This document shows positions 1-64,000 of a stretch of 64,000 nt of DNA, in pieces. The stretch lies in NCBI GenBank assembly GCA_050084985.1, contig JBITNC010000001.1, positions 148,800,001-148,864,000 on the forward strand. Reading direction: 5' to 3'. This DNA is from Nageia nagi. Its lineage: Eukaryota; Plantae; Pinophyta. A program made the position numbers and the translations under genes. The notes under the pieces are model-generated. The model was not told the DNA's origin and made no database searches. It was given only the letters and a program-made list of their open reading frames with translations. Position 1 is the stretch's first letter; every line of letters starts with the position of its first letter.

Positions 1-1879
1 ATCTTCAAATGATACATGATGATATTATGTAATTTTTGTTATGGGTTATATACTTTTATTTTACACATACAATTATGAACAAATGTAAATTTCTAAATTA
101 TGTAATGATATGGTTACATTTCCTATTCACCCAAAAAGCAATGATAACTTCACAAACTTGGGAATATATAAATGCTCATATATTGCACAAATGTTCATAA
201 TGAAGGTATAGGGAAAAAAAAATGTAGGCATCAGACAAAGCAAATTTATCTGAAAAGGATTACAAGAGAAGATCATTTATACTTCATGAATTGTAGAAAA
301 ATGTATGTAAATTAATGGGCAAGATAACATCTTTATTTATGGTTCAGTTATGCAACTTGTTGATTAGAGTAACACTCGTAATAATACAAGGTATTTAACA
401 CAATAACTCGATAAGGAACTTTAAAGGACTAATATTCCTATAAACCTTGAGTCTTGAAACAATGCAACATATTCAAAATTTGTAAAGGGTTGAAATGGAA
501 TGGTTCATATAATAATTGATGCATGGAATAAACTAATGTTTTGATCAACAAATTGTTAAAACAAACTTATGAAACCAAGATAATTATAACTATCAATTGA
601 GTAGCCTTTTATCAATACTACATGAATTAAGTAATCATGACCATTCAACCATAAATATGTTATGATCATCTTTGCATGTGAGAGTGTTTCTTTGGGCATC
701 CATTTAAAATGGACCTTTTAGTACCAAGTCTCATCTCTACATTATAAAACAACCTCAAGGTCTTGATAGCTCCTCATCTTAAACTAAATGGTTTTGTAGA
801 AATGAAAGGCAAGTCTCTTGTAAGGCTAAAGGGTAAAGTTACAACTGAGAAAGCCATGTAAAGAGCAAAATATATGATAATCTTATTTGATCAAGTAAAT
901 CTTGGAAAGGAAAAATGAAGCAAATGTTTGTTGACCTATGGTAATATAGAAAGGACAATGTTTGTGGACTTATGGTGGACATAAGGAGGGCATTAATGCC
1001 TTGATGTGGTTATTGGTGGACAATGGTGAAGGATGCCATTGGGATTATCATTGGTGGACGATGATAAGGGCTACAAGTTCACATGTAACTCCCATTAATA
1101 ATTAATGGAGTAAACTTATAATAATTTGTTGTCATGCTTATGTAGGTTGATTGTAGCAACTATCTTTATGCAATTTGTTAGATATGGCTTGCTTTCTTAT
1201 GTACGAATCTTCTTTTCAAAGAGGATTTTTGGATTCATTGCAAAGGTAATTCCCTATTTTGAAAATTAACATCGAGTTTATAGTTACCATTGTATAAATC
1301 ACAAACGACAGAAGAAAAAAATATTAAAGAATCTTGATTCAAGTTCATGAAGATAAGAAATCATCAATCATAAATTATTACAATATTTCTTAAAAATATC
1401 TTAACATTCTTACTTAACCATAAACTCTTAAATAATGTTTGAAGATAATGATATCATTTTTAAAATCATCATAACATTCTTAAAAATCTACCATAATTTG
1501 TAAATACATAAATTCTAATTAATAATAAAAACTAAACAATCATTAAAAAAATTCATAAAATGTATTGAAATTTGTTGAATGCTAGAGGAAAAGGTTCATA
1601 TCTCACCCCTCTAATCATGATCCCAAATCTAATGTAAAATCATAGTCCAAAATCTTATCCAATTCCTTAAGCACTTACAAAACGACATACAAATTGTAGA
1701 TGAAAAAATATCAATTGAAAATAGTTCACCCTTGAAAGATAATTTCGTACGTAACATCCTATCAAAGATAACTTTCTAAGCCCATGAGGCAATTTCACTT
1801 TTCCTTTAATACGGCAGGAATAATTCTTTTAAAATAATGTATTACAAGCTTTCGTAAAGGATGCTTTGTAACCAACAAT

Positions 1880-2230
1880 ACTCGATGTGGACACGTGGCA
1901 ATCTTTTAGAATGGTGCACGTCGCATTCTAGTTGCTCTTCTTAAACTTCCCGCGAACGAGAAAGAGAGGGTCACAACACCCGCGACTAGGTTCTATGAGT
2001 TAAGCACCCATACGACCTCCAGATTCCCCTAGCGCGGCCTTTTTTAATGTCGGCGGGATCAAAACCTCTGCGTCTCCCTTGGCGCTAATAACAAAATGAA
2101 AACGAAACTGGCTTTCTGCCCCGATTCCACTTCTCAACACAAACACAGACAGAAAACTCACAATCGTCTGTGAAAACATTCTTGAATTCAAGCAAAGTAA
2201 TTACAAAACCTAGTCAGAATTGCAGAAAAA
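1880..2230 (+). promoter_or_regulatory. Putative promoter/5'UTR with G-box/ABRE (ACACGTGGC 1891-1899) and E2F-like site (TTCCCGCG 1947-1954)
   Basis: Local CpG enrichment in an otherwise CpG-depleted window, directly upstream of the ATG; motifs read from sequence, function inferred. Confidence 0.5.
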
Positions 2231-2548
2231 ATGGACCAGAAGCTGGCAAAATATTTCATTTTACTCAACGAAGAAGCAGAGTCTGCGCGCAAAGGCGCTT
2301 CTTCGGAGGTTTCAGAAATCGTAAGCGATATCACGACGCGCACAGCGGATTTGGTAGAGGAACGAGACATGGCTTTTGCTGTGGCAGCCGTGTTTGCTGA
2401 AGACTCGGGGATTTTAGCTGCTGTCGAAACCATGCTTCCTGCTCGTGACAAGGCCGCTGTCAAAGCTAAAGAAAGTTGCCTTAATTTTCTCTCGGATTTC
2501 ATAAGGCGGATTGGCGAGCGCGTTTTGCCTTATGCCTCACTGGTCAAG
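2231..2548 (+). CDS. PRKDC: DNA-PKcs exon 1 (MDQKLAKY...YASLVK), phase-0 donor
   Basis: ATG at 2231 in aaaaATGG context within the only CpG-rich stretch; donor AAG|gtatga at 2549. Confidence 0.92.
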
Positions 2549-5500
2549 GTATGAAATTATCACTTCAAATTAAATGTGGAAGCCAAATTTTTTAGTAAGT
2601 TGCTCATTTTTTGCATTTCATGGAAATAATGTTGAACGCTGTAAGAATGGAAATTGGATCGCCTGTTTAAGTAGTTTTTTTTCTCCCTCGATGTTTAGTT
2701 ACGTGAAATCTACACTCACACACACACATATCTGAAAATCTAAGTTTCAGCGCTTAGTTATAAGAAATGTTTCTCTTACTGAGCAAGAATTTTTTTACAC
2801 ATACAAAACAAGTCCTTAAGGATGAAAAAAGCATTCTTGCTGAGTAAGGGCAAGCTGAAACTTTGATTTTCAATAATTTTCTTTGTTGGACACATTACAT
2901 TTTGAAAGCAAAAGGTGAACCTAATTTCTTGTAAGTCATGAAAGACTCAGTTTCGTCAAATAATGTGGCAATTTTGGAAATTAAAATTTAAAAAAACTTG
3001 AATCCGACATTTTGGGGCCTGCACAGGAGTATTGAGTGGATATGTGAAGTTCAAAGTTTTGAGCACAGACGAGGATGGTGTAGATGTGTGGAGTTTTGTG
3101 GCTTCTTGGTCCAACAATGATGTTGTGGGTGCTCATTGGAGTCATCATGGGTTCAAAATTTGGAGCATTCTCTTTGGTGGTATTTGTTCGGCTTACTACC
3201 TGGACGCACTATATTGTGTGGCAGAATTGGAGGAAATAGTGTGGCATCTTCTTTCCTTTTTATTATTGCATCTCATATGTTATGGCAATTGCACATTTAT
3301 GGCAATTCAGAATACGAACTTAGAGAGGGCATAACCTTCTGATCCTAGCTATTTTTGATCTTATTCAAAAACTATCTGGAAATGTTGTTTTAAAATGAAT
3401 ACTTGTTTTAACAAAATTTGGAATGGATCTGAAAATCGTGACTCTGTAGTGGCAAATACGTGGATAGATTTGGAATATTGTGATCGGAACAGATAAATTG
3501 TGAGAATGATGATATCATTAGCTTTCCTTGTAATATCATAGACAGAGGGTAATATCATAGATGGTGAGTCGTGATATTGAACATCAGAGTTTTTTTGTTC
3601 TTTTTTAATTTTCTTTGCGACATAGCAAAATCTGAAAGGTTTTCAGCTACATATCCATTCGTCTTCAAACATAGAACACAAAGGGATACTACACATGCCT
3701 CTTCCAAAACATCCAAGGTTGTTATGAGCCTAAACATGAAAAAAGAATATGCAAACAATAGTTTGTAATATGGACCAAAATTTTAATATCTATGAAGGTG
3801 AAAAATGAATTTACAAATTATATTTTGGATTTAATAAAAATTATGAATGTGTTTCCTATAGAGCGGAGAGAACAGAATTAGAGAACTCTGTTCTAGTACA
3901 AACTGGTGTTTCGAAATGATCCCGTAATCTTTTACACTATCTTAAAGATGTTCAGTCTGCTTCAGAGACAAAAGATCTATAGTTGGATCTCGTAGGAGTA
4001 ATCACATATCCTACCTAGTACAAAACAGAAAAACATTCTAGTACTTAAAACATAGTAGTCAAAAAGAGAACAGGCAGAGTATCCTCCGAGACACTTTCAG
4101 AACATAATCTTTCTTTTTTCTTTGGGACCTCCTAGAGATGGCCCCGAGGATCTGCCTCATGATCTCTCTTCTTGCCATCCTCCATGGCATCTTGTAGCTG
4201 CTTTGCTTATAATAAAGAGAGTTGGGTAGGCTTAGTCCACGACTTTAAGAGACTGTTGCCTTGGGAAGTCCAATGAGGGGTTCTCATGATCACCTTAGGA
4301 ATCCTCCACATGGAGGGGGGACTCCCTTCACCAGAGGCTTGGATAATCTTCCTCTTCAAAGGCAAGGGTGGGTTCAAAGAGTTATCCGAGCATAAATCAA
4401 CATGGGCTTTCAATTTACTTTCCTTAACTTCGCTCTTTTAACCATGCTTTGACACATGCAGGATTGACCCTTTATGTCCTAAGGGCATTCCTCCTTCTGC
4501 GTCCAAGGCTCCTGTCTGTCTTTCTGCTTCATCTGCTTCCACCTGATAGGGCGGTGGGGAGTCCTCCACCAATGCTTTAAAGTCCTCATCATCTCGAACA
4601 TCATCCTCTATCTCCAACATCATCCTCTTATGAGCCTTCCCCCTTGTCTGTCAGGTCCAAAGGATTCTCCATAGTCCAAACCCCAGTGAGATACCTGACT
4701 TCCGCTTCTCCGATGGCACAAAAATGAAGAGAACACACAACAGTCCGTGGTGCCATGGGCTTGCCAAGTTATCCTGCTTAAATTCTCTTACAATCTTCTG
4801 TAAATATTTAAAAAGATAACGGGGGATATTGGGCTCCTCTCCCCACCGAAAGATGTTCAAGATGGCCAAATGGAGGATCCAAATTATCAAGACATCATTA
4901 TCCAATGTGTAATATCCCTATTCTGAAATTTTCAAACTCCAGGGCAAAACATAATATTTGTTTGCAAACAAATTATGATTTGCTACAAATAAAATTCTGA
5001 TCTATACTGCGTTACATAAAATTTACTAAAATACCCAAAACTTGAGCCAAATCAATCGATTTTCATTAGATCTGAAAATATATGTAATACAACTTGTATA
5101 TCTACTCACAATAAACTCAAATCTGAAATTACAATGGTTGATATGGATGGATCTGAACACCAAAAGCTGAAATAGGTCCCCAAATGAGATGTTGGGCTCT
5201 TGGAGCTTCCAATCTGCTGCAAATCTGAAAATCTATACTCAAATTCTGCCAAATCTTCTCCTAGATGCTGGGCGTCCATGTAGCCAAGCTCAACTTGTGA
5301 TTAAACACTAAAATTTTCCCTCACAAATGGGGAATCAAATCACAAACTCCCCCAAATTCTGCAATGAATGCTTAAAGATGCTGAAATAAGCCCTGACTGG
5401 CTGAATATCCACAATGATCAATGAAGTCCAATTGTAAACCCTAGGTAGGTTTACCCTCACAAGACAAGGGTTTTCGTCCTTGGCCTTGAAAACCAAGAGG

Positions 5501-8500
5501 GTTTTCTATGATGTCCCCCTTGTATTATTGTACTTGATTTTGGAATTCTATGATTTCCTTTTTGTAACATACTTATTATTATTATGTTATGTTTTAAGTT
5601 AGGACTTGGGATAGAAGAATTAATGGGTCAGTGGACCCCATTGTGAGCCCCAAGTGGGATGTTCCCCTCCCAAGCATAGATTAGGTGTTTAATTATACTT
5701 GGAGATCCTGATCATGATTGTGGGAATCCCAAGGTCTGTTTACAACTTAGATGGATGGATGAGCACTTGTATACATGCGCTAGCCTTGGGGAGACTCCTA
5801 GACTCCCACGTTGGCCCATGATGACACCTAGACCCCATGCATGGCTCCTTGACCCATGTTGGGCATGTGTGGCACTCCTAGACCTCCATGTTGGCATTCA
5901 TGGCACTCTAGACCCCCACGTTGGCATTTATGGCACTCCAGGCCCCATGTTGGCATGCTTGACCCTTAGGCACCCCACGTTGGGCATTCTGGATCCCCAG
6001 GAGGCTAACGCTAGGATTAAGGAGATGGGTGATGACTCCTAGGTGAGATCCAGACATAGTTGAGTGTATTAAGAGGCATTGGAGCCTTGTAGCTAGATAT
6101 ACTTGATTATTATTATTATCTCTTGATACCGTCCAATGGACACAAGTTGTAGTGGTGCTAAGCAATCCCTTAGGTGCAGCTTCTAGGATGGCTTTCAGGC
6201 TAAGGGATCCTGAAGTCTACGACATTGGTGTAGCACCCTTGCCCATCTGGTGGTATTCAAAGGTTGAGCTTCTACCATTCAATTGGTCATCGGGATCAGA
6301 GGAGGGTTCTTTCGATGGAGAGGAATCAGGTTTCGAGGGAGCAAGACTATCCCATCCGTTCGTCTAGCTAGAGGATATTCGTTGTGCCCCAGTTGGCTCC
6401 TTGGAGGCCAACGTCCAGCTCTGGGAGCTTGGTATTGTATCAGTCTGCTTGTTTAATATCATACATATTGCCAGTGGGCATTTGGATCTTATGCTATATG
6501 GTGTTATTGTCCATTATTGCAACGTTGTGGTTTGATTCCTCATTCTTGCATGTATGAGCTAGATGTTGGCATTGCGAGCTTTTAATAATTAATATTGAAT
6601 GATCTTGGCTAGACGTTGGCATATTTGAGTTGTGAATGCATTGTGTGGATGCCCTAGACTATACGTTATGGTTTTTGTAATCGAATTTGCTGATTTGCAC
6701 TTGAGGTTGTGTTTGGGTCTTTACATTTTCATCCTCATGGTTAAACTCAATTGAATTTTCATCCACAAGAGCAACTGTGTTAGCTATGCATCCAAATACA
6801 AGTGAGAGAAGTAAAATTCAATTCCATCATGCCAATAATGAGCCCTTTTAGCCTTTTATATAGGCAAATGTTATATTTCTTTGTTGTTGTGGCACTTTAT
6901 TAAATCACTTAAGTGACTTACCTTATTACTCCTTAAAATAAAATTAAAAGTAATATTATGTCTCTCATAACACAACATTTCCTCTCACACCACACCTTAG
7001 CCAAAATACCTTTATCACACCAAATCTCCACACCACAAATATATACAATAAAATAATGAAAATGGGGACATTACACAATGTGATGTTCTCCATATCACAG
7101 TGACCATCTTCTTCCACTTGGATGAAAGCAAGTTATGGTTGATGCCTCCTTGTAACCTTTGCAACTTGTCATTTTTTCCCTTGAAAATTTGCAGTGCTTG
7201 GACCAGTGAGTGCTTCTCTTGGATGATCTTGTCTCCCTTTAGGGGAAAGCTTGTAACCTTGGCAAGGAGTGTCATATTGATAGTGAATGAAATCCCTTCA
7301 ACTTTTGCACATCTCTTGCTCCACGAGAGCGCCAGGGGCACAACCAAGGTTTGGTTAGCCACCTGGAATCGATTGAGGAAGCCCATCCATCCGACCTGTT
7401 CCAATCATTCCTTATTATCATTGTCCACCATTAACGCCTTAGGCTCCAAAAAATATGAAACATTTGCCATGCTTGTGCTCTTGAAATTTGTTAGTTGCAA
7501 CAAAGATTGAACTAGGTTAGCAAATAATATCCCCATGGTTTGCTCAAAAACAAGGTTCCACAAGGCATCGGGAACGGGGGAACACTTTAGGAACAAAGAA
7601 TTTGTCTAATTTTACTGGGGAATGGGGGAACGTGTTCCCAAGTACTGGGAATGCCTCCTCCAAGGGGGGATTGTGTTCCCATGAAACCTTACTCAAAAAT
7701 ATTTTATGCGAGTTACTATGACTTCCCCAAACATCTCCGTATCATCATAATCCCAACTTGATCCTCTAAAATCCATTTTACACAGATAACTTCACCACCA
7801 TTGGAAGTCATCAATGTTGAAGCATGCACAAGCCTTACCATCATGTCAGCTAGCACTGTCACAACATCCACCAACAAAAGCCCACATAAAAACATGATTA
7901 AATTTTAAAATAAATGGTCCTTGGGCTTCCGCCCCTTCTTCCATCTCCCAAAAGTTTCCAAAAACACTTGATCTCCACTTCCACATCCCACAAAAGGTAG
8001 TGTATATCATCGCTACCTCCAAGCCATACACGGGATTGTCTAGCGTGGGCTCCCATGGTCCACACCAACTCAAAAGCCAAACACTCTCTGTTCTAGCACT
8101 GTTAACACATAAAAGAACCATCAATATAGCCAAAGTGAACTCAGGAAATCCATCTAAGTACAAAATAGGCCTAGAAATGATTACACTTAGCTTTCTTATA
8201 GTGGAACAGGCTAGGAGAGGAGAAAGTTTACAGATAGTTATCTTCCTTGACGACTAATCAATCATTCTTAATCCATTTCTTTAACAAAATGTATAAAATC
8301 CGAAGTCCTAATCAAATCCTAACTGAACTCCTAACTAAATGCTGACTGTCCTTTACTTTAGGAGTTTATTTTGCTAATTTAACTATATCCATGAAGTCCT
8401 AACTGAATGTGCAACTAAATGCTAGTTATTGTTCATAGGAAGTGAATGCGGACTTAGTGTTAACTGATTTCGACTATCACATTTTGGTGTAAAGAATATT

Positions 8501-11500
8501 TAAAGGAGAACAATACAATTCATAACCATTATGAGAGAAAATGGCATTTTTGACGTTATTCCTAGATCATTAATACTTAAGCCAATGGTAATGAATGTCA
8601 TCATATTTAACCCAATTTTATAGGTGTAATAGGAATAGTAAGAGGAAATGTGTAATAGGCTTCGAATTGGTGTATCTCTTGTAAACAAATAGATGATAGA
8701 ACAATTAGTGGATATGACTTTTTGATATTATTCTTAAATTGTTAATATTATAAAGATGGTCATGGATGTTACTAGCTGAGGTATCTTAAATATATATCTA
8801 CAAAACGTCAAGAGGTATCAATTTTGTGGTGCCTGCCGTGCATATCATACCACAAAGAAATAATATAGGCACTTTGAGATTGATACCTCTCAACGTTTTG
8901 TAATTATATATATTTAAGATATGTAAGCTAGTGGGTAAATCAAGGTTAAGTGAATTTATCTAAATTACCACTATCGTCTATACACATTGTTCTAAGTAGG
9001 TCCATCTAGATGAACTCAAAATCAAATTTGTGAAACCTTTATAAAGCATACTCAAATGCTCATTTTAGATACGAGGAAATTTTTTAGGAATTATCATTGT
9101 ATTACAATATCATCTTCTATCATTGTGGTAAGATTGTCAAAAACATTAGAAGGGTCAAAAGTCTATAATGTGAGCCGAATCAAGAGCTTGCACTAGAATG
9201 TTCAATGTTATGGAATCTAGTCCCGAAACATAGAATGTTATGGCACTTAGTCCTAGAACATGCATTGTTTTGGCATCCTAGGCCTAAAACATGGACATTC
9301 TAGTGTTAAGCCTTAATAGTGTTCGTGGTTGAATGAGTTTGTTCTGAAATGTTTGCGCACGTGCCCTAGCATTATTTTGGGCATAATCATCTTCAAGATT
9401 CATTTTTAGAATTATCATTTTTAGGATCATCTTCAAAATCATTATTTCAGAATTATCATTCCAAACTTAGAATCATTAGTCATTTGGTTGTAGTTAGGGC
9501 TCACCCTCCAAAATCACTATTTGTTTGGCAGCTAAGCCTTCAATCCTCCACCTTCAAAACAAGTCTTATGTGTATCGTCTCTTGTGAATTTTCATGATTC
9601 TAATTGCTATATCCTATATTGCATATTGTTGTTACTCTATATTCATTCCATAGACATAATGTGCATGTGTTCATACATTGTTCATTATCTTTGTATCTAC
9701 AATGAGAAATAAAGATGCTCCAAATATGGACTCAACTGTGTTTGGAAAATGTCGATTAGTTAGTTAATTTCTTTCGAATTGGTGGACCTGACTGAAGATG
9801 CTAAGTTAACATCCGTGATCAACTTACTCCACTTAGAGTCTCATCCAGAAGCCACATCGGATGAGGTACAAAGAACAATGATTAGTTGATGACGATGACA
9901 TATGCTAATAACATCATTGGAGGAGATTAGGGGTACGACGAAGTATCATATCCACAACACTCCCATCTCCTCTAATGAATCTAACTCGTGACATGATAGT
10001 TTGGCATGAGAAACTTAAAGACTCACACATAAATTTAGACAGTGAAACAAAAGGTGACACATGTTATACCCATCAACCCTTGATATTAGCCATCACGAGT
10101 TGGAGAGAAATGCTGAATCTTCATGCAATAGGAAAGTTGTGTAGAGCAAAGCCGAGTAGCCATGAAGAACTTAGGCAAGATAGGGTATGCTAGAAGCTTT
10201 TCAAGAAGGGTGGCTTGAAACACTTCTTACGCCATTGCAGGGGTTGTGACCCAAGTGTCTTTGATAAGATTGTTGACGGGTGGAGAGGAAGCTTTGCTTT
10301 GATAGTGTATGTGAGGGTAGACCTGTCAAAAGAAGCGATAGCCGTTGCTCACAAGATGAGCCTGAATGGGGGGTTGTTCAAAAGACACACAAAAGTAACA
10401 GACAAAGAAATCGAGGACTTGTATGGCCTTGGTGAGACCATGGTGAAATCCAAAATTGGAATTGATAGGATGGTGTTGGCAGAATCGGGGGACAAAATGG
10501 CATATTGGGTGATCAAATACTTCACCTTAGATAGTCGATGTTTGGTCATTTTTGGACCTCACTTGGTTTTACTGAGCCATTTCAGATCAGATGGGGGGGG
10601 ATTTTAAATTGTGCATACCCTTCTTCCTCGTCGACTCTCTCAAAACTTGAATTGAGAAGGTGAAAAATGGGGAAGAGGATGAGGTGTGACACCAGGGGTT
10701 AATCACCTACATGTATCAATAGGCCTTGTTGGAGCAACCGGAAGCCCCCATGTCAATGGAGGAACCTGCAACTCAAGCAACAAAACAAAAGAAAAAAGAG
10801 AAAGAAGATTCAAAGAAGAAAGGAGGCATGCAAAAAGGAAAGTCTAAAGAGAACTTGGTTGAATACACTCCCCCAAGCAAGAAGTACCAACTTTCCCAGC
10901 TTGGAGGATCAACCAAGCTAGGAGCACACCGAATGCAGACAAGGGCATCTGCCAAAAAGGTGATATTTAGAACCCTCCACCCAAACTCCCCACTAAAGTG
11001 CTGATTGATGTCAGGAAGGAACAATTGGGAGAGGGAAGTACCCTTGTAATTGAGGAATCTCTCGAGTCCGCCATAGATGAAGCTGAAACATAGTTGACTG
11101 CACCCCTTAGAAGGGAAAAACCCTTGTTGATAAGCCGGCCCCTAGGAAGGAGGACATGGGAACAAAAGGGAAAACCCCTCCCATTGAAGCATCACCCCCA
11201 CTGGGGTAGAGAGGAAAGGAACATATAAGGAATGCATCCAAAAGATGGGTAAAGCCAAAGATTAGGCACAGTCCACCCCCCCTCAAGTATTCGCTAGGAT
11301 ACTTAACAAAGCCAAATGTGATACAATCCCCACCCCTGTTTCTGTGGAAGCAATTGCCACCCCGAATCAAACGGTGGAGAAGAAAATTACAGAAGCCTTT
11401 CCTATTGCATGGGTTAAGGATGAAACCATGTATGCCACAATGAGTCATGCACCCCTGAATCCTGAAGACGAGTTCTTTGTGGCAGCAAGGAACAAATGGT

Positions 11501-14500
11501 GAAGAATTGTCAAAGAGGCGGCAAAACAGTTGGAATAGATGGACAAGGTCATCAAAAGGAAGCTGTGAAGAATCGATTGCAGTAGTACCTACTAACTAGT
11601 ATGCTTGGTAGTAATAGGAAGAAATATAGGTAGCTATAATCTCTGTTTTAGATGGTGAATAGGAAACATGTAATGAAAACAGTTCTAGTTGTGTTTTGAT
11701 TGCAGTTTCAATGACTTGTATCTACTTACAGGTATAGCTGGGTAGCCAGTTTCAATAGAAACCAATTTTGTGACTGGTTTTGGGATCCAACAAAAACCTG
11801 CTGCTTTTTTGTTAATATAATTTACCTATTAGCAAAAAACTACCCTTAGTTATGGAAAAGCCTTTTTATGTAGGCCAAAGACAAGCAAAATTATTATGCC
11901 ACATTGTCAATAATTCACCACTTTTATTACATTGGATAAGATTTTCAGATAGAAAGGCAAAAAGTGGGAAGCAACAAAGGTTTTGTCAACTGTTAACAAA
12001 TTTTAGGGATGCCAAACCAACAATTGAAGATTGGCAATTGTTGATGAGTGGAACTAATGTCTCGTTGGATATAAATACAAGGATTTTGATGAATTTATTC
12101 ATTTATTCTAAACAAATGACAGTGTTCATAATCATATTAGAAGAAATAATATGGATTGAAAGAACCTATTACATGTAGCATTGTAACTAGGGCATGGAGC
12201 TATAATCATGGAGGAGGTGATGATGAACAATTAGAAGTTGAGTTATGATTGCTATGGGTTCAACTTCTAGCTTATGGATAGAATCTTGAGTGGTGAATGG
12301 TGTACTTGGATATATTCAAACATTTTCAATAAACTAGGATCAAAATCTCTAGAGCCTTCAACAAATGTAATGCTTGAATTTGATAAATATTCAAAATTAT
12401 ATTTGCATGAATTATTTTTGAATGCTATAGAACCTATTGAAAGGGGTTGAACAAGACAATTCGGGTATGACAGCATGCAAGTCACAAGATTTAACTTTCA
12501 ACAAGGCAACAATAGATATAGGCTCCATATAAAACAAGCTTTAACTTTTGTGGAAATAAAAGGTGACAAGTTATTAGATAGTTTGAAAATTTCACCTCCA
12601 CTCACTTGCGATCGATATGAAAATTTAAAATCTGGAAAAGGAGTTGCAAGAAGGAAGGATAAGGAAAGATAGACCTAAAATTTTAGAGTATTAATAATGG
12701 GCATTGAAAATTTCATGGATCAAATGCACTTTCCAAGAGTGGTATTACTCAAATAACTATTTTCTGAAGTTTACATATAATGTTTAATAATTAATAATGA
12801 TATGTTAATCTTTTACTTTTTTTAAGATCTTGGGAAATTAAAAAAAAATTGTTATTTTTGTGTACTCTAATATAGTTTGTTTGTTTTGGAAGTAAATCGT
12901 ATAAAAATTATTTAATTCTAGATACATGATATAAAGGAAGAATACATTCTTGAATTACTAAAAATTAGAATAAAAGTTAGGTCTGCAATTGCTATTAAGA
13001 TAGATATCTAATGCATATATGTTAAAAACATAAATGCCAGGACGTATCAATCTCGATCCAATATAGTGGGTAAACACCTCTTGTATAGTTTACAGTTTAC
13101 ACATGATTCTTATCTCTTCTTCAAATGAGGTGGAAGCTTTGATATTAAAACCATGTTAAAAGTTTAGGTGAGGTACTAAGGACGAATGCAATAATTCAAG
13201 TCTGTTTAATGCTCTTGAATTCATATTTTGATTTTTTTGTTGATCCTCAACTGTGAGACCACTCTTTTCCACAAAATTATGTTCACCTTCTTTTCTTTTG
13301 TTGAAGTTTTTTTCTTGGGAATTGTTATCAAGTCATTTTCTTGGCCCTGTTGCATGTTGATTTTACCTCGTTTAGTTCATCAAAGCCCTGTGCTAAATTT
13401 TGAGACGTGATTTTTATTTGAACTTAAAAAGTTGATTGTTGTTTTTGGACAGGTTAAATGCATTGGTATTTTCAGGAGAGAAGATTCAAGGACAGTGCAA
13501 GCTGCTGCACTGAATCCATTGCTCACAATAATGGAATTAAGCCTGCAGGAGAGTATAGCTCTTGACTTTTCACTGGATTGGACATGTGTAGAGATGTTGC
13601 TGATGGAGTATAGGAAAGCAAGGACGTCTGGCACATGTATTTATATTCTTTTCATATGCACAAATACTTAAGAATATCATGACATTGAAATTTAATTTAA
13701 AAGAAGAAACAAAAGAGGTTCTTTTTTCTTGTTCCCATGTATCAGTAGGCATAAAACAAACTTTTATCAGATCCTCTGGCTTTTGTTAGACATGGACATC
13801 AATTGCATGATTGTGGCACATTGGGAAACTAAGCTTGACTTTCTTTCTTTGCATGATAAAATGAATTGCATCATAAGCTCCATCTGAAATATAATGTTTA
13901 GACATGCCTATATGATATAAGATAACATTAGGTTTAACTTGCCTTCTTTCTAACATAATCTATCTCTTCCATATTTTATATGCTTCATTATCTACCTACT
14001 TAAACAAACCTGCTATTTAAATCATTATCTGACTTCCATTTGCACATACATTGGTTAATGTTCAAGTTCATTAACGACATCATTATTTATTTCTTCCCTT
14101 AAAAAGATTTGGTCTGTAGGTACAGCCAACCCAACCAGAAATTTTTTGTTATCTACTTTATTGCCAGTAAACATTTAATGTTATTTATATGTTTGAAGCT
14201 CTCAGCTAGCTACATGTCCCTTCACAAAGTAAAACCTGTAAATTTGATCAGTGTCTTTGTTTCCTTGAAAAAATTGTTCATCTTGTGAATGAATTTATTT
14301 ATTTTTCCTGTAGTGAGGGCACACATTTTGATGGTAATTGGCTATGGGGTTGAAAAGTTTCCTAAGTTGTTTCAAGAAGAGAATTTGGACATCATCGTGA
14401 ACCTATGCCTTGATGCTTTGGAGGAGGAACTTCATCGAACAGGAAATAATCCAGTTTATGTGCTGGTCACAGGAGCCATTAAGTGTTTGGATTCGTTACT

Positions 14501-17119
14501 TTGTTGGTTTGATAGGACAATGCCTGCAGGAGGTACCTTATAAATCTTATTATGGTTTTTACCTGTGTGGTTTCTTTCAGACTTTATATACACAACTCAG
14601 TTATTATATATTTCTATATTATTTTTTGGTAGCATATTGGAGGTTAATGCAATTGTTTTCTAATTTTATTTTCATTAATTCTTGAGATAGAGACGGCAAA
14701 ATTAGTCTTTCATAACCAAGTTTCATTCTTGTGTAGGATACATAGAAACTGCGAGGAAAGTATATGCATATGTTGAACAGGTCATACATTTTCGAGAGGA
14801 CTTGAAGCGATATGAGATGGTCAAAGGTAAGCACCACTTCAGTATTGGGGAAAGATTAATATTGTTGGATTTCAGGTGGGCTGTGAGTCCATATATTGCA
14901 CAAATCACATTTCCTTTGAAATTGAACAGTTTGGCATATGATGGTTATACATTTTTTGCCTTCATAGGGATGCTAATTCAAATTACTGGAATTTGCATGC
15001 ACTTTGTTTGTAAAGATTTTTAGGGGCCTATCTGAAGTCCATAATACACAGGAATGTGTGTTATTAGGAACCTTGTAAACATTATGCACCAATGGAAGTT
15101 GCTGGTAGAGCTTGAACAAGGCAATCTACTTTGCATTGTTAATTGTTTTGGGTTCAACAAGGCTAGTTTCATATTGAGTAGATCCAAGGCTGGGTAAGTG
15201 ACTTTGCATGATAATTACATTTAATTTTGTAGTCAATTTATGCTACCTCATTTTGTTTCTAGCTAGATATTACTGCTCAAAATGCAACTTTTAGGGGAGT
15301 TCTCTAGAGAAGATAATTTGGAGATTCATATATGGCATAATCTCCAGGTCAAGTTCTCAAATGAAAAAGAGTTTGATGAAATTGGAAATTAATTACCTAA
15401 CTGAAAGCTCACAATCTTAGCCTAGATGTATCTTTGGGCTATACTACTGAATCTTAGCTTTGAAGTTCATATTGAATTCTTGTGGACGAGTCTAGTGGTA
15501 GGCCCTTGTTTGTAGAAGTGGATAATCCAACATGTATAGGTCAGGATCATAACCTACTGTGGTAGAATGGGCAGGAGCCATTGTAATGTTGTCATCAGAG
15601 GAAGTTTGTTTTTAAATAAATAAAAATGTCTGTTGTGATAAAAATATATAGCCACATATATAGTACAATATTAATTTAAAAATATTAAAAATACAACTGT
15701 AGAAAATATAAAAAATAAAACATTATATTTGCTAACATTATAACTCAATAACATAATTTAATTAAAATAAATAAAATTTTAAAAATTATTATTATTAATA
15801 TTAACAAGAAGAAGAAGATTAAAGTACATAACAATTTATTGAAAACAAACCAAAGATATAGATAAGATTATTGAGTTATCCACCCAAATAACTTAAATAG
15901 GCATCTTAATTTGATCTCTCTGCATTTGCCAGATTATGTATTTAGTATATCTTATCTATTGTAGATGATGCTATAGCTTTCTTGTAACATGATTTACATT
16001 TTTTTTACCTATATGTGTGACGACATTGGTCTTGTGTGGAATGCCTAGCATCTAGTGCATGAGTTGAAAACCTTTGGGAATCCAATTCAAAAGGCTTAAA
16101 GACAATATAGTCTGCACTTCAAGTTTAGCCTCACTTTAAATGTTTTTTAGACTGAAAAGTCACTATGACAGATCTGAACAGAGTGGTTTTATTTTAAGCA
16201 TTTACATTATGATTGTTTCTTTTCTCTTAGTTGAATGATTCCAAGAAGCAATTCCTGAGTCTTGTGATGGTTTTCTCTTCTGATCTCATGGAAATGATTA
16301 ACCTTGATAATGGGTCTTTCATTTTGTCATAAACAATATATATCTTGGATCTAATAATCCTTTCTATGTTCATCCCAGTTTATCACTGTGGATTGTTTTA
16401 GCTCATATTGCAGCACTTTTTAAGCATTCAAAGAAAGAATCTAGATTAATGATGTGAAGAGAGTTGATGTGCACATAGCAATAAAGAAGTAACAATATGT
16501 CTTTGGGTGAGATATTTCATTGGAAGGGTACAATTCTATATAATTTGAGGTATATTTTGAAGTAAAGCTTTTCTGTGCCACAGTCCATAATTATTACTTC
16601 ATATGTCTTGTTTAAACATGTGCTGCTGAGATCAGCGGGTCTGAAGCTTCTTTTACATCATGCAAGGCTATTTCGTTTGCGTCTTCTGGAAAACTCTATT
16701 GTCATACTCAAATGGCTACAGTCATATTGGTCAGTAAAGCATTCTCTTTTGTTTCTCGTCTTTCTTATAGCAATTATGTGCATACACCCACCTCTTATGA
16801 TAAAAACTCTTTGCTGTTTGCAGCATACATAGTAATGCACAGCTGAGAGATGCTGCCTTTCCAGCATTTGAGCAATTTATCTCAGAAGTAAGGGTGACCA
16901 TGATCTTTCAATTTTGACATATATTCACAGATGTTTGCTTGGTCGAGTTCATTTGTATTCACTATTCTTGTTTGTAATATTGATTCTTTGAATAAATTTT
17001 TATAAGGGAAAGATAATTTGTTCTGTTGTGGAGACCATATCTTTTGTTGGTCTAGTTGGTTCTTGTGCTTTATTCAAGTTCATTCCTAAATTGTCTAAAA
17101 TGGATTTCCGATCCCTTTA

Positions 17120-17176
<57 letters not shown>

Positions 17177-20100
17177 CTTTCTCCATCAAGAAACAACGGT
17201 TCCTCCATAGAGACCAAGAAACAAATAGATTTTACTTGTGGCCAAAGGTAGGAGCAAGGTTAGACCCCTTTACCATATCAGTGGATGTCTCCAAAACACC
17301 AAAGGATTTTAAGTCCTCTTCAATCTGTCCAACTGTTTGGATCTCCTCTGCAATGAAATCCTTGCTGGTATAAGTGTCTTCCTTGGAAACAATCTTTTGT
17401 TTTAACAAAATATCAGTATCCAGATTGTGCTTCTTTGGACCTCATCTACAGTGACATTCCCTAATCCATGTATACAAAGTGGAACAACTTGGTTGATTCA
17501 TCATAAATATCAACTAATGCATTCAATAAAACTGAATAAATTTCAAGTTCTGGTATGTAGACAACACCCATGATGTCAGAAGTCATTGTGCAATTCTTGC
17601 CAACCCTAGGATTGCCTAGCAAATTCTGCAAGCCCAAGCAGAGGTACAAACTCTAATAAATCCTTGTTTTGAAAGCTTGGCTTAAAGTTGTAGACCTAGA
17701 CATGTTGGTGATATAGGAATGATTGAAACCAACAAAACTTTAAATATATATCGAAAAATGGTTGGCAAGAGCAAGAAAAATTGACAAAGAAGTGGTGAAA
17801 AGGAGCCTACGATGTCTAGATAGTTTATATAGCTAGTGAAGTAGTTTTGCATTAATGTAGTTGTTTTATTCTCAATTGATAGGAATGGATGGTCAACGAC
17901 AATAGCTGTTGTCATTTAACAGAAAAAGTGCAATTATTTGGTACTGAATGTGCTAGTTTGTTGAATGGTTTGAAGGTGGTAGATAGGTGGTTATGGCGCT
18001 ACTAACTGATTGAAAGGTATATAAAGAAAGTACATGACCTTATGTATTCATTGTTTACTATCCTGTAATTAAAATACCATCATCAACAACAGAAGCCAAG
18101 CTTGATTGTGCTTTTTTTCCAAAAGTTAGTTTCAGAAGGCTCTTCTGCAACCAATATTTCAAAAAATCGTAACAAGGACACTTGTATGCTATGCAACAGA
18201 GAGTGCAGCATACATTTGTCTCATTCAACAAAATTGACAGCTTTGGACCAGTAAAAATTCTCCTATTAATTTTAGAACTTGATTGACCATTCCATCAATT
18301 ATGTTTGTCATCTGATCTCTCATCAGTTTCGGGAATACCAGGGAGCCTATGTTGCCATTGTGATAGAAATATGGCTACTGATACTCGTTAGGCAGTTTTT
18401 AGGTACTCTTTAATATAACACTGTATGGGCACAACAAGGATTTGTTGATTTAGATTGGGTTGGAGATTTTGATTGTCAAAGATTCAGAAGTGGTTATTAA
18501 TTTAACTTGTTTGGTGGAGTAGTTAGCTGGATGGAGTATGAACAATAGGCAAGTTGTAACTGCACTCTCAACTACAAAAGCTAAATTTATGGCAACCACT
18601 CATGCAAGGAAGCAATATGGTTACAAACATTTTGTCGATGTTGGCTTCATGCATGGAGCTATAAGGATAAGTTGTTATAGTTAAAGCTCAATCATTTTGG
18701 AAAAGAATCTTGCTTTCCATTGTAAGACAAATCATATTGAGATGTAGTATGAAGTATCATTTTATTATAGACATGGTTGAAGACAAGAAGGTGTCATTGG
18801 AAAATGTTGCAGATTTAGTAACCAAGTCTACGAGTGTTGAGATGTTTTTGTGGTGCAGGAAGATGTTGTGCCTGCACAACACACCCCAAAATATAAGATT
18901 TTGGGGGGGACCCTATTTTTGGAAAGGCAATGAGGTGCATTGCCTTGAGATTGGCTTTTGGTGATAGATATTTGATTTTGAAGAGTGCAAACACGATATC
19001 ATTTGACAAAGACCCTAAAGAATATTGGAGTATCCAATGACCAGTTTTGCAACCGAGGAGCCAGCATCTAGAGAGTTCACCAGTACACATGATTTTTGGG
19101 TCTTGAATGAGGTTAGTGGAGATGGGGTTATTTTTCAAAGTTTCCCAGAGTAGAAATTCGAAAGCACCAGACTATGAAAGGCGAGAATTCAAGTAGTTTT
19201 AGGCTTGGAATTTTTGAAATCCGCCCAAAGATGCAAAATTTATTCAAAGGAGGGGCTTTTGAAGGTTATTTCTTACAAACCACACAATCACCATCCAAAT
19301 GGATTGAAAAGAGGAAAATCCATGGATCTTAATGAAAAATTTTGAAATTTTTTTAAGGCATGGGTGGATGGAAAATGGCATCTGGAGCAACTTTGGTATT
19401 CAATTTTTTGCATGAAAATTAAGTTTTGGGCCCCTAAAAGATAAATGCTCATTTTGAGGAAGATTTATGGAAGGAAAAAAAATTGAAATCGCTCCTAAAA
19501 CAGCTGCTTAAGAAAAAAGGGTGCAATTTTGAGCCTAAACAGAAATTTGATCACATGATTGCATGGAAAATGGCATTTGGAGCAACTTTGGTTTTAAATT
19601 CAGACTTTTGGAAAAAAATCAAGTCTAAGGCCTCAAAAAGTTAGGCAGCACTTTTGGGCATGATTCAACAAAAAAAACTCATAATTTCATAAAAAAATTC
19701 ATGATTTCACAAAAAAACTCATGATTTCACAAAAACAACTCATGATTTCACAAAAAGTAACTCATGATTTCATAAAAAAACTTATGATTTCACAAAAACT
19801 CCTGATTTCACAAAAAAACTTATGATTTCTTGAGAAAAGTCAACAACTCAAGAATGTAAGAAAATAAAGTTTGTCTTATCCGATGAGATTTTGACAAGTG
19901 GCAAAATCCAAATTTTGGGCGAAAATGAAAATTTTGGCAATTATGTGTAGAATGGTGAGGAGCATCCATTCCCCTTGAAAATTTTGAAAAAGATGAAAAA
20001 ATGAAGATTTTGTAGCTAGGAGGCACTTTTGGGCATGATTTCTTGAAAAGAGAAGAAAAAAAGTTGTCCTATTCCAATGAGATGTTACAAGTGGCAAAAT

Positions 20101-23100
20101 CCAAATTTTTGGCAATAATGAAAATTTTGAGGATCATGTGTAGAATAGTGAGAAGCATCCATCCCCCTTGGAATTTTTTGAAACAAGTGAAATTTGAGCA
20201 AGATATGACTATTTGATCATTTTGGAGAGGAAGGGTTCTGAAAAAGCTTGAACCACTTCCATCTCACCAGTGGGAACACAGGTATTTTGGCAAAAGCTCA
20301 AACTCTAAATAAAAAACATGGGTATTTTGAGGAACACCAAGCTGAGCATCTTTAACCTTGGAGGAATTGCCCAAAAAGCCAACGTCCACACTTGCAAGAG
20401 AGCTCATTGCCAAAAACCTCCAAAATACAAACAAAATGGCTCAAAAATCCCAAATTTTGCTTCCAAGCTCCAAAAACCTCCAAATAAAGCTCAAACATCT
20501 TCAAAATCCATCTCCAATCCATCTATGATCATATAAGATCCTTCTGGGCACTTTTTAAAATTTTTATAAATTTCAACCCCCACACCCACCCCCTTCATTT
20601 CTCACATTTTAGACCAAAAATCCACATTTTCAGAAAATGCTCACAAAACCCTCAAAAGTTTGCGAAGATCACTCAAATCAATGGTGGAATCCACATTTCA
20701 GCGAAAAGGGTACTAAAAGATGGTGGAGGAGATCCAAAATAGGCTCAAGATCCACAAGATCCTTTGTAAAAGGATCAATTTTCATGTATATAGATCTAAA
20801 GTGGTTAAAAGGATTAATATTTTCTCCTACCACTTAAAATGTAAGTTCATTTTAGTTTGCATTTCAATTAGCCTAGATTAGAATTATGGCAACACCAAAA
20901 GTGAGCTCCAAAAGTCTATAAATAGAGCATAGGGGGTCTCATTTTGACAGAGGATGTTCAAATCCAAAAAAAGGCCAATTTTCATGAAAACTGAAATTTT
21001 TTGTAATTGAGGAGCAAACTGATGTACTCATGCATAACTCTTTAGCAAACATAATATATGTTGGGAAGGAAACCTTTCCTCGATGATCGCCTAGATGATC
21101 AAGACGGGAAAGTGACCCAACATTTAGGTGAGAACGCGTTACTGAACTCTTCTTGTAAGGATTTATACCCTAAGGTTTCTATCTGAAAGCTCGCATCATT
21201 AATACGAGCTTTAAATTGTGTAGGTCTTGTTTGAGAGTCAACTGATTGGTGTAGTAGAAGTAGTAATTGTTAACACACGTTTTTATACGGACTGAAGTGT
21301 TTTATCTTGCAATAGTTTTAAAGAAAGCGTAAAATAAAGAAAATAAAAGTGAGAATGAGGCCGAATACTGGCTAGACTTCAAAGAGGAAATCACAATGCA
21401 GCATTGTCTAAACTTTCTTTCTCACGGATCGGTTAAGAAATCTTGTTCAATTCAATCAAGTCTTTGAAGCAAATGACTATTGTCCAATCATTCCAAAGAT
21501 GAGCGAGAAGCGGGGCTGATTGTTGGTACTCTGCAAGCAAGATCTATGCAATCAAATGGATTAAGCACGAGTGAAGGTGAACAGTTTTGAACAAGAAGTC
21601 TAGGAAGATATCTTAAGAGAAAGTCAATTCAGAATACAAAACATTTAATGTGCGAGCAATGGATTAGCAACAATTCAAATATTTTAGAAAATTTGCAACA
21701 AAATTGAAAATTTGAAGTTTTAAATGTGCTCAAAATGGCATTTTCCATGCAAATAAGTGGTCAAATTTTATTTTTGGACAAAATTTGCTATTTCTCCTCA
21801 ACTTAGGAGCTCATTTTCACCTCTATGGATCTTTAAACAGCTCCAAACCTGCGCCTAACATTTAGGTGCCTTTTCCTTGCTCAAAATGCAAAAATTCGAG
21901 TTTTAAATGTGCTTGAAATGAGGTTTTCCATTCTCCTAAGCCTTCAAAATCGAATTTTGAGCGCATACAAATTTGTCTCTTCAACCTAGGTGCCAATTTT
22001 CACTTGATTGGAATTCCATTGGCTTGAAAAACTGCGCCTAACCTTTTGGGCTGAAAAACTTGACCAAAATCGAAAATTTTGAGTATTAAAATAGCTTAGA
22101 ATGGTCTTTTCTATCAACCCATGAACTCAAACTTGACTTGTGACAAAAATTTATCTTTTCTCATGCTAGGCGCCAAAATTCACCCCATTGGATTTCCATA
22201 GTCATGAAAAGATGCGCCTAGCCTTTAGGGGTTCCAAACTTTCTCAAAATCGAAAACTTTAAGACCTTAAAATAGCCTTTTCCATCCATTTATGCACTTA
22301 GACTTGTCTTTTAGTGAAAACCCATTTTTCCTTCTCAACCTAGGCGCCAATTTGTACTTCATTGGATTTCTATTGGCATGAAAACATGCGCCTAAGCTTG
22401 AAGGGCTCAAAACTTGGTCAAAATTGAAAATTTAAAGCCCTAATTGTGTTGGAATTCACCTGATCTCTCCAATGATGCTCTTAGACTTGATTTTCGACAC
22501 CATTTGCATCTATCTCTTGAAGGTAGATACCATTTTCCACTCCTTTGGATCACCAATACGTTGGAAAAACATGCCTAGGTTGTAGCTTTTACGTTCCGAA
22601 CCTATCTTTGCCATTTCCAAGCTCAAACCTGATCAAATTTGCATTTTCCATCACTTCTAAGCTCTAACTCTACTTTTTCGATCATTTGCGATTTTTCGAG
22701 CTCAAACTTTGCATTTTTGAGCTCAAACTTGACCAAAAGGTTGTTTTCATCATATTCACCATTTTCAAGCTCAAAATTTGGTCAAAATGTAGTTTTTACC
22801 ATACTGGCCATTTTTGAGCACAAAACTTGAAAAATGACCCATCTCCACTGGTCTCACTTTGAACCCAAAAATCTGTGCTCTGATGAAATCTTCCAAATCT
22901 TGGCTCCTTGGCTGCAAAATTGGTGATTGGATATTTTGATTCTCTTTAGGGTCTTCGTCGCATGATCTCTTTGTATGGCTTCCTGATATCATGTTTGCAT
23001 TCTTCAGAATGAACTATCCGTTGCCAAAAGCCAATCTCAAGGCAATGCACCTCATTGCCTTTGTAAAAATAGGGTCCCCAAAATCTTGTATTTTGGGGTG

Positions 23101-26100
23101 TGTTGTGTGGGCACAACAATATTTAACATTTCCTTTTTGTAAAAATTAGTTAATTTTAGAATTTGGGGATTCCCTTTTTGTAAATATATACTTTTTCAAA
23201 TAATTGTTGCTAATTCTTTGCGATAGAATTATAAAGGTCTATTGGACCCACTTGTGAGCCCCATGAGGGATGTTTTCCTCCCAAGCTAGGATATGTTTTT
23301 TATTATTATTTAATGTACTTGGAGATCCCAAATATGATTGTAGCAATCCCAAGGCTTGTATAGCACCTAGCATATGGATAAACAAATATTTTCCTCAATG
23401 TTGGATTTGGAAGCACTTGTACACATGCGCCAGCCGTGGGGAGAGTCCTAGACCCCCATGTTGGCGCTTGATGACCCCTTGCACCCACGCATGACTCCTA
23501 GACCCATGTTGCACCTTGGACCCCCACGTGGCATGCGTGACACCTTAGGACCTCACGTTGAGCATTTATGACCCTTGGGTACCCATGTTGGGCATACCTG
23601 ACCCCTAGGCACCCACGTTGGAGTTCTTGGGTCTCCAAAAGGCCAACATTGAGATTAAGACGTTGGAGATGACTTCTAGGTGAGATCTAGATCTAGTAAG
23701 AGCTATATAAGGCTAAGGAGCCTCATATTTGAGATAGACTTTATTATTATATTGAAACCCTTCTCTTCGGAGCTATCAAAGACTTGGTGGTGTCAAAAAC
23801 CCTTGGGTGTGGAGCATAAGGAGAATGCATGAGGCTTAGGATACCTTCTATCTTACACGGTTGGGGTGTTGTTCATGCGAGTGAGGCTTCCCTACCCCGA
23901 GGTGTCCACAAGTGGTCTACATCTTTGAATCCATTCTGTGGCATTTTGGAAGCACTCCTGATCTCTTCACCAGGAGCTAGTTTGTGAGGGAGCCCTTCAG
24001 TGAGGCATACACAATGCTGGTAGGAGGTGGTTGTTCTATCCAGTTTCTAGTATCTATCTCAGCATTGCATGTGCCCTAGTTGGCTCATTGGAGGCCAACG
24101 TTGAGCCCTTTGGGCTTGGTATTGTATCATTTGCTATTTTCTCATCATTAATGTAGCCATGGGCACCTTGAATCTCTATCATAGTCTCATTGCATGATGT
24201 TCATGCTTCTATCTCTACCATGTTGAGCTATCTTGAGTATTTATGCTTGTGTATTGCAACGTTGGCATATCTGGATGTGTTTGGCATTGTATTTGAGCAT
24301 TGGTGCACGACGTTGGGCATTTAAGTGATATTCTTGCTTGTAAAGGTGATCGTTGGCATTCCTGGCTTGTCTTTGAATATTATTGATGCCCTAGATCAGA
24401 CTTGGCATGCCCGAGGGCTAGTTTGATATTTTAAAGTGTTTAATTTGACTAATTTCTGCGTTGAGTATTTTTGTGGATATTACATAATATAAATGGCTAA
24501 AAATTGATTCAAAGTGTTTTTTCATCTATTGCAGTTGTGGATTGATCCTTCGAGAGCAATTTTTGTAATTCGAACATTTTTGTGCCCTCTCTTTGAAAAC
24601 TTTCATGTTTTAGGACAGGTTGTTGGAAACATTTCAAAAATGTTTGAATTGTTGCTAATCCATTGCTTGCATGTTAAATGCTTTGTATTCTGAATTGACT
24701 TTTCTTTTAAGACATATTCCTAGACCTCTTATTCAAAACCGTTCACCCCCACTCACATTTAGTCCATTTGATTGCTCGGTTTTGCTTGTAGATTATCGAC
24801 AATCAGCTCCACTCTTTGCTCATCTTTGGAATGATTGGACAAGAATCATTCATTTCAAAGACTTGATTGAATTGAACAAGATTTCTTAAGTGATCCGAGA
24901 GAAAGAAAATTTAGATAATGCTGCATTGTGATTGCCTCTTTGAAATCCAACCGATATTTGCCTTATTCTTACCCTTTTCTTTTCTTTATTTTTACTTTCT
25001 TTAAAACCATAGCAACTTTCAAACTATTGCGAGATAGACACCTCAATCCTTAAAAAAACATGTGTTAACAATTACTACCTCTACTACATCACTCAACTGA
25101 TTCCCAAACAAAACCTACACCAATTTAAAGCTTGTATTAATGACACAAGCTTTCCGATAGAAACCTTGGTGTAGCAGTCTTTACAAGAGGAGTTCTGTAA
25201 CGCGTTCTCACCCATTGTTGGGTTGCTTTCCTGTCTTGATCGTCTCGCAACAATCACCGAGTAAGAGGAAAGATTTTCTTCCCAACATAAGACAAAGGGC
25301 CTGGTTGCCTCAAGCAATTGATCTTTGATTTGTATAGTCCCTATTGCAAAGTATTTCACAAGTGGGAGATTGTTGTATTTGTTGTGATGATCCAAAATGC
25401 AATTTGATACAAAATAGGCAAATTCAACCTCAATCACCTCGATGTTAGGCCTAGGGCATTCACAACAAGCATTCAAACCCTCAATATGGCAATGTTAGGG
25501 TTAAGGCATCAATATTCTATATGCACAACATTAATATACCCATGTCTAGCTAGAACATGCAATATTTAATCAACAATACACTACAATGCCAACGCCTGAT
25601 AAATACAAGCATATACAACAATGATGATCCAACGCATTCACAAGTTGAATAAACACAACACTAGTATGAGATCCAATTGCCCTTGGCATTATACAAATGA
25701 TATTGAATGATGCAATACAATACCAAGCCTAGGAGGGTTGGCATTGGCCTCTCATGAGCCAACTACGGCACAACACAAATATTCTCTAACTGGAACAATA
25801 TGGGCACCATGGGATAGTACGCTCCCTCAAAACTTGAATCCTCTCCATCTAAGGAGTCTTCCTTTGATCCTTGGATAACCAAGTGAATGGTAGAAGCAAT
25901 ACCTTAGAATACCATAGGGTGGACAAGGGCGCTGTGCCAATGCCGTAGACAGACAAGATCCCTCATCATGAATGTCCTGTAGATGTTGCGCCTAGGAAGT
26001 TTGCTTAGCACCTTTAAGACTTGTTATCCTCTGGACGATATGAAAGTATAATGATCAAAGTATATCTAGTAATGAGGCTCCAGGGGTTAATATAGCCTTT

Positions 26101-29100
26101 CTAGATCCAAATTACACTTCAATGTTGTCACCCAATCCCCTCATGCCCCAATGTTGGCACCTAGAAGTTAGTCCATCCCCAACATGGGTATTTGGGTCAA
26201 CCTAATGCTCCACGTGGACCCAGGAATGCATGCGTGGGTCTAGGAGGCATGCATGGGTACTTAGGCGGGCAACGTAGGTCTCAAAGGCCAACGTGGGGGT
26301 CTAGAAGTGTCCCCATGGTTGGCGCAGGTGTACTAATGCTCCCAATCTCAACTTTGGAGTCATTAAGTGCTCATCCGTCCACTAGATGCTAAATAGACCT
26401 TGGGATTCCCCCAATCATGTATCAAGATCTCCAAGTATAATAAGAACACCTAATCTAAGCTTAGAAGGGAGATGTCCGACTTGGGGCTCACAGTGGGGTC
26501 AATTGACCCATTAAGTCTCCTATCCTAAGTTACAAACATGAAAGTACAATATATTAATAAAATATATTACAAGACATCTCAATCGAACCTTATAATCAAT
26601 TACAACTTAGCAAAGGGGACATCACAACAATTACTACATCTACTACATCACTCAACTGATTCCCAAACAAGACCTACACCAATTTAAAGCTTGTATTAAC
26701 GACATATGCTTTTCAATAGAAACCTTGGGGTAGCAATCTTTACAAGAGGAGTTTAGTAACACGTTTTCACCCATTGTTGGGTTGCTTTCCTATCTTGATC
26801 GTTTGCTACAATCATCGAGTAAGAGGAAAGATTTCCTTCCCAACATAAAACAAAGAGCTTGGTTGCCTCAAGCAATTGAACTTGTAATTTGTACAGTCCC
26901 TGCTGCAAAGTATTTCACAAGTGGGAGATTGTTGTATCATTTGAAGGAAAAAGGATGTACATCTAGGCATGATTGGTAGGGTTTAGGGATGTGACCCTAG
27001 CTTGGAGGTATGTGGGGGCCAATGACCCTCAAGAAGAGGAAGACAAAGGCCCCTCACAAAATTTACTTGTAACTATCAATAAAATTTTCCCGTAACTTTT
27101 GCTTTTTCATACTTTCATATATTCAAATTCTAGGGTATGAGTGGTTTTAACCCATAGTTTTATACCCAATGTATCCTAATATCACTTGGTTGTTTAGAGT
27201 TGTTTGATGCTACAAATACTTATATATTGTAAAGCACTTTATTGTCATAATATAATATGATAATATAAAAAAGAGGTTTACTTTGCCTTTGCTGCTTTTT
27301 CCTATTCAAGGGTTGTCATTTATTTGCATTATACTCTTCATTGACATAGTTTGCGGAACTTGTAAAACTAATATTTGACACACAACATAATTGAATATCT
27401 CCACCTATGGACGAAGCATATGGAATATAACATGATGAACAACACCTATGGACGAAGCATATGGAATATAACATGATGAACAATACCAACAATGTTAATA
27501 CAAAAAGGGGAACTAGAGGGAAGTACCCTTTGAAGATCCAACAATATGATTTGAAGAGAACAATAGATCAACTAATAGGCACAAAATAAGAATCATAGGA
27601 TATAGTGAGGAGAATGAGAACAATCAATTGTAGGATAGGAAGACAACCATATCAATTGTCATAGAACCTTGATTGGAAATGCCAACTGTTGGATTGGATC
27701 TAGGTATATGATTAAGGAACTCATTCACTATACAAGACGATCCAATTATCCACATATAGTAAACAAATAGATTAAGGGGAAATTGCCAAAGATTGGATCA
27801 CATCCTTGTTATATTTTACCCTTTGAAACATCAATTATGTAAGTAGAGTATGCATTGTTGTCATTCAAATATGAGAAGGGGGAGTAGCTTGGTGAAAGGA
27901 TGAACTTAAAATCTCTGGTAAGAATGCTTTTGGTTCAATTTTTGCAATGGATTCTTGGCAAGGACTTATGTAGGTGAGTACATGGCCTTCTAGGATCTGT
28001 CGTAGACCAAGTGATCTATGAGTGATTCAACAAGCAATGGGAGAAGCTTGACAACAACAAAAATTCAACATTTACAAGAATTGAAACACCAATCACACTA
28101 ATAACTTTAGGGGCAATTTTGTGGCGATAGCTGCAGATAGAAACAAGAATAATATTCATGAAACAAAATATTGGCATAATGGTTGCCAAAGCAACCCAAA
28201 AACAATACCCAAATAAAAAAATCAACAAATTGAATAACCAAAAGGAAAACCCAAAGTAACATAAAAAGCAACTAGAAGAACAAGACAAAGTAGAAGGGAA
28301 AGCATGCAATGAGGAAGGTAAGTGTCGACAAAAAAATAATGAGCAATGTATTGAATCATGCACATTTATTATGTCTATGGAATGAAAATAGTTTAATAGA
28401 CAATAAGTTGTATAGGCTCTAGCAAATAGGATTATGCAAATTTGACAAGAGGAGTTACAAAGAACTTATCTAGATGACGGAGAATTGGAAACTTGTGTGG
28501 ACATCTTGTGATCTTGGAGGATGAATCCTAGTTACAACCATATGATAGATTTGGATAATTTTGAAGATGATAATTTGAAGATGGTGATACCAAAAATGAT
28601 TATTTCAAAGATAATCTTGAAGATGATTCTATCTTGGATGATGCCAGGATTGATATACAAACATTTCAGATTACAACATCTATGTTTTGAGCCTAGATGC
28701 TAAAGCATCAAATGTTTTTGGGCATGGATGCTTGAACAATGGATGTTATGGGCTCTAGTGCTAGAATGTTGGGCATTCTAGGTTGGATGTTGAAACATTG
28801 GGGATTCTTGCTTGGACGCCTATTTTGATGCATGGCTTGCTCCTTCATCTTGATGATAATTTAAATTATCGTGATGATATTGCACTTTTCTTTGGATGAA
28901 CTTTGACAATAATAATGCTTATATATTATTGCTCTAATATCATGATATCTGAAATGAGCACTTGAGAGTGCCTTAGAAGGATTCATAAATTGAATTTTAG
29001 TTCACCTAGGTGGATCCACTTTGAACAATTTGATTAGAAGGTAATGCTAATTTAAAAAATTTCACTTAATTTAACCTTGATTTACTTAAAGTGGGTTCAA

Positions 29101-32100
29101 ATTAATATGTTGCAAAATAGAGTAAATCACTAAAATAAAGTCATTCTAAATAGCTAAGATGCAAACTTAAGTGTCTTTAGTAACATGAGAGTACAGGCAT
29201 CAATTCATACAGGTAAGATCTCTTCTATTGCTTTCTGCTGCTGGAATTAAAGGTTAAATAAGTGATGTGAATTTTATGTTTTTTAATTGATTCTGGTGTA
29301 CACATAATTCTGAATGCCTTGCACTTTTACAAAATTTCAAGTATCTATTACAAGCATTGGTGCACTTACTGATGGAGCTACGATTGGGATGACACAACCC
29401 AAAATTAAAATGTGTCATTCAACATAGACAAGCTATGGACAACAGAAACAGTTGATGGACTAGATCTAGGAAGTATGATGTCATTATAGGATATACCTGG
29501 CTGAAAGATTTAACCCATTATAGGATATACCTGGCTGCAAAGACAATAAGGCCTATGTAGATGGTAAGGAAAAAGATGTCCTCTTGAGACATAACTCTGC
29601 TAGAGACAAAATCCTATTGGGGGAGAATCCATGCCAATCAACAATGATAATAAAGTACTGTTGTACGACACAACTAAATATCAAGAAGTGTTGGCAGATC
29701 TTTTGTGCAAGGTAATTCCAAATTCGATGTAGATGTAAAACTGGTCCTTGGAGAGTTAAAAAGATGTTACAAGTTTACCTCCCACGATGTAAATTGAGAA
29801 ACTTCTTTGTCAGGAAAAAAATCATACATAGCATATTTGATATTTCCTAGGGGTGTTGTCGTCCTTTTTCCTAAAGAAGGATGGCATGCTAAGATTGTGC
29901 ATATACTATAGTCAAATCAACAATTTTACCATAAAAAACAACTATCCTTTTCCAGGGATAAATGAACTATTGGATGAACTTGGCGACACTATATATTTTT
30001 CAAAATTGAAGTTATTAGGTAGGATGTCACCAAGTTTGAATTAAAGAAACACATATATAGACAAAACTGCATCAGAACCAGATACAGTCATTATGAGTTT
30101 GTGATAATTCTGCTTCGTCTTGCCAAGGTCCAACTACTTTAATTATGTTAATGAATGACATTTTTTGACATTATCTAGATAAATTGGTGGTTATTTTTCT
30201 TGACTATGTTGCATTTTATTAAAAAAAAAAGAGCATGAATCACATCTACACAAAACTTTAGAAATACGATGAGAACATAAGTTGTAACATATATGCTAAA
30301 CTAATTCCTAAATTGTTTATCTTTGTTTGGTGGCAAGCCAGATAGTGATTTGTATTGTGTCTGATGATCACCGCGTGAAAAATCCACAACAGATTTACAT
30401 GGTGAGATGAGGACTATCAGAATTGTCTTTTGTACATCTTTTGTCTATATGCTATATTAGAACTTATCTTTAACATGATAATATTTATGATTGTGAATCG
30501 TGATTGTGTATGCATTCAACAGAAAATATTTTCAGATGCATTGGGAGTTCTAGATTCCCCTGGAACTGATCCAAAGCTAACATCGTTAGCAATTCTCACA
30601 ATGGGCAAACTATCTCCTTTAATACTGAAGTTTTCAGGCAAGGAAAGTCTTCTACAAACATTTTACCGACTTGTTCCTTTTGGTGGCAGCTTCCACAGGT
30701 TTATTTTTTTATTCCTGTAGCTGACTCTTGAAAATTGCTTGTCATGTATTACAAAGCATGCTAAAAATATTGTAAATGCTATTATTTTAATCTCGTTGTT
30801 GTTAAATATATTATTGGAAGGAAGATGACAGGAAATATTTTGGATTATTACATTATAATATGACTAGGTTAAGTCATTAGTACATTGGTTATGCGGGAGT
30901 TGGTTTAGGTAGTTGCAATTTTACCCATCTTAACTATCCAAATCTGAGAGAAGGGAGTATTAGGAATGTTCTATCTTAGTTTACCTTGGCATTTGGAAAT
31001 GCAACTTACAAGCCCAATGTGTGAATCTCCTTAGCATGTTCTACTTACCGTTTAAAAATATGTTTTTCATCCATTGTGACACCTCATAGGGCGGTGTCCA
31101 TGACTTGAGCATTGATGTGTATTATTATGTCTTAACCAATGCTGGATATATGACAACTGCAGTCACCTTTGCTATTGAACCCTTTAAGTTTCACTTCACT
31201 TGATTGTTCTCAGTTAATCCTTGAACATTCTTACCGATATGATCAGCACGCTCAGAAAGATGGACAACATGATGCTTATAGACTTCAGAAGTATTGTAAA
31301 TTGTTTAAACTTCTTTTATCAATCCTTCTTTACTTCCTAAAACACATGAATGAGGTTAGTTGCAATAAGTATTTTAACTCGTTGTATGATCTATCATGTA
31401 AATCAAGATAATATAGGGATTTTTTGCTTTTGGCTTTCTGGCCATTCTGGTGAATTTGCTGCTATTTCTGACAAACCAAATGGTTTACTTTCCTTTCAAG
31501 ACATAGGAAACAAAATTGGTTTCATGATCTAGCTTCTTCACTTTCTAGTTTCCCTGTCTAGCATACCACACCTGTTAAGCTAGATCACATGGTACGACGG
31601 TATTCAAATACAAGTACCGGTACATGTTACATTTGGGTGCTGAAAATCCTGTACATTGGTACGGCATATATATATACATTGGTATGAATTGAATTTCCTC
31701 TTGATTGCCTTATCTGTTTTGTGCACATGTTCTTTTCTCTGTTCCGTTAGATAAGGGCATGAATCTCTATTCTTACTTGTTTTGGTTAGGATTCTTTCTT
31801 TCTATTAATATTGTTCTGCTTGTATAGGTTATAAAGGTATGGTATTTAGAAAGTGTCTTTGAACATGATTTGCCATTTGGTTAATGGCTGCGCAACTTGA
31901 TGCAGTTGTAATTCTTGAAATTCTTTTTCTTCCATATCAAATGAAAATAAATAAGGTGTGACATATTATCAGAAGGCCTAATATAAGGAATATCTTGCTG
32001 TAACAATAAAAAATAAAAAATTAATCTTATTGATCTTGAAATTGATTTGCAGAGACCATAATGGGAGAGAGGAGTCTCTAAAATTCTCAGTGACACTTGT

Positions 32101-35100
32101 TGGTGCATTTGCTGACATGGTTGTGTACCTTGATAACGTAGAAAATTATGTGGTCTCTCTTCTAGCAAAGGTTTCAGTTGAACAAATTCAATATTTTCGA
32201 TTGTTTCTGCAATTGGTTAAGTGGTTACTCTATCAGGTTAACTTTATTTGGCAGTCAATGTGTATATTGTAAAATATTTGAAATGACATGTATTTTGCAG
32301 GCTGTTGGGAACACTTTCCATGGGTTCCCTTATTTGTTTCCAAAGCAACGACGTGGATTATACACAAGTCTTCAGAGGCTCTTCAATGCTCTTTTTTCAA
32401 AAGATGCAGTTTTTACTGTTTTCCTTAATAATATAGGTAGTATTTCATCCCATACCAAAAGAATAGCTATTCATTAATTTACTTCTTACAATTTTGAGGT
32501 TGTTGTAGTAAACCTTGGTGACGTGGAAGAGTTAATTTCTGACATTGTTATGACAAGAAGTACATGATTATTTTGAAGAATGCATATGAAGAATCATTGT
32601 TTCCATCAATGGATAGATGATTATTTTGAAGAATGCATATGAAGAATCATTGTTTCCATCAATGGATAAAAATTGAGATATATCCTCTTCTTAGCACATG
32701 GCATAATGACAATAGATGTTTGTAGACACTTAAAATTGCATTTTAACTATCTAAAATGACTTTATTTAGATGATTTACTTGCAAAAATGCTAATTTGGGC
32801 TATTTTGAATAAACTTCAACAAAATCTTGTAATTTAGCATTATCTTATGTGCACTCAGCACTGTGTGGCTCTACTCAGGTGAATTCAAAATTATAAATTC
32901 TCAAATCTCTATATGGCAAAAACAAAAGCTTATTTTATCATCATCTAGTATCATAGTGATCTTGGGATTTCACATCTAACATTGTACATGCTTTTGTTTT
33001 CAAAAGCTCTAACACTAAGACTTGTTTTGAGATTGATCATATTTTTCTCCAATATTTCCATGAGTTAGATTTGTAGGTATTGAATCAAAATTTTGAGGGC
33101 AAACTCCAGATTCACGTAAAATTTGACAAGACCATCAACCAAAGTTTGCCAGGCCTCAAAACCTTGCAATTCCCAAAACATGGTGTAACATTCAACAATA
33201 TATATAATTGATTAAGTTGAAGGAAATCCTTCAATGGCAACAGAAAAATATAAGAGAAATATTTGCCAAAACAACTTCAAAAGTGGAATACCCTAAGGAA
33301 TAGCTAACAAAACATAAAAGGACACTAAGTTGCCAGAGAGGTACATCAAACACTTTCGGAATTAAAGATGCTTAAGGCTTAAGAAGCTAGTCCACAACCC
33401 AACATCAAAGCTTTAAACAAAAGCATGATAAAACCTTTATGCTCAGGAGTCGGATCATTATCCCTGCCAAAGAGGGACCTCCAAAATTTGGTAAGTAGTA
33501 AAAGCAATGCTATAAAGCCAGCACATATTCAGATTTAAGCATGAAATATTCAAGCTCAATCACAATCATGTTCTCATGAACAAGGTGTTTCTCAAAAGCT
33601 GAACAGGTGATGCTCTCTTGTGGTATCATGAATTACTAAATGACAGCATTCAAAGTTTTGAGGATAATATAGGCAAAATTTTCGCAAGAATTTACGCTTA
33701 ACATCATACATGATGCAACACTGGGAGATTTCTACAAACTCAAACAACTAGCAAATCATAAATTTTGTGAGGTTTCGAAAGGTATGGAGAAGAAAAGCCA
33801 ACTTCATTCAAAGAATACATACACAATTTAATTGATTCACCACTGGAAGACATGATTCACAAGATGGTAAAAAAAGAAACAATCTTGCAAGAATCTGGTA
33901 CTTTGAAATATGGCATGAATAACATAAATGCAACTAGAAAAGAAAACAATACAATAACACTTGAATAGGCAACTGTTGTGCCTACATAACACCCCCCAAA
34001 TTTTTTTGCATTTTGAGGATCCTAAGGAAAACAAAGAGGGAATTGCATGAAAGAAATTTGTCAAAGGGAATGCGTATCTTTCGGTCTAGCTTCGGGAACA
34101 TGTTTAAGCTGCATTTTTGTGGTAGTCAAGTCAAAAATCATGCATTTTCCAACCTGTCACATGTTTTTCAATGAATGCTTTTGCACCCCTCTCAAACCAT
34201 GCGACCAGCTGCCTCTTCCGTTTTTCAGCACTTGCATTTTATGTTTAGTTGCACCCTGAAGGCCTCCATTTTGTAGGAATCCACCTACATTTCATGTGTC
34301 GTTTTTAGTCAAAAATGCAAAGGAAAATCAGTCATTTTCAGCCTGTCGCATGTTTTTGAGGGAGTCCTTTTGCACCCTCTTGAAAAGGTGTGACTAGGGT
34401 GAACATCATCTCACACTTAGCATTTTTTGTCTTTGCATTAAGTTGTCGCATGTTTTCATAAGAGTCCTTTTGCACCCTTTGGAAAAGGTGTGACCAAGGT
34501 GAAGATTTCTACACCTAGCATTTTCAAACTTGTCGCATGTTTTTGGGTGAGTCCTTTTGCGCTCACCAAAAACGGTGCGACCAGAGGAGATTTCATACTT
34601 AGCATTTTTTTGGAGCATTAAGGCTGTCGCATGCTTTTAGGAGAGTCCTTTTGCACTTGTCCAAAAGGGTGCGACCAAGGTGTAGAAAACTTAGTCATTT
34701 TCTTGGGCATCAAACCTTGTCACATGCTTCTTGAGGAGTCCTTTTGCACCTATTTGGAACCATGCGACCAGATCAGTGAAGGAAAATTGGCTAAGTGTTG
34801 GACTTCATTTGTTGACAAGTGGAAACTCATGCATTGGACCTTTTTCCGCACTTATCATGTGGCGACACCTGTCCCATCCGGAGGGCTATAAAAAGGAAGT
34901 CAACCCCTTTGTTTCAGTTTGCAAACTTGTCTAGGGTAGAGCGTGGGAGTAGAGAAGAAAAAACACTCCTTCTAGGACATGCGACCAAGGATCACTTGTA
35001 TTTTTTTTGAAGTATCTTGAGATCTCAAGCCTTGGGAAGCGGGCTAGGACTCAGGCGCAAGGATTGAGGCATATGCTTTTAGAACCCATCCAAAAGGGTG

Positions 35101-38100
35101 CGACTAGGGGTTAAACTTCAAATTAGTTTGGAATTTGGCTTAGTGCTTAAGGTCCCAATCGCATGCTTTTCATAACATCCTTTTGCACCCTTCAAGAGAC
35201 ATGTGCCCTTGTTCTTGGTCCACTATTTGACCCCTAGATGAACCAATCGGAAGGTGACTCTTGGCAAGTACATGAATCTATAAATACCCCCAGCCCTTGA
35301 TCATTTCAATAACTCCATTTCATAATTACCCTCTTCCCTAGTTGCACCATTTCTCATGCATGCTTAGGCGCTCATTCCAAAACGTGTGACCAAGAAGATG
35401 GAAGGTTTTTGGGAACACTACACATCTAGTTAGCCTTTTAAGCTAAGGCATTTTAGTCCAACCCTTGGACCTAGTCGCGTACTTTCAAAGCTGTGCTCAA
35501 AGCACTCATCCAAAACCATGCGCCCAGATCTAAAGTGAAGAATTTTGTCTCGGAATTTGATTAAATGACCCTAGGCCCAATCGCATGCTTTTCAAGCTAT
35601 GCTTTTTCACTCATCCAATATTGTGTGCCCAAATTTGTCAGATGTCAAGAGTTGAAAGGGGAAGGAGATAAGTGATATTCTTACATGGCTTCAAACATTA
35701 GAGCACCTCCATTGAGAGCCAAGAAGGTTCAAAGCTAGTTCTTCGAAAGGCATGTGACCAAAAGCCAGATAACACAGCTTTTGAAGGAAAGCCTGATTGA
35801 ATTTCAGCAGAAAGAAACACCAGAGCTCCTTGAAGCCAAATTCAAGGGGCGACATATCTTCGTTGGTGACACAGATTGGGGAAACTTGGACCCTATCCTA
35901 ACTTAAGCCTCCATGTCCTCCATCAACAAAGAGGACTTATCAGAGCAACTCATCCACACATGTGGTTTGTTCAATGTTGCTATGATGCCATTTGTAGTAC
36001 CTTTTCCTGACCTATGTAGTGAAGTTGCCAAGAAGTGTGAATACGACAAAAGGGTCTTGCGGGACACAGAGGGCAACGTGATCATGGACTTTTCTCTTGC
36101 TGGAGTTGAAGTAGCCTTTGGCTGGAAAAGATATGGGGACGATTATACATTGGCTTATTCTGAGAAGTTGCATGATTCCACAACCCGACTTGGGGATTAC
36201 ATTTGACCTTGGTTGCTTGAAGAGTATCAAAACCTTCAAGGGTAGAGATTGATCATGGAGAGAGGAAATTCTGCCAGTTGTTGCAAAATTGATCACTCTC
36301 CTGTCGAGGGTGATTGGTCAAGAAAATGATGTCAAATATAGAAGAGAATTCACAGGTTTCATTGCAGCTATCAGTTTGGGGAGACCTATCTGATGGGCTG
36401 GGGTAATTAGTGATGCCCTGCGCCACTAGTTAGCCTATTTCGGCTCCTCGAAGAACTTCTATATGAACTCTTATCTTGTGTACCTGTTGTTGCATGGTAA
36501 AGCCAGATCCAAGGAGTTGGCTGATGAAAAGTACTTGGGGTAGAATGCCCCATGTGGAGAGCTTACTAGAAGTGGTGGTACCAGAACAAGTTCTAGTATT
36601 TCTATGAGAGGATAGATTATTGGGAGTATGATATCTACAAGGATATCAAAGGGGAGTCCGTTGTGTAGAGGATTTCTGATGCAGCTGTTTAAGCCATCAG
36701 TGTACATGCAGATTTCTTTTTGCAGGACGCTGACTTTACATATATCAGAGTTTATGGCTCAGAAGAGCAACCCTTGCTCCTACCAAGATATGCCAGTGAC
36801 AGATTGATTCTCATGGAGTTTGCCAGGCAACTCTTGTTCTTGAAGGAGAAGGTCTGGAAGAAGAAGAACGCCACCATAAATTTGCCTATTTCTATATCCA
36901 GATATGTGTGCTAGACGTGGATTGAGGCAACACATATGAGAAAAGAGCTACAACAGTACAACTTCTTCAGGGAAGCTGCTGCTAGGAACTGTGATCCTAA
37001 GGTTATAATCACACATTTCTATGACATAGCTTTCCACATGCCCATTCGTTTCCACATTTTCCACATAATTCTTTGGGAAACGAAGAGAAGTATAGGAACG
37101 TGCGTGATAAAGGGGAAATTGCACAAATAGATGCTCTTTTGAGTAAGAAAAAGGCTCCCCTTCAGGCAGAGAAGCCCCCTCAAAGACCTCGAACTACCAA
37201 AGCTCCGATCTAAAGAGATCCCTTTAAGGATCAAGTCTCCTTTTGCTTCTCACACAACGTCCTCACCAAGAAAGGCACTCTTGCTTCTTGCAAGAAAAAG
37301 GCAAGAGGCCTTGAGGGAGCCCAACTCGGGTCCCAACAAACTCATTGTTATAGAGGCTGATCTCAAAGACGCTGATTATCATGCTCTTCCCTTGTATGTA
37401 TTGAATGATGTGGTGAATGCAGCTTTTGCCAGTGGTTCACCCACCAAGGCAATCTCTTCCAGATTTTCCCATTCTCCTAGTCCTAGGGAGAAAATTCTCC
37501 TTCTAAAACCAAGTTCTAGCTCTAGCTCTAGCTCTGAACGTTCCTCTTCTTCTTCCAATGATGACACCGATGAAGATCCTAACCGTATGGTGGAAGATTC
37601 TAGAAAAGTATCAAAAAGCCGTAGTGAGAGAGACGAAGAAGAAGATGGTGATGTTGATAATGCTGCCAATATGCCTGAACAAGAGGATGTAGCTGTAGGT
37701 GCTTTATCACCTGATGAGAAAAATTGAAACCATCTCGGATGAAGAGATAGTGGACGTTGGTACCTATGATGATGATGTCCAAATAGTTGGAGAAAAGTGC
37801 GCTAGAGAGGTGGTTGCATCTAAATCGTCTCCTGTCGAACATAAGAAGTCCCCTTCTTTGGATAAATCCTCCACCAAGAGGAGTCATGAGAGATCTCCCC
37901 AGCTTCGGAATAAAGGATTATCTATAGGCAGTAATGGAAGAGATGAAGAAGATGAAGGAGAGACTGAGGAACAAATAAAAGAAGAGGAGGTAGGAGGAGC
38001 ATTAAGAAAAAGAAATGGCCGTAGTTCAGACCAATCTAGTGAAGGAGGTCAAGAAGATCGATAAAGGAATATTGTTGGTTCAAAGGTTTCCCCCTCGGCT

Positions 38101-41100
38101 AACAACAAAACATCCGGATCTTGACCTGGATGCTTGCCTTAGAGCCCTTAGCATAAGTACAACTCATGATGAAGACATAGACTAGGACTTGCGTTCTGAA
38201 GATGAGGATGAAGAACTTTTAGATGGGGAGAAGATTTGGAGGGTGGACACTTTTGTCTCCACCTCTCGAAAAGAGATCTCCATTAGCCATTGCTACTCAA
38301 AGGAGAAGCACCCTCAAAGAGTGGAGGATTGTGTCATCGAGACATTCACAATGCCTATGAAACTAGACTTGACAGCCAGAAAACACATTGTTACTCAAAA
38401 TGCTGCAATCATGGAGCAGGATTGCTATGAAGCCAAAAAGGAGGTGAAGAGGTTGAAGAAGGAACTCACGGCTAGCAGGAAGATCATCAAGGAGTTCCAG
38501 AATATTAGCACCACCCCTTGAGACCTGCAGAAGCACACTTCTTTCCTTGAAGGATGGAAACTGATGAAGGAGCAACTTAGGAACGAAGTGATGGAGGGCA
38601 TCGAGAGATTGTCTTCACCTATTTACAAACTCCTTGTTGAAGGTGTTGAAATCAGGGATCTCAAGACACAGATTTCAGCACAGCATAGCACGTTGGATAG
38701 TTATCTTCCCGTCGTCTTCGATCTACAACACATTTATGCCGACAACCTTGAGAAGTTGGTCTATTGCCATGAGTTCACTTATCATCACGATTGGTTGAAC
38801 CGTGCACTTGAGAAATGCAACGTAGTCCTGAAAATCAGAATCTCTTTGAGAAAGGAGATCGAGGAACAAATGAGTGAGTATCCTTATCAACTCAAGTTCC
38901 AAGGGGAGGATAACAACGCTAGGAAGGAGGAGGTGGTATTGGCAGAGGCCCAAAATCCGATTCAAGAGCATCTTGAAGTTGATGATCTCAGCTTGCTGAA
39001 GGCAGGACATCCTATCATCCATGAGAGGTGGATGGTCAATGAGAGGTGGATGGTCATCTGGAGACACCAGATGTAGGCTACGTCCAAGAATATTGAAGGA
39101 TATTTCTTGCAAAATGGTAGTACTTTTGGCATGATCTCTAGGGGCATGCAGAAGACTGTGGCATTCTTGGTGGAGACCATTGAGTCCTACGGTGTCACCA
39201 GTAAGGAGTGGAACTCTGCTCGTATCGAATCAGATCTGACCTAGGTTTGATTCACCTGTAGACTTCATCTGCGGTATCTTTTCTTTGTTTAATGCATACT
39301 TAATCTTGGTTGTTATGGGGTAGGGATGAGGTTTTGCTCCTGCCAAGTTAAATCTGTCAAACTCATTTATGGCTCTGATTGATGCAACGATGAGGTTTTG
39401 CTCCCGCCGGTTTAGATGTTAGACTTTTCAGATTATTTATTGCATATCTGATTTTTTGTTGCATAGATTAGATATAGATTAGATGCATTTTGATGGTGGC
39501 ATTTATATTTTGTTAGCGTTAAGTGCCACTTGCATGCTTTTTTGCGATCTGATTTTGTATCAATATGTGTGTTGCGTGTGTGCGCATCATATCAGATTTG
39601 ATGCTTTTCGGTCAGCACTTCTAGTGGCCTATTTATACCCCACTCTGGCCATTTAGAAGGGGATTTTGACATGAGGGATTTTTGACATGAGGAATTTATG
39701 CATAGGCTCTTGACACAATTTTGCATGGGACTTTTGCACTTAATGAAAGCATCATATATTGGAGTTCTTGTATCTTTGAGGTTCTGGCTATTTGGTTCAT
39801 GTATGTAATCATTTTGAGCCTTTGCATATTATAATACTCACATTCCATTGCATAGAGGTTTGCTGCATAAGGGGTTCTATGCATGTATGGTTGTTGAAAA
39901 TCATTATGAATATGTCTATCTAGAGGAATGAAATAATAAAGTTTATACTGTGAGGAATATCATTTGTGGGATTATGCATATTTGAATGATTCTTTCTTTG
40001 AGTTGCATATTGAATATTCATGTGAGAGAGTTTGATCCTTCTTTGCATAGGTTGCACGTAAGCGGATATATTCTGAGGCTTACAACTTGTTTTTATATCA
40101 TTCGGTTAAGTTATTGCACTCACACCCTCACTTCACCTATACTCCCTCCATCGAGTCTTCCATAAAGACCCTACAGCTTCTTGCTCTTGTGTAGTAGTGA
40201 TTTGAGCATATTTGCTATTTGGGGCCTGGCTTGATAGTGAGTGCATCAACCTTAATGAATCTGAAGATGACTTGCCGAGACACTATATCCCTGGTGATAT
40301 CCTCATAATTCTTTCCCTTTCCTCGTATTTCCTTGCATCTATCCCTGTGTTTGTCCCTGCATTTGTGATCTTTCTTCGCTTTTGTTCACATTTGCAGTCT
40401 TTTCTCATTTGTGGAAATAATCTCTGACGTGTATTTCTCTTGTATACGGTTAACAACATGCATCTTTGATTGCTAAGCCATCAAGACCATATTCCTTGTG
40501 AGCGCTTGGGGTAACCAATCCTTTCTGGTAGAAACAAGTAACACTGTTTCCTCCAAGTCTTGTGCATGTTTTCGGCGAGAAAAGAAAAACATATCAACAG
40601 AAACAATCTAAACCAACAATCCAATAGTTGTGGCAACTATTGAACAGGTTCAAACAAATTTACACCAAAGACCTCAGAGAAGATATATCAGCTTTCAAGA
40701 AAGCCTTAGCTTAGTATTGAACACCCTAATAAACTAGCAAATGATTGAGCTATGTACAAGAATAGAAAATCACTTACCTAATGATGTACCATAAGGTTAC
40801 AATTTTGATAAATTTTACAACTATCACAAAACAATGAATATACCATGAAACAAATGCAGAAAATTTAGACATACTAGGCAGTGTTTGATTAAAAGGTAAC
40901 CAAGTTTGATGATGATCCTCAACCTACACAACAAATTCAACCAATACCATTGGTTCATCCGCAATACCAGAAATTGGAAATCTTCAGTGATTTCTTACCA
41001 CAAGAAATTGTGAATCATGTAGAAAACCATTTGAAAGTATTGTTGTGTTTGTCGAAATAATGTCAGGATAGGGTCATATTTCAGAGTTCAGGTCATCATA

Positions 41101-44100
41101 GGTAGCCTTCAGCTACAAAAACCAATCTTTTGCACAACATCCACCTTTTGGGAAACAATGTCAGGATTCAATGGAGGTCATATTTCAGAGTTTTAGGTCA
41201 TCATAGGCAACCTTCAGCTAGAAAAACCAATCTTTTGCAAAACACCCATCTTTTAGGACAAGCCTTCGCAAAACACCCATGTTCTAGGATAGGACTATCT
41301 AGAACACTCATGTTCTGGCATGATGCCAATAGTTTGGTACAAATAATCTCAAAAGTTAGATTCACAGTCATCTTAAACATGGCGACATTCTTCATAGACA
41401 AAGTTCTAGAATGCTGTAGTTGGATAATCCCATTGTTGCCTTCTCCTTTGGGATTGCAAAACTCAGATTCTTATTTCCTATATATTAACCTTTTGAATCC
41501 CTCTCTTGTTTCATATTTCATGCTTCAACTTGTCCTATTTGACATCTTATTCATTACATAATTGCTTGATGTGTTTATACTAACTGTGCTAGCTTGTCCT
41601 ACTTGGCATGTCTCATTCATTTCGTAATTATTGTTTGATGTGTTAAACTAATAGTGCTAATGATTTTTTGAGGTTTTGTGATTTCTTGCTTACATGTTTC
41701 AAATTAGAATGTCTTTGGATTATTAGTTCATATTCGACAACAAAGAAGGTATTCTTCTCGAACATTTCCTTGTCTTCGCATTTTCAATTTGACAATCAAC
41801 TTGTATTAACTTAATCTTTAACCTCATTCAACATAATTAGCATGTAGTGTAGCTTCCACCTGCATTATCATGGTTAGAATAGTTGTATATTTGCATTTTA
41901 TCAAACATAGCTTAATCTTGTTGCTAGATTATCTCAAGCATATATGGTCCATTGCTTAATAGTCCTTTGATTGTCACAATGATCGTTTGGTTTCTCTGTT
42001 ATGTGTACATAATTTTTTCCAACTTTTTGCTTCGATTTTGGTTTTTTGTTTGCCTTTATGCAAAGCTCCTCAACTTTGTCTTTGACCTTTACTATTTGCT
42101 TCTACTTTTGGTTAGCCAACTTTTCTTCTTGACTTCAAGATCTTCATCTTTTGATTGATTTGATTATTCGTTTTGGTGAAAACAAGTTCATCGTGTAAAA
42201 TACAAGATTTTGGGGACCCTATTTTTGCAAAGACAATGAAGTAAATTGCCTAATGAAAGGTCTCAGGTGATGAATAGTTGATTTTGAGCAGTGCAAAAGA
42301 TGATATTGGGGAGCAATACATGGAGATTTTTTCGTTGGAGTCCTTGAAGTGATTCAGAGCATTTGGTCAGTAGTTTTGGATCCAAAGAGCTAGGATTTGA
42401 GCGACATCACAAAGTACAAAATTTTTGGGTCTTGAAAGGAGCCTATGGAAATGGGGTCATTTTTGAAGTCTGCTAGAGTTGAGATTTGAAGATGCCAAGT
42501 TGTGAAGGACGGAAAAGCAAGTGTATTGAAACTTGGAACTTCTCAAAACAATCAAAATTGCAAAATCTATGTCATGGGGGGATTTTTGGAGCTTTGATGA
42601 TATCAAAGCTAGAAGAAATCTGCCTAAGTGAGATTTCATCAAATGCTAAGTTTGCCAGAGTGGAAGTTGTAGGACATGAGCTAGTGAAGGGCCTCGTTTC
42701 AGAAAAGTTTAGGCTTGGAAATTTTGGGATTTGACCAAGTTTGTGCCCTCTCACACCTAGGCAAAGTTTTTAAGGGTTTGATGACATCAAAGCCAAAAAA
42801 TTGGCACCCAAGGAAAAAAGCGTGCATTTTTGATCAAATTTTAGTCAAAATTTCGAAAAGATCAAGAGGTGAAGGATCAAATTCTTAGCATTTTTGTCTT
42901 GGAAGTGTGCCATTTGGATCAAAATTGCTCTAAGGAGAGTTAGGTGCGTTTTGAAGTTTGGTGACTACAAAGAGATAAAACTAGAGCCTAGCATGAAAGT
43001 GCTCATTTTTCACAAAATTTAGAATGCATTTTTGATTATAGCACCTAGCATGAAAGTGCTCATTTTTCTCAAAATTTAGAATGCATTTTTGATGACATGG
43101 CATGATGAAGAAGGGAAAATGAAGCAAGTTTGCTATTGGAAAATTTTATGTTCAAGACACATAGGTGCACATTTTGAGGGATTAACAACATCAAAGAAAA
43201 AAATTATGCCTAAACTGAATTGCACTCAATAGTGTTGAAATTTTGACTTTCCCAAATCAAAATTTGGGCACATGGGTATTGTAGAGCATAAAAAATCAAG
43301 CAACATTGGGCTTGATAGTTTTGAAATTGAGCAAAATCAGCTTTCCGCAAACCTAGGCACAAGATTTGAGAGTTTGATGCCATCAAAGGCCAAAAACATG
43401 TGCCTAGAGCTTGGAGACACCAAAATGACTAAAATTTTGATTTGATTTTTGAAGACACATGCACATGGAGGGTCAAAATTCATGCATATTTGCCTTTGAA
43501 ATTTTTGTAAAAAAATGAAGGAATACTCTCCTCATGCTCAGGTGCATATTTTTGGAATTTGCCATCATCAAAAAGAAAAAAATGGCGCCTAAGGTGGAGA
43601 TTGACCAAAAATTGAAATTTCACTTGAAGACAAGGGAGGATGCACCATCAAATTTCACACCTTTTGGCTAAAGGGATCTCCAAAATGGCTCAAGAATATA
43701 CACCTCACACTTAGGCACATTATTTTTGAGTTTGACACCATCAAAGGCCGAAAAAATGTGCCTAGCATGAGAATAGGTGCTTTTGACCAAAATTTTGAAA
43801 AACAATTTTAAGACATGATCATGTGTAGGATGTAGATCCAAATGCATTCCCTTTGAAACTTTTGCAAAAAAGTGAAAAAATGGAGATTTTGTAATTAAGC
43901 GGCCATTTTGGAGAAGATTTGTTTGAAAATAGATTGAAAAATTCCATCCGCTAGTGTGAATGGGGAAATTTCGGCAAAAAAGCCCAAAATCACACTCTAG
44001 AAAATGGGTATGGTGAGCAACATTAAAGTAAACCTCTTTAACCTTGGGAACATTGCCAAAAGATCAAGCATGAACCATTGAGAGAGAAGAGTTGGCCGTT

Positions 44101-47100
44101 CATCACCAAAATACAAGCAAACGGGCTCCAAAATCACCAAAATGGCTTCCAAATTCGTGCAAATGTCTTGAATTCTTGTGTATGTAGCTTATATTGTTAA
44201 TGGGATGAGTATTGTCTTTCACAACTCGAAATGTAATTTCAATTAGCTTTAAATTTCAAAAATTAACATTTTTAGTTTTTTTAGGAAAACCCAAAAAAAG
44301 TCTATAAATAGACCATAGGGGGTTCCCATTTTGGAAAGAATATTGCTAGAGCAAATTTTTTGAAAAAGAAGCAAATTGATCTATGCTTGTAATCTTTTGC
44401 ACAAATTTATACAAAGTGGTGAACTACTTGAACCAAAGCAATTTGTCATTTGTGGAATCATGGATTTAATCTTTAGAGCTTTTTTGAGTGATTTGAATTC
44501 TTTTGTGCTTTTTCCTTGAAAATTTTCAAATTTTTGGAAATTTTGTTGAAAATTTTAAAAGTTTTTAAATCATTTGTAAATCATTACTAATCCATAATTT
44601 GCATAGTAAGTGAACGTATTCTGAGATTTTCTTTCATTCTATAGCATCCAGTTAGATTTTTCATTCGAAACGAAGTTTGTTTGCGCAATTGTTGTGTCTT
44701 GTCTTGCTTTTGATTTCTTATCAGTCATACTTAGGTGTATTGATAATCAACTTTGCCCTTTGCTCCTCTTGAAGATAAATTGGACTTAGGTCATTTTATT
44801 TTCAAGTTGGAAGTCTTTGAATGAGACTTCTTGACCGATTCGGAAGTAAGGAATCTTAGACACTACTTCATTGTGACTTTTCCTTTGTTATCTAACTAGC
44901 CTTGGATCATTCTCCTCTTTTTCTTTTCTTTATTTTTCATTTTCTTTAAAATTCAAAACAACTTTCGAACTTTGCATATAAACAACTTAGTCCTTTTAAA
45001 ATACATGAGTTAACAATTATTACCTCTATTACACCACTAAGTTGATTCCCAAAACAAGATTTACATAATTTAAGCTTGCCTTGGCAATGGAAATTTTCTA
45101 AAGAAACCTTGGGGTATCAGTCCTTACGAGAGGAGATAAGTTATGCAATCTCACTTGATGTTGGGTTGCTTTCATATGTGATCGCCTATGGTGATGCGTT
45201 GTATAAGAGGAAAGATTTCCATCCCAACTTAAATTGTTGTTAGAAGGAGGGCCTTGTAATGCACCCTTCTAGTGTTTATCCAATTTAGCATTTAATTCCG
45301 CATTCATTCATAAATTAGGGCATCAATGTACATGCTCATTAACCATCCAGACATGTGCTCAAAACTGAAATATAACAGCAGTAGCTAAATCTGATATAAA
45401 GTTAATACAATATGCGAACTTGTTCAAACTAGGGCACAAATTACAGATCTGTTACACGACTCCAATATGCCTTCAAATGACTATAATCCACCCATATTCC
45501 CAAGCATAACCAATGATAATATTACAAGAGTAAATAGAAAACATGCATTCACATTCGAAACGCAATATGAGAGCCAATATCATGTATAACCAACAAAGAA
45601 TATGTATAGGGCTGTAACAAGTTCTAGGGCACAAGCCCAAAACTCCGAAATGGTCAACCAAGACTCCTAAATGTTGGTGCAAGTCCCAAGAAGGCTCTCA
45701 AGCTTGGTGCAAGTCTTAATATGGCTCCCAATGGCTGGCACAAGCTTTCAAGTGGCAAAGATGGATGGTGCAAGACTCTAGAATGCTCCTCAAGGTTGGC
45801 ACAAGCTTTCCAAGTGATGTAGAAGCGTAGAAGAGCTACTTCTAGGCCAGGGAGTAGCCCTAAGCCCTAGAAGGTAGAGACGGGAAGCATTCCTAAGCTC
45901 CGAATGATCCAAGATCGAGTGCACATGATGATGTTTTCAAATGAGGTGCTCACTTCCCTTTTATAGAAGTCCAATTCTAATTTGTGGTTGGCCGACCCAA
46001 CCCAGAAGTATAAATAACTCTTAATTGACGAATGGCTCCTCCTAAGCTAGACGTTGGACAATTAAGGAATAATATATTTTTTATTACAAAACATGGTCGA
46101 CTTTTATTATAAAATAACAAAGACTCCTAATCTAAATATAATTCACTCCTAATACCCCTCATAGGGCCATACCATTAATTATAAGTGTCACAAACGATTA
46201 TAAATACAATATTATTAAATTGGGTCTCGCATGTGCAATAGTAGGAAATTGGCTTCATGGACGAATCTTCAAAAGTCCATATCTTTTCTCTTTCTTGACG
46301 GAACCATGTTGTGTGACCTGTCAAAATGATTGGCACAAGATTCTCTACCCATTCTAGAAGATAAATCGACGATCCATGGATTGTGACAAAAGTTAGGCCT
46401 TCAACAAGGTTTCTTGAAATTGGGGACATTACAGGTGTTGAACTGTTTATTTGCTCTAAGCGTTGATTTATTGGGCCATTTAAACTTTTATAGGCTCCCT
46501 ATTCTATCCCAAGATTAATTGGCGCTAGAAGGAGGGCAGTTAAATTGTTTATCTTGCGCTGATTGTTAGTTACGTTTTGTTTTTTATAGGCCTCCTGATC
46601 TGCAGACCAACATAAATTGGTGCTAGAAGGAAGGCCCTGAATTGTTTTTATGTCTTGTTTAATTGTTGTCTCTTGAATTTTCTTTTTATTTTTTGTTTTG
46701 CTCCTTTAAAGCTTCACGCTGGGACCTAGAAGAGAGAACAAATTTCTTTATAGTACCAGGTCAGCTAAAGAAGCAAAAGCTATATTCTGCATCTTATTCT
46801 AATGTTATATGCATTTTCTCTAATGTTCTATCCCTTTTTTCCAACGTATATTCCATGTTTTGGAGTGAACATCACTTATGTACTTTGTTTTGTACTGACA
46901 TGATCCCTGTGCAAAGGATTGTTGGTCATCTAAATAACCAAACAGTAACTCTAGAATACACCAACAAATCATAATAAAGAAAACTCTTCTGGAAGTCTCC
47001 CTCAGGAAAAGAAAAACAACATCACATATTTTCTTGATCCTCGGAGGGGAGCTAAATACTATCTTTGATCACCAAGAGCAACAAGGGGTGCATGTACAAC

Positions 47101-50100
47101 CCTGAATACAGATGGCTTTTTTGATTTTGTCCTGAGAGAAAGCCTATGGGATATAGAGCTGCAAAATAGATAGTAGACGTGGTGCATTGGGGAAAGTCAG
47201 AACAAAGGATTTGGAAGAGACTGGACTGGTTCCTATTAGGGGATGAATTGCTGGACAATTGTTGGGGCACAAAAACCTCTATCCCAGAAAATTGAAGGAC
47301 AGATAACTGTCCAGTGGTATTGGAATTTGACGTGAATCCTAAAATGTCATGTTCTTGTTTTGTTTTTAAATTGTAGATTCTATTCATATATCCATTATGA
47401 GATAAAAGCATAGGAAAGATAAAAAGGAATCATACTATAATTGTTCCAAGCGTTCTACCTTAATTGATAAGAACCCTTATTAATGGACATGAATCCTTTT
47501 TTTAAAAGATTTTGTTCATATTTCCTTAAATAAATCAAGAGCATAGGGATGGTAAAAGAAGTTACACAGTAACATGTGCTCTTGCTTCTTGCAATCTTTC
47601 AAAAACGTTCTCAATTTGCCCCAAATGATTTTTCTTCTTTCTATATATACAAAAATCATCTAGAAAAACTCTAATGAATATTCCAATATAAGGCTCAAAA
47701 CCTCTATTCATTAGTCTCTGAAATATAGCATGTGCATTACACAATCCAAAGGGCATTACTTGGTAAGTAAACATACCCCATGGAGTGGTGTAAGTTGTCT
47801 TCAATTGATCCTTCTCTACTATCCAAACTTGGTTATATCCACTATAACCATTTGCAAAACTATATCAATCATATCCAACAACTTCATCCAAAATTTGATC
47901 TAAAAAAGGAAGAGGATAATGATCTTTCTTTGTGAATATATTCAACTTTCAATAATCCACACATATTCTTATCTTCCCATTCTTCTTTCTAGATACCACA
48001 ATAGGAGAAACCCATTCTGAATTATCTACAAGAAAGATAAATCCTACATCTAAGAGCTTTTGTATTTCCTCCTTTATACCTTTAGAGGAATTTGGATTCA
48101 TCCTATCGGGCATCTGTTTAATGGGATTAATATTATCCATCAATTCAATTGAATGTTCTATCCATGTTACTTGTTTTAAATCCTTATAATCAAAGGTGAA
48201 GAGATGGATATACCTCCAGAAAAGCTAAAAATACTCTTCTTTATCATTTTCTTCAATAGCATCCCCAAATCCTAGTTGCATCAGAAGATGCTCCACTTCT
48301 TCCTCTATAAAGTGCATAGCAGATTCAGCAGGTGGAGTTGGCAATATATCCATCACAGAGATATCAACATCCTCCTCATATTCAGTATGCACATCAGTGG
48401 TACTTGTATAACCTGAGCATGTCCACTCTTCACTTAGGTAAGATTTCCATAGCAGAGAACGTAAACCCCATATTTTTATCACAGAAGATTTAAAACATCA
48501 TAAGGTATAGGTTGTTTTTGATAGGATACTAGAGCATATGGGAAATTGCTGAGGTATACCAGTGTCAATTTTTTCAAATTAGTTTGTACTTTGTATGTAT
48601 GCACAAATGTTTCACTTAAGAAAAGGAGATGTTCTTTGAATGTGCAAAGGCTAGTAGAGATGGTCAAAGTAAGGCTCATAGATGGTTCAGCAATTTCACT
48701 GTTAAATTGTTTAAATTTTTTGTCAAATCCAGATGGAAGAGGAACTTGTCCTTGTTTGTTTCTGAGATTAGATTCTTTCATAGTATTCTGGAGCAGTTTA
48801 AGCAATCAGATCCTATCATATAAGGCTTGAACTGTTTCACTTTGGGTGAAGGATTTGTTATTTCATAGGTATGATTGGAATGCATAGCATAAGTTACTAT
48901 TCAAGCTTCTACTGGCAATTCTTTGATGAACTTGTTTAACTGTTGCTGTCAGATTCAGAATTTTTACAAAGCAAATGCAAGGATAGTACAACAAAGTGCT
49001 TTATACTTTCTACGCCTAAGTGAAAATCTTGTTTCCTTTGATACTTGTAAGTTTGTCAAAATTAACAATAATATTATTTTCTATTAATGCGGTTCAAATG
49101 GTTTTATATTGCAGCTTGGTCATCTCTAGAGAGGGTAATGGAACAAGTTGATGAAAGGGAATCTGGGGCACCTTTGTGGAAGCATTATGTGGAGCTTTGG
49201 TCCCAGCTAATGTCCTTCTCCACAGACAGAGACAGACATGTAAAGAAAGTTAGTGAGAAAGAGAATATCCCTGATACCAAATCTGGGGAAACTGTCGGTG
49301 GAAACAAAAAAGATGCAGAATTGCAGGCATCTGTTTTTGATTGTTTAGTCAGATCCACTATGAAGGCAATTGCAGAGCTTAATTTGAAATATAGGGTGAA
49401 AAGTTTACATGTGCAGGCATCTGACAATTCAACCGAGGAACAAGGTTTTACTACTGTTCACTTTTTCTGAAGTGTGTGCATGATTTTATATTCACACTTC
49501 CTTTGTCTGTACATAACTTGTCTTCATTTAAAGTTAAAAAATATGGTGCCTATACAGCTATAGGAGGTTTTCTTAAAGCATTATTGAAGAGGGTATTCCA
49601 TTTGGTTTGCAGATAAATTGTCTTCTTAATGGTGCCTCAAGTTGTTTTATTTCAATGGTTTCACTTCTTAAGAAGTAATTATGTTCACTGTTATTTATGA
49701 ACAAACATTCATACAAGCATAAAACTTGGAACTCTTATAAAAGTTTAGATTTCAACATGTAAAAAGAACATAACTCGTTCATTCAGCTTTTTTGTAGAGT
49801 TGAATAACTACCGTTGATGTGAAATCAAATATTTGTAACTACAGCCACCCTTGGGAGATTTTGGTAAGGAAATTTCATTGTGTAAACATTAGAAATGTAC
49901 AACAAGAATGCCAATTTGTTTGAAAATGAAAAGCAACAACTTCACACATTAATTGTGAATACCTAAGGGGATTGACAACAAAGGACAACCATACAAAGAT
50001 GGCTTTCTACTTCATTCATGATACCTTGAATTTTTCGGGGACTCCCATTGACAGAGTATGAGTTGCCTAGGACTTGTCTTTGATTGTCCTACGCATTACT

Positions 50101-53100
50101 TAGCACATGATTCTATCCTAACGGCCAAGAAGTTATCGCCTCCCTCTCAGAACACAACTTTGTTGATGAGGACCTTACTTGAATGCAATCCAGGAGACCT
50201 CTTGTGCCAAGTAGGATGTATAGGAAGTTGGAAGATTAGGTAAATGGGTAGTAATCCAAAATTGTTGGGTCTTGATTAGAGGCACTTCTAGTAGCTTGGA
50301 CTAGGCCTTGGCCACCCACCCTCTCATCTTCAGCTTCTAAATGATGTCAACATGACACTTGTCTAGTGCTCTCATTCACACTTTGGAATTGCAATGACAT
50401 GATATGGTCATCTCTTGGGTCAGTTTGCGACATCGTCCACCACATGAACCTTATTATATTCATCAAGACACATGATAGATTTGTTAGGGACCTCTCCCAC
50501 TTTACAAGATCTAGATGGATTTCTATGTACAAGGCTCCTACAAATTCAGGCAATAGCAGTTGTGACTCGAGTGGCATGGTCTTCTTGGTCAATGACTACT
50601 TTCTCCTGAAGATTAGATTGGAGGGCATTGATGCCCATGCATGGTACATCTGGATCTACGTCTTGAGGTCCCCACCACTCAAGCGAGTATACAGAGTGAG
50701 ATGTTACTTCCCATCAACAATATCATTGTATGTCATACAAGGGTTTGGAGAATCCCCTTATCTCAACCTTTTCGTAGAGATTTCTTGGTATTTGGTACAA
50801 GGCAAGATCATGCTTATGTTGGTATGTTTTTCTTTCCTCCAAAGCAACCAAACCACTTAGGTGAAGCAACGTTACTTGCTCCCACTTGAAAGGACTCTTT
50901 GCCCCAAGTTTTCTCTTGCATGGAAAGGGTATTACTCAAGTGGTGAGGGATGAGAACTGTTAACCTTTTACAATGTAGTCTTCGTGATGACTTAGGTCAT
51001 AAATTCAATGCACAAAAGGAAGGAAAGATCACAAGTGTGGACGAAAGCGAAGAAAAATCACAAATGTGAGGAAAATGCTGGGAACTTGAAACAAATGAGC
51101 AAAAGAAACTACCCACCGATGATGCATTGTCTAGACAGTTCATTCCTCGGATTCTTTAAGAAACAATATTCATTTATCAAACTTATCATCAAATAGCAAG
51201 GCTTAAGTTGCTACCAAGTAAGAGCACATGGTTGTTCATTCCAATATGAGTGACTCAATGGTAAATGGGGATGAGACAAAATGACCAGCATATGAATATG
51301 AACTTCTAACTGAATTTCATAAGAAGAAATTTTTATCAATAGTACATCCACTTAATATGACAACCACTTCAAAATATATTCAACCAGCTTCTGTTAAAAC
51401 TCCCAATTTTCAAAGAGAATGAACATAAGTAGAGGAACTATTTAACCAGTAAGAAAATCTTACAGGATGCATGCATAATCCTATGAAATGAAAGGCTTCA
51501 TTGCATTCTTCAAAGCACTATTGCAGAAAGAAAACAACTTTGGAAAAGATATTCAACAACAAAACATAGCATTCCTTTCTTTGATAGCAAAAATCCCCTT
51601 CAAAATGATCGAAGTGTGATATATGTAGTTCCCAAAAGTGGCTGCATTAAGTGCAGCGTTGCATAGTCATTGAATCAGATATGAAATAAATATCACATCT
51701 TCACAAACATCTATGCTACTTCGGCTGCCATGGCATTTAACAATTGCCAAAAATAAATGCCATTGCTGAAAAATTAAACATGCATGTCTAATCTATGCAA
51801 ATAGAAATCGGATACGACCGTAAAGTCTGACATTTGAATCGGTGGGAGCAAAAACACATCCACACGTCGGTCAAATCAATGAAATGATAGTTTTTAGAAC
51901 CATAAATGCATGCAACCTGAAAAGAAAATGTGCAGATCAAATCTACAAGCAAATCAAATCCATGAGAAAATCAAATCTGCTTTGGATTTTGTAATATTCC
52001 CAAATAATTCTCTAAACAAATATTAGCCAAATAAGCATCAAACAATATCAATATGCACTCCTATACATGCCACAAACTAGATTAGGGCATCAAAAATGGA
52101 AAATAACAAACCAGGAAGCCAAACGATGCACCTCGCTAGCTGGATCCCAATGTCACACTTGGGGGCTCACTTAGTATGCAAAACACACCCAAAAATGCCA
52201 ATGATGCACCATACAGGCATATACACACAAAAATAGCTCAATGTTGCAAATATGGAAGCATGAACATCACACAATGAGACAAATAATGAGATCCAACTTC
52301 CAAGTATGACACGGTTCTATTAACTACAGAATAGTGAGTACAATACTGAATTGGCCCAAAGGGCTTAACGTTGGCCTCCACTGAGCCAACTAGGGCATAC
52401 AAAATGGTGAGATAGATCCTGAAACTGAATGCCTCACTGAAGGGCTCCCTCATAGGCTAGCTTCCAACAAAGAGAATGTATGTGATTTCAGAATGCCACC
52501 AGATGGATTCAAAGGTGTAGACTACTTGTAGATGCCTTAGGGTAGGGCAGCCTCACTCGCATGAACATTCACCTCAACCATAAGACAAAAGGTATTCTAT
52601 GCCTCATGAACTCTCCTTGTACGCTGCGCTCAAGGGTGCTTGACACCATCAAGTCTTTGGAACTTCGAAGAGAAGGGTTTCTGTATAAAATCAAGTCTCT
52701 CTCTACAATGAGGCTCATTAGCCTTATATAGCTCATCACTGTATCTGGATCTCACCTCAAAGTCATCACCCAGCCTTCCTAATCCAATGTTGGCTTCCTA
52801 GAAGCCTCACAAATCCCAACGAAGGTTCCTAGGGTTAATCCAAGCCCAACGTGGGTATGTGGGCCCTTCACATACTCAACATGGGTCCTCATGCTCAACG
52901 TAGGTGCTTGGGAGTCACCCATGCCACGTGGGGGTTTAGAAATGCATGCGTGGATGTCTTGGAGTCATAATGAGCCAACGTGGTGTTTAGAGTGCATGCG
53001 TGCGTGTTTAGGAGTCATCATGGGGCAACGTGGGTTCTAGGAGTCTACCCAAGGCTGGCACGTGTACAAGTGCTCCCAAATCCAACGTTGGGGCAAATAG

Positions 53101-56100
53101 GTGTTTATCCATGCTCAAGTGTCATCTAGGTGCTATACAAGCCTTGGGTATCCCACAATCATCTTTTATGATCTCCAAGTGTATTAATGACAAGTAAAAT
53201 AACATATCCTAGCTTGGGAGCAAAACATCCCTCATGGGGTTCACAAAGTGGGTCCAACGGACCTTTATAATTCTATCCCAAGTAACTAACAACAAATACA
53301 TGAGTAAATAAATATTTACAAAAAGGGAATCCTTACGATTCCAAACTTAATTATTTTTTTACAAAAAGGGGATCTTACAAAGCCTCCCCTCTCGAATTGC
53401 TTGCCCTCAAGCAATTGTAAAATGCCAAGAATCATTATCTTCCAAACATCCCTTCAATAATTCTCCTCCATAACTCAGCCCATGAAGTCCTTGTATTAAT
53501 CTTTGGAGTTCTTCTTTGGTGTGTAGACGTTGCATGCAAAAATTTTGATATTTTTGCCAAAGTCTATTCTATCTTTGGCAATCTACATTAAGTACAAAAA
53601 TGACTTCAAATATTTTGGTACAATAATCCTTAGGAGACACAAGGATGCATGCGAAGATTCTGAGGTACTCATCCATCCTAAGCACCTAATTACAGTAGTG
53701 AGCTTTTGGAAGAACCTTTAAAAATATACCGGCAAAAACATAAAAACGAGCAAGCATGAGTGAGAAAAAGTGGAGCTTTTGCATCATAATTGATGCCAAG
53801 ACTTCCCCAAGCTCAATGTTGGGTGCCAAGCTCCTTCTATATCCAACTTTGGGTGCCAATTCTCCTTTTTGCCCAACATAGGATGCCATAGTCTTTTCTT
53901 GCCCAATGTTAGTTGCTTAGACTCCTTGATGCTCAACATGGGGTGCCAAACCTCTTCCTTGTCCAATGTTGGGTGCCAAGCCTGCTTCATGTCCAATGTG
54001 GGGTGCTAGACTTCCTCTTTACGCAACGTCAGGTGCTGAGACCTCTTCATGATCAATGTGGGATGTCGAATCTCCTCCGTGCTTGACGTGAGATGCCAAT
54101 ACCCCTCCATGTCCAACGTGGCATGCTAAGTCTCCTCCTTGCCCAATGTTAGGTGCCAAGGCCCCTCCAAGTCCAACGTGGGGTGCCAAATCTCCTCCTT
54201 GCGCAATGTTATGTGCCAAGGTCCCTCCAAGTGCAACGTGGGGTGCCAAATCTCTTCATTGCCCAACGTTAGGTGCCAAGGCCCCGCCAAGTCCAATGTG
54301 GGATTCCAAATGGCCTCCTTGCCCAACGTTAGCTCATTTTTCTTCTCCTCTTTCTCATCGATGAGATCACTTCCAGATTCTTATTGGTGACTTGTGGGCA
54401 TTCGTCCTTGATTACTTGCAGAGTATGAGTTTACTATCAATATCAAAGCTCATAGTTATAGTTAGATTTCTGTAATAGGTGCGAATGTCACCCAATTCAA
54501 ACAGCCATTGCATACCCAAGATAATGTGGGGATGCCATTTGAGTGGATACACATAAAAGTTTTCTCTAATCGTGTGACTTTGCAATCTCACTCCAAATCT
54601 CTTCATGATTTGGTCTACTAATGTGAGTTTTCCATTGGCATTGAAAGCTTTGAATCCTTCGAACCCTTTGGTTTTGAGTCCCTTCTTCTCCACAAAATCT
54701 CCATCAATAAAATTATGAGAAGCACCAAGGTCTATTAAGACCATTACTCCATCCTTAGCACAATTTACTCCAACAATTTGGACATCATTAGAGTCTTCAT
54801 CCATCTAATGTACATCTACAATTTCAGTCACCTGCTAAAGGAGCTTCATTCTTTGTATCATTTGTTAAGGGGGCTCCTGTATCTTGCATACCTACATCCT
54901 CTTCCTATGATAGATAGACCTTATCAACTTTCTCACCACTTTGTACGTCTGATTCGACATCATCATCATCCTCTCCAACTTCCAAGTTTGACTCTTCATT
55001 ATCATCTCCAAAGGATGAGGAAGCGATAGAGGAACTAGAAATGCGTTGCAAGGGAGGCACGTTTTCTCTTCTAATATGAAGGCGTAGAGGCTTATGTGGA
55101 GGACTGCTTGGCTCTTTCACTAGAGAGATTACAAAACAACTCCCTTTAGGATACACTGCAACTTGCTCAAGCATGCATAAGGGAACATTATCATAAGCTG
55201 CCTCGTTAAGATCAACAACTTCCTTGCTGATTCTTACCACATTCGCCTTCACCTTTGCTTTAGAAGTGCCCATAGTAGCTTGTTGCCCAATTGTCCCTTG
55301 CCTTTTCCCAAGAGAGGATAAGGAAGGCTTTTCAACCAAAGGAGGAGTTTCATCAGTGTTAATAGGAGACTTTCTGATTCTCACAGGAACTTCCTTGGGT
55401 ACTTCAATCTTTTGCTTAGTGAATTTCATCCTCTTTTCTACTGAAGACTCTTGAACATTGGGTTTATCTATACTCTTCTTGCCAACTTTGAGAGGGCTTT
55501 GTTCTTGTTCAATGCTGCATAGATATCATCCATCTTTTTCTTATCCCATATATTCGTATATCTTTTTACAGTGCCTAGAGACTTGTGTTTGTAAGTTATA
55601 TGTTTAGCAAAAGTAGTGCTATAGAAGGTTGCCATGACACCCCTTAGATCATAATTCTTGGCTGCTACTTCTCTTTAGAAAGTATGTTGTAGCTCTTTTC
55701 TCATGCTTTTTGTCTCTACCCATGTTTGACAAACATATCAAGAAATAGCAACAAGTAGGTTGAAAGTAGCATCTTTCTTTCTCCACACCTTTTCTTTCAA
55801 AAACAACAACTTCATGGCAAATTCCATAAGGACTAGGTGATCACTGGCATACCTGGGTAGCAGTAGAGGCTGCTTTTAGAGCCATAGACTCTAATGTATG
55901 TATGCTCTGAATACTGTAGATAAAAATTAGCATGCCCACATATAGCTTGAATGGTAGAATCAAAGATCCTTTTCACTATAGATCCCCCTTTTAACTCTTT
56001 GTAAATGGCATATTCCTATTCATCATTTCTCATGTAGAAATGTATGAATTTGTTATGATACCACCATTTTGGATACACATTCCAGATTGGGATGCCCTTC

Positions 56101-59100
56101 TTACCCAACTTCCTTTCATCAACATGGGATCTTGACTTGCATTTCTTGTGTAACAACAAATAGACTAAGTAGGAATTCATATAAAACCTTTTGGAAGATC
56201 CCAAATATGCTAAATGTGAGTGCAAGGCATTACTAATGACTCAACTCTATCTTATGATTATCCCATGGCTGATCATGGCTATGAAGCCAGTAAATTCTTT
56301 TCTATATTTTGCATCATTTTCTTGCCAGTGACTCTGGATAGTAGAGTCATTAATTTGGACAGCGTGGGGTTGAACTCTTCTTTTTTGGCACTGATAAGTC
56401 TTTGACCTTGAATGCCGTGGCAATCAGTGTATAGCCAATTTCTGATGTAATCTCTTGGCTTGGCAGTGCTATCATGAAATTCCATAGAATTTTTCTTCTG
56501 TGTACTCATCCCCTTCATTTTTCTAGCCAAAAGCCTCTTCAATTCCCTCTGGATTGAAGTCCATGATCACATTCCCTTCCGTGTCTCTTGTCTAGCTACT
56601 TCATAGCATAAATCAGGAAATGGAACAACAAATGGGATCATGGCAACATTAAACAACCCACAGGAATGGATGACTTCATTTCGTTAATCCTTCTGGCTAA
56701 TTCTAGATGAAGAGATAACAGATTGGACAAGATGAATGTTATCCCAATCATTGTCTCCAATGAATGTGAATCTCCCTTTGAATTTGACCTTATGGAAATC
56801 AAGCCTCTTTCTTTCTTCAATTTTCAGCTGGCTATCCTTGAGAAGCCTTTCCATCTAATCTTCAGAGATTTGTCTTTCAAAAACCTGCTTTTGGGGGTTC
56901 TTGGTCTTGGGTGTGCTAAATTTTGCTTTGGAGCTCATCTTCAATCAAGTAGAAACCCTCTGCAGAGTGATGTGGAGTGAGAAAATAGGCGTCAATTTCC
57001 CTCAGCACAACTCCAGGAAGCTGAATTTTGCAAGGTGAGTCCTTTTGTCTAGGAAGAAGATCAGGCGTCTTGGATGGAACAACTGCAATGGCCTTCAAAA
57101 TGTATGATTTTTCCCATTTTTATAAACCTGAAATGATGTATGTAAACTTGCAATTGGATGATAGGGTGGCTCAATGCATGTAGTGACACTTGGCAGCTCA
57201 TCAATCTTACCCCTAGCCATCCAATGCGTAGCCAAATTTGGACATGTTTGCACTTGGGCACACTGTTTCTAATTATTGCTTTTGCACACCCCCAAAATGG
57301 TTTGACTAGCTACCTGGATCTGTCTCACACTTAGACAATTTGAATGCACTTGTGGATTTGGGCATACCTTTTTCTATGGGTGCTTTTCACTAGTCAAAAA
57401 CCATACTCCGTTGTCAATCAGGTTGAAAAGCAGAAAAAGATGAAATGAAATGTGACAAATGAGTCCTTTTTCATTGCCTGAAAATGATGGGACTTGGGTG
57501 TCCTTGTTCTAAGGAGTGGATTGATATTTTAGATTTTGGTCAATGACATGTGTCGCTTCAAGATTGGTCAACAATAATGTCCAATGCATGTCTAGGATGA
57601 GGGATGCACCTTTTTACTTGAGTCACTTTTTACCCCTCTAAATCCATGCGCCCAATGTACACTTAGAAAATTGGAATTTGCTTTTAGGATTTAGTCAAAT
57701 TTAGTGCAAGAAAATAACTTCGAGGACTTGGGCACATCGTTTTTTGATGAGTGCTTTTGCACTCCCATAAATCCATGCGTGTTACTTAGAAAAGTTTCGA
57801 TCCAATTTTGCTTTCCAAGGTTGGGCGCACCATTTTTTATGAGTGCTTTTACACTCCTTCGAAACCATGTGCTCTAGCACTTAACCAAATATTTTTTTAT
57901 TTGCTTAGACCAATATGCTCCAAATATTTCACACACTTAGACAAATTGTCAAAAATTTGCACTCACATAATCACAGGCGCACCGTTTTGAGTGAGTGCTT
58001 TTTGCTCTTTTGTGAAAGCATGCTCCTGGGCTAGTAACTTAGCCAAATTTTGACCAATGCATTCTTTTATACCTCCTTCTATACTTAGTCAAATTTCTGC
58101 CCAAAGTGATGCACTTGGAAGGCTAGCACGCCACTTTTGGGTGAGTCCTTTTTCACTGCCTAAAAACATGTACCCAACTATTTTTGGACCCAAATTGCTC
58201 AATTATTAATGCCAATGTAGAAAAAATGACTTGAAATGCAATAAAGATGGTAATTGCATCGTTTTGAGGTCGTGCTTCTATATTCCAGCAAAATTAGATG
58301 CAAAATGAAAGTGACATGACTCAGAATGCAAAATGAATTAGCATGAAGCCTTCGATACTATGCATCCCCCCCAAAGGATAGGTGTCACATGCCTATTGGT
58401 GCAAAAGGTGGTCTAGTGCATTCAGAGACACTTATTTACTCCCCAATGTATGCTCAATTTCTCAATGACTTAGTCAATTTTAGCCCTTCTAAATATGGTC
58501 AGGCCATTTCTAATGGGTGCCTTTTCACATTATGCAAACCATGCCTAGTCGCACAATTTTGGAGGATGCTTTTGCACTCACTTGAAATGGTGCACCTAAG
58601 TACTTAGCAAAATTTTCCAGAGTTCTAGAGGCCTTCACTTATGTGGTCGCATCGTTTTAGAAGAGTCCTTTTTCACTACACAAAAACGATGTGCCCAGGC
58701 CAAACACTTAGTATAATTTCTCCATAATGAGCTAGAATGATCTAGAATGCATGACTCATTTGGTGATTATGGAGTGATCAACTGATAGTAAAACTTATGA
58801 TTTTACACATGAAAATGCAGACTCTACTTGTAAAGATGTAGATTTTCAACCAATTGCACCATTTTCAGCGATTGCTTTTGCACTTAGTTAGAAACATACC
58901 CTCATGATTTAGAAAAATTTCCACGCTTGATTCTGCCAAAGTATGGATAATTTCAGCCAGTTATACCTCCAATTTCACTTGAATGGATGCATTTGATAGG
59001 AAAGATTTATGGAAAAAAATTGGGGGTTATTGTGTATGCACAATAGATTACGAGCGACTTCAACAAATTGGGAATTTGTAGACTCGATACTTGGAGGATA

Positions 59101-62100
59101 GAACAAATCCTCTTTCATCTCTAAGCTCTTGATTGCGTCGTTAGGCTCCAAAGGGTTTTTATGGACACTATGCCTCACTCAACATTTGGGAGTTTCTTGC
59201 TCGCGTTTGGTGAGGTACACGACTTTATTATTCTGAATGGTATTGCTTGGTTCCTCAACTCTTGACATCATATCTGCTTTCAATATGGTGATTGCTTTAG
59301 TGTAGTTGACTACATCCTTTCTAGTCGTTACTTCATCCCTCACTTCTAAACCTTTCATGTCGCTCCATGTATCCCCCTTGCCAACCACACCCTCCTAGCA
59401 TTCTCTCTCCTAGTTTAGCTGGCCCCTCGTACTCCCGCACTTCACCCCCCCCACTCCATCTTTCCCCTATACGATCATCCACAATGGTTCGACCCTTACC
59501 CCCTTATATAACCATATCTTGAAACAAAGACCCCAATACATGCACTCTTTCTCTTCCATTGATGCCCAAGTCCTCTTTCTTTTTGACACCCTTCGTTCTA
59601 CAACCCTTTGAGCTTTCCCCACACCACTTGCGCATTGCCATGCACCCAACCACTAGGACATTGCTCGATGAACTAGTGGTTTGACACATATTGTAAGGAC
59701 AATCATTGCTGCCTCAAGCATGCTGTTACCCTTCATTCACCCACTCCCTACATTGGTCCTACTATCACCTCCTAAGGATTAAGAAATGACATTTCTTAGC
59801 CAAATTGTATTAAAACATGGACATTTATTATGTTTTAAGGAAAGAAAATAGATTAATAACCAATATGCATTATAGGATCTAGTGATTAGGGTAAGAAATC
59901 CAACAAGAGGAGATGGGTGTAAGTTTTATATTTTTCATACTTGTTTTAATCCTTTAGAGTGTTGGAATGTGGTAGATTAGTAGCCATGGCTAAGCTTAAT
60001 ACCCACCTTTGGAAGGTGAATTGGAGCATCACACATTTGCATTATATATTTATGTTTTGGGTCTATGGTTTTGTATAGCTTGGGGTTAATATATTTGAAG
60101 TTTCTTGCATTCCTTATCCTGATTTGACAATACAAAGTACCTATTTGGATAGTGGAGGATTTGAAGCTTGCCGGTGGGCAATTTGTGATCTTGGAGTGAG
60201 AATCTTAGCTACAACCATGTGACAAATACAAGTGATTTTATATATAGTTTTAAAGATAATTTTAAGATGATGAATTTGAAAATGATAATTTTGAAGATTT
60301 CGTGTTGGATGATGCTAGAATTGATATGCAAACATTTTAGAATGGATTGGTTAAAATGTAGGGGTCATTAAGCCTCAAACCAAAAGTGTACATGTTCTAG
60401 GCATGGGATGCAAGAGCATTGAGCATTTTGAGCTTGGGTGATATAATGTTGGGTATTTTGGGTTTGGGTGCTAGAACTTAGGGCGTACTTGGCTTGGGTG
60501 CTTGGAATGTTGGGTTTTCTAGCTTGCATGCTTGTTTTGACCTACGTTTTGCTTCTTTCACCTCTTGGATGCTGTTGACGATAATTATCACAATGATATT
60601 GCCGTTTTCCTTGGATGAACTTTGACAATGATAATTCTTGACAATTGGTCATAATATTTCCTTGTTATGATTTCTTGATTGGGTAGTGTTTTATAAAGAT
60701 TTTGCAAATTGGATTTTTTGTTCACCTAGGTGGATGCATTTGTAACAATGTGCATAGAAGATAATGCTAATTTAGAGTAAATCACTTAAATTTGATTTAC
60801 CCAAAGTGGGTCCAGATTGACATTTTTCATAAATAAAAGAAAACACTTAAAACAAAATTATTTAAATAGCCAAAATGCAAATTTAAACGTCTACACTATT
60901 TTACCTAATGAGGGTAATATAATTTGGAAGGTTGAGAATATAAGCCAACTTCATTTTATCAATATTTATAGTGAAGCATCTTTACTTGTTGGGAATAGGA
61001 CTTTCATTATTTCGTCATCTGATTGATTCTGATAGTGAGTCCAACATATTGGACTCAAAACATTAATCTTCTAACTGTTCATGCAGTCACCCAAAAACTT
61101 TGAATTCAATATATACATATTGCCCAGGAAATGCTAGTGCATCTAAATTTGTGATCTAGATGTTGTCCAGTCGTCACTCATCTTGAATTTCTGGAATAAT
61201 GGTTTTATGTATTTTATTAGAAATGCAAAATGCAATGATTTGTTTGCCTAAACTCTACTTTTAAATATCCATATTGGCCTTTAACAATTATTTAATAAAA
61301 ATATACAAAGATGATAGTTCACCTTTTGTATTGCATTGGCATCGCTTCTAGTGATGACAAGTTCAATAAAACACATGTACAAACAAAATCACAATGTCAT
61401 TACTTTACTTTTTATATAGCGATTTTGATTTGAATGATTTGTGTATGTCCCAAACCTCAAACTTTTGATTATTTTGAAATACTAGGTTCTTGGAGCCTGC
61501 TATAGCGCACAAAAAGAATCGACCTATTCATAAACTATGTGTTCTTTGTTGGAAAATAAGGATTTTATTTATTTATTTTAGCTTTAGTGTTTGCTTCTCC
61601 GAAATGACTAGGCTGAAAATACTTAGAAACATCATGATCAGATATTGTTCACATTGTCTTCTATATTTACCCTTTTATGGTTAAGATGGAGCTTGCTCAT
61701 TATTCACATCCTACAAGCTGGAGTAAAACTCCTTTGGAGTCTTTAGTTGAGCTTTTGGAGCATCATTCTAAAGCTGTGTTTAAGCATCAGCTTGCCCCAT
61801 GCCAAGTTCACAAAGCTCATCCTTCTCCACATTCTGCAAGATGCAGTTAAACCACAATGCACTCCTTTTAGCTGCATCTGAGCTTCATGCTAAGGCTGAT
61901 TTTGAGCATCAGCATATTCCATTCCAGTTCTTGAATATTTTCTTTGGTGTCATTATCACAATAGCTTGTTGAGAAGTGCTAAAATCCTGAAAAACACCAA
62001 TTTGTGCAGAGGGTTTTGTTTGTCTAAACACCTCAGAATATATAGGAATATCTAAATAAGACCGTGAAGTATTTGAAACGAGTTGTGTTCTATATATCAC

Positions 62101-63082
62101 CAAAACATCCCTACAAACAATAATCTTATTAGTGGATACATCTTGCGACTGGCAAGCTTTTAACTACTCACTACAATCAGCAATGAAATATGCTTGCAAT
62201 TTGCATTTACCTTGAACCTTATTGTTAGGAAATAAAGCATATTCTACTGAACCAGAAACAGGAAGGGTTAATCATCTTGGGCTTACTTCCTGACCATACT
62301 TCGTCTTCAAGAGTGACATCCTTCAATGGATCTGGATACAACTAACCAGGTAAACTGCCATATATACGTTTGCTTAATGCTTTCATGGCACTCCAAAGGC
62401 TATTTAGCATACCTGCCCATGTCAACAATTGTGCTATTCATACTTTCAGCCATCCCATTTGGAGTGTGGTGTGCAAACAGGACACATCCTTCAAATCCCA
62501 AACTGTTTGTTCTGCTTTTTGAATTTTCAACTTAATAAAATACCAGAACATCACTCTACTAATGAGCTACTGTCCCTCTTATGGGTTCGGTTTTATTATG
62601 ACTGTGATTTGCTTCTCCAAAATAAGTGTGACTTTATATTGAATGCTTATTTCAGTGGTTTCATTTTTTCACGTTGTGTGAACTTGCATTTGATATCCTT
62701 TCTCATATGTGCAGTCTGCTCTCTGTCTATTATGTGGCAACCATGTCTTGTCTTGGAACATTATGCTTGTATGAAAGTTCTTAAGAAAAGCAAGATATTT
62801 GTGATGTAAAGATTACATTTTTTCTTCATCCTACCAACCGTTTTAGTTGGAGTGTAAAGCAGATTCAGAAGCTGATCCATGGGCAAGCGAAGCTGAAGTG
62901 GAATTCATTGAGCCATTAGATCCTTTACAGATGAGAAAGTTTCTGAATTTGGTGAGTTCATTGTCACTTGAAGTTGAAGGTGTAACTGGTGCAAGGACAG
63001 TTAGGTGTCCTAACCATTTTCTGATGATATGCTTGAATTGTTGGCTTTAACAGGTGGAATTTGTCCAAGAATTGTTGTCTGG
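2231..63082 (+). CDS. PRKDC: DNA-dependent protein kinase catalytic subunit (DNA-PKcs), 5' portion: 13 exons, ~635 aa of the N-HEAT region, 3'-incomplete
   Basis: GT-AG exons join in frame: 2231-2548, 13453-13636, 14314-14532, 14737-14826, 16636-16729, 16824-16887, 30342-30401, 30523-30698, 32053-32170, 32301-32436, 49115-49444, 62863(or 62847)-62951, 63054-63082. Peptides match remembered human DNA-PKcs motifs in order: CLNFLSDFIRRIGERVLPYASLVK ~ [47 protein letters not shown] ~ [42 protein letters not shown] ~ CAHTNVELKKAALSALESF; PLWKHYVELWSQLMS ~ PTYKDYVDLFRHLLS; FLNLVEFVQELL ~ FINLVEFCREIL. Confidence 0.92.
4908..7075 (-). mobile_element. Solo LTR, family C copy 1 (~0.94 kb net), containing nested solo LTR A1
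   Basis: Termini TGTAAT...ATTACA; perfect TSD CAATG (4903-4907 / 7076-7080); minus-strand TATA-like motif near 6855. Confidence 0.85.
5507..6725 (+). mobile_element. Solo LTR, family A copy 1 (Gypsy)
   Basis: T(A)TGATG...TTACA; perfect TSD TTTTC (5502-5506 / 6726-6730); similar to copies at 23122, 25383 and 51990; internal ~30-bp CCCACGTTGG subrepeats. Confidence 0.85.
7551..7691. mobile_element. hAT-type MITE (141 bp)
   Basis: TIRs CAAGGTTCCA / TGAAACCTTA; perfect 8-bp TSD CTCAAAAA (7543-7550 / 7692-7699); repeated GGGAAC subterminal motifs. Confidence 0.8.
8771..8932. repeat. Foldback inverted repeat with ~63-bp arms
   Basis: ACTAGCT..ATCTTAAATATATAT..CAAAACGT..AGAGGTATCAAT..GTGCCT pairs with AGGCAC..ATTGATACCTCT..ACGTTTTG..ATATATATTTAAGAT..AGCTAGT. 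Confidence 0.8.
8933..9500 (-). repeat. Dispersed repeat family E, copy 1
   Basis: Reverse complement of the block GTTCACCTAGGTGGA...CACTTAA..TTGATTTACCC, with ~30-bp subrepeats also seen at ~28530 and ~60200. Confidence 0.65.
10120..11840 (+). mobile_element. Degenerate retroelement (family F copy 2): accessory ORF followed by LINE-like A-rich 3' end
   Basis: LKHFLRHCRGCD...VIKYFTLDSRCLVIFGPHLVLLSHFR...HQGLI followed by a low-complexity charged tail; ends AATATAATTTACCTATTAGCAAAAAA. Confidence 0.55.
11841..12480 (+). pseudogene. PIF1-type helicase fragment (Helitron or PIF1-carrying transposon remnant)
   Basis: LPLVMEKPFY...QQRFCQLLTNFRDAKPTIEDWQLLM, plus frameshifted IHLF and NG-x-LG-like motifs. 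Confidence 0.65.
13453..13636 (+). CDS. PRKDC: DNA-PKcs exon 2 (VKCIGIFRREDSRTVQAAALNPL...ARTSGT)
   Basis: Acceptor ggacag|GTT; donor T|gtattt (phase 1); resembles human [23 protein letters not shown]. Confidence 0.88.
14314..14532 (+). CDS. PRKDC: DNA-PKcs exon 3 (LRAHILMVIG...GAIKCLDSLLCWFDRTMPAG)
   Basis: Acceptor ctgtag|TG; donor G|gtacct; resembles human GCLKGLSSLLCNFTKSM. Confidence 0.9.
14737..14826 (+). CDS. PRKDC: DNA-PKcs exon 4 ([30 protein letters not shown])
   Basis: Acceptor gtgtag|GA; donor G|gtaagc; contains DLKRY motif. Confidence 0.92.
16636..16729 (+). CDS. PRKDC: DNA-PKcs exon 5 ([31 protein letters not shown])
   Basis: Acceptor atcag|CG; donor TG|gtcagt (phase 2). Confidence 0.9.
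16824..16887 (+). CDS. PRKDC: DNA-PKcs exon 6 ([22 protein letters not shown])
   Basis: Acceptor ttgcag|C; donor GAA|gtaagg (phase 0). Confidence 0.9.
17121..17175. repeat. Compound microsatellite (GT)7(AT)~20
   Basis: Direct reading. Confidence 0.95.
18340..18863 (+). pseudogene. Ty1/Copia RT-RNaseH 3' fragment; continues at 25293-25370
   Basis: Frameshifted GGVVSW, ALSTTKAKFMA, AFHCKTNHI, YHFIIDMVE, NVADLVTKS motifs; resumes after the B1 insertion with KGLVAS and PPT CAAGTGGGAGAT|TG. Confidence 0.85.
19670..19830 (+). repeat. Tandem minisatellite, ~8 x 19-21 bp (AAAAAACTCATGATTTCAC)
   Basis: Direct reading; lies inside LTR B1. Confidence 0.85.
21059..23118 (-). mobile_element. Solo LTR, family B copy 2 (inverted, ~2.06 kb, shorter than B1)
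   Basis: Ends are reverse complements of B1 ends; TSD ATATA/ATATT; internal ~185-bp GCGCCTA-containing repeats. Confidence 0.8.
23122..24484 (+). mobile_element. Solo LTR, family A copy 2
   Basis: T(T)TAAC...ATTACA; TSD TAATA (21052-21056 / 24485-24489) once B2 is removed. Confidence 0.8.
25383..26626 (-). mobile_element. Solo LTR, family A copy 3, flanked by a ~311-bp direct duplication
   Basis: TGTGATG...CATCACA; 25068-25378 repeated at 26627-26937. Confidence 0.8.
26930..27214 (+). mobile_element. Probable 3' LTR of the Copia remnant (~285 bp)
   Basis: Follows PPT AAGTGGGAGAT; imperfect inverted termini TGTTGTATCA...TGATGCTACA. Confidence 0.55.
27402..27483 (+). repeat. Perfect 41-bp tandem duplication
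   Basis: CACCTATGGACGAAGCATATGGAATATAACATGATGAACAA x2. Confidence 0.9.
28530..29170 (+). repeat. Dispersed repeat family E, copy 2
   Basis: Shares GATAATTTTGAAGAT, GCTAGAATGTTGGG subrepeats and GTTCACCTAGGTGGA with copies 1 and 3. Confidence 0.65.
29820..30285 (+). pseudogene. Ty3/Gypsy reverse-transcriptase fragment
   Basis: KKDGMLRLCIYY..IKNNYPFPGINELLDEL..YFSKL..HYEFV..MNDIF..LDKLVVIFLD. Confidence 0.85.
30342..30401 (+). CDS. PRKDC: DNA-PKcs exon 7 (IVICIVSDDHRVKNPQQIYM)
   Basis: Acceptor gccag|ATA; donor ATG|gtgaga; phase 0/0 and about the length needed to fill the alignment gap; weak sequence similarity. Confidence 0.75.
30523..30698 (+). CDS. PRKDC: DNA-PKcs exon 8 (KIFSDALGVLDSPGTDPKLTSLAILTMGKL...GGSFH)
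   Basis: Acceptor caacag|AAA; donor AG|gtttat (phase 2); resembles human KELSIAIRGYGLF. Confidence 0.85.
32053..32170 (+). CDS. PRKDC: DNA-PKcs exon 9 (RDHNG...FADMVVYLDNVENYVVSLLAK)
   Basis: Acceptor ttgcag|A; donor AAG|gtttca; resembles human VASVLLYLDTVPE. Confidence 0.88.
32301..32436 (+). CDS. PRKDC: DNA-PKcs exon 10 (AVGNTFHGFPYLFPKQR...VFLNNI)
   Basis: Acceptor ttgcag|GCT; donor G|gtagta; resembles human IDSFPQYSPKMQ. Confidence 0.9.
32564..32668 (+). repeat. 53-bp tandem duplication
   Basis: ATGATTATTTTGAAGAATGCATATGAAGAATCATTGTTTCCATCAATGGATA x2. Confidence 0.9.
34130..35630 (+). repeat. Array of ~50-bp hairpin units in D1
   Basis: Repeated GTCGCATG-TTTT-N-GAGTCCTTTTGCAC-N-AAAA-GGTGCGAC palindromic units. 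Confidence 0.75.
35685..39244 (+). pseudogene. Degenerate ~1,180-codon ORF of element D1 (unknown retroelement accessory protein)
   Basis: Begins MASNIRAPP; blocks CGLFNVAMMPFVVPFPDLC, FYMNSYLVYLLLH and YIRVYG..LLPRYASDRLILMEFARQ are conserved in D2; acidic/Ser-rich middle, helical C-terminus; multiple stops and frameshifts. Confidence 0.7.
41058..41245 (+). repeat. Imperfect ~97-bp tandem duplication
   Basis: AATGTCAGGAT..GGTCATATTTCAGAGTT..CCTTCAGCTA..AAACCAATCTTTTGCA x2. Confidence 0.75.
42197..45229 (+). mobile_element. LTR family B copy 3 (5' terminus eroded)
   Basis: AAATACAAGATTTTGGGGACCCTATTTTTG start; TATAAATAG near 44303; ends GAGGAAAGATTTCCATCCCAAC. Confidence 0.75.
45255..46433 (-). 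mobile_element. Solo LTR, family C-like (1.18 kb)
   Basis: TGTAATG...GGGGACATTACA; degenerate TSD GGCCT/GGTGT; minus-strand TATA near 45960. Confidence 0.65.
47560..48230 (-). pseudogene. Ty3/Gypsy reverse-transcriptase fragment
   Basis: KEEIQKLLDVGFI..SEWVSPIVVSRKKNGKIRICVDY..KTTYTTPWGMFTYQVMPFGLCNA..VFLDDF. Confidence 0.9.
49115..49444 (+). CDS. PRKDC: DNA-PKcs exon 11 (AWSSLERVM...LWKHYVELWSQLMS...VFDCLVRSTMKAIAELNLKY...EEQ)
   Basis: Acceptor ttgcag|CT (phase 1); donor G|gtttta at 49445, with an alternative AGG|gtgaaa at 49396; resembles human LYDEFVKSVLKIVEKLDL. Confidence 0.85.
50030..50816 (+). pseudogene. LINE fragment: ORF1 end plus APE-endonuclease N-half
   Basis: FVDEDLT (ORF1-like); LWNCN..IKTH..SGMVFLV..CYFP..SPYLNL..GKIML, which continues as T-(G>S)DFN at 59051 after D2. 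Confidence 0.7.
51990..54750 (-). mobile_element. Truncated non-autonomous Gypsy element: protease, 30-bp tandem array, PPT and family-A 3' LTR (51990-53379)
   Basis: VLIDLGASHNFID...HIILGMQWL protease; PPT GAGAGGGGAGGC next to LTR TGTAAG; no RT or integrase core. Confidence 0.8.
53800..54332. repeat. Tandem array of ~30-bp units (CCAACGTGGGGTGCCAAATCTCCTCCTTG-like, ~17 copies)
   Basis: Direct reading; 60-bp higher-order periodicity. Confidence 0.85.
57250..58900. repeat. Hairpin-unit array in D2
   Basis: About 12 units with GAGT(G/C)CTTTT(G/T)CAC loops and GCGCAC/GTCGCA...GTGC arms. Confidence 0.7.
59051..59770 (+). pseudogene. LINE endonuclease C-half remnant
   Basis: xDFN, YG.., ILNG, SVVDYIL motifs, frameshifted. 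Confidence 0.6.
60200..60900 (+). repeat. Dispersed repeat family E, copy 3
   Basis: Same blocks as copies 1 and 2. Confidence 0.65.
62847..62951 (+). CDS. PRKDC: DNA-PKcs exon 12 (...DSEADPWASEAEVEFIEPLDPLQMRKFLNL); 5' edge ambiguous, 62847 or 62863
   Basis: Donor TTG|gtgagt; acceptors ttttag|TTG (phase 0) or aagcag|AT (phase 1); resembles human LHPAKPKDFSAFINL. Confidence 0.8.
63054..63082 (+). CDS. PRKDC: DNA-PKcs exon 13, 29-nt micro-exon (VEFVQELLSG)
   Basis: Acceptor taacag|GTG; donor GG|gtgagt; resembles human VEFCREILP. Confidence 0.85.
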
Positions 63083-63469
63083 GTGAGTTTATTTAATCCT
63101 TCTTTTATGATTTACCTGCTCATCATTGTTCAATGTTGTAGTTATGTAAATATGCATGTACATCTGTTTTAAGCTGGAAGCTTCCTCACATTGTTACTGC
63201 TGCTTTGAAAATATCTTAAAGATTATTAAGGTATAGTAACAGCTTCTTTATATGAAATTTTGGAAAAGGTAATCCGTATTTCCTATGGGCAGAAAAAAGA
63301 GGGGAATTGGGGGAATAAAATAAAAGATGACATGGAAAAGGAATAAAGGGTAGTTTTAGTTTGGGAAACAAGTTATATTAGTGAAGAACTGCTGCTGTTT
63401 TGATGGCTTGTGAATAACCAAAACGCTTACTCATCACATACAGAAAGAAAGAAAGAAAATACATTAATG

Positions 63470-63990
63470 TCCACGGGTGATCAAAATGAAGAAATAAACG
63501 AAATTGCCAACAACGAGGTGCAATCTCCAAACAGACCAAAATTACCAAATTGACAGTTTATACTATGGCGAATATGTGATGAACAATATCGTGAGCTTAA
63601 GACAAACTATGGGGTGTTATATATCATTGGAAAGGTATTGAAAAGACCTTTCTAACGGTGTATGGCGATTTAGAAAAGGAGATGTAAATCTCTGGCGATT
63701 CTTGACGATATGAGACACTGTCTTTGGTGATCAAACGACAGTTTCGCAGCAGTAATACCTCACAAAGAATGGGATGTCACTATGGCGATTCTTAACGAAA
63801 GTATAGTGTGTAATATACTGTTGCAAAGGTTTAAAAAAAAACTATCTAATGATTGGTGGCGATTTGCAAATAGCTCAATAAAACTCTAGGGAATTTTGGC
63901 GACACAAGACACTGTTGTTGACAATCCTAGACTTGACAGAATGGTGATTTGCATTGGATGTTCGCTCTATCTAAATTATTGCAAATTTGC
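63470..63990. mobile_element. DNA-transposon-like remnant with repeated TGGCGA(TT) motifs
   Basis: At least 6 TGGCGA copies plus ATATCATTGGAAAGG..CCTTTCTAACGGT palindrome; termini not defined. Confidence 0.35.
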
Positions 63991-64000
63991 ATACTATACC

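Follow-up and report, generated by a model that had tools for sequence, protein, structure and literature searches.

Thirteen small exons spread over 61 kb probably encode the N-terminal HEAT-repeat arm of a plant DNA-PKcs

The window, by which we mean the whole stretch of 64,000 nucleotides that was analysed, carries on its plus strand what we consider, at a probability of about 0.85, to be the first 13 exons of a DNA-PKcs gene, the encoded piece being the N-terminal HEAT-repeat arm of the protein (DNA-PKcs_N). This portion represents ~16% of the DNA-PKcs coding sequence; the remaining ~3,400 codons, which would include the CC1-2/forehead, CC3 (NUC194), CC5, FAT, kinase and FATC exons, probably follow downstream over several hundred kb, and extrapolation from 636 codons in 61 kb gives ~0.4 Mb for the whole gene. 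DNA-PKcs of gymnosperms is already known from published work, and the present find is in this respect correct but ordinary.

Exon structure of the gene start

Splice sites were set from the reading frame in combination with homology, and queries were compared exon by exon, not as a joined product. Using this approach, we determined that positions 2231-63082 of the plus strand hold 13 exons with a summed length of 1,907 nt (635.7 codons), which reproduces the start, the end, the exon number and the length (~635 amino acids) given in a preliminary description. The exons are listed below in window coordinates; residue numbers and identities refer to the Cryptomeria japonica protein LOC131027990 isoform X1 (P0035) and, where indicated, to Ginkgo biloba Gb_14398 (P0001), and a slash within a donor site marks the exon end.

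2231-2548 (+): exon 1, coding part; 106 codons from the ATG; donor AAG/GTATGA; 63% identity to Cryptomeria residues 1-106 and 60% to Ginkgo
13453-13636 (+): exon 2; 184 nt, phase 0 to 1; 47/60 residues identical to Cryptomeria 108-167 and 45/60 to Ginkgo
14314-14532 (+): exon 3; 219 nt, phase 1 to 1; 61/72 residues identical to Cryptomeria 169-240
14737-14826 (+): exon 4; 90 nt, phase 1 to 1; donor AAG/GTAAGC; 24/28 residues identical to Cryptomeria 243-270
16636-16729 (+): exon 5; 94 nt, phase 1 to 2; 25/30 residues identical to Cryptomeria 272-301
16824-16887 (+): exon 6; 64 nt, phase 2 to 0; donor GAA/GTAAGG; 18/20 residues identical to Cryptomeria 304-323
30342-30401 (+): exon 7; 60 nt (20 codons), phase 0 to 0; 12/19 residues identical to Cryptomeria 324-342
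30523-30698 (+): exon 8; 176 nt, phase 0 to 2; 51/58 residues identical to Cryptomeria 344-401
32053-32170 (+): exon 9; 118 nt, phase 2 to 0; 32/39 residues identical to Cryptomeria 403-441
32301-32436 (+): exon 10; 136 nt, phase 0 to 1; 35/45 residues identical to Cryptomeria 442-486
49115-49444 (+): exon 11; 330 nt, phase 1 to 1; donor CAAG/GTTTTA; 68/109 residues identical to Cryptomeria 488-597
62863-62951 (+): exon 12; 89 nt, phase 1 to 0; donor TTG/GTGAGT; 21/27 residues identical to Cryptomeria 601-627
63054-63082 (+): exon 13, a micro-exon; 29 nt, VEFVQELLS plus 2 bases; donor TGG/GTGAGT; 9/9 residues identical to Cryptomeria 628-636

GT-AG borders were found at 12/12 complete introns, together with a GT at the start of intron 13, which exits at the window end; the phases chain unbroken over 12/12 junctions, and 0 stops occur in the 13 exons. 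At most splice sites, the open frame closes a few bases away. Seven split codons were compared by eye with Cryptomeria and specify the same or a similar residue (among them Cys at exons 5/6, Arg at 8/9 and Asp at 11/12); the codon split over exons 5/6 is TGC, as in the orthologues, and that over exons 11/12 is GAT, as in Cryptomeria. The ATG at 2231 is the first ATG downstream of an in-frame stop and coincides in the alignment with Met1 ('MDQKL') of the orthologues from liverwort, fern and conifer.

For the junction of exons 11 and 12, donors at 49402 and 49410 and an acceptor at 62847 were dropped in favour of 49444/62863, because the Cryptomeria protein runs on after 'KYRVK', through 'SLQVHELGNSAREQ'. 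A search by homology and reading frame revealed no exon 14 between exon 13 and base 64000. Exons of 29 nt, such as exon 13, are easily lost by automatic annotation.

Homology searches with the individual exons

Among six plus-strand frames compared with Pfam, three gave a match, and in each case to DNA-PKcs_N (PF20500) alone. These frames correspond to exons 1, 3 and 11, and they fall on the profile at rising positions, namely 2-57 for the frame starting at 2231 (E 7e-4), 119-188 for that at 14289 and 461-546 for that at 49087. Each match scores 14-18 bits, under the PF20500 cut-off of 26.1 bits; three separate exons lying in collinear order on one Pfam family nevertheless do not look like the product of chance. 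When the frame at 2231 was searched against PDB sequences, the top matches were six human DNA-PKcs entries, with query residues 47-105 on human 51-107, although the E value (0.085) is marginal. The corresponding single-exon PDB searches with exons 3 and 11 gave no DNA-PKcs match. Because the per-exon Pfam scores are below the gathering threshold and the PDB matches are marginal or blank, the link to DNA-PKcs rests on the plant orthologues.

These orthologues were reached from several directions. A phmmer search of 1.84 billion representative proteins with exon 1 returned 18 matches, and all named ones, Ginkgo Gb_14398 aside, are DNA-PKcs or are annotated with a DNA-PKcs N-terminal domain. The Ginkgo protein (197 aa; 60% identity, E 2e-34) itself matches Pfam DNA-PKcs_N. 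A second, length-filtered homologue search with exon 1 gave no match, an effect of the filter, the Ginkgo protein being 1.86 times as long as the query. Other exon 1 matches include Adiantum capillus-veneris P0002 (763 aa), an N-terminal fragment from Chara braunii (P0017) and Riccia sorocarpa P0005, a protein of 4,062 aa in which DNA-PKcs_N, CC1-2, CC3, CC5, FAT, PI3_PI4_kinase and FATC are all present. On PF20500, P0005 reaches 277 bits, and the collinear comparison proteins lie at 276-277 bits.

A profile in which the window exons stood as separate, unjoined rows retrieved the Cryptomeria protein P0035, a RefSeq entry of 792 aa for which PF20500 is listed in a precomputed table. A homologue search with Riccia residues 1-700 returned full-length bryophyte and Selaginella proteins only, with no seed-plant protein among them. 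Using local tblastn, we then compared P0035 with the window and obtained collinear plus-strand matches with E values of 1e-35 to 5e-08 (0.007 for exon 7), and zero matches on the minus strand, a pattern well beyond chance. All 13 exons are contiguous on residues 1-636 of P0035 and on residues 1-637 of P0005.

The degeneracy of HEAT repeats and the sub-threshold Pfam scores of single exons could favour assignment to another HEAT protein of the TOR, ATR, ATM, SMG1 or huntingtin type. We reject this assignment: the named matches are all DNA-PKcs, and the collinearity runs residue for residue from Met1 to 636. Exon-by-exon searches gave no TOR-, ATR-, SMG1- or huntingtin-type match to the window exons, and ATM and SMG1 surfaced in the profile search only, where they were drawn in by the kinase end of the Riccia sequence rather than by window exons. 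The preliminary description had named the gene DNA-PKcs, with a DNA-PKcs N-terminal domain as the expected best match and a better match to another HEAT protein as the outcome that would speak against it. Its naming of the gene is supported by exon-by-exon searches that yield DNA-PKcs only, by PF20500 standing alone for three exons, by the collinear orthologues in Cryptomeria, Ginkgo and Riccia, and by the lack of any such better match among TOR, ATR, SMG1 and huntingtin.

Conservation and state of the coding sequence

Identities summed by exon over the window gene are as follows.

Cryptomeria: 75.6% (470/622)
Ginkgo: 65.7% (109/166, exons 1-2 only)
Adiantum: 52%
Riccia: about 51%
Selaginella: 48%
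Ceratodon: 45.5%
Chara: 38%

Over residues 1-167, identity is 68.7% between the window and Cryptomeria, 65.7% between the window and Ginkgo and 68.3% between Cryptomeria and Ginkgo, with ferns at ~52%. The distances in this segment point to a split within seed plants about as deep as that between Ginkgo and Cupressales, and the lineage is accordingly neither of these two.

Six land-plant orthologues share 120 invariant alignment columns, 113 of which are retained in the window. When Cryptomeria was left out, 144 columns were invariant in the five remaining orthologues, and the window retains 118 and Cryptomeria 120 of them. Because these two counts are so close, the window copy is constrained as strongly as the RefSeq Cryptomeria gene, with no sign of decay in codons 1-636. 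Over these codons the coding sequence is intact, with no stops, GT-AG introns and in-phase junctions. The earlier description of the gene as intact thus applies to the first 636 codons, both in the absence of stops and in the constraint kept, the remainder of the gene lying past base 64000.

A truncated or decaying gene, in which the N-terminal exons are clean and the kinase part has been lost or broken, would leave no functional DNA-PKcs. Gymnosperm genomes contain many gene fragments, the closest annotated models end at 763-795 aa, and the part with the kinase is outside the window; all three would suit such a locus. Against it stand the 13 exons without stop or frameshift, the splice sites, which are all intact, and a constraint at invariant sites equal to that of the Cryptomeria gene. 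Moreover, full-length DNA-PKcs transcripts, in which FAT, PI3K-like kinase and FATC are present, have been described for Pinus flexilis and Sequoia sempervirens, and split annotation is a known artefact (PMC10419180). We therefore regard truncation as quite improbable and retain the reading of the 13 exons as the start of a DNA-PKcs gene.

Five small public runs, none of them on record as RNA, share 5-17% of the words of positions 14200-16900. The best of them (X1, 65 million letters) contains 17% of the sampled words, and the exon share of the same interval is 17% (467/2,701 nt). The X1 word share would fit a cDNA or exon-capture library from the same or a very close species, an agreement that is suggestive only.

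Annotated models that end at a common motif

Three independently annotated models that cover the N-terminal part only end directly past the same conserved '...GLRYP' motif, two of them with short non-homologous tails. The motif lies ~150 codons downstream of the last exon in the window. The three models are as follows.

Cryptomeria isoform X1 (P0035): 792 aa
Adiantum capillus-veneris (P0002): 763 aa
Riccia fluitans (P0033): 795 aa

The coincidence of a conifer, a fern and a liverwort model at one motif could be taken to mean that the locus also, or only, makes an N-HEAT-only protein of ~790 aa, conserved across land plants, which would end after the GLRYP exon through early polyadenylation or a retained intron. 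However, a shared intron that is non-canonical or giant and defeats gene callers would give the same pattern, and the full-length models of Riccia sorocarpa, Marchantia, Ceratodon and Selaginella run past the GLRYP point. A short product of the locus at hand is in our estimation highly improbable, and that land-plant DNA-PKcs loci generally may yield a conserved stand-alone N-HEAT protein of ~790 aa is a proposition to which we give very little credence.

Introns, composition and intronic elements

The introns range from 94 to 16,678 nt and sum to 58.9 kb. The window is AT-rich (GC 0.32-0.42), with a series of short open frames on the plus strand, and the GC content is 0.42 in exons versus 0.27-0.40 in introns. 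Pfam comparison revealed retroelement debris, antisense to the gene, in the long introns.

47565-47804 (-): reverse transcriptase fragment (RVT_1), intron 10; E 1e-9
54415-54804 (-): retroviral-type aspartyl protease fragment (RVP_2), intron 11; E 8e-8

An ORF of 174 aa at 54908-55429 (-), adjoining the RVP_2 fragment, gave no Pfam match. Within intron 10, overlapping ORFs of 110-170 aa at 37281-39076 (+) are rich in Ser, Glu and Asp and likewise have no Pfam match. An intron 6 ORF at 17056-17373 (+), 'CVCVYIYIYIYIYIYIYI', marks a TG/TA-type dinucleotide microsatellite. Rfam comparison of positions 1-15700 and 15850-64000 gave no family above gathering scores. Introns of 10-17 kb with retroelement debris fit a gymnosperm, which is the most likely source. 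A flowering plant that has retained DNA-PKcs, in contradiction to the reported loss of the gene in all angiosperms, might be considered because over residues 1-167 the window is about as far from Cryptomeria as from Ginkgo, and the gene tree by itself does not place it within the gymnosperms. In view of the introns, and of genome and transcriptome searches that gave no angiosperm DNA-PKcs (PMC10419180), we hold this reading to be very improbable.

Comparison with published DNA-PKcs genes

DNA-PKcs has been described in chlorophytes, charophytes, bryophytes, lycophytes and Acrogymnospermae, but not in Magnoliopsida (Lees-Miller et al. 2021; PMC8021618). According to a later survey, conifers, cycads and Ginkgo carry it, as do the three genera of gnetophytes (Kumar 2023; PMC10419180), and genome and transcriptome searches gave no DNA-PKcs in basal angiosperms, monocots or dicots (PMC10419180). 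The statement in the preliminary description that the gene is absent from most flowering plants and reported from some non-angiosperm plants agrees with both studies (PMC8021618, PMC10419180).

The gymnosperm genes described in PMC10419180 represent this gene in the plant group to which the window most likely belongs, and like the window gene they consist of numerous short exons set apart by very long introns. Their lengths are about 107 kb in Gnetum, 306 kb in Taxus, 504 kb in Pinus taeda and 794 kb in Cycas (PMC10419180). The extrapolation to ~0.4 Mb falls within this range of 107-794 kb, and the last three lengths match the several hundred kb that had been suggested for the present gene. 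That annotation often misses or splits the plant DNA-PKcs gene is stressed in the same study (PMC10419180), in line with the earlier remark that such a gene is easily missed. Compared with those gymnosperm genes (PMC10419180), the window shows exons 1-13 only, at 76% identity to Cryptomeria and 66% to Ginkgo.

Cryptomeria LOC131027990 X1 is the closest named sequence, with 470/622 residues identical. Unlike the window gene, it is annotated as 'uncharacterized', and its model is N-terminal only and ends at 792 aa. The amino-acid divergence of 24% between the two marks a deeply separated lineage.

Full-length plant orthologues carry all domains of human DNA-PKcs (PMC10419180). The human protein (PRKDC; PDB 7k17, 5luq) belongs to the same Pfam N-terminal family, with exon 1 falling on human residues 51-107. 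The N-terminal arm is very divergent between human and plants, and single exons therefore match marginally or not at all.

Predicted function

In human cells, Ku70/80 loads on a DNA end and recruits DNA-PKcs. The DNA is held by the cradle together with the HEAT arm at the N-terminus, the PI3K-like kinase is turned on, and the enzyme phosphorylates itself and its partners, which are Artemis and XRCC4/Lig4. The plant protein, ~4,000 aa in full, would by analogy act likewise: Ku70/80 would bring it to DNA breaks, the N-terminal arm would contribute to holding the DNA, and the C-terminal PI3K-like kinase would go on to modify both itself and further end-joining factors by phosphorylation. No functional study of any plant DNA-PKcs was found in the literature searched. 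Judging from orthology, we infer that the gene is probably expressed and working in end joining.

Implications

If the 13 exons are indeed the start of a DNA-PKcs gene, this genome retains the gene for the Ku/DNA-PK end-joining kinase that flowering plants lost, a feature with a bearing on break repair in gymnosperms and on genome editing in conifers. The practical value lies in a clean map of exons 1-13, which may serve as a seed for full manual annotation of the gene in the assembly.
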